DNA from: Macrostomum hystrix
Lineage: Eukaryota > Animalia > Platyhelminthes
DNA length: 64,000 bases
Direction: 5' to 3'
Assembly (NCBI GenBank): GCA_950097015.1
Contig: CATNEN010000003.1
Location: 4,464,001 to 4,528,000 of the forward strand
Both the position numbers and the translations under genes were made by a program. Below the pieces are notes generated by a model. It was not told the origin of the DNA. It did not search any database and saw nothing but the letters and a program-made list of their open reading frames with translations. Below, piece by piece: positions 1-64,000 of this stretch. How positions within the stretch are numbered: position 1 is the first letter of the stretch; every line of letters begins with the position of its first letter.

Positions 1-706
1 TAGGACATGTCTCCCAAGCGATGTTGATTCCTCGAGTGGCGAAAATATCTGTAAGTTTTCGCACAGCAGCACACTCCTTGGAAACACAGTTTGCATTTTG
101 CATTTTCGATAATAAGCGCCGTTTAATTCACATTCTGTGGTTAAGGCGCCCCGGACATTGCTGGAGGCCTCACCAATGTGCGCGCCCAGGCCTTGAAACA
201 TGCAATCGGCAATGAAGTTGTTCAATGTTTGGAAAAAGACGCGCGTTAACCGTCGATTACTAGGCAAAGAGTCGGGACTTCTGGTTCTCAGAAGCTATCT
301 CGGGCTATCGCCCGCCAGGCTGCTCTAAGCCCCGGCCATTTCTATCGTGCATCCGCAAGGAAGACACTATTCACTTGGGCAAGTGGTACCAAAATCGCTT
401 GGTATTCACAATTTAGAAGCAGTTAATCATTCGCTTTTCAGCCAATGAGTGCTTTAATACCAGGAGAACATTGTCAGCTCGGCAACTTTGGTCACGGAGA
501 GCGGCAAGCCCTGTCAGGATTGGTCAGTGAAGACCTGCTCAGACAGCACCAAGGGCATCAGCTGTCACGTGCCCAGCCAGCTGGTGATTGACGCTGGCCT
601 GACTGGCAATGCGTGCCGCAACCCTGGAGACTACCTGAGGGACAGGCCGTGGTGCTACACCACCACTGGTACCAGGTGGGAGTACTGCAGCATACCTGCG
701 TGTTAA
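1..706 (+). CDS. 3' end of a kringle-domain protein gene (exon ending at 50, last exon about 442-706); apparent frameshift near 455-487
   Basis: TESGKPCQDW...NACRNPG..DRPWCYTT..RWEYCSIPAC is a kringle signature. Donor gtaagt at 51, acceptor ttttcag at 441. The first kringle Cys (NECF) is in a different frame from the rest. Confidence 0.75.
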
Positions 707-1455
707 ACCGACTCAAAAAAAAACCTTTTGAAATTCTGAACTCAATGGTGTCGGCTTTAACTTTTTGCTCTGGTTTTTGTGAGTCTTAATCATTTTTTTT
801 CAACTGAACAGAATAAACAAAACAAATAAAGACACTTGAGTATTTATAGTTTGTCAATCTAACTGTACTATGGTCAGAATAAGGTGGGGTAGAAACTTGG
901 TTGGTTTCTGAAACGAAGCCAGCTAGATATTAATATTGGGTTTAGCTCGTATATCACTGAAACATTAACTAGAGCCTCTGCGTTCTTATTTGAACAAATT
1001 AGTCGCCACTAACTGAACGGGTGGCATAAAAGTGAATTTCACATTCTGTGTTTATTTGTTGATTTGCACAGAAGCAAAAATTACAAACATGATTTAGTAC
1101 TAGATGGTACTAAGAGAGAACAACAAAATTATTCTTGACAATAGAATACAAATACGATTAAGATTAATTAACAAGCACAGTTTTGTACTGAATTATGCTC
1201 ACTGGTCAGGCACCGAAAGTAGCATTTCGGAACAGCTTATTGACTGACGCTTTGATTTAAAAAATGCGGATTTTAAATCGATCACTTATTTTTAACCGTT
1301 TTCGATTCTTAAAATCGCACCTATTTGAGCTGTTTAAACTGATAATGCGTGCCCATATTTCGAGATGATCGGAATGAAATAATTTGTATAGTTTAAAAAG
1401 TCATTATTTCCAGTTATTTTATTAGCTCGGATGTTAAGATACCATAGGTCAGGCT

Positions 1456-4400
1456 TCAATCCTTGCCAGGCTTCTTCTGTGACACGGTGCCCGGCTTCTG
1501 CTGAGCATCCGGGTGGCTGGCCAGCTCGTGAGGACAGGTTGACACAGGGGACGAAAGCAGCAGCTGTTTGAGATCGTAGAATATCGCTGAGTCGTCCTTA
1601 GTTAAGAAGGTGACAGCCTTGCCAGCTTTGCCGGCTCGACCAGTTCGACCAATGCGATGAGTGTAGGTCTGGATGTCCTTGGCCATGTCATAGTTGATCA
1701 CCATCGACACGTCCTTGATGTCGATGCCTCGACTGGCAACGTCGGTGGCCACCAGGATGTCTTTCTGGCCGGATTTCAGGCTGCTCAGAGCGAGGTCGCG
1801 CTGATCCTGACCTTTGTCACCATGCAGTGAGACCTGAAAAATGGTTTACGCGAGGAATGAGTAAAAACATGTATACATTGTACGGTGAGAATGAGTACAC
1901 AAGTGTACAGCGAGAATGAGTACATACATGTACAGTGAGAATGACTACACACATGTACGGTGAGAATGAGTACACAAGTGTACAGCGAGAATGAGTACAC
2001 ATGTACAGTGAGAATGAGTACACACATGTACGGTGAGAATGAGTACACACATATGTACAGTAATAATGAGATCACCCTAGATAGGAAGAATATTATGACG
2101 AGAATCGAACACCCAACCTTTAAGTGTTGAGTGCGACTCTATAACACACAGGCTACAGCGCTCTTGTACGAGTATGAAGAAATGAGTACACAGAACGTCC
2201 AAAAATGAGTCCTACTCACACTGCTGTATCCGAGTCGCTCCAGGCCCTTAGTTAGCAGGTCGGCGCCCCTCTTGTGATTAACAAAGATGATAATCGGCGG
2301 ATCGATGCCTCGCTCAAGCATCTGCTGCAGTCGGACGCGTTTCTGATCTTCAGATGTCATCATAATGACGGTCTGTTCAACTCGCTCGGTCGGCTTACCG
2401 ACGGAGCCGATGTACACGATGGCGGGTCGGCGCAGGTAGGTGCGGGCTAGCCGTTCAACAGCCGGCGGCATCGTGGCTGTGAACATGACAGTCTGGCGGA
2501 ATTTTCTTTTAGTAGCAAAATTACTCATTAGAAAGTCTTCGGATTCTACTTCTTCCGTGTCTGGCTTCTGATTAGTTACTGGCAGGTGTTCAAGCACTTT
2601 CTGAACCTCCGGCTCGAAGCCCATGTTAATCATCTTGTCGGCTTCGTCCAGGATGACGTAGGTACACTGGCCCAAGACTAGGTAGCGATTCTCTAGCACG
2701 TCCAAGAGGCGACCAGGTGTAGCCACGACTATTTCACAGCCTTGGCGCAGTTTAAAGCCCTGTAAATGGGTTGATTTAAAAGGAAGTTACTTACATATAG
2801 GGAGATTGTGGTAAAAAAGGCTGGGTGATTGTGGGAGAAAAGGCTAGGAGATTGTGGGAAAAAAGGCTTAGAGATTGTGGTAGAAAAGGCTTAGAGATTG
2901 TGGCAGAAAAGGCTGGGAGATTGTGGCAGAAAAGGCTGGGAGATTGTGGCAGAAAAGGCTGGGAGATTGTGGCAGAAAAGGCTGGGAGATTGTGGCAGAA
3001 AAGGCTGGGAGATTGTGGGAGAAAAGGCTGGGAGATTGTGGGAGAAAAGGCTGGGAGATTGTGGGAGAAAAGGCTAGGAGATTGTGGGAGAAAAGGCTTA
3101 GAGATTGTGGCAGAAAAGGCTGGGAGATTGTGGCAGAAAAGGCTGGGAGATTGTGGCAGAAAAGGCTGGGAGATTGTGGCAGAAAAGGCTGGGAGATTGT
3201 GGCAGAAAAGGCTGGGAGATTGTGGCAGAAAAGGCTGGGAGATTGTGGCAGAAAAGGCTGGGAGATTGTGGGAGAAAAGGCTGGGAGATTGTGGGAGAAA
3301 AGGCTAGGAGATTGTGGGAGAAAAGGCTGGGAGATTGTGGCAGAAAAGGCTGGGAGATTGTGGCAGAAAAGGCTGGGAGATTGTGGGAGAAAAGGCTGGG
3401 AGATTGTGGGAGAAAAGGCTAGGAGATTGTGGGAAATAAGACTGGGATATTGTGGGGAAAAACACTGGGAGATTTTGGGAGAAAAGTCTAGTAATATGGG
3501 GTATTATGGAATATTTTAAGAGAAAATGGGCGATTGTGGTAGTGGGAGGAAAGTGTGATAACATGGATCTTTCGTAAGGAAAATAGGAGATTGATGGAGA
3601 AAAGTGGGACATGATGGAATATTTTGAGAGAAGATGTGTTCCAACCTGTTCCTCGCGACTCAGGCCGCCAATAACGGACACAATCTTGATGCCCAATGGG
3701 CGGCCAAATTTGAAAGCCTCCTCCTCAATCTGCTGGGCCAGCTCTCTGGTCGGGGCCATGATCAGCGCGTAGGGACCCTGCTCTGCGTCTTCGGCCCGTT
3801 CCAGTTTGGGCAGGCTCATGATCCAGGTCAGCAGCGGGATGAGGAAGGCGGCGGTCTTGCCGGAGCCGGTCTCGGCCACGCCAATGATGTCGCGATTCTG
3901 CAGGCCGATGGGAATAGCCTGACGTTGAACAGGGCTAGGATCCTTGTAGCCCACCGCCTCGATGACTTCGATGAGTTCGCGCCGAAGGCCGGCCTCGGCC
4001 CAGTTTCGCAACGGCCTGGGAATGTTGCCGCCCTTTGTGGAGATGCTGAAATCTTCGCGGAAGATGCGCCAGTCTCGCTCCGTCATCTCGTCCAGCTTCT
4101 TGGCCGACCAGTGGCGATCGTCGAACTTTTGTCTGGCCTCGCGGTTCAAGATGTGATCCAGGCGCTTCTCCTCCTGAGCACGCTGAGCTTCGGTTCGGCG
4201 AGTCTCCAGCATGCTGGAATAGAATTTGCCAATCTCCTTGCGCTGGGTCTTCACGTCGATGCCGGCCAGGTGACCTCGGCCGAATAGTTGCACCTAGTTG
4301 GATGGGTGGACGCGGAATGGTCGAACTTGGCCATAGACTGTAGAAACTTATCAAAAAACGGATCAGGAATCTGATGAAGATGCGAACCGAAAACTTACAG

Positions 4401-5871
4401 AGCAAAGCAGGAAACAGACGAAGAATCGAAGCAGGAAACAGAAGAAGAATCGAAGCAGGAAACAGACAAAGAATCGAAGCAGGAAGCATACAAAAATCGA
4501 AGCAGGAAGCTTACAAAAAATCGAAGCAGGAAGCTTACAAAGAATCGAAGCAGGAAACAGACGAAGAATCGAAGCAGGAAACAGAGAAAGAATCGAAGCA
4601 GGAAACAGACAAAGAATCGAAGCAGGAAACAGACGAAGAATCGAAGCAGGAAGCTTACAGAAAATCGAAGCATGAAGCTTACAAAGAATCGAAGCAGGAA
4701 ACAGACAAAGAATCGAAGCAGGAAACAGACAAAGAATCGAAGCAGGAAACAGACAAAGAATCGAAGCAGGAAACAGACGAAGAATCGAAGCAGGAAAGAC
4801 AAAAAATCGAAGCAGAAATCTTGAGAATAAACCAAGCCGAAATCTAAATCTGAGTAAGAAGCGAAGTGCAAGAAAGTGAAGAGAAAAAAGTTAAATTTTA
4901 CAATCACGGACCTGGTGCTTATCCTTGTACAGGCTGTTATAATCCTGGCTGGTATCCTCTGTTGCGTCCCAGTCGAACACAAATTTTCTTTCGTTCTGAC
5001 GTCGCTGCTTCTTTCTAGCCTTCTTAGCGCCCAGGTAGCGCTCGCGAATGGCGTCCAACACCCGACTGTCGGCAGTTCCAGCTTCACCGTCACGATCCCG
5101 ATCCCGATCCCGATCCCGATCCCCATCACGGTCGCGATCCCGATCCCTGTCGCGGTCACGATCCCGATCTCGATCTCCTCGACGATCCCGATCTCGATCC
5201 CTGTCCCTGTCTCTGTCCCGATCACGATCGCGACGATCCGATCGCTGCTGCTGTTGCTGCTGCTGCTGGTCCGGGGTCATCAGCTGCTGCCGCTGAAGCT
5301 GCTGCTGGGCTCGCATCAGTTCAACCTGTTCAGCGCGACGTTTCAAAGCCTCGGCGGCGCGCTCCTCCTTAGTTAAAAACTTTGGTCGCGCTTGTTCAGC
5401 TTCTAAAGCTTTCTTTCTAGCCAGAACTTCTTCGAGACTTAGTGGCGCAGCTTTCTTAGCGGGCTGGCTAGCTGGTTTCTGATCATCTTCGTCCAGCTGG
5501 TTCACTGTTTTACTACTTGCAGTAGTAGCAGTAGCGCCTTCAGCTGTGGCAGCGTTGGAATCCTTTTTCCTACGCTTGGAATCTTTGTGCCGCTGGTCGT
5601 CCTTATCGGTGCCGTTGTTGGCGTCTCGATCCCGACTGCGGCTGCGTTGTTTGCGCTTCTTTTCTCGCTTCTCTTTTTTCTCTTTCTTCTCCTTCTTCTC
5701 TTTCCTGTCTTTGTGATGCCGACGAGACGATGAAGTCTCAGACAATTCCACCGGCTTGGAGACAGCCTCTTCCGTTGGCTTAGCCTCCGGCTCAACCACA
5801 GCAGCCGCCGGAGCGACAGGAGCAGCTTCGGCGACCGCTTCTACGTCCATTGAATCGCCATCGCTGGTCAT
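1456..5871 (-). CDS. DDX23: DEAD-box RNA helicase DDX23/Prp28; exons 5871-4912, 4293-3646, 2759-2220, 1833-1456 (about 841 aa)
   Basis: [54 protein letters not shown] and [10 protein letters not shown] motifs; RD-repeat N-terminus; all three introns are GT-AG and phase-consistent. Confidence 0.97.
1850..2060. repeat. about 23-25 bp minisatellite (gagaatgagtacacatgtacagt) in DDX23 intron 3
   Basis: Direct tandem copies. Confidence 0.85.
2100..2163 (-). mobile_element. tRNA-derived SINE head fragment (family A)
   Basis: Reverse complement tgtagcctgtgtgttatagagtcgcactcaacacttaaaggttgggtgttcgattct resembles the head at 25915-25980. Confidence 0.55.
2800..3435. repeat. 23-bp minisatellite (gggagattgtggcagaaaaggct) in DDX23 intron 2
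   Basis: Near-perfect tandem copies that decay toward 3630. Confidence 0.95.
4400..4815. repeat. 24-bp minisatellite (aagaatcgaagcaggaaacagaca) in DDX23 intron 1
   Basis: Tandem copies. Confidence 0.95.
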
Positions 5872-5880
5872 AATTTAAAA

Positions 5881-5900
5881 CTGAAACAAAAAGAAATATT
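5881..5900 (-). promoter_or_regulatory. Putative trans-splice acceptor of DDX23
   Basis: tttctttttgtttcAG|ttttaaattATG; no upstream exon evident. Confidence 0.6.
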
Positions 5901-6749
5901 ATTTCTTTCTTTTTCTACTTTGAGTAGGCTGATAGAGACATAATTTTAAAGTAGACCAAGTTTGATTCTGAAAAACGAACAATGTTACTAATCCTACTAT
6001 AAGTAGTCTAATTGGGAAATCTAGAAATTTATTTGTAATAAAAAATATTAAATTAAAAAAATTGTGAAACGTTTTAATTATATTTCATGATATTAATATT
6101 TTGTTTTCTTTAACCAGAAGACACAAAGGTTATAACAAACAAACGCAGAAGTACACACAGATAGTTTATAAAAATGAAACTTCCTAAATTGAAAAAAGCA
6201 AATAAAAAGTGCCCGTCAACAAAACAATTGTGAACAAACGATTGCACAAATGTCAAATTTCTAGCTAACTGATTGATTGATTTTGCTCTGAAAGACAAAC
6301 AAAAAAACATTATAAAAATGGATAGATTTTTTTATTTGTTACTTCTGAAAAATATGACAACTTGACAAAAAGTCAATACGCACCTCACAATACTGTAAGT
6401 AGAGGTTCAAGAACTTGTGTTTCAGACTTTATTTGCGTAATACTGTAGCCATATGATATTTTCATCAAAATTACTTCAAATAAACTGACAAGACGGAAGA
6501 AGACTAGACAAATATATAACTCGGGAGAAACATACGTACAGTATAAAAAGCTTTGATGGGTAAAAGCTGAATTTTTAGGACTCATAACAGTCAAAAGCTG
6601 GAAAAATTGTAAACAAACAAGCTATTTTTTGGTGAACAAGGTACAGGTATTTTGAAGGATAACTAGTCGAATTTTACAGTGTAAAATGAACTATGGTTGT
6701 CAATGTACTTTACATGCAACGCTATTTTAAAAGTAGCAACTTTTCAGTA

Positions 6750-7205
6750 GACAAACTGTTGACAAAGTAGCGATATTTATTCGTGGACAAACTAGCGATA
6801 TTTGTCTGTGAAAAAGTAACGATATGTCTCCGTGGACAAAGTAACGATGTCTCCGTGGACAAAGTAACGATATGTCTCCGTGGACAAATTAGCGATATGT
6901 CTCCGTGGAAAAAGTAGCGATATTTATCAGTGGACAAAGTAGCGATATTTATCAGTGGACAAAGTAGCGATATTTATCAGTGGACAAAGTAGCGATATTT
7001 ATCAGTGGACAAAGTAGCGATATTTATCAGTGGACAAAGTAGCGATATTTATCAGTGGACAAAGTAGCGATATTTATCAGTGGACAAAGTAGCGATATTT
7101 ATCAGTGGACAAAGTAGCGATATTTATCAGTGGACAAAGTAGCGATATTTATCAGTGGACAAAGTAGCGATATTTATCAGTGGACAAAGTAGCGATATTT
7201 ATCAA
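6750..7205. repeat. 25-bp minisatellite (gtggacaaagtagcgatatttatca), intergenic
   Basis: Tandem copies, degenerate at the left end. Confidence 0.95.
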
Positions 7206-7287
7206 TTCAGAAACCAGTAAAGTGCTGTTGGCAAGCAACTGACTCCCTCGCAAGAACTAACAAAGGAAACAAAAATAACAATCTAGA

Positions 7288-10200
7288 TCACACAGGTTTA
7301 ACATCAACTAAAAATACCCGCCTTTTCAACGCATACGGGAGAGCCAATTTGTCAACCTTGGCAACAAAATTAACTGGTCCGAGAATTGTGTGCATTTTCA
7401 ACGCCGCGGCTAGCAGCAGGCTAGGAGGCTCAGCTAGCCATTGCATCAACAGTTGGCCAGCTTCCGTGACAACAGTCGGATAGGTGAGCAGTGAGTTGTC
7501 TGTGGACGGCGGCGCAATGGCCTGCCTGACAGCCCGCAGCCAGGCGGGTCCAGCTGGCAGTTTGAACATGATCAAGAAGATCAGGTAGAGAATTCGAAGC
7601 CTAGCGACGGCTTTGTCATCCGAGTGCAGCTCGTCCGACAGACGTCCAGAACTTCCAGAAGCTGACGATGGAGGCATCAGGAGCATTTCGGATGCGCGAT
7701 TACCACAGGCTGCTATGCTGATCAGATCGGTGAGGTTGATCCTGCAATTGGCAATCATAGGCGTGCGGTGAGTGAGTGAGTGAGTGAGTGAGTGAATGAG
7801 TGAGTACTGAGTGAGTGAGTGAGTTAGTGACTGAGTGAGTGAGTGAGTGAGTACTGAGTGAGTGAGTGAGTGGGTGAGTGAGTGGGTGATTGACTGAATG
7901 ACTTGTGAGTGAGTTAGTGACTGAGTGAGTGACTGAATGACTTAGTTAGTGAGTGACTGAGCGAGTGAGTGAGTGAGTTTACTATCAATCACACTCACCT
8001 ATCAGGTGAGAGGTAGGCAGCAAGCGAGAAGTCTTTAGGATGGTGCAGGCAGTTGTAGCCAAGCAGGGCTTCCATTGTGCCAAACGGGTCAGCCTTGGGG
8101 CCGCCAATGTCGGCGCGCAGAAAAGCGACGGCGGTCGATACAATGGACGGCATGACCGGCAGAGGATCCGCGCCGTTGCTAAGCAACAATCTGACACAAT
8201 CGGCGTGCGATTTATCGGCCAGAATGCTTAGCGGACTCTGGCGAGAGCTGTTTAAAATGTTGATGGCCTGCGGGCACTTGGTTACTAGGGCTCGGATCTG
8301 CAATATTGAATTCAGAAGGATGAGGTTCCTATGAGCTTGGTCATGCTTAAGATTAAGCTGCGTATGAGCTTGGTCATGCTAAAGACTAATCTGCGTATGA
8401 GCTTGGTCATGCTGAAGACTAATCTGCGTGTGAGCTTGGTCATGCTAAAGACTAATCTGTGTATGAGCTTGGTCATGCTAAAGACTAATCTGCGTATGAG
8501 CTTGGTCATGCTAAAGAATAATCTGCGTATGAGCTTGGTCTAATCTGCGTATGAGCTTGGTCATGCTAAAGACTAATCTGCGTATGAGCTTGGTCATGCT
8601 AAAGACTAATCTGCGGATGAGCTTGGTCATGCTAAAGACTAATCTGCGTATGAGCTTGGTCATGCTAAAGACTAATCTGCGTATGAGCTTGGTCATGCTA
8701 AAGACTAATCTGCGTATGAGCTTGGTCATGCTAAAGACTAATCTTGCGTATGAGCTTGGTCATGCTAAAGACTAATCTGCGTATGAGCTTGGTCATGCTA
8801 AAGACTAATCTGCGTATGAGCTTGGTCATGCTAAAGACTAATCTGCGTATGAGCTTGGTCATGCTAAAGACTAATCTGCGTATGAGCTTGGTCATGCTAA
8901 AGACTAATCTGCGTATGAGCTTGGTCATGCTAAAGAATAATCTGCGTATGAGCTTGGTCATGCTAAAGACTAATCTGCGTATGAGCTTGGTCTAATCTGC
9001 GTATGAGCTTGGTCATGCTAAAGACTAATCTGCGTATGAGCTTGGTCATGCTAAAGACTAATCTGCGGATGAGCTTGGTCATGCTAAAGACTAATCTGCG
9101 TATGAGCTTGGTCATGCTAAAGACTAATCTGCGTATGAGCTTGGTCATGCTAAAGACTAATCTGCGTATGAGCTTGGTCATGCTAAAGACTAATCTTGCG
9201 TATGAGCTTGGTCATGCTAAAGACTAATCTGCGTATGAGCTTGGTCATGCTAAAGACTAATCTGCGTATGAGCTTGGTCATGCTAAAGACTAATCTGCGT
9301 ATGAGCTTGGTCATGCTAAAGACTAATCTGCGTATGAGCTTGGTCATGCTAAAGACTAATCTGCGTATGAGCTTGGTCATGCTAAAGAATAATCTGCGTA
9401 TGAGCTTGGTCATGCTAAAGACTAATCTGCGTATGAGCTTGGTCTAATCTGCGTATGAGCTTGGTCATGCTAAAGACTAATCTGCGTATGAGCTCGGTCA
9501 TGCTAAAGACTAATCTGCGTATGAGCTTGGTCATGCTAAAGACTAATCTGCGTATGAGCTTGGTCATGCTAAAGACTAATCTTGCGTTTGAGCTTGGTCT
9601 AATCTGCGTATGAGCTTGGTCATGCTAAAGACTAATCTGCGTATGAGCTTGGTTATGCTAAAGACTAATCTGCGTATGAGCTTGGTCATGCTAATGACTA
9701 ATCTGCGTATGAGCTTGGTCATGCTAAAGACTAATCTGCGTATGAGCTTGGTCATACTGAAGACCCAACCGTGTGTTGATCCTTATCACACTAAAATATT
9801 CACTAATGCTAATGACTGGAGAAAATTAATTCTGACGTCACTCACAGCTTCGCAATGACCCTCAGTGGAGGCATATAACAGTGGCGTATTCCCATTGGCA
9901 TCTGTTGCCATGCTGTCGGCGCCGTGCAGCAGCAGGAAGTCCACGCCAATCGCGTACAGCGCGGCGCAGTGCAACGGCGAGCCATCGGCGCACGGATGAC
10001 CCAACACCGGATCATCTTCCGGGCCGAGAAAGTCCAGATGGAAAGCCTCCTGTTGAGGCTTGGCGTTGACGGAATAGCCGCGCCCAACCAGGGCACGCAT
10101 GGCTTCCATAGCAACGCTGCCTTGGCAACTGTAGAGTCGCCTAGCGGCACTGAGTACACAGTCCTGGCCGATGCTGATTCGGCCAGAGTTCAGCAGGGCA

Positions 10201-10568
10201 AACAGCCTCTCTCCAGTCAGTGCAGGCGAGCTCTGCAGCAGATCCCGAAACAGAGCAGACTGAGCAGCCGGCGACACCAGGCAGAACAAGTTAGGCGCTT
10301 CTGAAGGCGCGAATGCGGCCAGGTGATAGCGAATATGGCGACAGAGCCTGTAGCCAAGGTTTCTCTGCGAATTGAATTTCTCCGGCCGATGCTCGCCGGC
10401 TTCGGCTACCAGAGCTTCGACAGCCGGCAGGTTTCCGTGTACAAAGGCCAGCTCTAGGAGGCGATCAAACGATGCCGGAGTTTCGTAGGCGATGGTGCGC
10501 AAAAGTTCTCGCAGCAGCTGGGGACTGCGCGACTTTAGTATGTACTCCTGCTGGCGAGCGTCCGACAT
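7288..10568 (-). CDS. Ankyrin-repeat and SOCS-box (ASB-like) protein; exons 10568-9846, 8297-7999, 7741-7288 (about 491 aa)
   Basis: Ankyrin repeats GSPLHCAA..LLLHGAD, GNTPLLYASTEGHCEA|IRALV and QSPLSIL..CVRLLLSNGAD; C-terminal PPSLLLAAALKMH..VDKLALPYALKRRV is SOCS-box-like; splice phases are consistent. Confidence 0.8.
7768..7978. repeat. (GAGT)n microsatellite in ASB-like intron 2
   Basis: Tandem tetramer. Confidence 0.95.
8331..9760. repeat. 33-bp minisatellite (atgagcttggtcatgctaaagactaatctgcgt) in ASB-like intron 1, with a 452-bp higher-order duplication
   Basis: Tandem copies; near-identical variant patterns at 8511-8961 and 8963-9413. Confidence 0.97.
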
Positions 10569-10679
10569 TACTCAACTACGATTGGCTGCTATTTTTAGAA
10601 TTCAGTTGGGCGAAGGGGCGCAAGTTAAAGCTGAAATTTTTATGACTCCTTTATTGTCGATATCGGCAGGCAACATGGG

Positions 10680-13600
10680 GATAATTGATTCTGATAGGGA
10701 AGGGATAATTGGTTCTGATAGGAAGGGGATAATTGGCTGTGATAGGGAAGGGATAATTGATTCTGATAGGAAGGGATAATTGATTCTGATAGGAAGGGAT
10801 AATTGATTCTGATAGGAAGGGATAATTGATTCTGATAGAAAGGGATAATTGACTGTGACAGGGAAGGGATAATTGACTGATAGGGAGGGGATAACTGACT
10901 ATGATAGGGAAGGGATAACTGACTGTGATAGGGAAGGGATAACTGACTGTGATAGGGAAGGGATAACTGACTATGATAGGGAAGGGATAACTGACTGTGA
11001 TAGGGAAGGGATAACTGACTGTGATAGGGAAGGGATAACTGACTGTGATAGGGAAGGGATAACTGACTGTGATAGGGAAGGGATAACTGACTGTGATAGG
11101 GAATGGATAACTGACTGTGATAGGGAAGGGATAACTGACTGTGATAGGGAAGGGATAACTGACTGTGATAGGGAGGGGATAACTGACTGTGATAGGGAAG
11201 GATAACTGACTGTGATAGGGAAGGGATAACTGACTGTGATAGGGAAGGGATAACTGACTGTGATAGGGAAGGGATAACTGACTGTGATAGGGAGGGGATA
11301 ACTGACTGTGATAGGGAAGGATAACTGACTGTGATAGGGAAGGGATAACTGACTGTGATAGGGAAGGGATAACTGACTGTGATAGGGAAGGGATAACTGA
11401 CTGTGATAGGGAAGGATAACTGACTGTGATAGGGAAGGGATAACTGACTGTGATAGGGAAGGGATAACTGACTGTGATAGGGAAGGGATAACTGACTGTG
11501 ATAGGGAAGGGATAACTGACTGTGATAGGGAAGGGATAACTGACTGTGATAGGGAAGGGATAACTGACTGTGATAGGGAATGGATAACTGACTGTGATAG
11601 GGAAGGGATAACTGACTGTGATAGGGAAGGGATAACTGACTGTGATAGGGAGGGGATAACTGACTGTGATAGGGAAGGATAACTGACTGTGATAGGGAAG
11701 GGATAACTGACTGTGATAGGGAAGGGATAACTGACTGTGATAGGGAAGGGATAACTGACTGTGATAGGGAGGGGATAACTGACTGTGATAGGGAAGGATA
11801 ACTGACTGTGATAGGGAAGGGATAACTGACTGTGATAGGGAAGGGATAACTGACTGTGATAGGGAAGGGATAACTGACTGTGATAGGGAAGGATAACTGA
11901 CTGTGATAGGGAAGGATAACTGACTGTGATAGGGAAGGGATAACTGACTGTGATAGGGAAGGGATAACTGACTGTGATAGGGAAGGGATAACTGACTGTG
12001 ATAGGGAAGGATAACTGACTGTGATAGGGAAGGGATAACTGACTGTGATAGGGAAGGGATAACTGACTGTGATAGGGAAGGGATAACTGACTGTGATAGG
12101 GAAGGGATAACTGACTGTGATAGGGAATGGATAACTGACTGTGATAGGGAAGGGATAACTGACTGTGATAGGGAAGGGATAACTGACTGTGATAGGGAGG
12201 GGATAACTGACTGTGATAGGGAAGGATAACTGACTGTGATAGGGAAGGGATAACTGACTGTGATAGGGAAGGGATAACTGACTGTGATAGGGAAGGGATA
12301 ACTGACTGTGATAGGGAGGGGATAACTGACTGTGATAGGGAAGGATAACTGACTGTGATAGGGAAGGGATAACTGACTGTGATAGGGAAGGGATAACTGA
12401 CTGTGATAGGGAAGGGATAACTGACTGTGATAGGGAAGGGATAACTGACTGTGATAGGGAAGGGATAACTGACTGTGATAGGGAAGGATAACTGACTGTG
12501 ATAGGGAATGGATAACTGACTGTGATAGGGAATGGATAACTGACTGTGATAGGGAAGGGATAACTGACTGTGATAGGGAAGGGATAACTGACTGTGATAG
12601 GGAGGGGATAACTGACTGTGATAGGGAAGGATAACTGACTGTGATAGGGAAGGGATAACTGACTGTGATAGGGAAGGGATAACTGACTGTGATAGGGAAG
12701 GGATAACTGACTGTGATAGGGAGGGGATAACTGACTGTGATAGGGAAGGGATAACTGACTGTGATAGGGAAGGGATAACTGACTGTGATTGGGAGGGGAT
12801 AACTGACTGTGATAGGGAAGGATAACTGACTGTGATAGGGAAGGGATAACTGACTGTGATAGGGAAGGGATAACTGACTGTGATAGGGAAGGGATAACTG
12901 ACTGTGATAGGGAAGGATAACTGACTGTGATAGGGAAGGGATAACTGACTGTGATAGGGAAGGGATAACTGACTGTGATAGGGAAGGGATAACTGACTGT
13001 GATAGGGAGGGGATAACTGACTGTGATAGGGAAGGATAACTGACTGTGATAGGGAAGGGATAACTGACTGTGATAGGGAAGGGATAACTGACTGTGATAG
13101 GGAAGGGATAACTGACTGTGATAGGGAAGGATAACTGACTGTGATAGGGAAGGGATAACTGACTGTGATAGGGAAGGGATAACTGACTGTGATAGGGAAG
13201 GGATAACTGACTGTGATAGGGAAGGGATAACTGACTGTGATAGGGAAGGGATAACTGACTGTGATAGGGAAGGGATAACTGACTGTGATAGGGAATGGAT
13301 AACTGACTGTGATAGGGAAGGGATAACTGACTGTGATAGGGAAGGGATAACTGACTGTGATAGGGAGGGGATAACTGACTGTGATAGGGAAGGATAACTG
13401 ACTGTGATAGGGAAGGGATAACTGACTGTGATAGGGAAGGGATAACTGACTGTGATAGGGAAGGGATAACTGACTGTGATAGGGAGGGGATAACTGACTG
13501 TGATAGGGAAGGATAACTGACTGTGATAGGGAAGGGATAACTGACTGTGATAGGGAAGGGATAACTGACTGTGATAGGGAAGGGATAACTGACTGTGATA

Positions 13601-14257
13601 GGGAAGGGATAACTGACTGTGATAGGGAAGGGATAACTGACTGTGATAGGGAAGGATAACTGACTGTGATAGGGAATGGATAACTGACTGTGATAGGGAA
13701 TGGATAACTGACTGTGATAGGGAAGGGATAACTGACTGTGATAGGGAAGGGATAACTGACTGTGATAGGGAGGGGATAACTGACTGTGATAGGGAAGGAT
13801 AACTGACTGTGATAGGGAAGGGATAACTGACTGTGATAGGGAAGGGATAACTGACTGTGATAGGGAAGGGATAACTGACTGTGATAGGGAGGGGATAACT
13901 GACTGTGATAGGGAAGGGATAACTGACTGTGATAGGGAAGGGATAACTGACTGTGATAGGGAAGGGATAACTGACTGTGATAGGGAAGGGATAACTGACT
14001 GTGATAGGGAAGGGATAACTGACTGTGATAGGGAAGGATAACTGACTGTGATAGGGAAGGATAACTGACTGTGATAGGGAAGGGATAACTGACTGTGATA
14101 GGGAAGGGATAACTGACTGTGATAGGGAAGGGATAACTGACTGTGATAGGGAAGGATAACTGACTGTGATAGGGAAGGGATAACTGACTGTGATAGGGAA
14201 GGGATAACTGACTGTGATAGGGAAGGGATAACTGACTGTGATAGGGAAGGGATAACT
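10680..14257. repeat. 24-bp minisatellite (gataactgactgtgatagggaagg), about 150 copies, filling the KTI12-ASB spacer
   Basis: Tandem 24/23-bp units, degenerate at the left end. Confidence 0.98.
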
Positions 14258-14446
14258 ATACTCAGACAGAACGGATGGGAATAAAAACTGACAGTTGATA
14301 CAGTAGTGAAGAAGCTAACAATGATCAACGTGAAATAGATAATGCGTATTTTGTATATTCTGTCTAATGAAAACATCTTAAATCGAAGGTCCATTCGCAG
14401 GTCACTCGCACGGCCTGTTACAAGAATTGTAAAATAATAACTATTT

Positions 14447-15304
14447 TTACAGCGCACTATTGAGATATTCAACAAACAATTCAGTCATTGCGGCAGCATC
14501 AGTTGCCGAGGCCGCGGTTGCTGGTCTCGAACGGAGGCCTGTTAAAAATTGTTTCCTACACCGCTGCAATTCTCCCATGGTTACCTGCCGATTGAATATT
14601 AACGGACGTTTGCAACCGCTAATGATTAGTTTATCACCGGGCAGTGCTCCAGTTTGAGCGGTGATATATTCTTGCATCACCTGCCTAGTTGCCGAGTCCA
14701 GATTCGGTAGGAAGTCTTGACTAGCAGAGGGTCTAGATTGAGTAGACTGATTGGGTCGATCCGGTGCTCGATCGAACAGCGATGAGCACACCCGATCGCA
14801 CATTAATAATTCGGCATTGGGAGCCAGTATTAGCGGAGAATCCCATCGATTAGCTGAATTTGGCGCCTCAAATTGTGAGCACAATTGATTCAGTAATTCG
14901 TACGGATATTGATCAGATGGTGGCCTACATGAGTTCCAATTTCTGGCTGTCTCTGGCGATACATCGCAATGAATAACACAGAGAGTGTGACGCAGGTGCT
15001 TCACAGAGCAATACAGCTCATAGCGGTAGCCTTTGATGTAATTCAACGAGTCCAAGATGACTACATCGCTTGGAGAAGCAGCTAGTCGACGTTCGGCCTC
15101 TGATTTTAAACATGCTCTGGCCTCCTTTTCCACCGATGAATTGGCGTAGATTGAGCCCTTGTCACCGTTGGCAAGGCCGACACAGATTGAGTCGTCTATA
15201 ATGCTGACACGACGATCGGGATGCTCAGCGGCTAGATAGGCTACTAGCTGCTTGGCTCGGGTTGACTTGCCCGAAGCTGGCAGACCGCAGATTAGTACAA
15301 GAGG
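14447..15304 (-). CDS. KTI12: KTI12 (Elongator-associated P-loop protein); single exon lacking a genomic ATG
   Basis: PLVLICGLPASGKST P-loop, VILDSLNYIKGYRYELYC, FEAPNSANRWDSPL, PNQST, ELQRCRKQF, LFVEYLN. The exon starts at acceptor ...tcacaatccAG|CCTCTT. Confidence 0.93.
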   Translation of the reverse strand, partial: PLVLICGLPASGKSTRAKQLVAYLAAEHPDRRVSIIDDSICVGLANGDKGSIYANSSVEKEARACLKSEAERRLAASPSDVVILDSLNYIKGYRYELYCSVKHLRHTLCVIHCDVSPETARNWNSCRPPSDQYPYELLNQLCSQFEAPNSANRWDSPLILAPNAELLMCDRVCSSLFDRAPDRPNQSTQSRPSASQDFLPNLDSATRQVMQEYITAQTGALPGDKLIISGCKRPLIFNRQVTMGELQRCRKQFLTGLRSRPATAASATDAAAMTELFVEYLNSAL

Positions 15305-15329
15305 CTGGATTGTGATAAAGATAAAAAAT

Positions 15330-15560
15330 TTACATATTATTAATTTCAATTTACAGCACCTGACACATTGGACCAGACGTGCAGCAGCGCATCTGAAGGC
15401 TGCGTACGGCTGTTCAGTCCATGGACTGGGGAGACGCCACACCCCCACCCTCAATGACCCCAGCTGATGCTGGTACCCATTTAACAGCTGGGTGAACTGA
15501 AGCAATGCAGAGTTAAGTACCTTGTTAAAGTGGAGTCGGGAATCGAACCCCGACCTTCAA
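15330..15560 (-). mobile_element. tRNA-derived SINE with a CORE-like domain (family A), 5'-degraded
   Basis: Reverse complement carries B-box ggttcgattcc and ttgcttcagttcacccagctgttaaatgggtaccagcatcag, shared with 25915-26060 and 58650-58830. Confidence 0.7.
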
Positions 15561-16584
15561 GGAAACAAGGCTACTCATGGCACACTATGTTTTGGTACAA
15601 TGTGGAATGTACAAGTTTAATGGACTAGGGGCATGGCATCTATGACATACTTAAAATGCCAAAATGCTCCCAAATGCTCAAAAGAAAGCTGTTTTATAAG
15701 AAAAATTTACAATAGAAAATTTTTTAAAATATAAAATAAGAAAAACTAGGGTAACATTCTCAGCGCATTCTTGGAAAACATTTGTGAATGCAGTGTAATA
15801 TATTTATTTTCATATACAAGTGTAATTTGAAATGCATATAATTTGAAGTAAATAAAATGGTTAAAATTTATACAATGAACTAGTTTATACCGCATTATTA
15901 TATTGATAATAGCCTAGATAGCAGTTAAAATAGTTTATTAAGCATATCAATATGCACTACTTTATTATATAACTTTACGAAAATGTAAATTAGTTACACA
16001 AATGGCCTGAAAATGCATATACGAGTAATATAATAATTTTGACAATAATAACCATATAGTCAATTGGCACAGGGCATTGTATATACAGCTAAAAATAGAA
16101 ATCGATTTTAGGGCTAACGGAGAATTTAACAGTAGAACTACCAATGGGGGGGGTAAATCCCCCCTGACAATTTTTCGTGCAACACACGAACGGAGCAACG
16201 CAAGCACACGAAACTTCTGAAATAATAATCAAGTCGCCAGCTAAGCCCAGCTTTTCAGACCGTCGAGATATTCAATCGGCCGAAGGTCAGATATTTCCCC
16301 TAAGCGCTAGTGTATTTCATGCACCCCTAAACACGAATTAGCACTGCGCCCCAGTGCGGCCTTGCCAGGCCTTCAAAATTGATCAGCGTGTCACCCGAAT
16401 GTGCCTGCATCATCTCCGTCTTCGGTGGTCACCTACCTTCATCTTGACGGATTTGCTGGGCTTTTAAGGGCTACAACAGGTGGAAAAATTGCCACTATGG
16501 ACACCCTGACGCGAATTTCTCTAATTTCACTGCTTAAGCGAAAATACGAGACGCAGCTCCACCCCAGTACAACATCGTCTAGTC

Positions 16585-17043
16585 CAGCGGTAGGCAAACT
16601 TATTTGCTGGCGGGCCAAAGAGAGAACCTAAAAGACGACAGCGGGCCGCATTAACTGTATAAATATGAGATAGGGGAGAGATGAGACACGGGAGAGATGA
16701 GACACAGGAAAGATGGGACACGAGAGAGATGAGACACGGGAGAGATCATGATCTGCAGACACGGGAGAAATTAGACAAGGGAGAAATTAGACACGGGAGA
16801 AATTAGACACGGGAGAGATCAGACACAGGAAAGATGGGACACGAGAGAGATGAGACACGGGAGAAATTAGACACGGGAGAGGTCAGACACGGGAGAAATT
16901 AGATACGAGAGCGATGAGACACGGGAGAGATTAGACACGAGAGAGATGAAACAGGACACTGTAGATGTCAGAAGGGGCAACGGGCCGGATTGGGAGCTTC
17001 GAGGGCCGCATCTGGCCCGCGGGCCGGAGTTTGCCGACCCCTG
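16585..17043. mobile_element. Non-autonomous hAT (Charlie-like) MITE with an internal about 17-bp minisatellite
   Basis: TIRs CAGCGGTAGGCAAACT / CAGGGGTCGGCAAACT (14 of 16 match); perfect 8-bp TSD GTCTAGTC at 16577-16584 and 17044-17051. Confidence 0.9.
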
Positions 17044-17425
17044 GTCTAGTCTGTCAACCAACCAATCAGTCACCACCCAACGCTGTTAGCATTCAGGCGC
17101 TGCCAAATATTTATTCAGAAATTCCCCGCCTTGGTATAAAAATGCGCGGCAAAATGGCTTGGTAGTCCTACAGTGAAATCAAATTTTTAACTCAATTAGT
17201 AAGTGATGTAGATAATGTAAAAATATACATACAATTGCCTGATTTTCCTTAGTAAAGTTTAGTTCAAATAAACTTCAACTATTGCCGATGAATGTAAAAT
17301 GTTTCTGAATCAACGGCTCAGTCGATTAATTAGTAAGTCTAAGAGTCCATAAACAAAATTTATTACGAAATAAAATGATTAAGACTGCCAGATTTAGAAG
17401 ACCAGAAAACTGTTTTTTATGAAAT

Positions 17426-20400
17426 TCATTCAAAGAAAAAGCGAGACTTTTTCCTTGGCGGCGATGAGATAGGATTGGTGACAGCTTTAGAAGGCTGCTG
17501 CTGCTGTTGCGGTTGATGATTGACAGTTAAATTTGATTTTGGTTTCCGACCACAACCAATCGATAGTCTTTTGCTCATAGACGAATCGGTATTAATTTTC
17601 TTAACCTGACTGTCAATGACTGAAGCCACTGAAGTCTCCTTGCTAAATGAGATCTCAGTTGGAGCTGTGTCAACTTCGCGAATTTTCGATTTTCTATCTC
17701 GCCGTTTCTTCTCACCGTCCGGCACAGAGGAATTCGAAATAGCCAATGGCGTCGCTGCAGCTGATGGCGACTTTGCGGCGATTGGGTCTGAAGTTAGAGT
17801 GCCATTAGGTAAACTAAATTTTTAATAAAAAAAACTCTGCAAAATCTCACCCCCAGAGATAACGACACTGTACAAAATCTCACCCCAAGAGATAGCGACA
17901 CTGTTCAAAATCTCACCCCAAGAGATAACGACACTGTTCAAAATCTCACCCCAAGAGATAACGACACTGTTCAAAATCTCACCCCAAGAGATAGCGACAC
18001 TGTTCAAAATCTCACCCCAAGAGATAGCGACACTTTTAAAAATCTCACCCCAAGAGATAACGACACTGTTCAAAATCTCACCCCAAGAGATAGCGACACT
18101 GTTCAAAATCTCACCCCCAGAGATAACGACACTGTTCAAAATCTCACCCCAAGAGATAACGACACTGTTCAAAATCTCACCCCAAGAGATAGCGACTGTT
18201 CAAAATCTCACCCCAAGAGATAGCGACTGTTCGAAATCTCACCCCAAGAGATAACGACACTGTTCAAAATCTCACCCCAAGAGATAGCGACTGTTCAAAA
18301 TCTCACCCCAAGAGATAACGACACTATTCAAAATCTCACCCCAAGAGATAACGACACTGTTCAAAATCTCACCCCAAGAGATAGCGACTGTTCAAAATCT
18401 CACCCCAAAAGATAGGACTGTTCAAAATCTCACCCCAAGAGATAGCGACTGTTCAAAATCTCACCCCAAGAGATAACGACACTGTTCAAAATCTCACCCC
18501 AAGAGATAGCGACTGTTCGAAATCTCACCCCAAGAGATAGCGACTGTACAAAATCTCACCCCAAGAGATAGCGACACTGTTCAAAATCTCACCCCAAGAG
18601 ATAACGACACTGTTCAAAATCTCACCCCAAGAGATAACGACACTGTTCAAAATCTCACCCCAAGAGATAGCGACACTGTTCAAAATCTCACCCCAAGAGA
18701 TAGCGACACTTTTAAAAATCTCACCCCAAGAGATAACGACACCGTTCAAAATCTCACCCCAAGAGATAGCGACACTGTTCAAAATCTCACCCCCAGAGAT
18801 AACGACACTGTTCAAAATCTCACCCCAAGAGATAACGACACTGTTCAAAATCTCACCCCAAGAGATAGCGACTGTTCAAAATCTCACCCCAAGAGATAGC
18901 GACTGTTCGAAATCTCACCCCAAGAGATAACGACACTGTTCAAAATCTCACCCCAAGAGATAACGACACTATTCAAAATCTCACCCCAAGAGATAACGAC
19001 ACTGTTCAAAATCTCACCCCAAGAGATAGCGACTGTTCAAAATCTCACCCCAAAAGATAGGACTGTTCAAAATCTCACCCCAAGAGATAGCGACTGTTCA
19101 AAATCTCACCCCAAGAGGTAGCGACTGTTCGAAATCTCACCCCAAGAGATAGCGACACTGTTCAAAATCTCACCCCAAGAGATAGCGACTGTTCAAAATC
19201 TGACCCAAGAGATAGCGACACTGAACAAAAAAACTCGAAAATATCACCTTTGTTCTCATTGTTAACGACAGTGTCGCAACTTTTCAAATCGACGTCAACC
19301 TGCCCAGACATGACGGCTTCGTAATCCAACTCAACTGGACCTGCAGCACTAGCTGCGGTATCTGTTGCTGCAGATTTCTTCTTTCTCTCCTTTTTCGCTG
19401 TTACAGAGGCCAGTCGGTTTTCAGTGCCTTTCTCGCAGTCTTTGTTATCACTCTGGACACGATCAGGGGGGCTGTTAAGCGGCTCCTCTTCCGGCTTGTA
19501 ATCGGTGCGAAAATTGTACACCGCAGACTCGGCGGCGCCCTCTTCCCAAGGCGCCGGCGCCTGATCCGGGATGCGTTTGAAAGCGAATTTGTACACACCG
19601 AAGCCTGCCATACCGGTGGCGTACCACCACTTCTCCACGCGATAGAGTCCGTCGTATCTGGGTGAATCGGGCGGATTAACGATGGGAGAGGAGATATGAT
19701 GATTTTATAGAAAAATTATCAACTAAAAAGTGAACGTGCGATTTTTTTATTGGATAAAATAGAGAATGTGAGATTCTATGGGATAATTTTTAAGTCGATG
19801 GGATTCTGTGGGATAATTTTTAAGTAGAAGAGATTCTATTAGATAATTTTAAAGTAGATGGGATTCTGTAGGATAATTTTAAAGTAATTAGGATTCTGTG
19901 GGATAATTTTTAAGTAGTAGAGATTCTATAGGATAATTATAAAGTAGATGTGATTCTTTGGGATAATTTTAAAGTAATTGGGATTCTGTGGGATAATTTT
20001 TAAGTCGATGGGATTTTGTGGGATAATTTTTAAGTAGAAGAGATTCTATTGGATAATTTTAAAGTAGATGGGATTCTGTGGGATAATTTTAAAGTAATTA
20101 GGATTCTGTGGGATAATTTTTAAGTAGAAGAGATTCTATGGGATAATTTTTAAGTAGAAGAGATTCTATGGGATAATTTTTAAGTAGATAGGATTCTGTG
20201 GGATAATTGTAAAGCAGATGAGATACTATGGGATAATTGTAAAGGAGATGGGATTCTATGGGATAATTGTAAAGTAGATGGGATTCTATGGGATGATTGT
20301 AAAGTAGATGAGATTCTATGGGATAATTTTAAAGTAGATGGGATTCTGTGGGATAATTTTAAAGTAGATGGGATTCTGTGGGATAATTTTAAAGTAGATG

Positions 20401-23400
20401 GGATTCTGTGGGATAATTTTTAAATAGATGAGATTCTATGGGATAATTTTAAAGTAGATGAGATACTATAGGATAATTTCGAGATGAGATTCAATAGGAT
20501 AATTTCAAGAAGATGAGATTCTATAGGAATTCTAGGGAGAAATTATTCAAGATAGGATTATATGGGATTAGTTTTAAGATTGGATCCAAGGAGAAAATTG
20601 ATTCTATGGGATTCTACGAGCATATGGGAAAAGTTAAAACATGGGACTCTAGGAAATATAAAATGGGATTCTATATTGTATTTTTAAGTAGACAAGTTTC
20701 TATGCGAGGATAAAATATTTGGGATAACTTTATAAGACAATAATCAAATGGGAAATCTAATTAGCTCACCTATAATAGCCCTCAGGTGGTGCGAATTCGC
20801 TCTTCAGCTTGTAGCCCCGAATGACTCGCACCGGTTGGCCATTCTCAGCCGATTTAACTAGAGCCGCATTATTCCTAGTCAAAGCCTGATCCTTAGTCTG
20901 CGGAGCTGTTCTCAGATTCTTCGGATTCGATTTGGTGCCTTTCAAATCGCGCCCGCCCTCGCCAGTGTAGGAGAAATGGCTGCCGAGATCGATGTCGTCC
21001 TCATAGCCGCCAGACAATGCGATGGAATAGGCGCCCTCTGTGCCGCCGTGAATTCCGGCCACTGTCGGCCTATGCAAACCGGCTAGGCAGGCGTCGATTC
21101 GAGTCTCAAACAGGGTGCCGACTGCCACGTTGGGCATTGCGCCATAGACATTTGGGCGATTTTTGGCAACCTTGGGACGATCGAATACGCTGCTACCGGA
21201 TAAGGCTGCGCCAGAACGACTGCGGCGGCCGATGCGACCTGGGGAATAATGGGCACACGATTGCTAGGATCCTATTATATAATCCCAACCTTTTCTCTGC
21301 TCGATGTCGATTTTATACTCAAATTTCTGATCTCACTTTGCATTATTAAATCTTAGATCCCATTATTGATTTGTACGCTTATAACAAATAACGTTTGTTT
21401 ATTTCTTTATTTTCTTTATCCTGCTTGATTTATCAGTACCTGGATATTTAGGGATTCCATAACCAAATTGGGATGTTTTATCCCATATCCCAAAAACTGC
21501 ATTAGAAAACATTTTTTCTCGTACGTAAGTTGTACCGTAGAAAACTTCTATTCCCCATCCTATAAGTTGCGTACGATATTTGCGTACGATATTTGTATCC
21601 TACATTCAATAACTCTATTCGAAAAATCCCATTCTAAAGAGTCCTATTCTAGAGAATCCCATTGTAGAGAATCCCATTCTAGAGAATCCTATTCTAGAGA
21701 ATCCCATTCTAGAGAATCCTATTCTAGAGAATCCAATTCTAGAGAACCCCATTCTAGAGAATCCCATTCTAGAGAGTCCTATTCTAGAGAATCCCATTCT
21801 AGAGAATCCTATTCTAGAGAATCCCATTCTAGAGAACCCCATTCTAGAGAATCCCATTCTAGAGAGTCCTATTCTAGAGAATCCTATTCTAGAGAATCCT
21901 ATTCTAGAGAATCCCATTCTAGAGAATCCCATTCTAGAGAATCCCATTCTAGAGAATCCTATTCTAGAGAATCCTATTCTAGAGAATCCCATTCTAGAGA
22001 ATCCCATTCTAGAGAATCCCATTCTAGAGAATCCCATTGTAGAGAATCCCATTCTAGAGAATCCTATTCTAGAGAATCCCATTCTAGAGAACCCCATTCT
22101 AGAGAATCCCATTCTAGAGAGTCCTATTCTAGAGAATCCTATTCTAGAGAATCCTATTCTAGAGAATCCCATTCTAGAGAATCCCATTCTAGAGAATCCC
22201 ATTCTAGAGAATCCAATTCTAGAGAATCCTATTCTAGAGAATCCCATTCTAGAGAATCCCATTCTAGAGAATCCCATTCTAGAGAATCCTATTCTAGAGA
22301 ATCCCATTCTAGAGAATCCTATTCTAGAGAATCCCATTCTAGAGAATCCTATTCTAGAGAATCCAATTCTAGAGAATCCTATTCTAGAGAATCCAATTCT
22401 AGAGAATCCTATTCTAGAGAATCCCATTCTAAAGAGTCCTATTCTAGAGAATCCCATTCTAGAGAATCCTATTCTAGAGAATCCAATTCTAGAGAATCCT
22501 ATTCTAGAGAATCCCATTCTAAAGAGTCCTATTCTAGAGAATCCCATTCTAGAGAATCCTATTCTAGAGAATCCCATTCTAAAGAGTCCTATTCTAGAGA
22601 ATCCCGTTCTAAAGAGTCCTATTCTAGAGAATCCCATTCTAAAGAGTCCTATTCTAGAGAATCCCATTCTAAAGAGTCCTATTCTAGAGAATCCAATTCT
22701 AGAGAATCCTATTCTAGAGAATCCCATTCTAAAGAGTCCTATTCTAGAGAATCCCATTCTAGAGAATCCCATTCTAAAGAGTCCTATTCTAGAGAATCCC
22801 ATTCTAAAGAGTCCTATTCTAGAGAATCCCATTCTAGAGAATCCTATTCTAGAGAATCCCATTCTAGAGAATCCCATTCTAGAGAATCCTATTCTAGAGA
22901 ATCCCATTCTAGAGAATCCCATTCTAGAGAATCCTATTCTAGAGAATCCTATTCTAGAGAATCCCATTCTAGAGAATCCCATTCTAGAGAATCCTATTCT
23001 AGAGAATCCTATTCTAGAGAATCCTATTTTAGAGAATCCCATTCTAGAGATTCTAAATCTAAAGCCCTTTCCCACTACAGTTCAAATGGGAATTAACTAT
23101 GCGACTATCACAAAGGTGATACTGCATTATTGCCTATAACTAATATTCCCTGAGTTTGTTGTTTTAAATTTAACTTAATAAGATATGAGAATTGGTAAAT
23201 TTCTGACGACTTAATCCGCGTCCAGCTCGCCGGAGGGAGCACAAAGTGCTAGTTTATTATTCCACATTTCATAACTCCATTGATATAAATTACCCTATAT
23301 TCCGGAGTAACTTTACCTGTAACAAAAAGCAAATATGCCTCGTCATCTAATCAGAAACTCCCTTTCTCACCTTCTCCTTCGCTGTCCGAATCTTCGCTCT

Positions 23401-23866
23401 GATAATCTTCGTCGGAATCTTCACCATCATCGTCTTCGCCGCCTCGCCGTCGACCTCGCCGGCCGCCAGACGGTGTCCAGTTCTCCTCGCCGCTGTCGTC
23501 CTTTCCGTAGCCGTCGCATTGTCCAGCGTAGCGCGGCGCCGGCCGGCCCTCCAAGCGTCGACTAGATCGACGCGACATTGCCTCCTCGTCGGCAGCGGCT
23601 AATCGACGCGCCAAAACGGCGTCCGCATCGTCGTCGCCATCGTCGATTTTGCCGTTCTTAGAATCAACGCCAGTTTTCTCAGACGTTTTATATATTTTCT
23701 TAGTCGATAATGGCGCTAAAGATCGCCGTTTCGACGACGCCAAAGGCGGGGCGGACAATTTCCTGGCCGACTGTGGCGGAGCCGCTATGGCGCCCAGTTC
23801 GCCGAGGATTCGCCGATTTTCGGCGAGATTTTTTAAACGCCGCTGTTCGTAACCGCTTAGCGACAT
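17426..23866 (-). CDS. Stand-alone SRA/YDG-domain protein; exons 23866-23371, 21238-20770, 19657-19248, 17787-17426 (about 578 aa)
   Basis: YGAMPNVAVGT..AGLHRPTVAGIHG..AYSIALSGGYEDDID..YTGEGGRD..PVRVIRG..GYYR|YDGLYRVEKWW is an SRA domain. No UBL, Tudor, PHD or RING domain is seen. The last-exon acceptor is less certain. Confidence 0.88.
17840..19222. repeat. 33/31-bp minisatellite (aaaatctcaccccaagagatagcgacactgttc) in SRA intron 3, with an about 676-bp higher-order repeat
   Basis: Tandem copies; the variant order recurs with a 676-bp offset. Confidence 0.95.
19765..20480. repeat. 30-bp minisatellite (ggattctgtgggataattttaaagtagatg) in SRA intron 2
   Basis: Tandem copies with substitutions. 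Confidence 0.93.
21620..23052. repeat. 15-bp quasi-palindromic minisatellite (attctagagaatccc/t) in SRA intron 1
   Basis: About 95 tandem copies. Confidence 0.97.
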
Positions 23867-24039
23867 TGCAGACTGCTCAGCTGCAAAGGTTGGGTTGGAT
23901 TCGATTTTGATTCTTAGAATAATACGCACGTTGGCCTGTATAATAGCCTGTCAAAAATATGTAAATTAACCTGTAAATTAAACTATATTAACTTGTAAAT
24001 TAGACTGGCATTACCTCTACAACTAATCACTTACTTGTA

Positions 24040-25140
24040 GTTGAGCCAGTCATTAGCATGTAGTTTAGTCTGTCATTAACCTGTAGTTTAGTCTGTCATT
24101 AACCTGTAGTTTAGTCTGTCATTAACCTGTAGTTTAGTCTGTCATTAACCTGTAGTTTAGTCTGTCATTAACCTGTAGTTTAGTCTGTCATTAACCTGTA
24201 GTTTAGTCTGTCATTAACCTGTAGTTTAGTCTGTCATTAATCTGTAGATTAGTCTGTCATTAACCTGTAGTTTAGTCTGTCATTAACCTGTAGTTTAGTC
24301 TGTCATTAACCTGTAGATTAGTCTGTCATTAACCTGTAGTTTAGTCTGTCATTAACCTGTAGATTAGCCTGTCATTAACCTGTAGTTTAGCCAGTCATTA
24401 GCATGTAGTTTAGTCTCTCATTAACCTGTAGATTAGCTTGCTATTAACCTGAAGATTAGCCTGTCATTAACATGTAGTTTAGTCTGTCATTAACCTGAAG
24501 TGTAGCCAGCTATTAGCATGTAGTTTAGCCAGTCATTAGCATGTAGTTTAGCCAGCCATTAGCATGTAGTTTAGCCTGTCATTAACCTGTAGTTTAGCCA
24601 GCCATTAGCATGTAGTTTAGACTGTCATTAACCTGTAGTTTAGCCAGCCATTAGCATGTAGTTTAGCCAGTCATTAGCATGTAGTTTAGTCTGTCATTAA
24701 CCTGTAGATTAGTCTGTCATTAACCTGTAGATTAGTCTGTCATTAACCTGTAGTTTAGTCTCTCATTAACCTGTAGATTAGCCTGCTATTAACCTGTAGT
24801 TTAGTCTGTCATTAACCTGAAGTGTAGCCAGCTATTAGCATGTAGTTTAGCCAGTCATTAGCATGTAGTTTAGCCTGTCATTAGCATGTAGTTTAGCCAG
24901 TCATTAGCATGTAGTTTAGCCTGTCATTAACCTGTAGTTTAGCCAGTCATTAGCATGTAGTTTAGCCAGTCATTAGCATGTAGTTTAGCCAGTCATTAGC
25001 ATGTAGTTTAGCCAGTCATTAGCATGTAGTTTAGCCAGTCATTAACCTGTAGTTTAGCCAGTCATTAGCATGTAGTTTAGCCTGTCATTAACCTGTAGTT
25101 TAGCCAGTCATTAAGCTGTAAAATAGCCTATCATTAACTT
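24040..25140. repeat. 23-bp minisatellite (tgtagtttagtctgtcattaacc / tgtagtttagccagtcattagca), intergenic
   Basis: Two interleaved unit variants. Confidence 0.95.
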
Positions 25141-25693
25141 GAAGATTCTGAAGATAATCTTGCTCTAAATAAGTGAAAAAAACTGTAAATAAACACAATA
25201 TCGACACGAAAACAGTAGAATTTACTTCATAATTTTGCCAAATAATTTAATGATGTTCACATAAAAAACTTTAGAACAAAAAACTTCGCAACATTGAAAA
25301 ATAGAACTTAAAACAAATCCTGGATATGAAGTACATACTCTGTTTTTAAACATGAAACATGACCTATTGGTACAAAGACTTTCTGCAAACTACAGGGACC
25401 CATAGTGCCTATAAAATATTTGAAAGCAACATCAAGTGCCTTTTAACTGAGACAAAATTGTTTCAAAATAAATTGTTGTTTTACAAAAATGTATTATGGA
25501 AAGTAAATATTACCAGTCAAATTTTCATATTTTCAAGCTCTGAATTATAATAGATACGAGTATAATGATTTATTAGATTTTTTCATTTCTGTATATTTCT
25601 TTATTTCTAACGAATTATAAAATTCAGAAATTACTAAAATTGAAAATGATATTAGTAATTCTAATTCTAATTGCTGGCATCCCATTACAAAGA

Positions 25694-26448
25694 CTATTTT
25701 TGGTCAACGAATCCCATAACGCTATCCAAAAATTTGGCGAATATCTCTGGTTCGCCGCGCGGAAACGGTTTCAGATGCCCGGCTGGAGTCAGGTTGCGCA
25801 GGGCGTCCTCTAAGTCAGCGCACACAGCCGTGTCCAGGTGGCCGTCTCTGCAAGACGAGAAACAACTTTGGACTGACCAACTTGGTTTGCTGTTACATTT
25901 ATCCATCTAGACATGAGGACTTGTAGCCTAGTGGTTAGAGTGTGCGACTAAACACTTTAAGGTCGGAGGTTCGATTCTTAATTTGTGCCCTTTAGCAAGA
26001 CACTTAACAATGCATTGCTTCAGTTCATGGATTAAATGGGTACCAGCATCAGTTGACGTCGGTCATGATTTTACCTGGCAACTCGCTGAGCAAGCTCAGT
26101 CTGGTGATTATGCATCAGGTCGTCATTGACAACAACTAGCAATCGTTTGCCAGCGTTCAACGATTCCAGGACGCTGCCAGCCCCGGCGTGGCTGATGACT
26201 AAACCGGCTGCGGCCACATCAGCGGCTAGTGACGGCTTGAAGCGATAATAGCTGACTGAAAAACGGCCCTCCAAAGGGTAATCTCTGGCCGTGTGAGCCG
26301 TGGGTTCGTATTCGCCACGCCCAATCTGCATAACTAGGCCGTGATAGCCCAGCTGATCGCACAGGATCTTATGCAATTCGACCGAATCTAGGCGCCGAAT
26401 CAGCGAATCGAATGATGTTGTGCCAACTGTTACAAATACGTTAGGCAT
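25694..26448 (-). CDS. ALG13: UDP-GlcNAc transferase subunit ALG13 (short form); exons 26448-26075, 25847-25694 (175 aa)
   Basis: VFVTVGTTSFDSLI, MQIGRG, YYRFKPSL, LVISHAGAGSVLE, VVVNDDLMHNHQTELA, GEPEIFAKFLD. Confidence 0.95.
25915..26060 (+). mobile_element. tRNA-derived CORE-like SINE (family A) in the ALG13 intron
   Basis: A-box tagcctagtggtt, B-box ggttcgattc, then gtgccctttagcaagacacttaac...aaatgggtaccagc. Confidence 0.75.
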
Positions 26449-26699
26449 TGCTTCGCCCTGTTGGATAGCTGTTTAAAGATTTTCCTCGCGAGTTAACGAG
26501 GCCCGACTGAATGTTAATGCGAACTGAAATGAGCGAATAAAACTGGGAAATAATTTTGGGATATAAAAAGTTGCTGAATAAGAGGGCTTTAGAATGATGG
26601 CTATTCAATTAAAATATATTCCGAAAATATATTTCGGGATGTAAAAATTGTGTGAATATGATTAGGGATAATAATTTGGGATAATAATTGCGTGCATAT

Positions 26700-27100
26700 T
26701 GAAAAAAGGATTATAAAATGGGATCTTAGAAGGCAAGATTGATAGTGGGATTCTTAATTAGGAGAATAATAGTGTAATCTAAAATTGGGAGAATAACAGT
26801 GGGGCGTTGAAACTGGGAAGAATAATAGTGGGATCTTAGAAATTAGGGGAATAATAGTGGGGATCCTAAAAATGGCATTAAAAGCGGGATCTAAAATTGG
26901 GAGAATAACCGCGGGATCTTTAATTAAGGAGAATAACAGTGGGGATGTTTAGAATGGGAAAATAATAGTTCGTGCTTGAAATGAGAGAATACGTTTAGAG
27001 ATCTTAAAATTAGAATTATATTATTAAGGATCTAGAAGTGGTAGAACAATTTCTAAGATCTAAGAATTGGGAAAATTAAGAGGGGGTCTTAAAATAAAAA
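26700..27100. repeat. Highly degenerate about 30-bp tandem repeat (aaattgggagaataatagtgggatct), intergenic
   Basis: Recurring gagaataa(t/c)agtggg motif. Confidence 0.6.
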
Positions 27101-27181
27101 ATGTATAGGGATTTCGCAACTTAAATAAAAACATTCACAGCTACTAACCGAACTATATGAAATGACGGTCAAGGAACGCTT

Positions 27182-27487
27182 CTAATAGATTTCAGAATAC
27201 TTCTTTCCGCGAAATCGATTTCGCATATCCAGCTGCTCGCGCCGGCAGATGAACAGGCTGTACCTCACTGAGCGGCACTCCTCGGACACGTCGGCTTTGG
27301 GGTCGCGCAGGCAGTCCAAAGGTGTGCGACGATCGCGCTTAACGCAGTCTGACAACAGCAGACACAGGCGGAGCTCCTCTTTCAGTTGCGTGCAAGCCTT
27401 CCTTGGGCCACTGCTTGCTGCCTTATCAACGCTGTGACTAGCAGTACTATTGTTAGTAGTATCGGCTGTGTTACTAGTTGATGTCAT
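27182..27487 (-). CDS. COA5: Cytochrome c oxidase assembly factor 5 (Pet191), single exon, 101 aa
   Basis: ACTQLKEELRLCLLLSDCV..TPLDCL..EECRSVRYSLFICRREQLDMRNRFRG, the twin-Cx9C-type Pet191 pattern. Confidence 0.92.
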   Translation of the reverse strand: MTSTSNTADTTNNSTASHSVDKAASSGPRKACTQLKEELRLCLLLSDCVKRDRRTPLDCLRDPKADVSEECRSVRYSLFICRREQLDMRNRFRGKKYSEIY

Positions 27488-27639
27488 TTAGAGTATAGCA
27501 GCAAGAATTTCACAGTAGAGGCATTAGAATTTCGAAAACAATTTACTGCAAAAGAGAGAAGGTTTTGTTTCACTGCATTTATAATAATTACCGGATTTAA
27601 CTATTACTAAATCTCTTCAATTTCCCTAAATACTAACTC

Positions 27640-28666
27640 TGTCATTACATTCCCTAAATACAGTCAATAAAGACTGTCATTACATTCCCTAAATACAGTC
27701 AATAAAGACTGTCATTACATTCCCTAAATACAGTCAATAAAGACTGCCATTACATTCCCTAAATACAGACAATAAAGACTGTCATTACATTCCCTAAATA
27801 CAGTCAATAAAGACTGCCATTACATTCCCTAAATACAGACAATAAAGACTGTCATTACATTCCCTAAATATAGTCAATAAAGACTGCCATTACATTCCCT
27901 AAATACAGACAATAAAGACTGTCATTACATTCCCTAAATATAGTCAATAAAGACTGCCATTACATTCCCTAAATACAGACAATAAAGACTGTCATTACAT
28001 TCCCTAAATACAGACAATAAATACTGTCATTACATTCCCTAAATACAGTCAATAAAGACTGTCATTACATTCCCTAAATACAGTCAATAAAGACTGTCAT
28101 TACATTCCCTAAATACAGTCAATAAAGACTGTCATTACATTCCCTAAATACAGTCAATAAAGACTGTCATTACATTCCCTAAGTACAGACAATAAAGACT
28201 GTCATTGCATTCCCTAAATACAGTCAATAAAGACTGTCATTACATTCCCTAAATACAGTCAATAAAGACTGCCATTACATTCCCTAAATACAGTCAATAA
28301 AGACTGTCATTACATTCCCTAAATACAGTCAATAAAGACTGCCATTACATTCCCTAAGTACAGTCAATAAAGACTGTCATTACATTCCCTAAATACAGTC
28401 AATAAAGACTGTCATTACATTCCCTAAATACAGTCAATAAAGACTGTCATTACATTCCCTAAATACAGTCAATACAGACTGTCATTACATTCCCTAAATA
28501 CAGACAATAAAGTCTGTCATTACATTCCCTAAATACAGTCAATAAAGACTATCATTACATTCCCTAAATACAGTCAATAAAGACTATCATTACATTCCCT
28601 AAATACAGTCAATAAAGACTATCATTACATTCCCTAAATACAGTCAATAAAGACTGTCATTACATT
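27640..28666. repeat. 35-bp minisatellite (gtcattacattccctaaatacagtcaataaagact), intergenic
   Basis: About 29 tandem copies. Confidence 0.97.
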
Positions 28667-29228
28667 ACATTAAAAAATTACCATATTGAAATAAGCAGCA
28701 CAACAAGACAAAAGCAGCAAATAACAAAATTGTTTCCTTAAATCATTGATCCATCATCTTGAGTAACTTCAAGAGTTCACTAACAAAAATAGTATGCGAC
28801 GCAACACAGTATAGTTTGCTTTAATAAGGCATTAGGTTCAGGCTGGCGAAAGTGCAAGCAAGCTAGAGCTAGCAAATTAAAAAAAACATATAGTTGTACA
28901 GCTGGCGTTGGAAGAAAATGAGTAGCTATCTAAAAGACAGAATGATTCTATTTTATGATCATAGTAGTTTAGAGCAAGCGAAGGAGCAGTCATGCCGAGA
29001 AAGCATTTGATTAAAGAAAGGTTATGTAATTAAAAAAGGCAATAAGATTATGTGGCATTAATGTCATTAGGTCTATGCATTCTAGAAAACATGGGACACA
29101 TTAATATTATATTTTATAAACTATTCGAATATCAATCTGTAGCAAATTCTGTACCCAATAGAAATCAATTGACTTTGATATACCTAAAAATAAATAGAAA
29201 TTATAAAATAATGTTTCCCTGTACTTTA

Positions 29229-29532
29229 GGGGGATCGGTGGCAGAGCGGTTATCGCGTTTGCCTCTCGCACCAAGGTCCCTGAGTTCGATTCCACGGCGA
29301 GGCCACATTCATTTGGGGCGCAGCCGCGGAGAGAAGGCTTGGGGGGCTTGTCGTGCAATTTACGCCCTTGAGGGCCAACCTCTAAGGCACAGTGAGAGTG
29401 TACACTGCCTGACGATGAGAAAGTCATGGCAGATGTACACACCCGTGTGAGCGTATGCCTGCGTACAGTATCTGTGTGCGCGTGTGCTCAGGAGTCAGCG
29501 AAATGGGCAGAGTTGCCTCCTCGCTGGCTTCG

Positions 29533-29565
<33 letters not shown>

Positions 29566-30030
29566 TGACACTAGACCCAAGGGCCAGCGCAGGTGTTGTG
29601 TGTCAGGCACACTAGCAGGTGGGGACTGCACACCTATTGTACTCCCCGGCTCTCTCGGACACCGGTTGACAGCCGCGTGTCAGCAATGGAATTTATTTTT
29701 TCCAAACATATCGGCAGCATCCAAACCCCACAGAATTGCCGCACAGAACTGCTTTATTCCACGCCAGCCGGAATTATTATTACCCAAAGAAATGTCGGTA
29801 CTCATTTGCAGCTGAGTAGACTGTGTGCACATCAGGGCAAAGCAGCTTGCTAAAGGCTGCACGAATAGTTCTAGACTAAGTCGGGAGTCGAACCCAGGAC
29901 CATCTGATCCAGAGTCCGACACCTTACTGACTGAGCTATCCGCCCTTGCGGGTCTAGTGTCACTATGATGATGATGTGCCACTGCCCACAGCCCTCCTGC
30001 AATTATTATTATTATTATTATTATTATTCA
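29229..30030 (+). mobile_element. tRNA-derived SINE (family B), interrupted by a nested SINE
   Basis: A-box tggcagagcggt, B-box gagttcgattcc, (ATT)n tail; homologous to the copies at 30706, 33727, 35675 and 57195. Confidence 0.88.
29536..29946 (-). mobile_element. tRNA-derived CORE-like SINE nested antisense in the family-B SINE
   Basis: Reverse complement gggcggatagctcagtcagtaagg...gggttcgactccc head, CORE-like cctttagcaag...aaatgagtacc, (TAT)n tail; flanked by ttcgggt/tgcgggt. Confidence 0.85.
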
Positions 30031-30098
30031 CAGTGCTTTTAAATATGAAACTATTTTGCTTCGTCGCTACAAAACAAAATCAAAGACTCATTAAATTT

Positions 30099-32488
30099 TC
30101 ACATTTGGGACATAAAAAAAGGCCGGCCATTATCAGCTAGACGACGAGTAAGCACCTCGCAGCCGGTCTCTGTAACTAGCAGGGTCTCTTCAAATTGAGC
30201 CGAGCGTTTGCCGTCGACAGTGACGGAGGTCCAATCGTCGCGCCAGAGTTGATCGCGCCACACGCCCTGATTGATCATTGGCTCAATGGTGAACACGTGA
30301 CCAGGTTTCATAACGCCAATAGCTTTATTCTTGGCGTAGTGGGGCACATTTGGTGCGCAATGAAACAGGCGGTGAATGCCGTGACCGCAGTAGGTTCGGA
30401 CAACCGACAAACCGGCCTGATGTGCGTGTCGCTGAATTATGTCGCCCATGTCGCGAAATTTCACACCCGGCTTAACAGCTTCAATAGATTTTTGTAGGCA
30501 CTCGTAAGCTGATTGCACTAGGCGCCTGCTGTCTTCATCAACCTGGGTAGAGTTTACATACGTACGAAGTACTAGCGATTAAACTATAAATCTGTTACCT
30601 GACAGAGTAGATAGTCACGTATTTGCTCATTCATTCAGGAAAATGAGATTATGTGATAACACGCAAAGTTAGTTTAAGATATAAAGAAATTGAACGAAAA
30701 GTATGAGGGCGGCAGTGGCAAAGCGGTTATCGCATTTGCCTCTCGCACAAAGGTCCCTGAGCTCGATTCCGCGGCGAGGCCACATTCATATGGGGAGCAG
30801 CCGCGGAGAGAAGGCTTGAGGGGCTTGTCGTGCAATTTACGCCTTTGAGGACCAACCTCCAAGGCACAGTGGGAGTGTACACTGCCTGACGATGAGAAAG
30901 TCAGGGCAGTTGTACACACCTGTGTGTGTGCCTGCGTACAGTATCTGTGCTCAGGAGTCAGCGAAATGGGCAGAATTGCCTCCTCGCTGGCTGCGGGTTC
31001 GGTGTCACCAAATAATGTGCCATTGCCCGCAGCCCTCCTGTAATTATTAATTAGTTATTAGAGAAAAATTAGCATAAAACTAAAGGTAGATGCACTGAGA
31101 AAGCACAGCAGGGTAATCAACTAGCTCACCTTTCCAACAAAAAGTGTCTCATTTAGATCGCCGTGATGCTCTCTATGATAGCAGGTGACATCGATATTAA
31201 CAATGTCGCCATCGGCCAGAGGTCTAAGATCTGGTATGCCGTGACAGATCACTTCGTTAACCGAGGTGCAGCAGGACTTTGGAAAGCCGTAATAGTTCAG
31301 TGGCGACGGATAACAGTCGCGTTCGACGCAGGCCTCGTGCACAATGCGATCGATTTCGTCTGTTGTGACACCTGGCGCAACCGCGCGCATGCCCTCTTCG
31401 AGTACTTCGCGAGCTAATCGGCAGACAGCGCGCATGTCTTCGATTTCGGCGTCATCGTCCATTGTGCGCAGAACGGATTTGCTCTGACGCTCGCTGTACG
31501 GTGTGCCATCTTTGGCGTAATCCGGCCTGGCTATGGACTCTGGCAAATTGCGCTTAGCCGACTGCTTGTGGGGCCTAAGGGAGCCGGTGAAATTGTAGCC
31601 AGGCCAGGACAGCTCGAGGGTCTGTTCGGCGATGGAACCCACACCTGGGTGTAGCTTCTCAACCAGAGTGTGCACTTTCTTGTGCTCCTTCCAGTAGGCC
31701 TTTTTAAGTGGAGAGAAGAGATTTGGTGTGAGTGTGTACATTGGGTGTAGCTAATACCTGTGTGTGTACATTGTGTGTAGCTAATACCTGTGTGTGTACA
31801 TTGTGTGTAGCTAATACCTGTGTGTGTACATTGGGTGTAGCTAATACCTGTGTGTGTACATTGTGTGTAGCTAATACCTGTGTGTGTACATTGGGTGTAG
31901 CAAATACCTGTGTGTGTACATTGGGTGTAGCTAATACCTGTGTGTGTACAATCGTTTGTAGCTAATAACTGTGTGTACACTAGGAGTGTAGCTAATAACT
32001 GTGTGTACACTAGGAGTGTAGCTAATAACTGTGTGTACACTAGGAGTGTAGCTAATAACTGTGTGTACACTAGGAGTGTAGCTAATAACTGTGTGTACAC
32101 TAGGAGTGTAGCTAATAACTGTGTGTACACTAGGAGTGTAGCTAATAACTGTGTGTACACTAGGAGTGTAGCTAATAACTGTGTGTACACTAGGAGTGTA
32201 GCTAATAACTGTGTGTACACTAGGAGTGTAGCTAATAACTGTGTGTACACTAGGAGTGTAGCTAATAACTGTGTGTACACTAGGAGTGTAGCTAATAACC
32301 GAGTGTGTACATTGGCATTTAGGTATAATCTTTCATACGCGTGTAAAGAAATTGCACATTATTTCGAGCAAAACCTTGAAGCAGTCCTGGGCGCAGAAAT
32401 ACGAACCGTCGATGCGCAGTTTTACGCAGGTTGGACAGCGAAATTTCGCCTCTTTGCCGCATTCCGGAGTCTCACAGATAGTCGACAT
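30099..32488 (-). CDS. METAP1: Methionine aminopeptidase 1; exons 32488-32375, 31699-31130, 30542-30099 (375 aa)
   Basis: N-terminal zinc finger [19 protein letters not shown]|AYWKEHK; [56 protein letters not shown]. Confidence 0.97.
30706..31050 (+). mobile_element. SINE family B copy in METAP1 intron 2
   Basis: High similarity to the 29229 copy; uninterrupted. Confidence 0.88.
31731..32310. repeat. Two abutting related 30-bp minisatellites in METAP1 intron 1
   Basis: tgtgtgtacattgggtgtagctaatacctg (to about 31950), then gtgtgtacactaggagtgtagctaataact. Confidence 0.95.
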
Positions 32489-33087
32489 TGCTTATAAAAC
32501 CTGTAAGTTTATATTGTCATCAATTCTTTACTAAGAATTAAGAATGTGAGACTGGAAGCTAAATTAGCATTTTTAATACTCTAAAAATACCATATGCTAA
32601 GGTATTCTAGGCTTAGAAATGAGATAAAACAGCAAGTCCAACAAACTTATCTAGAAAATGTATAGAAAATAGTGACAAAACAATACTAGATTAAGTGTTT
32701 ATTTAATATAACAAAAGTGCAGCACTCATATAAAACTGTGAACACAGCGTGCAGCTTTGTCACAAAAAAATTTTTCTAAGATAAAAATGATTATAACAAA
32801 TAGACAGAAAAGTTTTGCATTGCTTTATAATTTTAAAGTTTAATAACACTTATTTAAATGATATGCATTAAAATTGACTAGAGAAAGGCAGCACCATATA
32901 TATTATCCGAATTGTTGAGCTTCTTTGCTAATTTCAAATGGAAGATTTGTGTACACTGGCCTAGTAAAGTACTATACATTAAATTTTGTTTAGTTACTTT
33001 TTTAGCTCATTTATTTGTCAATTGTCGCACCGATTTACACTACTTAAAGTAGAAATGATAAAATTTTACAACATGAGGGTATATATT

Positions 33088-36000
33088 TCAAACTCTGCTG
33101 CTACAATTATCGGCTGAGGCGAGTTGTATACCGCGTAGTTGCCAACGCGTTGCATCCTCCGTCGCGGCCGAATCGGCCGTCAAAGACGAAGCCATTGTGG
33201 ACGAAGCCGGTAAGAATCCGGCGCAATTGTCTGGCATCGGACGTTGAGCTAACCAAGACGCAGACTGGTACGAAGCGCTAACGCCTTCGTCTGTTAGTTC
33301 CAACTGTCTGCGAGGATTTCCTTGGCCAGGCGTCTTGCATAATCGACGCTTAATACGATTAGTAAAAATTATAGAAGCGAAGATAATAGCCACAATTATT
33401 AATAAACTGATGCCCAACCAGTCAGCTAATTGCATAGTGGCCAATCGTTTTTGTTGATCTGATTGTCTTCGAAGACTACCCAAACTGGTATAGTAGGCGC
33501 CTGGACCTGTAGCTAGAGCTGAGCACAGATAGCCCAGTTGGTCTGAACAGTCTCGCAGGCGCATTGTGCCAATCATTCCATTGGAGATTTCGTAGGCTAG
33601 ACAGGCGCAATTGTTTGACTCGGCTTCGCAATCGCGACCAAAACTGGCGGGGACAAAATTGATTGGGATGAAATCTGACTGTTAACGAGGCAGAGAAAAG
33701 GTTCATTTAATAACAGGTAGCTAAACTGGGGTGTCATTGGTAGAGAGGTTAACGTGTTTGTCTCTCGCACCTAGGTCCTGAGCTCGATTCCGCGGCGAGG
33801 TCACATTCACTTGGAATGCAACCGCGGAGAGAAGGCTTGTATGCTTGTCGTGCAATTTACGCCCTCGATGGCCAACCTTCAAGACACAGTGAATGAAGTG
33901 TACACTCCTGATGATGAGAAAGTCAGGGCAGATGTACACAGCTGTGTGAGAGTGTGCCTGCGTACGGGTCTAGTGTCACAAAATGATGTGCCATTGCCTG
34001 CAGCTCTCCTGCAACTATTGTTATTATTATTATTAAATACTGAGGCTACATAAATATTAAAAGTAACGGAATAGACAAAACAGGACGAACTAACGAATTT
34101 AAGGACCGCTAAATAACGAACGAAAATAATTGATACATATTTTAAAAGTCTAGTCTTGCACAGAAATCAAATTAGAAATTTATCATTGTGTTTAACAGTA
34201 TTCTAAATGTGTTATACAGGTTTCTAAATGTGTTATACAGTTTTCTAAATGTGTTTAATAATTTTCCAGATAATTTCAAAAGTTTTCTGAATGCGTCTAA
34301 AAGTTTTTTTAATTCGTTTATTGGTTAAAAAAGATTTATTTGCTACTGGGGAGGAATTAGTTCTCTGCTACTGGGGGGATTAGTTCTCTGCTACTGGGGG
34401 GATTAGTTCTCTGCTACTGGGGGGGATTAGTTCTCTGCTACTGGGGGGATTAGTTCTCTGCTACTGGGGGGATTAGTTCTCTGCTACTGGGGGGATTAGT
34501 TCTCTGCTACTGGGGGGATTAGTTCTCTGCTACTGGGGGGGATTAGTTCTCTGCTACTGGGGGGATTAGTTCTCTGCTACTGGGGGGATTAGTTCTCTGC
34601 TACTGGGGGGATTAGTTCTCTGCTACTGGGGGGGATTAGTTCTCTGCTACTGGGGGGATTAGTTCTCTGCTACTGGGGGGATTAGTTCTCTGCTACTGGG
34701 GGGATTAGTTCTCTGCTACTGGGGGGATTAGTTCTCTGCTACTGGGGGGATTAGTTCTCTGCTACTGGGGGGATTAGTTCTCTGCTACTGGGGGGATTAG
34801 TTCTCTGCTACTGGGGGGATTAGTTCTCTGCTACTGGGGGGATTAGTTCTCTGCTACTGGGGGGGATTAGTTCTCTGCTACTGGGGGGATTAGTTCTCTG
34901 CTACTGGGGGGGATTAGTTCTCTGCTACTGGGGGGGGGAATTTGTTCTCTGCTGCTGGGGGGACATTGGTTTTTTACTTTTTACCGATGAGGGGATAGTA
35001 TTCACATGTACCTTAGTAGAATTAAGCTGAGTTGTATCAAACGTAAGTTACTTGTGTAATTTTGCCCCAATGGGGCTTTTGGTGTACAGACCGGATGTCT
35101 CAGAATGTATTCAAGCTCAGACTGACTATTTTTGTATTTAGTGAGAATTCAAATTCTCTTTGATTCGCAATCAGAGAAATTAATACAGACGAAATGAGTT
35201 TTTGTTTGCTTTCAGGTGTGTTTCGTCCCTATGCGTTGCACAAGAGTTTTTGTCTGAACAGTAGTGCCCCCCAAGGGAGGCTTAGTGTGCTAGTTAGAAA
35301 CTAAACCTCACCTCAAACTAAAGCTCTGACCATTCAGATACTCCGGCGCCTCAGCGGCTTGAAATCGTTTCGCCCCAATCCAATAAGCTGGCGCGGCTAT
35401 GCCTAGCGAATAGGTAGCCGATGCTACGGCGGCATCGAAATCAGCCGCGGATCGGTGCTGAATGGCTAGATTAGCCCGAAGCAGCATGCAGCCAGTTATA
35501 GCCGACTCGAATGACACCGATTGGGCAAATCTGACAAGAAAATGGCGGAGTAGGCCAGGCTGATGATTGCCTTATTTTATTTGCTTCGAACAGAAAACAC
35601 ACTTTAAAGGATTTTGGGATAGAAATTAATGTGGCCTAGTTGTGTTTATAGGGCATGACAATAAGGGAGTGCGAGGGGCTGAGTGGCAGAGTGGTCAACA
35701 CGTTTGCCTCTCGCACCAAGGTGCCTGAGCTCGAGTCCGCGGTGAGGCCACATTAATATAGGGCGCTGCCGTAGAAAGAAGGCTTTGGTGGTTTTGCGTA
35801 CACTATAAAGTGTACACTACCTGACAATTAGAAAGTCAGGGCAGATGTACACACCTGTGTGAGCGTGTGCCTGCTTACAGTAGCAAAATGGGCAGAATTG
35901 CCTCTTCTCTGGCTGCGGGGCTAGTGTCACAAAACGATGTGCCAGTGCTTGCAGCTCTCCTGCAACTATTCTTATTACTAAAGTAGTGTGAAATACCCCC

Positions 36001-36541
36001 AAAAACAGAACATGGTTTTGTACCTTGGCACGCCAAAGCAGTAGCTATCCGACAGTTGCCAACCAAAAGGGCATTGGCCAGCTGAAACAAACTGAACGTC
36101 CAGCAATAGGGTAGCAACACCGGCATCGATTTCGGCAAAAATGGCAACAAAGAAAGTGCGACGTTGAAACTCAGTAGCAAACTGGCGATAGATCATGCCA
36201 GATACACTGGAATCCCATAATAGGCTGCCAATGGCGGACGATTCGCGTAGTATTGCTCTGCTACCAGTAATCAGGTTTGTACTAGGCAGAATTGTCACGA
36301 CAATGTAGCCATCAGCTGGTTGGCTAGCACCTGCGCTAAATACAAGGCTACAGTTAGATTTTAGTGCGCCAGTAAAGTTAAATGTCAAATTTAATGTAGC
36401 ATTGTTGCTAAGCAACTCAATCGAAGCGGGGATTCTTGTGTGGATTGTGCCAGCACTGCATGAAACTGTTTGGCCATAGATGCTAGTTGCAGCTATTATT
36501 GCTAGCAAAAGTAAAGCAGTAACCAGGCTCTTGTCAGGAGC
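33088..36541 (-). CDS. Type I membrane protein with a C-type-lectin-like domain; exons 36541-36024, 35530-35312, 33643-33088; no genomic ATG
   Basis: Signal peptide APDKSLVTALLLLAIIAATSIYG; lectin-like domain CPFGWQLSDSYCF..FESAITGC..YWIGAK..CACL..DCSDQLGYLC; TM segment WLGISLLIIVAIIFASIIF; two phase-2 introns join in frame. Confidence 0.8.
33727..34035 (+). mobile_element. SINE family B copy with an internal deletion
   Basis: Same head and body, (ATT)n tail. Confidence 0.85.
34340..34965. repeat. 23-bp G-tract minisatellite (ctactggggggattagttctctg) in lectin intron 2
   Basis: Tandem copies with G6-G7 runs. Confidence 0.97.
35675..35978 (+). mobile_element. SINE family B copy in lectin intron 1
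   Basis: tggcagagtggtc...gagctcgagtcc head and the shared body. Confidence 0.82.
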
Positions 36542-36986
36542 CTGCACAAATAATATCTTAAAGCTGTTGGGTGGCTGCAATGAATTTTTTCTCAATGTGT
36601 AAGTAGAAAATTTTGCATCCTAAATGTTTGACAAATTAGCTCATTTACTTCAAAAAACTTTGTTTTTATTTAAAGAATATATGAATAGCACTTCATATTG
36701 AATATAGTATACTGTGGCGGAGAGTGCACTCTACCCCAGACAGCCGGCCCCAGACATCACACCACGGTCTGGGCGGATGCGTCACCCCTGCTCGCGCGGT
36801 CGCATTGGTTTGCGATCCTCAGTGGGGTTGGGGACATGGAGAAGTCGCGCTGGCCTTTATAAGGCTCTTTGTCTCGGGCACAGAGCCCTCACCCCTTTTT
36901 GCGAACTCAAATAAACACGAACTCGTTTGCGAAGCCAACTCGGCAACCCGCTACATTGGTGAGCCCGACGCAGCCATTTCGTTCCA

Positions 36987-37694
36987 ATGGCCCCTACAAC
37001 CGAAAACTCGGTAGCACTGAAACTGCCCACATTCTGGGCAGCCCAACCGCGGGCTTGGTTCATCCAGGCGGAGGCCCAGTTTCTCCTGCGCGGCATCACC
37101 CAGGAGGAAACCAAGTATTACCATCTGGTCGCCGCCCTGGATCAGCAGACCGCTGAACGCCTGCTGGACGTTCTGGAGAGTCCTCCGGAGTCCGACAAGT
37201 ATGAAGGACTGAAGGCCCGCCTGCTCGGTACCTTTAGTCTGACACGCCAGCAGCGCGCCAGCCGACTGCTCAACCTTTCCGGCCTAGGAGACCGGCGCCC
37301 ATCCGAGCTGATGGACGAGATGCTGGCGCTGCTAGGCGATCACAAACCGTGCCTGTTGTTCGAGGAGCTTTTCCGTCAACAACTTCCCAACGACATCCGG
37401 ATGGCGCTGGTGTCTGCGGATTTTTCGGACCCTCGGGCGGCCGGCCAGCTCGCTGACCAGCTCTGGGCCAGCCGGCCCCAGCCGGTGGCTGCATCCGCTC
37501 AGTTGGCTGGCGAGGCGGAGGTGCACGCGGCACGCCATTTCGGCAACGGTCGAAATAAGCTGCCGCGCCCAACGCAGCGCCCGTCTACCGACGCAAGCGG
37601 CCTATGCCACTTCCACCGCAAGTTCGGCGCAGAGGCGAGGCGTTGCCAGCAGCCCTGCAGTTTCCAGGGAAACGGGCAGGCCGGTCGCCACTGA
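36987..37694 (+). CDS. gag: Gag (235 aa) with a Cx2Hx9Cx3C knuckle
   Basis: [51 protein letters not shown]. Confidence 0.93.
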
Positions 37695-40600
37695 CCATCT
37701 CGGCGGCCGGCAACAATCTGCTGCTCATCCCCGACGTGCACACAGGCCGACGTTTCCTGGTGGACACAGGCGCGGAGGTCAGCATCTTTCCAGCCACCGG
37801 CATCGACACCCGTCACCAGCCCACTGGCCCGCCTCTGTTCGCCGCCAACGGCACGCGCATCCGTACATTCGGCAGTCGGACTATCACGCTGGACATCGGC
37901 CTCAAGACCTGTACTTGGCCCTTTTTGTTGGCTGAGGTCGCACGGCCATTGATCGGCGCAGACTTCCTACGCCATCACGGATTGCTGGTGGATTTGCCTA
38001 ACCGCCGCCTCCTTGATGCCAGCTCTCTGGCCAGCGTGCACCTGCTGCCCGGCACTGGACCAGCACCCCAGATCGCCGCAACCGTGGCCAGCGACACCTA
38101 CAGCCGGATACTGGCCGAGTTCCCCAGCATCACCGAGCCGAGTTTCAAGAAAGCCACTCCACGCCACGGCATCGAGCACCACATACCCACGCAGGGTCCA
38201 CCGGTGCACGCCCGCGCCCGCCGCCTGCCACCCGACAAACTGGCAGCAGCCAAGGAAGAGTTCCGAACGCTCGAACAGCTCGGAATCGTGCGGCGCTCCA
38301 GCAGCCCTTGGTCTTCTCCGTTGCACATGGTGCCGAAGTCATCTGGCGGATGGCGGCCTTGCGGCGATTTCCGGCGCCTTAACGACGCAACGGTGCCGGA
38401 CCGTTACCCTGTACCGCACATCCAGGACTTCTCCGCGCGTCTGGCAGGTTGCTCCATCTTCTCCAAGGTCGACCTGGTGCGCGGATACCACCAGATCCCT
38501 GTCGCAGAGGCCGACATTCCCAAGACGGCCGTCATTACGCCCTTCGGCCTTTTCGAATTCCTCAGAATGCCCTTCGGGCTAAAGAACGCGGCCCAGGCTT
38601 TCCAGCGGCTCGTGGACTCCATCTGCCAGGACCTGCCGTCCGTGTTTGCCTACATCGATGATTTCCTGGTAGCAAGCAGCAGCCCGGAACAACACCAGTC
38701 CGACCTGAGAGTCCTATTCCAGCGGCTGGCAGACAATGGCTTGTTGCTCAACCCGGCCAAATGCCAGTTCGGCCGTAGCGAAATCGACTTCCTGGGCCAT
38801 AGAATCAGCAGCCAGGGAGCCGTGCCATTGCCTGACAAGGTCGAAGCCATACGCAAATTTGCGCCCCCTACGACAGTCAAGGGCCTGCAGGAGTTCACTG
38901 GCATGGTGAATTTCTACCACCGTTTCGTGCCGCGAGCCGCCCAGCTCCTTCGCCCAATCTATCGCGCAATGGCTGGCAAGGAGAAGCTACTGCAGTGGAC
39001 GCAGGAGTTGACCGACGCATTCGAGGACACAAAGCGAGCCCTGGCCGACGCAGTCATGCTGGTGCACCCTGACCCGGAGGCGCCCACGGCACTCACCGTT
39101 GACGCCTCGCAAACGGCCGTCGGAGCCGTCCTCGAGCAGCGGGTCGGCGGCCTGTGGAAGCCGCTTGCATTTTTCAGTAAGCAACTGCGGCCCCCAGAGC
39201 AGAAGTACAGCGCTTTCGACCGCGAGTTGTTGGCGCTCTACCTGGCCACCCGCCATTTCCGTTTCCTCCTGGAAGGCCGCCCTTTTACCGCGTTCACCGA
39301 CCACCAGCCACTCGCCGCAGCCATGGCCAAACTGTCCGAGCCGTGGTCCGCCCGACAGCAGCGGCACCTCGCCTACGTGTCAGAGTACACCACCGACATC
39401 CGGCACGTCGCTGGAAAGGACAATCCCGTGGCCGATGCGCTGTCCCGCTGCACAATCGCAAGTGTGATGCCCGGAGTCGACTACACAGCCATGGCACAGG
39501 CACAGAAACTCGGCGAACCGATGCCGCAAGATTCCGGGCTTCAGCTGAAGCGCGTGGCCATGCGCTCAGGATTGGATCTGCTTTGCGACACTTCCACCGG
39601 CCGGCCGCGCCCGTTGGTGCCGCCAGCTTTCCGTCGATCAGTGTTCGAGGCGATCCACAGCCTGGCACACCCGTCAATCCGCAGCACCCGCCGCTTGGTA
39701 GCCGATCGCTTCGTCTGGCCCGGCCTGAACCGCGACGTCGGCCAGTGGGCGCGCGCCTGCATCGCTTGCCAGACAGCCAAGGTGCAGCGACACGTGGCCA
39801 CCACACCCGACAGCATCCCGGTGCCAGGAGCGCGTTTCGAACATGTGCATATCGACCTCGTGGGCCCTCTGCCACCCTCGCAGGGGTTCACGCACCTGCT
39901 GACTGTGGTCGACCGCTTCACCCGATGGCCCGAGGCCATCCCTTTATCTGACACCTCGGCAGCCACCTGCGCTTCCTCGTTCATCGCCCACTGGATCGCC
40001 CGTTTCGGCGTTCCCCGCGAAATCACATCAGACCGCGGAGCCCAATTCACCTCGGAGCTCTGGACCAACGTGTCTCGCCTGCTGGGCATGCAGCTCCATC
40101 ACACGACAGCGTTTCACCCGCAGGCCAACGGGCTCGTCGAGCGATTCCACAGACAGCTCAAGGCTTCCTTGATGGCGCGGCTAACCGGGCCAGCCTGGAC
40201 CGCTGAGCTCCCGTGGGTGCTTCTAGGCATTCGAACGGCTCCTAAGGAGGACTTCGCAGTTTCGTCAGCCGAGCTGGTTTACGGTGCGCCGCTGACGGTG
40301 CCCGGCGAATGCTTACAGGCCTGTCAGCCCTCATGCAGCCAAGGCGAGTTCCTTGCCAGCCTGCGTAGCGCTGTTCGGGCGTTCCGCCCACCGCCGACCT
40401 CTCAGCACGGCCACCGCCCGCACTCCTGGCCGCCCGCCCTCGATACCTGCACGCACGTTTTCGTCAGGCGCGATGGTCACCGTTCGGCGCTCCAGAGGCC
40501 GTACGATGGCCCATTCAAGGTGCTGGAGCGGGGCGCCAAGGTTTTCCTGCTAGATCTTGGCACCCGGCGTGACTACGTCTCCGTGGACCGGCTGAAGCCA

Positions 40601-40798
40601 GCGACGCTTGATCCAACGTGTCCAGTGCCCTTGCCTGCGCTGCGGCCTCGCGGCCGTCCTCCACGGAACCCCGCGGAATGCACCCCTCCTCTGACCGCCA
40701 ACGAGCCAGCCAGCACCACAGAGGCCCCACGCGTTCCGCCGCAAAAGCAACCAGCTTGCCGTCAGCAGCCCAGCCGTCGATGCCGGCAGCCACCGTAG
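37604..40798 (+). CDS. pol: Pol (protease-RT-RNaseH-integrase), in the -1 frame relative to gag
   Basis: LVDTGA; [12 protein letters not shown]; VDAS, DRELLA, TDH; HHCC, IDLVG, SDRG, VERFHR, RPYDGPF. Confidence 0.96.
37667..37711 (+). promoter_or_regulatory. -1 programmed ribosomal frameshift signal
   Basis: G_GGA_AAC slippery heptamer in the gag frame, a 6-nt spacer, then a 10-bp stem GCCGGTCGCC/GGCGGCCGGC. Confidence 0.85.
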
Positions 40799-43700
40799 GC
40801 CAGCGCTGGGGGGAGCTCTGTGGCGGAGAGTGCACTCTACCCCAGACAGCCGGCCCCAGACATCACACCACGGTCTGGGCGGATGCGTCACCCCTGCTCG
40901 CGCGGTCGCATTGGTTTGCGATCCTCAGTGGGGTTGGGGACATGGAGAAGTCGCGCTGGCCTTTATAAGGCTCTTTGTCTCGGGCACAGAGCCCTCACCC
41001 CTTTTTGCGAACTCAAATAAACACGAACTCGTTTGCGAAGCCAACTCGGCAACCCGCTACAATACAGTATGATATGGCTCCAGATTTAGACAAAAACCCA
41101 TAAGTCTGATTTGTTAAAAAAATAACTGATTACAATTGACTAGGACAAGACAAAGTGCTAAAGTTGAATTGGAAAATCAATGTGGGCCCCTCACAATAGG
41201 ATCACAATCACTTTGTCATACAACTTCTCAAATGAATTTTGCCAAAATATTTTATTAATCTTTTAAAATTTATTGTCACATAATTATAAAGGCTCAGGCT
41301 CTAAAAACATAAGTCACTTTTATTTACAAATTATAGGCTCCAGTGTCAATCCTATTGAATCATTTGTAAAATATTTTTTGCTGAAATTATCTTATTATAT
41401 TTTTATAAGGCTTAAATAAACTATAACAAGTGAATTAGTTATTAGCTTAATGTGTAATAACAGCTAAATCATTGGCTGTAAAGTTTATTAAAACAGACAA
41501 CATAAAAATTATGCACTAAGGACTTATGCATTAATTAGAAATTCTGTTTATTATAGCTTCAGACTAAACAGCTTGGGGACCTTTAAACAAAAATCTGAAT
41601 GCTAGAATTAAAGTCAAGCTAAACATGTGATAACTTTTTACTTTTTTATGTTATAGGCCTACAGTTTACTACAAATACACTGTTGTTTAAAGTACTGAAA
41701 GTAGTACCCTTGTTAATCTCATTCAATATGAAACACTAGGTGACAAGAAGTTGCTCCTTAGGCCAGCCCAATTAGCCAAAACCAAATATAAAAATATTAC
41801 ACAAAGTCAAATAGTTTGCAAGTATTTGTTATAATCTAATGTATTTTTGTTGGTAGTCGTTATTTGTCCGGTTAACTGGACCAATAGCTGTTTGATTATT
41901 TGCCCAGTTAATTATTTTATCTTACAAATGATAGAGGTTCTCGTGGTAGCGCTACAACCCTTTATAACTTAGTTGATCACTCAAGAGGAAAGCCTATCGA
42001 GGAGTTGAAATTGGGGTCCTTGCTGTTGATCCGGGTATTGTCCCTTGCTGGTGACCCAGTTGACTTTGTAGAAGTATTCGAATGAGTCACTACAACTTCA
42101 CGCTTCAAATGAACATAGGTTACTCTTTAGTTATTTAGTTATTTACAAATTATTTAGTTATTATATTAGTTATTTACTCTTTAGTTACTCTTTAGGATAA
42201 AAATACAAATCAAACAGACATTAGTTTGATATAAACAATTTGGCTTAAAGGGAAGATCTCTTCCAACATGCATAGTTTGGTGCCTTCCTTCTAATACAGA
42301 CATACATGCGCAACTTCCCAAATCTTAGCCGGCCATGCAACTTAGTTTTTGCTCTAATTTGCGACTTAGTTCGTTTCATTGCTCTATTTACGACTTAGTT
42401 TGCTCTCATTTGCTCTCTTTTTCTCTCCCCTTTTTCCTTTTCTTTACGCCTTCCTTTTTTGTCCCTTGGTCCCCCTTTGATTTTTTGCGCTTGGTTGATT
42501 GGTTTCTGTGACTTACCTTGCTTGGCCCTTGTTTCACCTGGCCGGTTTGGCTGGGTTGGCCGGGTGTTGCGCATGTATGAATATAGACATTTGGTATGAA
42601 ATCTAAAATTAACAATAAAATCACTAACCGGACGAATAATCAAACTGCCATTTTTGTTTTAGGTGCCAAATAATATATATTAAGAAGTGTCTGATATTTC
42701 TTTATAAAAAACATGAAGAGTAATACTAAGAAAGAGATATAAAAGGAGAAATAGAAAGTATATGAAATAAGTGCTATACACTTGAGATCATTAGTACAAC
42801 CAGAAAGCCTAGGCCTATGCGCACAAACATTTGTAAACTAAATTGAATAGTAAATGGCCAAAAGAATATCCTATATAAGAATCCTAAAAACACTTAATAC
42901 ACTACCTAAATAGTCACAATACATTCTTAGAATACATAAAAAACTAATAAGATGGACAAGTCAAAAAACTATTTGAAATTGAAACATTGTAATTCTCAGA
43001 AATAATTAAGAAAGTTTTTGCTTAGATTAACACTAAAACTTTGGTGACACCATATCCTTAGAGTGATAATCAAATAGAGAAACAGTAGAAAAATGTTGGT
43101 GATATTTGTGTAATAAGTCATAAAGATAACCCTAAAAAAGTTTTTATGTATTCATAGCATGAACAAGCAAATATAAGCAGATTATAACTAGGCCCTAAGG
43201 CCCCTAACTAAACTCAATACAGTAACTTTTTAACTACAAATTGCTTTTATGTTAGACCTTAGTAACTTTTTATCTATCAAGAATCAAGTCAACTTAAATT
43301 GTTGAATTCATTATCCAGTACAATAAAAATATATTGCTATATGATAAAGTGACTTGCACCTTCTCATTGTTTTGTTTAGGTAGAGAAAAATGTAAAAACT
43401 CAACTGAAATGGCAAGCTTTTTGGGCTCAGAGAGTGGAAATATCAATTTTGAGCTGTGCTTTTTGTTTAAATTCTGTGATTAAAACTGACACTGCTGGAC
43501 TTTGGAAGAAGGAAGTCAATGACCAATGCATTGATTATAGGATTTATAGCTAGGGATAGCAGCTTCATTTCTCCATAGTCCGGGTCTCGGCATGGTGTAC
43601 GCCAACAAAAATCCTGTTTTTTCTATTGTACGCAAGGATCTACTCCTTAAAGTTGTAAAAGGCGAACTCATCAAAATTGTTGCTAAACTGTACTGGACGC

Positions 43701-46616
43701 CAATATGTATGGGTTGGGTTCTAATACATAGGTAGGTAATTTACCGAGTATAACTTATTTTTATGTGTTATTTGAATCTATGTCAGTTTTTAAATGTATC
43801 AAGCTTTCTGCAAATTTACCTTGTAATTATTTGGTTATGCTTTCAGTAGTGCTTTCCCTGATACCTACTGGACATACTCTACTATATTTTGTTTTACGGT
43901 ATGCTATGTACCAAACTGTATTTAAAATGTGAATGCAAGTGCAAATGCAAGTTTCGCGAACGTCGTGCATAAGTGCGCGTCGTCGTATCTGTTGAGAGCG
44001 TAGCTAGCGTTATCCTCTCTTAAATACTTGGTTACTTAGCTCTTAAATTATATAACTTAATAAATATAACATACTAAAGATAATAACATGCATATAATGA
44101 TCGCCAACAAATAAATACTAATACATCGGATACGAAAAACTTTTATGACGAGATGAGTTCGATGCTTACATCATAAATAAAAAAACAACGACGTAGTTAA
44201 TAACTATAATCTGTTTAAATTCTTTGACTCCAATACTCTACGTTCGCTAACTTTTTTTACACGAGCGATATTCAGATTGATATTCGACGATATTACCAAA
44301 AAGCACACAATTAATCGTCATCGAATCTACTCCAAACTCAATGAATCGCTTTTCGCATAATTAAAACTGCAACGCAGAAAGTTTTTATGCAGTTTTCGTG
44401 GATTAAGAAGAAAATTATTTTAAAAAATTGATGCTAGCTATAAATAATCTCTAAAATGCTAGCATTTTAAAATGCATGCATATATATACTCGACCAAATG
44501 AATTGAAAATTGACTGAAAGCGATTCACCCAGCCACAAATGAGATTGCTAAAGAAATCAGCTCGATTGGATGTGCTGCTGAAGAGATATTCGAGAAAAAA
44601 ACGGATGCTCTCATTGCCCAAAGTGTATTAGATTGATTTCCGAACTGCAAATAAAAAAACTATAGTTATTAAAGAGAAAAGAAACGAGTTACATTTTCGT
44701 AGTGACTTACTTCAATCACCTATTCGAAAAAGGCAGTACAGCAGGGTACGGCAGAATTTCGATTCGTCAGCAATTTTGGCCTCGCAGTCTCGATGGAACC
44801 AGTTGAGACACGATGGGCACTCGATCTGTGGACGCAAGTTTTTGCTTTTTAGTGCGACTTTGTTCTACATGCAAACCTAACCAAATCATCTTGATTAACA
44901 ATTATAGACGATAAATTTTCGTCAAAAATACTCGTTTGGCGTTTTAGTCGATTACTATTAAATAAAAATGATTGCCCGTGTAGGCCTATGCAAATATATG
45001 TGACGAGCCTGTGTGGTTTTGTAAGGGTGGGTACTTAAAAGCAGTTTATTTGTGCGTGCTTTGAAAGCAATTTTACGAAATACTGCAGAAAGTAAAAAGT
45101 AAAGCAAAATTAAGTCAAATACCGCTTGAGTTTGACAGCGATTGACAATCTCTTGCTGTAAGAGAACCGTGTCTCTATATGGTGGTCCAATACAGCAAAT
45201 TTTCTAGTTCAGAGTAAGTTAAAACCACTGTGTGCCAACAGAATTAATGGTCTAGTGAGCAAATATAGGCGTGTATAATCTGTAAATGGATAGAACAGAG
45301 CAAGAATTTGATATTTACATTAAAGTCGATTCACTTGTTTCCGTCAAGACTTCTCCGATGTGACTCAAGAATTGCGAACCCAACTGGATGTTTCAGTCTG
45401 GCCACAATCGGATCAGGTCTCGATCATTCGTCTTTTTGCTATCGTTTTTTCTGCAGTGGAATTTCTTCTGTCTCTTTATTTGTTTATTCATCATTCTCTG
45501 CCTCTCCGACGTCTGTGTCGGAGACGAGAAGGTGAGTAAAATTTCTAGTACTAGCGTCACCAAAATATCACCGGCGCCTGCGACTCTTTCGCCTTCGACT
45601 TACCCACTCCTCTTTAGCAGTCTCCTCTGTTACTGTGGCGGCTCCGTACGCGATGAAAATTTCTTGATGTTATTATAGCCTGACATGCGAAGACAGCAAG
45701 TTGAAATCTTTCGCATTGCATTTAGATAGCGTTGTTTGAAGCGTACCGAGAGAATACAAACTTTCTTGATGAAGAATCTAGATGGAGCCCAATTTTTCTG
45801 ACGTCATGAATGTCTATTTCAATCACAGGTTCCTGCTCAAAGTTTTAATTACTCACGACAACATCGTCCAGCATAAGCTTGTTGGAGCCCATCGCGTCGT
45901 CTTCATTAAAATTCTGAGAATATGCGCCAGAGTGAGATGGCGAGCGGCGATGAGGAGAGTCAGAGCGAGAAGGCGACTCTGCCAGGGGTTAGCGATATGG
46001 GCGGCATCTGCCGCCTCCTCGCTGCGTCCGTCATGGAGGCTCCCTGCCGCTAAGTCAAGAGAAGGCGACTTAAAACTAGAAGGTCTAGGAAATTTTGATA
46101 AGCTATCTGTCTATATGTACAATATTATATGCCCGTCCATTAGAAAAAAATGACAAGCGCATATTATTTATGACCCAAGAAAAGACAAAAGCGCGAACCT
46201 CGTCTTGTTTTGGACTTTAACAAGCTACGCCAAGCAGATAAGCATGCAGCAGCAGAATAAGAGGCAACAAGAAAACCTTTTAATCAAAAAAGTTTAAGAA
46301 TTTACTGAAAATTAGGCTTGTGCTTTTGAATTTTACCAGAGCAAAACAAAAATTTCGAATGCTGCAATTAAATGTGCTAAAAGCTTTTGGAATTTGTCTT
46401 AACTCCTCACTCTGGCCATAGACATTGACGGGTCCTCTAAAAGAGTGTTAGCTACGCAAAGCACTTTTTTAAGCACTATAAAAAATACAATGATAGAAGA
46501 ACGCGCCCATTTTGACCGCACTGATTTACCAAAGACGGCAAATTGGCTAGCCGAATCATTAAAAGATACGGCTATAATTATTAATAATCTGCATACGAGC
46601 TGAAAATTGCGACGGC

Positions 46617-48104
46617 ATGAGTTCAAGCCACAGCCTCGCAGAGGCACTGAAGAAGTCTTGTCCTCAGCAGCTCAGAACGCAGTTTCACAAGTCACCGCGC
46701 GTCCTCAGTGCGGACAACAGCGAGCCCTCCTATATCATATCCAGCATGCGCCGGCACAACAAGGAAGTGATAAGACTACCCTCCAGGCCGTGGCACTCGC
46801 CTTCCAGACTGTTGAAGACTTGCCGTGCCACGCCGCCGACTGAAAATCTGTGGCCGCCAAAGTTCCAGGAGTCGCCAAGCATTATGCAGTCTCGACCCCC
46901 TCAGCTGGCGACGAGAGATAAATCTCACCAGAAGCTCAGACTGATGGGCATCATAAGCGACTCGTTGCACATCAGTCAGGGCAAGGGCATCCGCGAGGAT
47001 ACAAAATCGATCGGAACTTATTCTAGCGTCACGGATAGTATATCTACCGATATTAACGTGGCCAATGATTCACTTTGCACCTACAGCGAATCGTGTCGCC
47101 AGAGCAATCAACCCGCCAGGCGGTTGAAAAATAAATCGAAGCGCGACCAACGGCTGGCCTGCAAAGATTCAGAGGACTGCTGCCACTGCTGCAACTGCTG
47201 TTCACCGACACCCGCTTCCAGCCTCTTCAGGGACTTGCAGCACCAGTGCCATGCGCGAAATGTGCCTGTCTCGCTGAAGAGTGAGCAGCCAGAGCCTGTC
47301 CAGTGCGCATCGATGTCAAAGCGAGACGAACCCAGTGGCCATAACGCCAAAGGTCAGCAGTTATTCATTCAAAGCATTAATATCTCTAGCCCGTGTGCGA
47401 ATGTGTGCTCGATTTATCTTTTAAAGTCGTAGGAAAATGGTCCCCTCTGGCGCTGTTTGCTGATTGGCTGGCTGGGTGGGGTTGGTGTCGAGGTTGGTAG
47501 CGTCTGTGGAGGGAGTGGGTAGCGGCGGAGGACGGGTTGTGAAGGGTGGGAATGGTCGGAGGTAGGATCCATGGAGGGGAGGATTGTAGCCTTGGAGGCT
47601 GTAATGGGGTCTTTGGGGTTGGCGTTGGATCGATTTCAGAATTTGCAAAGATGATAGGGTTTGGTGTGTACTGTAAATGTTGGGTTTGTTGTTGGGGTGA
47701 GTGCTCCCAATGATAAGCAATATTTTTAAGCAGTTACTTATATGCACGTCCGTTTAAGAAGCCAGTAACTACAACCACACTCCTCCCCCCCATTCCCCCC
47801 AATCCAGCTGCCAAGGCCTCCTGCATGGCGCAGCAGTGCAGTCCGAGCCAGGGCAGCGGTCGCAGCGAGGCAGAATTCGGTCGAGATGAGTTGAAAGTCT
47901 GCAGCCACTGTCAGGAGTCGCTAAGTACCAGCGACAAAAGCTCTACAGAGAAGAGCAGCGCGGAAGACGAAAATCAATCTAAAGTTGCATATAAAAGTTC
48001 CAACTCTGGCAGCGACCTGTCATCTATAGCGCTGAGCTGTATGGAGATGAGCAGTCCTCAGGGGGCTGCAGAGACATTGTTGAGACTCCTGTCACATTTA
48101 CAAA

Positions 48105-48143
<39 letters not shown>

Positions 48144-49444
48144 CTAATCTGTGCCAACTCGCTGGATTCTATGACTTAAGTGGGATGTCCAGTGCGTTGT
48201 CCAGTGCGTTGTCCAGTTCTACATTGGAATCCAAAGGGCTTAATTGCCTCAGAACATTTGTCGAGCGTCAGCAGCGACAGAAGTCATCACAGTTTGAGCA
48301 GCAGCATCAGAAATCACCACAGCATGATCAGCAACAACAGCAACAGCAGCAGCTGCTGTCAGTACTACCGCTAGAGCAACAGCCTAAGCAACTCAAGTTG
48401 CAAAAACAGGTACAACAGAGCTCTAATCAACGATTGCCACCAGAGTTATATGAAAAGCAAAAAATCTTGGTACAGCAGCACATGCTTAGTGCAAAGCAAC
48501 AACCCCATATGCAGCAGCAGCATCAAACAGTTGAACAACACTCCCTGAAGCTCAAGTCACCCACTTTGCACCACGACAAATCGATCAGCTCGGCCACAGC
48601 CAGCTCTACGCCCGAAATGCATCAACAGCAGCAGCAGAATTTATCAGAAAGTCAGCAATCTAATCGGCTGCCAAAGTCTTTCGAGCAGCAGCATCAGAAC
48701 GAGTATCAGCAATACCTGAGACGTCCACAAGTGGCCATTTTTCGACCGGGTCGCCATCTGTTTGACCGGAGCAGTTCAAACTCCACCTACTCGCTAAGCG
48801 AATCACATCTCACTTCAAGCCAGTGTAATTCCGCTCGTGAAGAGGAAATTATACCAAAATCTGACGACCTGGCCCACCTGTCCGAAGTCAGCTCTTCGGA
48901 GAATGATGACGTCACCGGTAGCGTCGAAGAAATTCTTGATCGAATTCGGTGTCCCAGCGACGACTCAGACGATGAGGTAAGCAGTAGTGCAGTCGGTTAC
49001 AACAACAACACTGGTGGCAGCGGCGGGGGCAGCGGCGGCGGAGGCGGTGGCGGCGTCTCAAAGGTGGGCGCTATGGCAGAATCGGCTGCGGAAACAGAAA
49101 AGGACGGCAAAGCTAGAATGCCTCTGTGCCGTGAGAGCGAAGAACAGCAATTTTCGCCCTCATCGCTCTCGAACAGTCAGCGAAACCAGAAGCCACAGCA
49201 CCGCGAGGGAATCCAGCAGCGCATCTCTAGAAGACATAAAAAGCGACGGCAACAAGTTGAAGACCAGCTTCTCCAGCAGAAGCCGAAAGTGGAGTCCATC
49301 TCAACAGAGGATGAGACGCTCTTCTCCTCTCGCTACGGAAGGCTGAAGACGCCAGAAGTTTACAAGCAGGACTTCCTCTCCATGTTGAAGCAGAACAAGA
49401 CTCAGGGCCGGCTGAATCATCAGCTGAGAAGTACCAAGCGCTGA
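46617..49444 (+). CDS. Uncharacterised Ser/Gln-rich low-complexity protein; exons 46617-47352, 47808-49444 (about 790 aa)
   Basis: Two long ORFs joined in frame by a phase-1 GT-AG intron (aaag|gtcagc ... ccaatccag|ct); polyQ and polyG tracts; no recognisable domain. Confidence 0.6.
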
Positions 49445-50076
49445 TAAAAAGTAGACCTCGACGCCGGCATTGATCCGGCAGCCCGCAAGCTCCCTGAAAG
49501 CTATGTTTTCCAGTCGATCAGCTTTGGAGATTAAATATTTTAAAACTTGGCCCAGCCGACCGATTTTCTGACAGAAAGTCAGACAGACTTCACTTTGGAG
49601 AAACTCGCGATTTGTACAAAGATGACGCCTGTATTAATTCTGACTGCATTTTACTAATTTCAATGTAACTTTGTTAAATAGTACATGCACTCGTATATAC
49701 TTTTAGCGCGAACAGCGGGTCACTGTTTGGCTAAACCCTTACTTGCGTTCCGTCTCTAGCACGCCGCAACGTCTTATATTAATACGCATTTAAAATAAAT
49801 ATTTTATTGTGGTCATTTACGAGCTATGGCAGCTGTTGAGCACTGTACTTGCCGAAGAGTGCCAACAACTTGTAATCCTGAAACGCTCTTCTAAGACCAA
49901 ATAGCTCGCGACCATGAGTTTAACGTTTGCGTACCTCGCCCGGTATTGTTGCCTGCCTTCTTGCACGACAAAAATGGTAAAACTCACAACTGCGCTAATA
50001 AAGAAATACGTTTTAATTATGTTTAAATATACGAGTAAAAGCCAACCTACAATTTTCTTAACATCGACACACGGAA

Positions 50077-50619
50077 TGTAATATTTATATCATGGTGCCC
50101 TAAGCAAACATGGGGCATTGCATTGTGACATCACTTCGCGATTTATATGAGCCACTAAATTCTGACTTTTGAATTCCTACGCCGAGAAAGTCCCCGTTCG
50201 AATTGAGGACTCGAAAGGGCGCCAACTGGGCGAGACTATCTACAAGAAGAACACCCAACAAGTGAGCGAGGCTTCTACCACTCGCTTCGAGACACCGATC
50301 GCGAGGATGAAGAACAGCTGAGGGCCTCCTTGAAAGCCGGTGTTCCCAGCGAGTTCCTGCGACTGACAGGCTTGCACATCGTGGACTCGCCTTGCCTCTG
50401 GACGAGCCTGGACTCGCTCCTCATTCGATGGACAGTACCGCTGTCAATTGTTCCGCTGAGTATTGTCGTTGTGCATCTGTATATTTTACCTTCCAAGTGA
50501 AATTGTTATTAATTTATCGAAATAAATTGGCCGAGTTTGCAGCGGTCCAGTTTCGCTGTCTGATTGTCTAGCATTTTCTTGCGCGGCATGCCTCTGGCAC
50601 ACTGTGTCGTCGCGCTACA
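50077..50619 (+). mobile_element. Possible LTR-like segment
   Basis: TGTAA...CTACA ends with an internal AATAAA; a 31-bp piece recurs at 51402-51432; no TSD found. Confidence 0.35.
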
Positions 50620-53124
50620 TGATCAGGGAGTCTCCCTTGCACCCTCAGGCGCTGTCCAGTAGTAGGCGTTGGTCTTTTGCCAGTGCTGCATGCGTCTCAG
50701 AACGCGGTCGCCAGTGCGGGTGCCGTGGTCCACGGCCTTGAAGCGTCGGTCAGCGTGTCGCTTTATTTTCTGCTTTGCTTGGCGGTCTCGGTTGACGATG
50801 GCGTCTCTTGTCGCATCGACTGGCTGTGAGTGCCGAAGGCACGGGATTGTGTCGTTGATCTGCCTGCCGAATGGCGGCTCAGAACGACGGAGGGGTTGCT
50901 CACGCCTGTACACCACCTAAAAGACCAGGTCTTGCAATCGCAGTACCAATGAAATCCAAGCTCCCGCCGCCGCTGACGTAGTGTGGAACTTTACTCCGCC
51001 ATACTTCACCGCGAGAGCCTCCCGCGCTCCGTCTGGGAGTAGCGCTGCTCATTCGGGCTCAGGCAGCGGCTTGCGTAGGCCACCGTCGATCCATCGGGCT
51101 AGATTTGAGCGAGAATGTCTCCGACGCCCGTGGGGCTGGCGTCCACAATGAGCTGGGTCTGCAGCTCGTTGCTGAAGAATACGAGCTACCAGTGCCTGGC
51201 TGCTTGCGATTGTCTGCTTTATGTATTTGAATGCGGCCTCTTGCTGCTTACCTCAGTTCGACTCTGTGGCTTGTCTCATCACTTCTCGGAGCGGCCGGGC
51301 CCTGCCGGACAGGTTACTGATTAAGTGCGCCACGAATGTGACGAGCCCGTGCATGGAATGAGTCGACCTCAGTTGCGTTGGTCAGCCGCTTGAAGCTATT
51401 GATTGTCTAGCATTTTATTGCGCGGCATGCCGATAGAGACCTTCTCCACTTTCTCGCTGCTCGTGTGAATGCGTAGTGAAAGTCAGCAGATCCCTGGACT
51501 CTACTGCCACTTCGATCTGGTGAAATGCTTTGGCTACGTCCAGCTCCGAGAAGTATGACTATCCGGCCATCGTCCGTGACCTCTTTGAATGTTGGGATCG
51601 GCTGCTTGTCTGGGATGACTTACTTGTTCACCATGCGGAGATCCTGAGTGATGCACACCTCTCCCCACTCGGTCTTTGGAACTGCGACCATTCTGGATTA
51701 CCGCGCTGTTGGACCACGCACACACTCGACGATCCCTTGTGCCAGCTGATCTTGCAGCTCCTTGATGACGGCATTCCTTAGATGAACTGGCACTCAAGAT
51801 CATGACACTGGTTGTTTTGACGCAGCCGATGCCCTGGAAGCACTCGCTGAAGTCTGCGAGGATGCTCCTAAGCTATAGTTGTTTGGGCAGGTGTTGATCC
51901 TCGATGCTCTCCGGCTTGACTAGGCTTGCAACCTTCGCCGAGTATATGCCGACCTCTGGGCCGACTCTCAGCATACCGAGCTTCGTGCCGGATGCTCTGC
52001 CGAGTATCGGAGTGCAGTTACTCCGGATGAGGATGAAGTTTGCCGGAAGCTCACTCTGGTTAGCCCTGTCGGTGAGCGTCGTCTGGTCGGCTGCCTCCAG
52101 TGGCTCCGAGCGCGAAGACTCTGGCGTGGGACGGCAGGAGCGGCGTGCTGAGGCAAAGGATTCTGCGGAACATCGCCATGTCCAGCACATTGCAGCTCGA
52201 GCTCCGCTATCGATCAGAGTGCCTGCAATTAATTCTAATGGCGAAACTTGCCATTGTTTTCCTTGCCGCTCAGCATGAAGAACACTAAGTAAGTTTGCTA
52301 CTCGTCCGTCTGATCTTGTTCGGGCTACACTGCATGGATTGATCTTTGACCGGCCGCTTAGGCAGCTAGGCCTTGGCCAGGTGGTTGAGCTTGCCGCAGC
52401 TGACGTACGGCTTGCCGATTGCGCCCTTGACGCAGCTGTCGTGCCGGGGTTTGATCTGTGGCAGGCAGGACTGCGCGCCATGCAGCCGCACTCCATGTAC
52501 GCAGCCTGCTTACATTTGCACAGCTCACCTTTCTCTCGATCCTGAGGTTATTGATTATTTCTCATAACTTGACTTATTTGACTTTTAAAGCCTACATATA
52601 TCGTTTTATATCGACCTTTTAAGTCTCGCTTCGATTGAATCATTGTAAAGCATCGCAACAAATAAACTTAGTATCGAAACTAACTTAAGCCAAGCCTACG
52701 GGCAGCCTTGTCTCCGATTCCTGGGTACGACTTGAAAGCAGCTTTTATGGCCCAGATATCGTCGCATCGGATGCAGATGACTGAGTCGGCGGCCTGTCGC
52801 TGTCCTGGCCATGATGGCTGTCTGCTTCTTGGCTGTCTCGCGTCTGGCTTGCTGAAGGAGTCTGCCAGGCTGATGTTGGGCACGTTTAAGACTATCTTCC
52901 TCAGCGATTCGCTGCGGCAGCTGGCAGCATGATTTGGTCCCTGATGAGAGAGTGGTAAAAGCCCTCGAACTGGCAGACTTCGGAGGCCGCTCCCAGAGCC
53001 TGCTGTGCCCCGCGTCTATGGGCTCACCTTCGTTTTAAAAACACTTGACCACGGAATTGGTTACGCTTGAATACTACATTGTCTCTGCCTTGGAAGTGTG
53101 AGTGGTGAACTGTGCAATCAGCTG

Positions 53125-55956
53125 CCCGCTTGGCAAGTTCACGTAAGGCGAACGTAACATTTTGGTAAATAATTTTTACGAACATTTTACGAAGCAAATT
53201 GGGGGGTTTACTAACCTAAAATGGAAAATCATGGGAAGGGATAAACCAGAAAGTATACATTGTTTCTGACATGTATGTGGTTGATGCTCTAACCATTAAT
53301 TAAATTTTGGTAATTTTGTTACGTACCATTTACGGAACTAGTTTCCACAATTAAACGTAAACTTTCGAAAAAAATAACGAATTACTATTTATCACGGACT
53401 ATTCATTTAAAAATGCTTTTAAAATACTTACATGTTGCCTAAAGGCACCGGAATTTATTTTATTAGTCACAATATCAGTGTCATGGATGGTATTTTTTTG
53501 AGAAAAGCAAATCGTAAAAAATTCGTACTTTCTTTACTTAAAAAAATCGTACTTTTTGTTCAGATATTTTACGTTATTAATTTTTAATATATACAGAATG
53601 TACTTAAATTGAATCATTTATATTTAAATGGGTTAATTTGGTCTTTTGTAGAAACACCAGGACTTAATCGAGGAATGACACGTCTTTTTATATGCTATTA
53701 AATAAGTTAAGGCTGCCGAAAAATGTTAAACATGGTCGGATAAAAAGTAAAGCTTCGGTAGTTAAAAAAATTAAGCATAATAAGCAACGTAATTTTGTAT
53801 CAAATATTATATATTTTTATGTCTTTTAAAAAAGAATTTCAATAATGACATTAATGCGCAATACTTTATCTTTTTATTTGAAGTTTTATCTAAGCCAAAA
53901 ATTGGTCTAGAAACTTTTGTTATAGCATGTGTTCCGTGTTCCTCATGTTAATTTAAATTTTCAGCTGCGACCACCTCCTTAACTGACTCAACTGTTTTGG
54001 GTGTTTTATTAGGTTTGTCAGTGTTATTATATATTATATATATACAACATATTGTCATATATGTGTATAGCATTTTTTTATATTTGTATAAATTAACTTT
54101 TTCATCCCAAATTCATTTTCTAATTTTTAAGATCAAATAGTTTGCAATTTTTTGATATTTATGTGCTTCTAGGCTTGGTTACAATTTGAAAGTTAAAGTT
54201 TTGTAAAGTTATTTAAGACTTTTGTACTAATATCAAGCTAAGTAATACTTAATATACCTAAGTACCTAAGTAATACTAAATATATATATAATATATATTG
54301 CATTTTATCAATTTGCAGCTACGCAGTCATGGAAATGGATGATGATCCTGAGGACTGGCATATATCAGACTCCTCAATATCAAATTGTCAATTTATGACA
54401 CAAACAACAGACAAAGCTGCAGGCAAGCCACCTTTTTTTGGCAGTTCACCATCATCACCCAGTGGTTTTTCATCAGATACATTGAGCAGCAATTTAGATC
54501 ATGAGCATGAAGCTAAAAACCATGAATCATCACTAGACTCAGATGCCAGTTCATGTCCAAGTTCCTTGCCACTACCAGTTCAGAAGAACAATTACAACCA
54601 AAGTGCAGAGCAAGCTTTGGCAGATAGCTTGTCATCTACTTCTAGAGGCGACTTCATGGCCATGGGCCAACATTGGCAATACTCCTCATCAGAGAGCATT
54701 TATGGTTTCTCTTCAGATTTTGAAGCTGATGCTGTATTCCAAGCTGCCTCATTAGAGGCAGATCTGGTAGAGTACTGGAGAAATTCAAAAATCACGACAG
54801 ACGACACCAGAATCGACAGGAAGGCAACCAGCAGGATGAGCAGGTTGACCAGGCTGACCAGCAGGATGACCAGTCTTTTGTCGCTGACTCTAATACAAGC
54901 AGTGAAGGAGAAATAGAGGAGGAAGACTGACTGCTCTATATTGACTGTACTGACTGTGCACAGCTGTGCCTCTGTTGTTGTTCCTCTCTGGCCCTCTTGA
55001 CTGTCTGTCTGCATGTATCTGTCTCTGTCTCTGTCTTTCTGTCTGTCTGCATGTATCTGTGTCTGTCCCTCTGTCTGTCTGTGTGTCTGTTCTGTCTGTC
55101 TTGTGTCCGGTTTTAGTCCGGCTCTTCATTCAGTCTAAACTGCCTAACTAATTAGAGCCAGATGAGATAAATCTGGGTGTAGCATTTTACTAGTAAACTA
55201 GTTTACTAAAAGGTAGTACTACTTGCTTCTCTACATTCAGTTTCTACGTATCTATGTTCAGTTCTCTCATTTCCACTTTATGTAGTTCTGTTTGAACTCT
55301 TTTTCATTTCATACTGTAAAAGTTGTTGCCATCATTATGCTAAATTTTTACTTAAGTATTAATATTTTGCTGGCTCAAATTCCTACTTCCTGTACAGCTG
55401 GCAGCTCGGCTTATCGCAATGATGATCCTGCTGAAAATAGTAGTTTACAATTGTAACTTTGTAAGTAAATGATCCTGTTTTCAAATAATTCTCAATTTAA
55501 ATAGTTCAGAAATAAATATAGCGTTGTCTAAATAAATAAAGCAATATAATTTTGTACCAAATAATCATGAGATCAGCAGTCTAAAAATCTTGAAAGTCTA
55601 AAATCTCGAAAATAGCTATATCAGGTCGTTGTCAATGCTTTGTCTTACTTATTTATTTTTGTCGCATTTCTATCAAGGGAAAAAGTGGGAATAAAAAGCT
55701 CCGTGATGTGACACCTCTGGGTGATTGATGGCCCACCGGCTGTAACCCAGGATGGAACAGGGTTCACAGGGTTTATATGTAAATTTACGAAAATAGTTTC
55801 ACGTATAAATGGTACGTAAAAGTTACCAAAAACGATTCGTAACATTCACGTGAAAAATGATGAATATGGTACGTAAACATACGTATCATATTGGCAAAAT
55901 AGGTTAAAAAAAAATTCGTATTTTTTTCGTAACTTTACGCAAAATTGTCACGCGGG
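53125..55956. mobile_element. Non-autonomous CACTA/CMC-like DNA transposon
   Basis: Imperfect TIRs CCCGCTTGGCAAGTTCACGTAA / CCCGCGTGACAATTTTGCGTAA, 3-bp TSD CTG, many subterminal TTACG/CGTAA motifs, AT-rich body. The flanks rejoin into continuous gag sequence. Confidence 0.72.
54329..54916 (+). other. Ser/Asp-rich exon-like ORF carried inside the CACTA-like element
   Basis: Acceptor tttgcag at about 54318, then ATG; 195 codons; followed by (CTGT)n at about 55000-55100. Confidence 0.4.
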
Positions 55957-56374
55957 CTGGTCGACAGTTAGCTCGACTGACGGTTCACCTTCTTTCCGTG
56001 GCTGCGGTTGATTGGTGATTCGCTGTGCAGGTCGCTTACTTATTTGCCAGCTGTGTGTAGAACTGATGAATCTGCCGTTTTTACTTTCGTTTGTAATGCC
56101 GGTGGCCGCCAGGTAACGCAGGAGATTTGTGGCATGACAAAGGGTTATTAACTTATTTAAAAAAATTAAAATAATGTTTAAAAAGATGAGCTGATATTGT
56201 AATGATCGACTGGTTAACGGTTACGTTAGTTAATTCTATAATCTTCTTAGAAATGTACAATTATCGTATTTCTGTTTCGTTCGATTTCTTATTTTCGCTT
56301 TCACTTTAAGGCCACTTAGGCACTTCAGTTTCTACTATAAAGTAGTCTGATTCTATAAGGGGGCTTCCAGCCGA

Positions 56375-56994
56375 CTAGGGTGATTCGTCGACCTCCACCT
56401 CGTACACAGGGCCACCTAGCTGTATCGGATTGGCAAGCAGGTGCTCACAGCAGATGTCTCTGCAGAAATTGGCCCAGTCTACGGCATTGTGGTGGGCAAT
56501 GCGCGTCTGCCGCTCAATCTCGTCCAAAGGCATCTCCAGGGACCAAATATGTATAAAGTCGACCAGCCGTGGCAGTTCGATGTGGCTGGCCTCAAAAAAC
56601 GACCCCTTTCGAACCGAGACTTGTCCATGACATGCGTTGCACGTCCACGCCCAGCCATCAATGTAGCGCTCACCGGCACGCCGCTGAAACTTCATTGGGA
56701 GGCCACAACAAACTCGCGTGTTGGCCAGAAGATGGTGTTGCGTCAGCCAACGAATAGAAGCCAGGTTGTCCGCCGTGGCAGCATGTATCGTCCGCAGGTC
56801 AGTTGGCATGCCAATTAAGGCGTCTACGTGTAGCAATTCGTTTGGCGGTAGAATAGAAGTTGGTGCTGGAGGACGACATGCAGCCATGTTGAAATCGTAT
56901 TGAATTGAATTATTATATTGAATTAAAATATCGTATTTTATACCCCACATCAATTTGAGCCGTAGAATACTGCGTGGCACTTTCACTTTTTGCC
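56375..56994 (-). mobile_element. Merlin (IS1595/ISXO2-like) transposon 5' fragment; transposase truncated after the first catalytic Asp
   Basis: ATG at 56887; C..C zinc ribbon, SVRKGSFF, DWANFCRDIC, LGGP..EVEVDES; probable terminus GGCAAAAAGTGAAAGTGCC at 56994. Confidence 0.85.
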
Positions 56995-57194
56995 ACGTCA
57001 GTTAAGTGAATTTAATTTAATTTTATTTTTTTATTTTAATTTAATTTAAGTGAATCATATTTCGTGCCTGCACAAATTCAAATCGGTCGTCAAACTTTAA
57101 AGAACGAAACGACACATATATGCCCTTTGCTTTTTTATTGTCTGTCTACTAGCTTTCCTGTTTTCCTTATGGATTCCTAAATGAGAACCCTAGG

Positions 57195-57550
57195 AGGGTC
57201 AGAGTGGTCTAACGCTTTAGCCTCTCACACGAAGATCCTGGAGCACATGCAACTTCGCAGCGAGGCCACATTTATTTTGGGTGAAGCCACAGAGAGAAGG
57301 CTTGCGGGTTTTTGTGCAATTTATGCCCTTGAATCGCCTTGAATGCCAAGGCCAACTAGCTTTTGCTCTCCAAGGACAGTCAGTGTCAGTGCTGATGGCA
57401 GATATGCACACCCCTGTGTGAGTGTATGCCTGCAGTGTACAGTATCTATGATGTTAAGTGTGCTCAGGAGTATAAGCAGATTCGCATCCTTTCTGCCTAC
57501 AAATAGGTCTAGTGTCACCAAATGATGTCCAACAATCATCCTGCAATTAT
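57195..57550 (+). mobile_element. SINE family B, diverged copy
   Basis: Shared segments gcctctc.cac, gaggccacatt, gagagaaggcttg, ggcagat.tgcacac, ggtctagtgtcac. Confidence 0.75.
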
Positions 57551-58393
57551 TTGTTTAAATGTTAACAATAGGTTATCTCCTTATGTAACTTATCGCTTCA
57601 TCTATTTTAGAGAAATTCCTATCTAATGTGGCCCTATAAATGTCTTAAACTTTGAAGCTCTCCAAAGATTGTTTATAGGCCTAACTATCTTAAGTGTGCA
57701 GCAATAGTTGCAATTGCAATACTTTCTATTTGTCTCTCTTGAACTCTCTTACTAGGCATATTCGTCTCTGTATGTTTTGTAAGGAACTAAGGAACACAAT
57801 TATTAATATATTCAAACTTCGTATTTAAAATACTATAGGGGCCTACTTGGTAAAACCTGAGACTTGTCCTAATTTGCAGCAAGTATACATATTGACCTTC
57901 ACAAATATTATATTTCTCTTGCATGCCTCTAAATTGTGGCATTAGGCAAAATGTTCCCCTTTTTATCCTAGTTGAAGCACAAGAACCTAACATACTTTAT
58001 TATAAATTTTTCTTGTAGGCTAATATTTTTTTGACTAAAAGGATTCAATGAAGTATATATTTTTATAATTAAGAGCTATTGGGTAACATTGGGTAACAGT
58101 CCTGAACAGAAATGTTCCATGCACTAGAAGTAAAATATTTGAATTTAGAACCTGCACCAGTTAATAAACAGAATTTATTTCAACATGACAGCTTTTTTAG
58201 ACACATGCAGAGATATTGAAAGAAGTATCTTTAGAATTATCTTACTCAATTTCTTAGAAATTAAAAAAATTGTATAAAACTACCTCACATTTTAAAATAA
58301 AATTATGAAAATTAGACAATCACATTTTAGACCTCACTATTGACTAAAAAAGCCATGTTTATTTGTAATCTAAAAATGTCTTTCTCATTTCAG

Positions 58394-61300
58394 GCTTCTG
58401 GCCCTAGTCACTCCAATAATGCAAGAGTTGTCTGCTCTAGAAGTGGTACTCAAACCTTTCAAGATGAACCAAAACTATTGACAGGTAAGCTGACTGTTTC
58501 TGATTCTGATATTTATCATAGGCCTATCTAGCTTCATTTAGAGACATGGCTTTTTTAGATTTATTGCAAAGTAAATTGCAGTGCAATAATTTGATAGCAG
58601 GCATAATATTAGTATTAGTTATGATGTAGGCTGAAACCCCAAGTTACAACATATCAAGTGGTTAAAGTGTCAGACTCACAACTTAAAAATCAGGGGTAGG
58701 CCCTATGATTCTTCTCTCCACTGGGAAAATTATGATTTAAATAAGCAAACAAGCAATAGGCTTCAGTTCACCCAGCTGAAAAATGGGTACCAGGGATGTG
58801 TAATCAATAAATTATTATTATTATTATTAGGCCTATTACCATTTTATTATTGTACTTAAATGTTTGGCCTAAATTTAATTAAGCTGTGAAGTCCAAAAAC
58901 AAATATTAAACCTTCAGATGAAACATCGTCAGATATTCATAGTGCTTCGCGCAGTCGAGGCAGTCATTCTCGCCCGACGATTAATCGTGGCGGCAGTCGC
59001 AGTGGCAGTCGCAGCGGCAGAGGCGCTAGAAACTTCTACAGTGGTTGTGGTCACGATCAGTTTAGTTCCAATAGAGGTAGCACCAACTCAGTTAGTGGCG
59101 ATGTCAGACTAGACAATGTCACTGTCCAACCTGACTCAGTTGAAAGCGTTGGTAAGACCAGATTTAATGCACTTGACATCACTCTTATATCTCATATGGG
59201 AAATAGTATATTTGGGTTGAACTGCTGCTTTGCTTATGAAAATACTGATCTTCCATTGTAGCTAGTGATGACCGTGAAAGTGTCGATAGCAATGGAAGTG
59301 ACAGTCGAAGTGGAGGCATTCGAAGTCGTCGAAGCGGCCAATTTTCTGCTCCATTGTCCAGTCGAAGGCCATACAGTCATCGGGGCTCTGCGCATCAACC
59401 ACATCAGGGCCCAACACCGCATCAAGGTCCACCACCGCCTACACGATGGAATCAAGGTCCACCACCACATCAATGGAATCAAGGTCCACCACCGCAACAA
59501 TGGAACCAAGGCCCACCACCGCAACAATGGAACCAAGGCCCACCACCGCAACAATGGAATCAAGGCCCACCACCGCAACAATGGAAGCAAGGCCCACCAC
59601 AGCAACAATGGAAGCAAGGCCCACCACCACAACAATGGAATCAAGGTCCGCCACCTCATCAGGGCCCACCACCACATCAAGGCCCACCTCCATACCAAGG
59701 CCCACCACAGCATGGCACACAGCAGCTGCATAATCTCCAGCAAGAGCAACAGTCTCGTCGTCTTAATAAAAGAAAGCTTGTACAGAAAGAAAGGCAACAT
59801 ACAGTGCCAAATAAGCCAGCAGAGACAGACATTGTTGCTACAATGGACGGCGATATAAGCAAGCCTAGATTTGGTAATTTTACGATTTCTTTTATCTAAA
59901 ATCTATCTTACTTTCGCATCAATGTTTACTTAGATAGGCATAAAAATTTGATTGTAGCCCCGACTTTCGGGCTTCTGACCTATATGTCTAATAGGTCGGT
60001 AGTTTGAATCTCAGATCGTTGATTTTTATGCTTTAAAGTTGTAGGCAATCATTTATATCGAATTTCGGCTAAAACAGCACTATTTGCACTTCGTTACAGG
60101 CTACTACGTGTCCAAGCAGGGTGTTCGCGGATTTGTATCTTACGAAGATGATCCTAATGTCTGCAACGGTGTCAATTTTGGGGTTAGCGCCCAATCATTG
60201 GAACAGCTAGGTATCAAAATTGGCGATCGCATTCAGTATCAGATTCACATCGGTGCGAAAAATGCGGAATCAATTCACAATCTCGCTGTTGCTCCGTACA
60301 GTCCATCATTGCAAAAAATTGTCAGCGCCATCATCAAAGGTGAAGAAGACGGTGAGAATGAAGGTGAAGTTTATTACATAGTCTCGACGCCGGGTGTCGG
60401 TCGGCTAAGATTTCTTTCCAATAAGGCCAGAGTCGGCGCCTGGAAGCCGCAGCGAGGCGATCAAGTTTCGCTTGTTTTGAATTTTCCTCTGGACAGTGAG
60501 GCAGATTTTGATGTTGCGCTTGAGCGCTTAAGCAATAGAAGCTTCAATGAAATTTCGGCCTTCATCGAGTCGCTTAAAAATCGAACTTCAAGCGAGCAAA
60601 TCGATGAGCTACTGGCCAATCCGATTTCTTGGGCCGTAATTGGCCGATCGACTAGTTTGACTCCAGAGCTGCTTATGCCAGTTGTTGCTTTTTTTGTTCG
60701 AGCTAACGAAATTGCTAGCCATTATCTTAAGGCCCATCTTAGCCAAAGCCTTCGTTCACTATTGGATGAAGAGTACTTCAAGACAGACAGCGGTCCGTTT
60801 TTTGAACTCTTCAAGCGTCCACCGGAATTAACAATGCGTCAAGAAAATGCTGTGAAGACGCTTGTTTCATTCTGTGAACTAGTTATTCGTTTGGCTCCAG
60901 ACAGAAGCTATCTAGTTGTTAAGCTGTGCGAGAAACACCTAGTCAATTATCTAGATAGCAAGGCGGCGTTTGATCTTACAAAAACTTTTTGCAAAATGTT
61001 TCTTAAAGTCCCTGTCAAAGAGCTGTCTTGCCACGAACTTCCTATCACTCCAAATCGAGATGAACTGCTCGACACTAACGAGTCGTTGCAAATAATTGCT
61101 GGCTCGTATTTCAGCATGAAATACACTTCTGTGGAGCAGTACTTAGGCGCTAATCTAAGACTTCTTCGTGCCGTCTGCTTTGAGGAAATCAAGTTCGACA
61201 TTAGCGAATTCACTAGGAATCCCATAAGCGGTCAAGCCGTGTCCATCTACAGGAATGTTGAACTCAGAGGGATTAGTACGGACGGACAGAAGGTATCACT

Positions 61301-64000
61301 GCTCCTGCGCTTACAGCAGCTCAACCAAAAGACTTCTGATTGGAAGAATTCGCAGTTTAAATTTGGCAGCACTTTGTGTCTGTCATTTGATGCCTTATTT
61401 AATGAAATTGTTTGGGTAGTCGTTAGCGGTAGGGATTCAGAGTTCCTTCGCAAGTCTGGTCTAATTTTTGTTGAATTATGCAACGAAGTATGCGATACCG
61501 GGCTACTGCGCCGCCTTCAAGCTTTTTCTGGTGACATATGGCTAGCTGAATCTTCGACTTGCTACCAAGTATACGAATCCACGTTTAATTCTTTGCGATC
61601 GCTTTATAATCAGCCAGTTCCGCTTGGGAATGAGCTGCTAGGCTTTGCTCCTGATAATCGCAATTCTATGATTGTTTCCAGCCAACTAGATGTTACAGAG
61701 TCGTTTGATCCATCTCAATTGGAAGCTTTCAATTCCTGCTTGCAACGCAATCTTTCTATCGTTAGCGGACCACCGGCAAGCGGCAAAACGTACTTAGCTG
61801 CTCACTTACTTTGCGTCTTAGCTAATCAGCATGATAAATCATCCAAGCCGGTTCTAATGATCGGTAATCGAACTGAAAGTTTAAAGCAGTGCTTGACAAA
61901 ACTGAAAGATCTTGACAGTTCGCTAAAAGTTCGACTTCTTGAGGACTCCGTTTTTTCTCAGAAGTTAAGCAGTGATGAAGCCGTTTCGGGTCTTATGAAT
62001 GAATTTGATGAAGAAAAAGATTATATAACCTGTGAGCTAAATACGCTACTTGATCTTACAAATCTAGAATTCAACGAACATTTCGTTAACGTCTATTGGT
62101 GCGAAGATGTAAAAAACAAATTTTTGTCTGGATGCCGAGAGGTGCAATCGACTGACCTTGACAATTCATTAGGACCAAAACTTCAGCAGTGGATACCGTC
62201 AAGCGAAAAATTAGAACTCATCATGAGTTTTTGTCTAAAAGTTGAAGCTATGCAAAATAAAATACCACTTCGTGCTCAGAGCAATTCCTCTCTTATTTCT
62301 AGAAATTTCGCAGCAAGCACTTTGATTAATGAGCACTTCAGTGCCCCACCGTCGCAAGTTATGAGACAAAAGTTTCTTAAAGAACCTTCGCTAATACATT
62401 TCGCCCCAACCAGCAGCCTGCGATTTGAAAAGAGGCTACTGAAATTGACATCTATTAAGTGGCGCACTTTGCAGCACGTTGCTAATCCATGGGACATTGA
62501 ATCAGATGAGGACAGGTACTTTTACATGCAGGGCTGCATGCTCGACTATATCGAGCAACGATGGGCAAAAGCGGCGCCCCTTAACGTGAAGCTTGTTGAA
62601 CTTCTTCGATGTAAGAAGTCACAGTTGCGAGAAATTTTGGACAAGGAAGTCGAAGCTGTAAGCAAAGCAGATGTTATTGCCATGACGATTACTAGTGCAT
62701 CTGGTAAGTATGAGCTTCTAAGAAAGGTACGTCCTTGCGCTATAATTTTTGAAGAGGCATTGGATATCTTCGAGCCTATTCTTCTTGGATGTCTTGGAAA
62801 CTGGACCAAGAAGCTCGTTCTTATCGGAGACCTAAGCCAAGTTAGTCCAACAGCCGGTGACACTAGTGCTTCTTTGCTTTCTCGGACGAGTTTTTCGATG
62901 ATGGAGCGCTTAGTGAATCACGGATTGCCCGTAACGCATTTGCAATACCAAAACCGAATGCATCCAGATATCTCAAAGTATTTAGTGCCTAGCATCACAG
63001 ACAATCTCAGCATTGTGTCTTCGTTAACAAGGCCAGCTTTTTTGTCGAAAGCAGTGATATTTTGGGACCTACAGCGCTCTGTAGATTTTCAAAGCTCGGG
63101 AACTGGCAGCAAAAGTGCTTTCCAATCTACCAGCGTTGTTGCGGAACTAGCCCTTGCGTTTCTGAAGCTTGGCTGTAAATCTAGTGAACTTACGATTTTG
63201 ACTATCAGCAGTGGTCAGAGTAATAAAATTCGCGAAAGCGTTCAAAGTACCACCAAATTTCTTACTGACCAGGGCGTTTCAGAAGTTAAGCGAAAATACG
63301 GCGAAGATTTTTCTAACTCCTTTATTGAAGTGTGCACCATCGAAGAATATCAAGCTCGAGAGAATGACATCGTCATTGTACTTTTGCTAAACAAAAAGAA
63401 CGGTAAAGCTCCTGTGCCGCCTCTTCGCGTTTGTCAGTCCCGATCACGATGTGCATTAATATTTGTCGGAGATGCCCAATCACTGAGTGAGTTCGCCGAA
63501 TGGAAGTCATTCATTCAGGCTCTTGACAAGGATAACGCCCTAGTCTGTGAATTTCCAGTGGTCTGCAGCAGGCACAATACTAGCGCTAATTGGCGGTCCG
63601 TTTCTGATCATGGAATGTTGACTAGCTTCTGCTACGAAGATTGTCATCAATTAATGCCTTGTGGTGTGCACCGATGCACTAAAAAATGTCATCCCAGGCA
63701 TGACCACGTTCAGTGCAATGAAAGTAGACATTTAACTTTGCCATGTGGCCACACTAAATTAGTTTCCTGTTCGATGTCTACTTCGACTGGAAACAAAGCG
63801 TGCGAACATCCGTGCGAACTTCTTCTACCCTGCGGTCACAAATGTCGAAGACTATGTGGACAGCCATGCGGAACAGATGCATGTACCGAAAAGCAAAGCA
63901 TCACATTGCCATGCGGGCACATCGTGTCTAAGGCTTGCAACGAGCCAACACCGCTGTGTTCGATGACGATTGATCTGAAAATGTACTGTGGGCACTCAAA
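58394..64000 (+). CDS. ZNFX1: ZNFX1-like UPF1-family (SF1) helicase with NF-X1 zinc fingers, 3'-partial; exons 58394-58484, 58918-59151, 59262-59873, 60100->64000
   Basis: FDPSQLEAF..IVSGPPASGKTYL, ADVIAMT, IIFEEA, LVLIGDLSQ, MERLV..LQYQNRMHPDI, then repeated L.CGH.C...C fingers; ZNFX1-type YTSVEQYL..LRLLR and FGSTLCLS; phase-1 introns are consistent. It is absent from the ORF track, presumably because it runs off the window. Confidence 0.85.
58650..58830 (+). mobile_element. Diverged family-A SINE in ZNFX1-like intron 1
   Basis: gtggttaaagtgtcagactc...gcttcagttcacccagctgaaaaatgggtacc, (ATT)n tail. Confidence 0.6.
59395..59712 (+). repeat. Coding 27-bp repeat (WNQGPPPQQ)n flanked by HQGPPP units
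   Basis: Tandem caatggaaccaaggcccaccaccgcaa in the spliced reading frame. Confidence 0.85.

What the first reader, a model, noticed from the sequence alone, without database searches (positions are those of the whole stretch)
1456..36543. Candidate eight-gene, 35-kb trans-spliced operon
Seen: eight consecutive minus-strand genes (lectin, METAP1, COA5, ALG13, SRA, KTI12, ASB-like, DDX23). Each starts just after a candidate acceptor AG (36543, 32502, 27547, about 26525, 23882, 15306, about 10587, 5882) with no evident upstream exon. The KTI12-to-ASB spacer has only about 190 bp plus about 90 bp of unique sequence around a 3.6-kb minisatellite, leaving little room for a promoter. Known: flatworms use SL trans-splicing to resolve polycistronic pre-mRNA, often of unrelated housekeeping genes. 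Inference: this is one polycistronic unit, unusually long and with repeat-inflated spacers.
Basis: partly seen in the sequence, partly recalled or inferred. Interest (0 to 1): 0.85.

Follow-up and report, generated by a model that had tools for sequence, protein, structure and literature searches.

The report
Flatworm eight-gene operon candidate, unproven
Eight neighbouring same-strand genes of a Macrostomum flatworm look like genes that receive a spliced leader. Their spacers are short once repeats are removed, so they fit the published rule for operons in this genus. No RNA data could be reached to show they are copied as one 35-kb transcript, and this kind of repeat-swollen operon is already described.

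Summary
Eight consecutive minus-strand genes lie between a divergent and a convergent neighbour. Seven are confirmed by Pfam; the "lectin" and "ASB" labels are not. The genome is a Macrostomum: the exact 35-nt M. lignano spliced leader, ending in ATG, occurs in arrays followed by a GTRAG donor.

- **KTI12 and gene 1 have no start codon.** Each opens directly after an AG. Both M. lignano KTI12 copies are 5'-partial and begin at the same codon.
- **Five other genes have the acceptor motif.** The published YTNCAG motif lies 9-75 nt before their ATG.
- **All seven spacers are short after removing repeats.** They are 280-962 bp, under the 1-kb M. lignano rule. Only one is under the 300-bp rule used for parasitic flatworms.
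- **Part of the gene order is conserved.** ALG13, one gene, then KTI12 appears conserved on two M. lignano scaffolds.

My estimates: some junctions polycistronic but more than one unit, about 0.65; one eight-gene unit, about 0.15; all independent, about 0.12.

Operons of up to nine genes with repeat-inflated spacers are published for M. lignano. This scan has also noted a similar eight-gene candidate elsewhere in this genome (s1-300488).

The parts
33088..36543 (-). The candidate SL acceptor AG is at 36543-36542, with an alternative in-frame YTNCAG acceptor at 36576-36575. There is no ATG; the first codons encode APDKSLVTALLLLAIIAATSIYG. The last exon, 33576-33088, carries a TM helix.
   Evidence: No Pfam or PDB support for a lectin fold. 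Weak paralogue on contig C29.
30099..32502 (-). Gene 2: METAP1. Acceptor AG 32502-32501 (TTACAG), ATG 32488, stop 30099.
   Evidence: zf-C6H2 at 2.5e-14. Peptidase_M24 in two exons. Motif.
27182..27547 (-). Gene 3: COA5/PET191, a single exon. Acceptor AG 27547-27546 (TTGCAG), ATG 27487, stop 27182.
   Evidence: Pet191_N at 3.5e-21..
25694..26525 (-). Gene 4: ALG13, two exons. Acceptor AG 26525-26524 (TTTCAG), ATG 26448, stop 25694.
   Evidence: Glyco_tran_28_C. 94% identical to M. lignano ALG13, P0122.
17426..23882 (-). Gene 5: SAD/SRA-domain protein. Acceptor AG 23882-23881 (TTGCAG), ATG 23867. The last exon, 17789-17426, is phase-compatible across the minisatellite intron. AATAAA lies 61 nt after the stop.
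   Evidence: SAD_SRA at 1.2e-32..
14447..15306 (-). Gene 6: KTI12, a single exon with no ATG. AG is at 15306-15305, and the first codon, CCT at 15304, starts PLVLICGLPASGKST. The start codon is inferred to come from the SL AUG.
   Evidence: KTI12 at 1.4e-74. No in-frame ATG upstream. Both M. lignano copies start PLVLLCGLPSSGKST and are flagged partial.
7288..10587 (-). Acceptor AG 10587-10586, or the YTNCAG site at 10632-10631. ATG 10568, stop 7288.
   Evidence: Ank repeats. No SOCS box found..
1456..5882 (-). Gene 8: DDX23. Acceptor AG 5882-5881 (TTTCAG), ATG 5871, stop 1456. AATAAA lies 32 nt after the stop.
   Evidence: DDX23 domain plus DEAD..
10678..14257 (.). A 24-bp minisatellite of about 150 copies. 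It fills the spacer between KTI12 and the ankyrin gene. Unique flanks are 189 bp and 90 bp.
27639..28666 (.). A 35-bp minisatellite in the METAP1-to-COA5 spacer.
29238..30033 (.). Dispersed repeats in the METAP1-to-COA5 spacer. They comprise a young 400-bp element at 29539-29949 (97-98% identical to at least 39 other copies listed) and a SINE-like copy of about 300 bp at 29238-29535.
24036..25138 (.). A 23-bp minisatellite in the ALG13-to-SRA spacer.
16123..17183 (.). A dispersed repeat with an internal 16-mer array, in the SRA-to-KTI12 spacer. A further repeated piece lies at 15384-15530.
6761..7204 (.). A 25-bp minisatellite in the spacer between the ankyrin gene and DDX23.
36713..41061 (+). 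An LTR retrotransposon lying antisense to the cluster. It sits about 170 bp upstream of the gene-1 acceptor, so any shared promoter lies in that 170 bp or beyond 41.06 kb.
   Evidence: LTRs of 244 bp, 100% identical. ATAC duplicated at both flanks. RT, RNase H and integrase in that order.

Best explanation
The eight genes are a cluster of spliced-leader (SL) trans-spliced genes in a Macrostomum genome. I think the cluster is organised as operon-type units, but as more than one unit.

**Proposed mechanism (inferred):** RNA polymerase II reads through at least some junctions. Most likely these are KTI12 to the ankyrin gene (280 bp unique) and COA5 to ALG13 (457 bp). The downstream message is cut free and capped when the 35-nt SL is added at the AG acceptor. 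For KTI12 and gene 1 the SL also supplies the AUG. The junctions with more unique sequence (SRA to KTI12, 911 bp; ankyrin gene to DDX23, 962 bp; METAP1 to COA5, 727 bp; ALG13 to SRA, 709 bp) could each contain a promoter of their own.

**Shown:** the genes, the acceptor sequences, the two genes without an ATG, the SL genes, the spacer composition and partial synteny.

**Inferred:** actual SL addition at each site, and any co-transcription.
For: - **SL genes.** The exact M. lignano SL occurs 149 times in this genome, including 11.6-kb-period arrays. It is followed by a GTRAG donor.
- **KTI12 start.** The open frame has no ATG, and PLVL... begins right after an AG. M. lignano PAA82840.1 and PAA54849.1 are 5'-partial from the same codon. 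That fits an annotation pipeline that trimmed the SL from the reads (PMC5730564).
- **Gene 1 start.** It likewise has no ATG, and either candidate acceptor is in frame with the SL AUG.
- **Acceptor motif.** YTNCAG lies 9-75 nt before five ATGs, against a density of 1 per 344 nt.
- **Spacers.** Repeat-adjusted stop-to-acceptor distances are 586, 727, 457, 709, 911, 280 and 962 bp. All are under the 1-kb rule of PMC8629364.
- **Synteny.** M. lignano ALG13 and KTI12 accessions differ by exactly 2 on two scaffolds (82842/82840 and 54847/54849). Both proteins are also reported on a 594,077-bp scaffold.
- **Gene content.** Conserved housekeeping genes are the class enriched among SL and operon genes in M. 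lignano.
Against: - No RNA evidence of any kind was obtained.
- Spacers of 457-962 bp unique are well above the roughly 100-bp mode of intercistronic distances.
- Only 1 of 7 junctions meets the 300-bp rule of PMC12582326.
- In parasitic flatworms the same acceptors are often also used for cis-splicing from upstream exons.
- Three-gene synteny does not prove co-transcription.
- The reading of accession numbers as gene order is an assumption about GenBank numbering.
Confidence: 0.65

Rival explanations
1. One reading: one promoter upstream of gene 1 drives a single polycistronic pre-mRNA of about 35 kb. It covers all eight genes and is resolved at eight SL acceptors.
For: - All seven repeat-adjusted spacers are under 1 kb, so the whole block meets the published M. 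lignano definition.
- Operons of up to nine genes are reported there.
- No opposite-strand gene interrupts the block, and divergent and convergent neighbours bound it.
- The first gene is itself trans-spliced by inference, as in 82% of M. lignano operons.
Against: - It needs all seven junctions to be read through. With per-junction odds of about 0.5-0.85, the product is small.
- In M. lignano, 93% of operons have 2-3 genes.
- Five or six spacers keep more than 450 bp of unique DNA.
- A 4.3-kb retrotransposon with identical LTRs now sits 170 bp upstream of gene 1.
- There is no RNA support.
Confidence: 0.15
2. There is no operon. The eight genes are transcribed independently and merely share a strand. 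Each has its own promoter in its spacer, and each 5' end is trimmed by SL trans-splicing of a short outron (the pre-mRNA stretch upstream of the acceptor), or by cis-splicing.
For: [quoted passage not shown]
- Eight-gene same-strand runs are expected by chance more than 100 times in a genome of about 34,500 genes.
- Most spacers hold several hundred bp of unique sequence.
- A tissue-type membrane protein (gene 1) is an odd partner for housekeeping genes.
Against: - The KTI12-to-ankyrin-gene junction has only 189 + 90 bp of unique DNA.
- All seven junctions fall below the valley of the published bimodal distance distribution.
- The order ALG13, one gene, KTI12 is kept on two M. lignano scaffolds.
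Confidence: 0.12

Closest known systems
Macrostomum lignano SL operons (Ustyantsev & Berezikov 2021, PMC8629364; Wudarski et al. 2017, PMC5730564)
   Same: - Same 35-nt SL ending in AUG.
- Same YTNCAG-type acceptor.
- Same-strand conserved housekeeping genes.
- Spacers inflated by tandem and dispersed repeats that fall under 1 kb once repeats are subtracted.
- Operons of 2-9 genes are described.
   Different: - This is another Macrostomum species; orthologues are 74-94% identical.
- Here the SL sites and transcription units lack RNA support.
- Eight genes would sit at the extreme tail, since 93% of published operons have 2-3 genes.
- Adjusted spacers are mostly 450-960 bp, against a mode near 100 bp.
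Operon candidates of parasitic flatworms (Schistosoma, Echinococcus and others; PMC12582326)
   Same: SL trans-splicing resolves polycistrons of unrelated genes. The maximum reported is nine genes. A single SL class serves both operon genes and monocistronic genes.
   Different: Those candidates are defined by intergenic distances of 300 bp or less. In S. mansoni the median intercistronic distance is 99 bp. Only one of the seven junctions here would qualify.
Caenorhabditis elegans SL2-type operons
   Same: Two to eight genes, mostly housekeeping. The downstream 5' ends are made by trans-splicing.
   Different: C. elegans uses a dedicated SL2 and intercistronic regions of about 100 nt. Macrostomum has one SL, so the leader gives no operon-specific mark, and the spacers here run to kilobases.
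SL-donated start codons in flatworms
   Same: KTI12 and gene 1 open directly after an AG with no ATG. The SL ends in AUG.
   Different: Nothing differs in kind. The RNA junction was not seen here. Other follow-ups in this scan report seeing it for other genes of this genome.

Membership tests
Macrostomum-type SL operon (operational definition of PMC8629364) | Adjacent genes on one strand, with no opposite-strand gene between them. | tested here: met
   Eight minus-strand genes lie between 36.5 kb and 1.4 kb, with plus-strand genes only outside. The one plus-strand feature nearby is a retrotransposon upstream of gene 1.
Macrostomum-type SL operon (operational definition of PMC8629364) | Repeat-adjusted intergenic distance below 1 kb. 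| tested here: met
   Distances of 586, 727, 457, 709, 911, 280 and 962 bp, measured from stop codon to acceptor. These include the 3' UTRs and are therefore upper bounds.
Macrostomum-type SL operon (operational definition of PMC8629364) | The downstream gene is shown by SL-containing RNA reads to be trans-spliced. | tested here: inconclusive
Indirect evidence only: two genes without an ATG, M. lignano KTI12 5'-partial at the same codon, and motif enrichment.
Operon in the strict sense (one promoter, one polycistronic pre-mRNA) | RNA molecules spanning the spacers, and no internal transcription start sites. | not testable with these tools
Parasitic-flatworm operon candidate (PMC12582326) | Same-strand genes with an intergenic distance of 300 bp or less. 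| tested here: not met
   Only the KTI12-to-ankyrin-gene junction (280 bp after repeat removal) passes. The other six are 457-962 bp (for the rule).
SL trans-splicing system of Macrostomum | SL RNA genes in the genome: the 35-nt leader ending in ATG, followed by a GT donor. | tested here: met
   149 matches at 3 or fewer mismatches, with exact copies in 11.6-kb-period arrays. SL followed by GTRAG in 3 of 6 fetched loci.
SL-donated start codon | No in-frame ATG between the upstream stop and the conserved N-terminus, with an AG directly before codon 2. | tested here: met
   KTI12: CAG|CCT CTT GTA, encoding PLVLICGLPASGKST. Gene 1: CAG|GCT CCT, encoding the signal peptide.
Conserved operon (synteny across species) | Same gene order in another Macrostomum species. 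| tested here: inconclusive
   The order ALG13, one gene, KTI12 is inferred on two M. lignano scaffolds from accession numbers two apart.

The most novel reading that the evidence does not exclude
All eight genes are one 35-kb polycistron. RNA polymerase II would run through a 3.6-kb minisatellite, three more kilobase-scale arrays and young transposon insertions. In this reading the KTI12 message carries the whole minisatellite in its 3' UTR, because the only canonical AATAAA lies 68 nt before the next gene's acceptor. That would put it among the largest animal operons by gene number. It would also be a natural test of how trans-splicing tolerates repeat expansion inside intercistronic RNA.
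Probability: 0.13. Interest if true: 0.45.

Novelty: new member of a known kind. Interest (0 to 1): 0.3.

Why it matters
If confirmed, this would be one more large operon in a genus where about 15% of genes are already assigned to operons. It would be useful for annotation, because KTI12 and gene 1 would otherwise be called without a start codon. It would also help in asking how much repeat DNA an intercistronic region can absorb. It would not change the current picture of flatworm gene expression, and it opens no long-standing question.

Tried and rejected
- **M. lignano locus tags.** I first read the tag BOX15_Mlig019088g2 as "second gene of a transcription unit". This was rejected: g1 and g2 are two KTI12 copies on different scaffolds.
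- **The search of protein representatives** with exon 1 of the ankyrin gene was swamped by ankyrin-repeat proteins and gave no orthologue.
- **The COA5 search** found only an unnamed MetaClust protein.
- **Supplement searches** of three M. lignano papers for the gene names found nothing. A paper search by gene names also found nothing.
- **The repeat finder** on the whole region returned only the tandem arrays. I replaced it with a masked self-BLAST.
- **Rfam** found nothing in the window.
- **Poly(A) hexamers near acceptors** were rejected as evidence. Their density in the spacers, about 1 per 500 nt, makes such proximity expected by chance.
- **Joined spliced protein models** were not built or searched.
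Full report
**What the window is.** The window is G000:C3:4464001-4528000 of a 220-Mb, 42-contig genome. The 35-nt spliced leader (SL) published for Macrostomum lignano ends in ATG (PMC8629364). It occurs 149 times at three or fewer mismatches, with exact copies in arrays of about 11.6-kb period. In 3 of 6 fetched exact loci it is followed by a GTRAG donor. The best protein matches are M. lignano at 74% (KTI12) and 94% (ALG13) identity. So this is a Macrostomum other than M. lignano. Earlier notes of this scan call it M. hystrix; I did not verify the species.

**The observation.** Eight minus-strand genes are real.
- Seven have Pfam support: METAP1 (zf-C6H2, Peptidase_M24), COA5 (Pet191_N), ALG13 (Glyco_tran_28_C), an SAD/SRA protein, KTI12 (1.4e-74), an ankyrin-repeat protein, and DDX23.
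- Gene 1 has a signal-peptide-like start and a TM helix. It has no Pfam or PDB match, so "lectin" is unconfirmed. It has one weak paralogue.
- No SOCS box was found in the "ASB-like" gene.
- The cluster is bounded by plus-strand genes on both sides.
- The last SRA exon (17789-17426) is phase-compatible with the donor before the minisatellite intron. This fixes that gene's stop at 17426.

**Acceptors.**
- KTI12 has an open frame with no ATG, and CAG|CCT CTT GTA encodes PLVLICGLPASGKST, the canonical KTI12 N-terminus minus Met.
- Gene 1 reads CAG|GCT CCT..., a signal peptide without Met.
- Both M. lignano KTI12 proteins (PAA82840.1, PAA54849.1) are flagged partial and start PLVLLCGLPSSGKST. The M. 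lignano annotation trimmed the SL from the reads used to set transcript 5' ends (PMC5730564). This is indirect cross-species support for SL addition at exactly this codon.
- The published acceptor motif [T/C]TNCAG occurs once per 344 nt on this strand. It lies 9-75 nt before the ATG of METAP1, COA5, ALG13, SRA and DDX23.

**Spacers.** The table gives stop-to-acceptor distances, so all adjusted values include the 3' UTR and are upper bounds.

| Junction | Raw (bp) | Repeats removed | Adjusted (bp) |
|---|---|---|---|
| Gene 1 to METAP1 | 586 | none | 586 |
| METAP1 to COA5 | 2552 | 1,028-bp array; 796 bp dispersed, including a 400-bp element 97-98% identical to at least 39 listed copies | 727 |
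| COA5 to ALG13 | 657 | weak tandem array only | 457 |
| ALG13 to SRA | 1812 | tandem array only | 709 |
| SRA to KTI12 | 2120 | about 1,060 + 147 bp dispersed | 911 |
| KTI12 to ankyrin gene | 3860 | 3,580-bp minisatellite | 280 |
| Ankyrin gene to DDX23 | 1406 | tandem array only | 962 |

All seven are under the 1-kb repeat-adjusted threshold used to define operons in M. lignano. Only one is under the 300-bp threshold used for parasitic flatworms. Most are far from the roughly 100-bp mode.

**Synteny.** M. lignano ALG13 carries accessions PAA52438.1, PAA54847.1 and PAA82842.1. KTI12 carries PAA54849.1 and PAA82840.1. On two scaffolds the two genes are exactly two accession numbers apart, and both are reported on a 594,077-bp scaffold. 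If GenBank protein accessions run along scaffolds (established practice, but an assumption here), the order ALG13, one gene, KTI12 is conserved, matching ALG13-SRA-KTI12 in this window.

**What could not be tested.** Nothing here shows SL addition directly, any transcript across a spacer, or the absence of internal promoters.

**Weighing.**
- 60% of trans-spliced genes are not in operons.
- 75% of operons have two genes, 18% have three, and the maximum is nine.
- Same-strand runs of eight are expected more than 100 times by chance.

I give per-junction odds of read-through between about 0.5 (SRA to KTI12; ankyrin gene to DDX23) and 0.85 (KTI12 to ankyrin gene). A single eight-gene unit then comes to roughly 0.1-0.15 after allowing for correlation between junctions. 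No polycistronic junction at all comes to about 0.1. A mixed picture, with several units and some true polycistronic junctions, comes to about 0.65.

**Comparison and novelty.** The same paper states that repeats inflate operon spacers in M. lignano, and that is why its rule subtracts them. Operon candidates of nine genes are also reported in Schistosoma japonicum. An earlier follow-up in this scan (s1-300488) treated another eight-gene candidate in this genome and split it by the same rule. The present cluster differs in passing the rule at every junction. At best this is a new, large member of a known kind.

**Other observations.**
- An LTR retrotransposon (36713-41061) lies antisense about 170 bp upstream of the gene-1 acceptor. 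It has 100% identical 244-bp LTRs, ATAC duplicated at both flanks, open gag-like and pol frames, and RT-RNase H-integrase order. Any shared promoter is in that 170 bp or beyond 41.06 kb.
- KTI12 has no AATAAA or ATTAAA in the 189 bp before the minisatellite, only an AATATA variant. The only canonical hexamer is at 10655, 68 nt before the next acceptor. At the observed hexamer density this could be chance.

Noticed in passing
window 36713-41061 (+): An LTR retrotransposon with two 244-bp LTRs that are 100% identical and ATAC duplicated at both flanks. It has an open 1,064-aa pol frame (RT, RNase H, integrase in that order) and a 235-aa DUF7041 gag-like frame. This looks like a very recent insertion, 170 bp upstream of the gene-1 acceptor.
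   Followed up: partly
window 29539-29949: A 400-bp element 97-98% identical to at least 39 other copies listed across the genome, so a young high-copy mobile element. It sits 150 nt after the METAP1 stop. The two AATAAA hexamers after that stop lie inside it.
   Followed up: partly
window 29238-29535, 30707-30998, 33729-33965, 35676-35977, 57256-57332: A SINE-like repeat of about 300 bp (82-89% identical between copies). All four copies inside the cluster are in the same orientation, three in introns and one in a spacer.
   Followed up: no
window 10632-10586 and 36576-36542: Each of these two genes has two candidate acceptors. Both gene-1 sites are in frame with the SL AUG. The upstream ankyrin-gene site lies only 19 nt after an AATAAA.
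   Followed up: partly
window 14258-14446 and 10650-10655: KTI12 has no canonical poly(A) hexamer before the 3.6-kb minisatellite, only AATATA near 14357. The sole AATAAA lies beyond the array, so the array might be part of the KTI12 3' UTR.
   Followed up: partly
window 1879-34963: Nearly every intron and spacer of the cluster holds a minisatellite with a 16-35 bp unit, 0.2-3.6 kb long. These arrays total about 14 kb of the 35 kb.
   Followed up: no
M. lignano proteins PAA82840.1 / PAA54849.1 (P0001, P0121): In M. lignano locus tags (BOX15_MligNNNNNNgN), the gN suffix numbers the copies of a 95%-identity cluster. It does not give a gene's position in a transcription unit, which is an easy misreading.
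   Followed up: yes
window 46617-49444 (+): Long plus-strand ORFs, one rich in glutamine, with no Pfam match. They form the divergent neighbour of the cluster across an AT-rich region of about 5.5 kb.
   Followed up: no

Follow-up and report, generated by a model that had tools for sequence, protein, structure and literature searches.

The KTI12 gene of the flatworm Macrostomum hystrix has no start codon in the genome, and it is very probable that the missing codon is supplied by the spliced leader (SL) through trans-splicing at the AG on positions 15306-15305. The gene lies on the minus strand of a 64,000 nt stretch of DNA (contig 3, 4464001-4528000), hereafter called the window, and positions given without a contig are those of the window. 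Genome searches covered 220,453,370 bases on 42 contigs. The features of the locus, where X5 and X6 are the two sequencing runs whose contigs reach the acceptor, are as follows.

14276-14446, minus strand: 3' UTR (X5 contig to 14276, X6 contig to 14313)
14447-15304, minus strand: coding sequence of KTI12 in one exon of 285 codons, which opens with codon 2 (CCT, Pro), lacks an ATG in the genome and closes with the stop codon TAG at 14449-14447
15305-15306, minus strand: AG splice acceptor and putative SL trans-splice site, seen in the sequence and as the point (15305) where the X5 and X6 contigs part from the genome
15307-15328, minus strand: T-rich tract ahead of the acceptor (ttttttatctttatcacaatcc), seen in the sequence
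15384-15561, no strand assigned: interspersed SINE-like repeat in the presumed outron, with a B-box-like GGTTCGATTCCCG on the minus strand, found from its genome copies
16051-16055, minus strand: candidate micro-exon end ATG/gt, rejected

The KTI12 frame and its upstream sequence

Read on the minus strand, the sequence around the start of the frame is ...aattttttatctttatcacaatccAG/CCT CTT GTA CTA ATC TGC GGT CTG CCA GCT TCG GGC AAG TCA, where the slash, here and below, marks an exon boundary; positions 15305-15306 are AG, and codon CCT begins at 15304, directly after it. Translation of 14450-15304 gives 285 amino acids free of stops, and the product matches the Pfam family PF08433 (KTI12) with an E-value of 1.6e-74 and 251.3 bits against a cut-off of 22. 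The alignment pairs protein residues 1-282 with profile positions 2-271 of 271, and since it begins at profile position 2, only the initiator Met is absent. Structure matches were found to KTI12 of Chaetomium (PDB 6qp0) and to archaeal PSTK, with the N-terminal Walker A P-loop that follows the first beta-strand, PLVLICGLPASGKST, aligned with PLIVVTGLPSSGKTT of 6qp0 and with the P-loop of PSTK. When the product was searched against a large protein collection 590 homologues were obtained, the named ones being mostly KTI12. In 110 of 121 homologues the 'PL..' before the P-loop is immediately preceded by Met, and among these 121 such a Met is missing only in two orthologues from Macrostomum lignano. 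By these similarities the gene encodes KTI12, the Elongator-associated P-loop ATPase related to PSTK, with presumed ATPase, tRNA-binding and Elongator roles.

KTI12 is single-copy in M. hystrix, no second copy or retrocopy having been found in the searched genome. Nor did the large collection hold an identical or near-identical KTI12 protein from the same species; the closest protein is BOX15_Mlig019088g2 of M. lignano, with 74% identity. Both M. lignano orthologues, BOX15_Mlig019088g1 and g2 (PAA54849.1 and PAA82840.1), are recorded as 'partial' and begin PLVLLCGLPSSGKS at the same Pro, so that, compared through their protein records, they share the ATG-less start of the M. hystrix gene. Gene models that start at codon 2 are what is expected after trimming of the SL from the reads, whereas an ATG exon farther upstream would give a different picture.

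Upstream of CCT there are 84 further open codons, up to a stop at about 15557-15559, and no in-frame ATG was found among them, while TTG, GTG and CTG codons occur. This open frame extends into the repeat at 15384-15561, for which a first look at the genome gave more than 1,300 candidates; the 40 that were scored are 84-95% identical over query positions 40-217. Contig depth over the repeat reaches thousands, coming from other copies. Within the KTI12 protein Met does not occur until residue 168, well beyond the P-loop GLPASGKS. All of this agrees with the initial annotation, which had described a frame with no genomic start codon and CCT directly behind AG, an ATG-free upstream frame and a first internal Met far past the P-loop, and had noted that one added ATG restores the conserved N-terminus. 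It had further let the upstream frame run into a SINE; an interspersed repeat is indeed present, but ARAGORN did not find a tRNA in it, and the label SINE is reasonable yet unproven.

The surroundings of the gene are rich in tandem arrays, which flank KTI12 at 10651-14257, 16665-16953, 17840-19230 and 19772-20200 with periods of 24, 16, 33 and 30 nt, respectively. The 24-nt array starts about 190 nt beyond the KTI12 stop codon, near the end of the 3' UTR in the contigs (14276). Conserved genes on the minus strand lie upstream of KTI12 (17426-27487), namely a SAD/SRA-domain gene at 20766-21137, an ALG13-like gene with a Glyco_tran_28_C domain at 26071-26448 and PET191 at 27182-27487. The nearest upstream ORF on the same strand is about 2.1 kb from KTI12, the gap consisting largely of repeats, and an operon-like arrangement of KTI12 with the upstream same-strand genes is possible. 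At another place in the window (36470-36560, minus strand) an AG stands directly before GCT CCT GAC AAG AGC CTG GTT ACT GCT TTA CTT TTG CTA..., and the frame there reads APDKSLVTALLLLAIIAATSIYG, which by eye resembles the start of a signal peptide without its Met, and which a leader AUG would complete.

Transcript contigs and the spliced leader

Contigs of the runs X5 and X6, which belong to four runs of one 2020 study, and of the runs X1 and X2 from another study were aligned to positions 14262-16660 (2,399 letters), a stretch clear of the flanking tandem repeats. The four runs of the 2020 study contain 95-98% of the sampled words of the stretch. Although these runs carry no RNA record, the X5 and X6 contigs look transcript-derived, as judged by the coverage pattern together with a contig total of about 43 million letters for a genome of 220 Mb. 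X1 and X2, which come from other organisms or samples, gave short contigs within the coding region only, none of them reaching the 5' end.

Two contigs end at the acceptor. Record 17 of X5 has a length of 1,052 nt; letters 1-1030 match 14276-15305 with 0 mismatches, after which 22 letters, known by number only, continue beyond 15305. Record 25 of X6 has 1,024 nt, of which letters 24-1016 match 14313-15305, also with 0 mismatches; this leaves 23 letters at the 5' end of the mRNA, again known by number only, and 8 further unlike letters at the 3' end, past 14313. The depth in the bin 15302-15381 is 1.9 and 1.56, which is exactly 4/80 of the contig depth, and coverage thus stops at 15305. No contig covers 15306-15386 and the depth at the unique intergenic positions 15622-15941 is zero, which means that the mature RNA lacks the DNA upstream of the acceptor. 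Among the joints listed, which include those with sides of only 20-23 letters, none leads from 15305 to anywhere in 15306-16660 (1.35 kb).

Farther upstream, positions 16005-16236 are covered by mismatch-free contigs at a depth of about 5.6, compared with 31-38 for KTI12, in a region otherwise without unique coverage. These contigs may stem from an outron or promoter-proximal piece of the KTI12 pre-mRNA, or from an unrelated transcript.

A leader ending in ...ATG predicts a match boundary at 15305 and not at 15304, because the last G of the leader coincides with the G of the genome at 15305 and agreement is lost at the following letter; the genome match of both contigs ends at 15305. We infer that the 22-23 non-genomic letters are the 3' end of the SL. 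The length of the unlike part can be compared with an expectation, on the assumption that the Logan contigs are built from 31-letter words (k=31 de Bruijn): a contig would keep no more than 30-p letters of the shared leader, where p is the length of the longest prefix that the mRNA has in common with another trans-spliced mRNA. Taking the number of trans-spliced genes in M. hystrix as about 7,254, p is 6 or 7 with a combined probability of about 0.72, which gives 24 or 23 letters, and counting the common G the observed numbers are 24 (X6) and 23 (X5). The KTI12 acceptor ATCCAG agrees at five of six positions with the trans-splice acceptor motif of M. lignano, [T/C]TNCAG (PMC8629364). The context of the leader AUG is weak, with T at -3.

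The genome also contains the genes from which such a leader can be made. Of the 35-nt Macrostomum SL, quoted for M. lignano in PMC8629364, at least 23 exact copies are present in the M. hystrix genome, and 19 loci are intact SL RNA genes that read ...GACTCAATTTATTGCATG/GTAAGACACCG, followed by the Sm-like ATTTTTAG and a terminal hairpin. The leader in these genes ends ...TTGCATG/GTAAG, with ATG directly before the GT donor, in line with the expectation of the initial annotation that flatworm leaders end in AUG. The M. hystrix SL has been given as 43 nt with ATG at its end (Table S3, PMC10468722), and the eight extra 5' letters of this longer form are likewise found upstream of the genomic copies. 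The genomic leader is the same as the published SLs of M. hystrix and M. lignano, and has no ATG elsewhere along its length. No SL RNA gene was found within the 64-kb window. On contigs C15, C17 and C42 the canonical SL RNA genes recur in arrays about every 11.6-11.7 kb, which suggests that a larger tandem unit contains them.

Several further sequences related to the leader were seen in the genome. A single SL is reported for Macrostomum in the literature covered, whereas a tandem array with a period of 927 bp (L010, C39:12667884-12685526 and beyond) holds at least 20 copies of a second SL-RNA-like gene. Its leader, CGGTCTCTTACTGCGAAGACTCTCTTTTTTGCATG, is followed by GTAAGACACCG, the Sm-like ATTTTTGA and a terminal hairpin of its own, and close to its 3' end it departs from the canonical leader in several letters, although it, too, ends in ATG. 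At three loci (L002, L003 and L004, at C3:9792961, C7:8561392 and C7:9274918) the full leader, including the 5' extension GCCGTAAAGA, is fused to unrelated sequence without the GTAAG intron, and from their sequence these look like retroposed copies of trans-spliced mRNAs. Finally, a dispersed repeat at L011, L012 and at least 15 other places (e.g. C1:10196334 and C8:3485170) carries a diverged leader (...TTACGGCGAAGGCTCAATTTATTGCATA) joined to GCGAAGTGATTATTG..., and it appears from this structure that the founder RNA of the family carried a spliced leader.

Taken together we propose the following course of events for KTI12. The pre-mRNA would begin upstream, with an outron that takes in at least the SINE-like repeat. 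The SL RNA would then give its leader at AG 15306-15305, with removal of the outron, and the leader of about 43 nt with its AUG end would yield a mature mRNA of about 1.07 kb that reads ...UUGCAUG/CCU CUU GUA. The predicted junction is ...CAATTTATTGCATG/CCTCTTGTACTAATC, in which CAATTTATTGCATG is the 3' end of the SL and CCTCTTGTA the exon side. In such an mRNA the leader AUG would come first, with no other before the open frame, and its reading frame would be that of KTI12; ribosomes would presumably initiate there, and translation would give MPLVLICGLPASGKS..., the canonical KTI12 N-terminus, with (M)PLVLICGLPASGK as the expected start of the protein.

Other possible sources of the start codon

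If KTI12 were an ordinary two-exon gene, its start codon could come from a cis-spliced upstream exon ending ...ATG or in G, placed more than 1.35 kb away or joined by an unusual donor. Genes with a phase-0 intron straight after the ATG exist, and a distant 5' exon ending in G would produce the same match boundary at 15305, just as a short first exon would also yield 22-23 unlike contig letters. Such an exon would, however, have to be only about 24 nt long, as the contigs end 23-24 nt past the junction, and why both stop there would be left unexplained. The lack of any listed joint into 15306-16660 speaks against it, as do the two M. lignano gene models, which begin exactly at codon 2 and have no upstream exon. 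In the 12 kb upstream the minus strand holds only two ATG/GT sites, neither of them with the GT[G/A]AG donor of the M. lignano motif. One is ATG/gttatt at 16051-16055, which the initial annotation had named as a weak micro-exon candidate near 16050; record 29 of X6 (16005-16173) crosses it unspliced and no joint connects it to 15304/15305, and it was discarded. The other, at 23427, falls inside the ORF 23351-23929 of another gene. We regard a cis-spliced first exon as improbable.

Still less likely is initiation without any added exon, either at a non-AUG codon of the upstream frame in an unspliced transcript or at the internal Met168, which would give a different or a truncated protein. The 84 open codons upstream of CCT would leave room for the former, but that frame is repeat sequence, and no contig covers 15306-15386, the mature RNA being without that stretch; a start at Met168 would cost the protein its P-loop and the greater part of the kinase-like domain, and against either position stands the fact that the homologues begin MPL. 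Where a gene has no start codon the suspicion always arises that the ATG is missing through an assembly error or that the locus is a decaying pseudogene; nothing specific speaks for it here, and we consider it the most remote of these explanations. Against it stand independent contigs of two runs, which follow the genome as far as the acceptor with 0 mismatches, two other runs that contain 95-96% of the sampled words of the stretch, the 285 intact codons, the full-length Pfam match, the status of the gene as the sole KTI12 in the genome and the ATG-less state of two M. lignano genes. Delivery of the start codon by trans-splicing of the SL, as the initial annotation had reasoned, is on the other hand supported by four independent lines, namely the contig boundary at 15305, the SL RNA genes, the partial M. 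lignano models and the lack of a usable ATG/GT site.

Implications and comparison with known systems

The use of the SL AUG for initiation has been known in flatworms since 2006, and KTI12 in two Macrostomum species is a well-supported new example of it rather than a new principle. With trans-splicing as the source of its start codon, an essential gene for a tRNA-modification cofactor would be untranslatable from the genomic sequence alone, which makes KTI12 a clean and conserved case in a free-living model flatworm genus. The case lends a further, incremental argument to the view that flatworm leaders retain their invariant AUG because certain genes depend on it. More tentatively, and with somewhat less than an even chance of being right, we suggest that KTI12 has depended wholly on the leader AUG since before the split of M. 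hystrix and M. lignano, and that it belongs to a larger group of conserved Macrostomum housekeeping genes whose own start codons have been lost. If this is true, trans-splicing would be an obligatory on-switch for the translation of such genes, and a gene set of this kind would hold the terminal AUG of the SL in place by selection. For the annotation of Macrostomum genomes it means that such genes are called 'partial' or missed unless the leader ATG is added, as the M. lignano records illustrate.

The supplement of the M. hystrix genome paper (PMC10468722) mentions the SL AUG as an initiator, for which reason the ATG was purposely left on the reads; KTI12 is absent from the supplements of that paper. 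Among the papers searched, none names Mlig019088 or the KTI12 case, and none gives the trans-splicing status of the M. lignano orthologues.

In Schistosoma, Cheng, Cohen, Ndegwa and Davis (J Biol Chem 2006), as far as summarised in PMC9851317, found the SL AUG in frame in 28% of trans-spliced transcripts, and more than 40 schistosome cDNAs are there said to require the SL AUG for correct initiation (see also PMC12582326). The SL-AUG mRNAs of Schistosoma mansoni resemble KTI12 in that the SL ends in AUG, the acceptor stands directly before codon 2, no start codon is present in the genome and an in-frame SL AUG restores the N-terminus. They differ in that the S. mansoni cases consist of cDNAs and translation assays, whereas KTI12 is another gene, from another flatworm order, the free-living Macrostomorpha, for which we infer the junction and the start. 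With cis-spliced genes whose first exon ends in ATG, KTI12 has the AG before codon 2 in common, but unlike in those genes the 12 kb upstream show no such exon and no contig joint leads to one. A leader that provides the start codon is likewise known from the slORFs of nematodes, Oikopleura and trypanosomes (slORFfinder, PMC9851317); most of these are new or alternative frames, often begun at near-cognate codons, whereas in KTI12 the frame opened by the leader would be the sole canonical frame of a conserved housekeeping gene.
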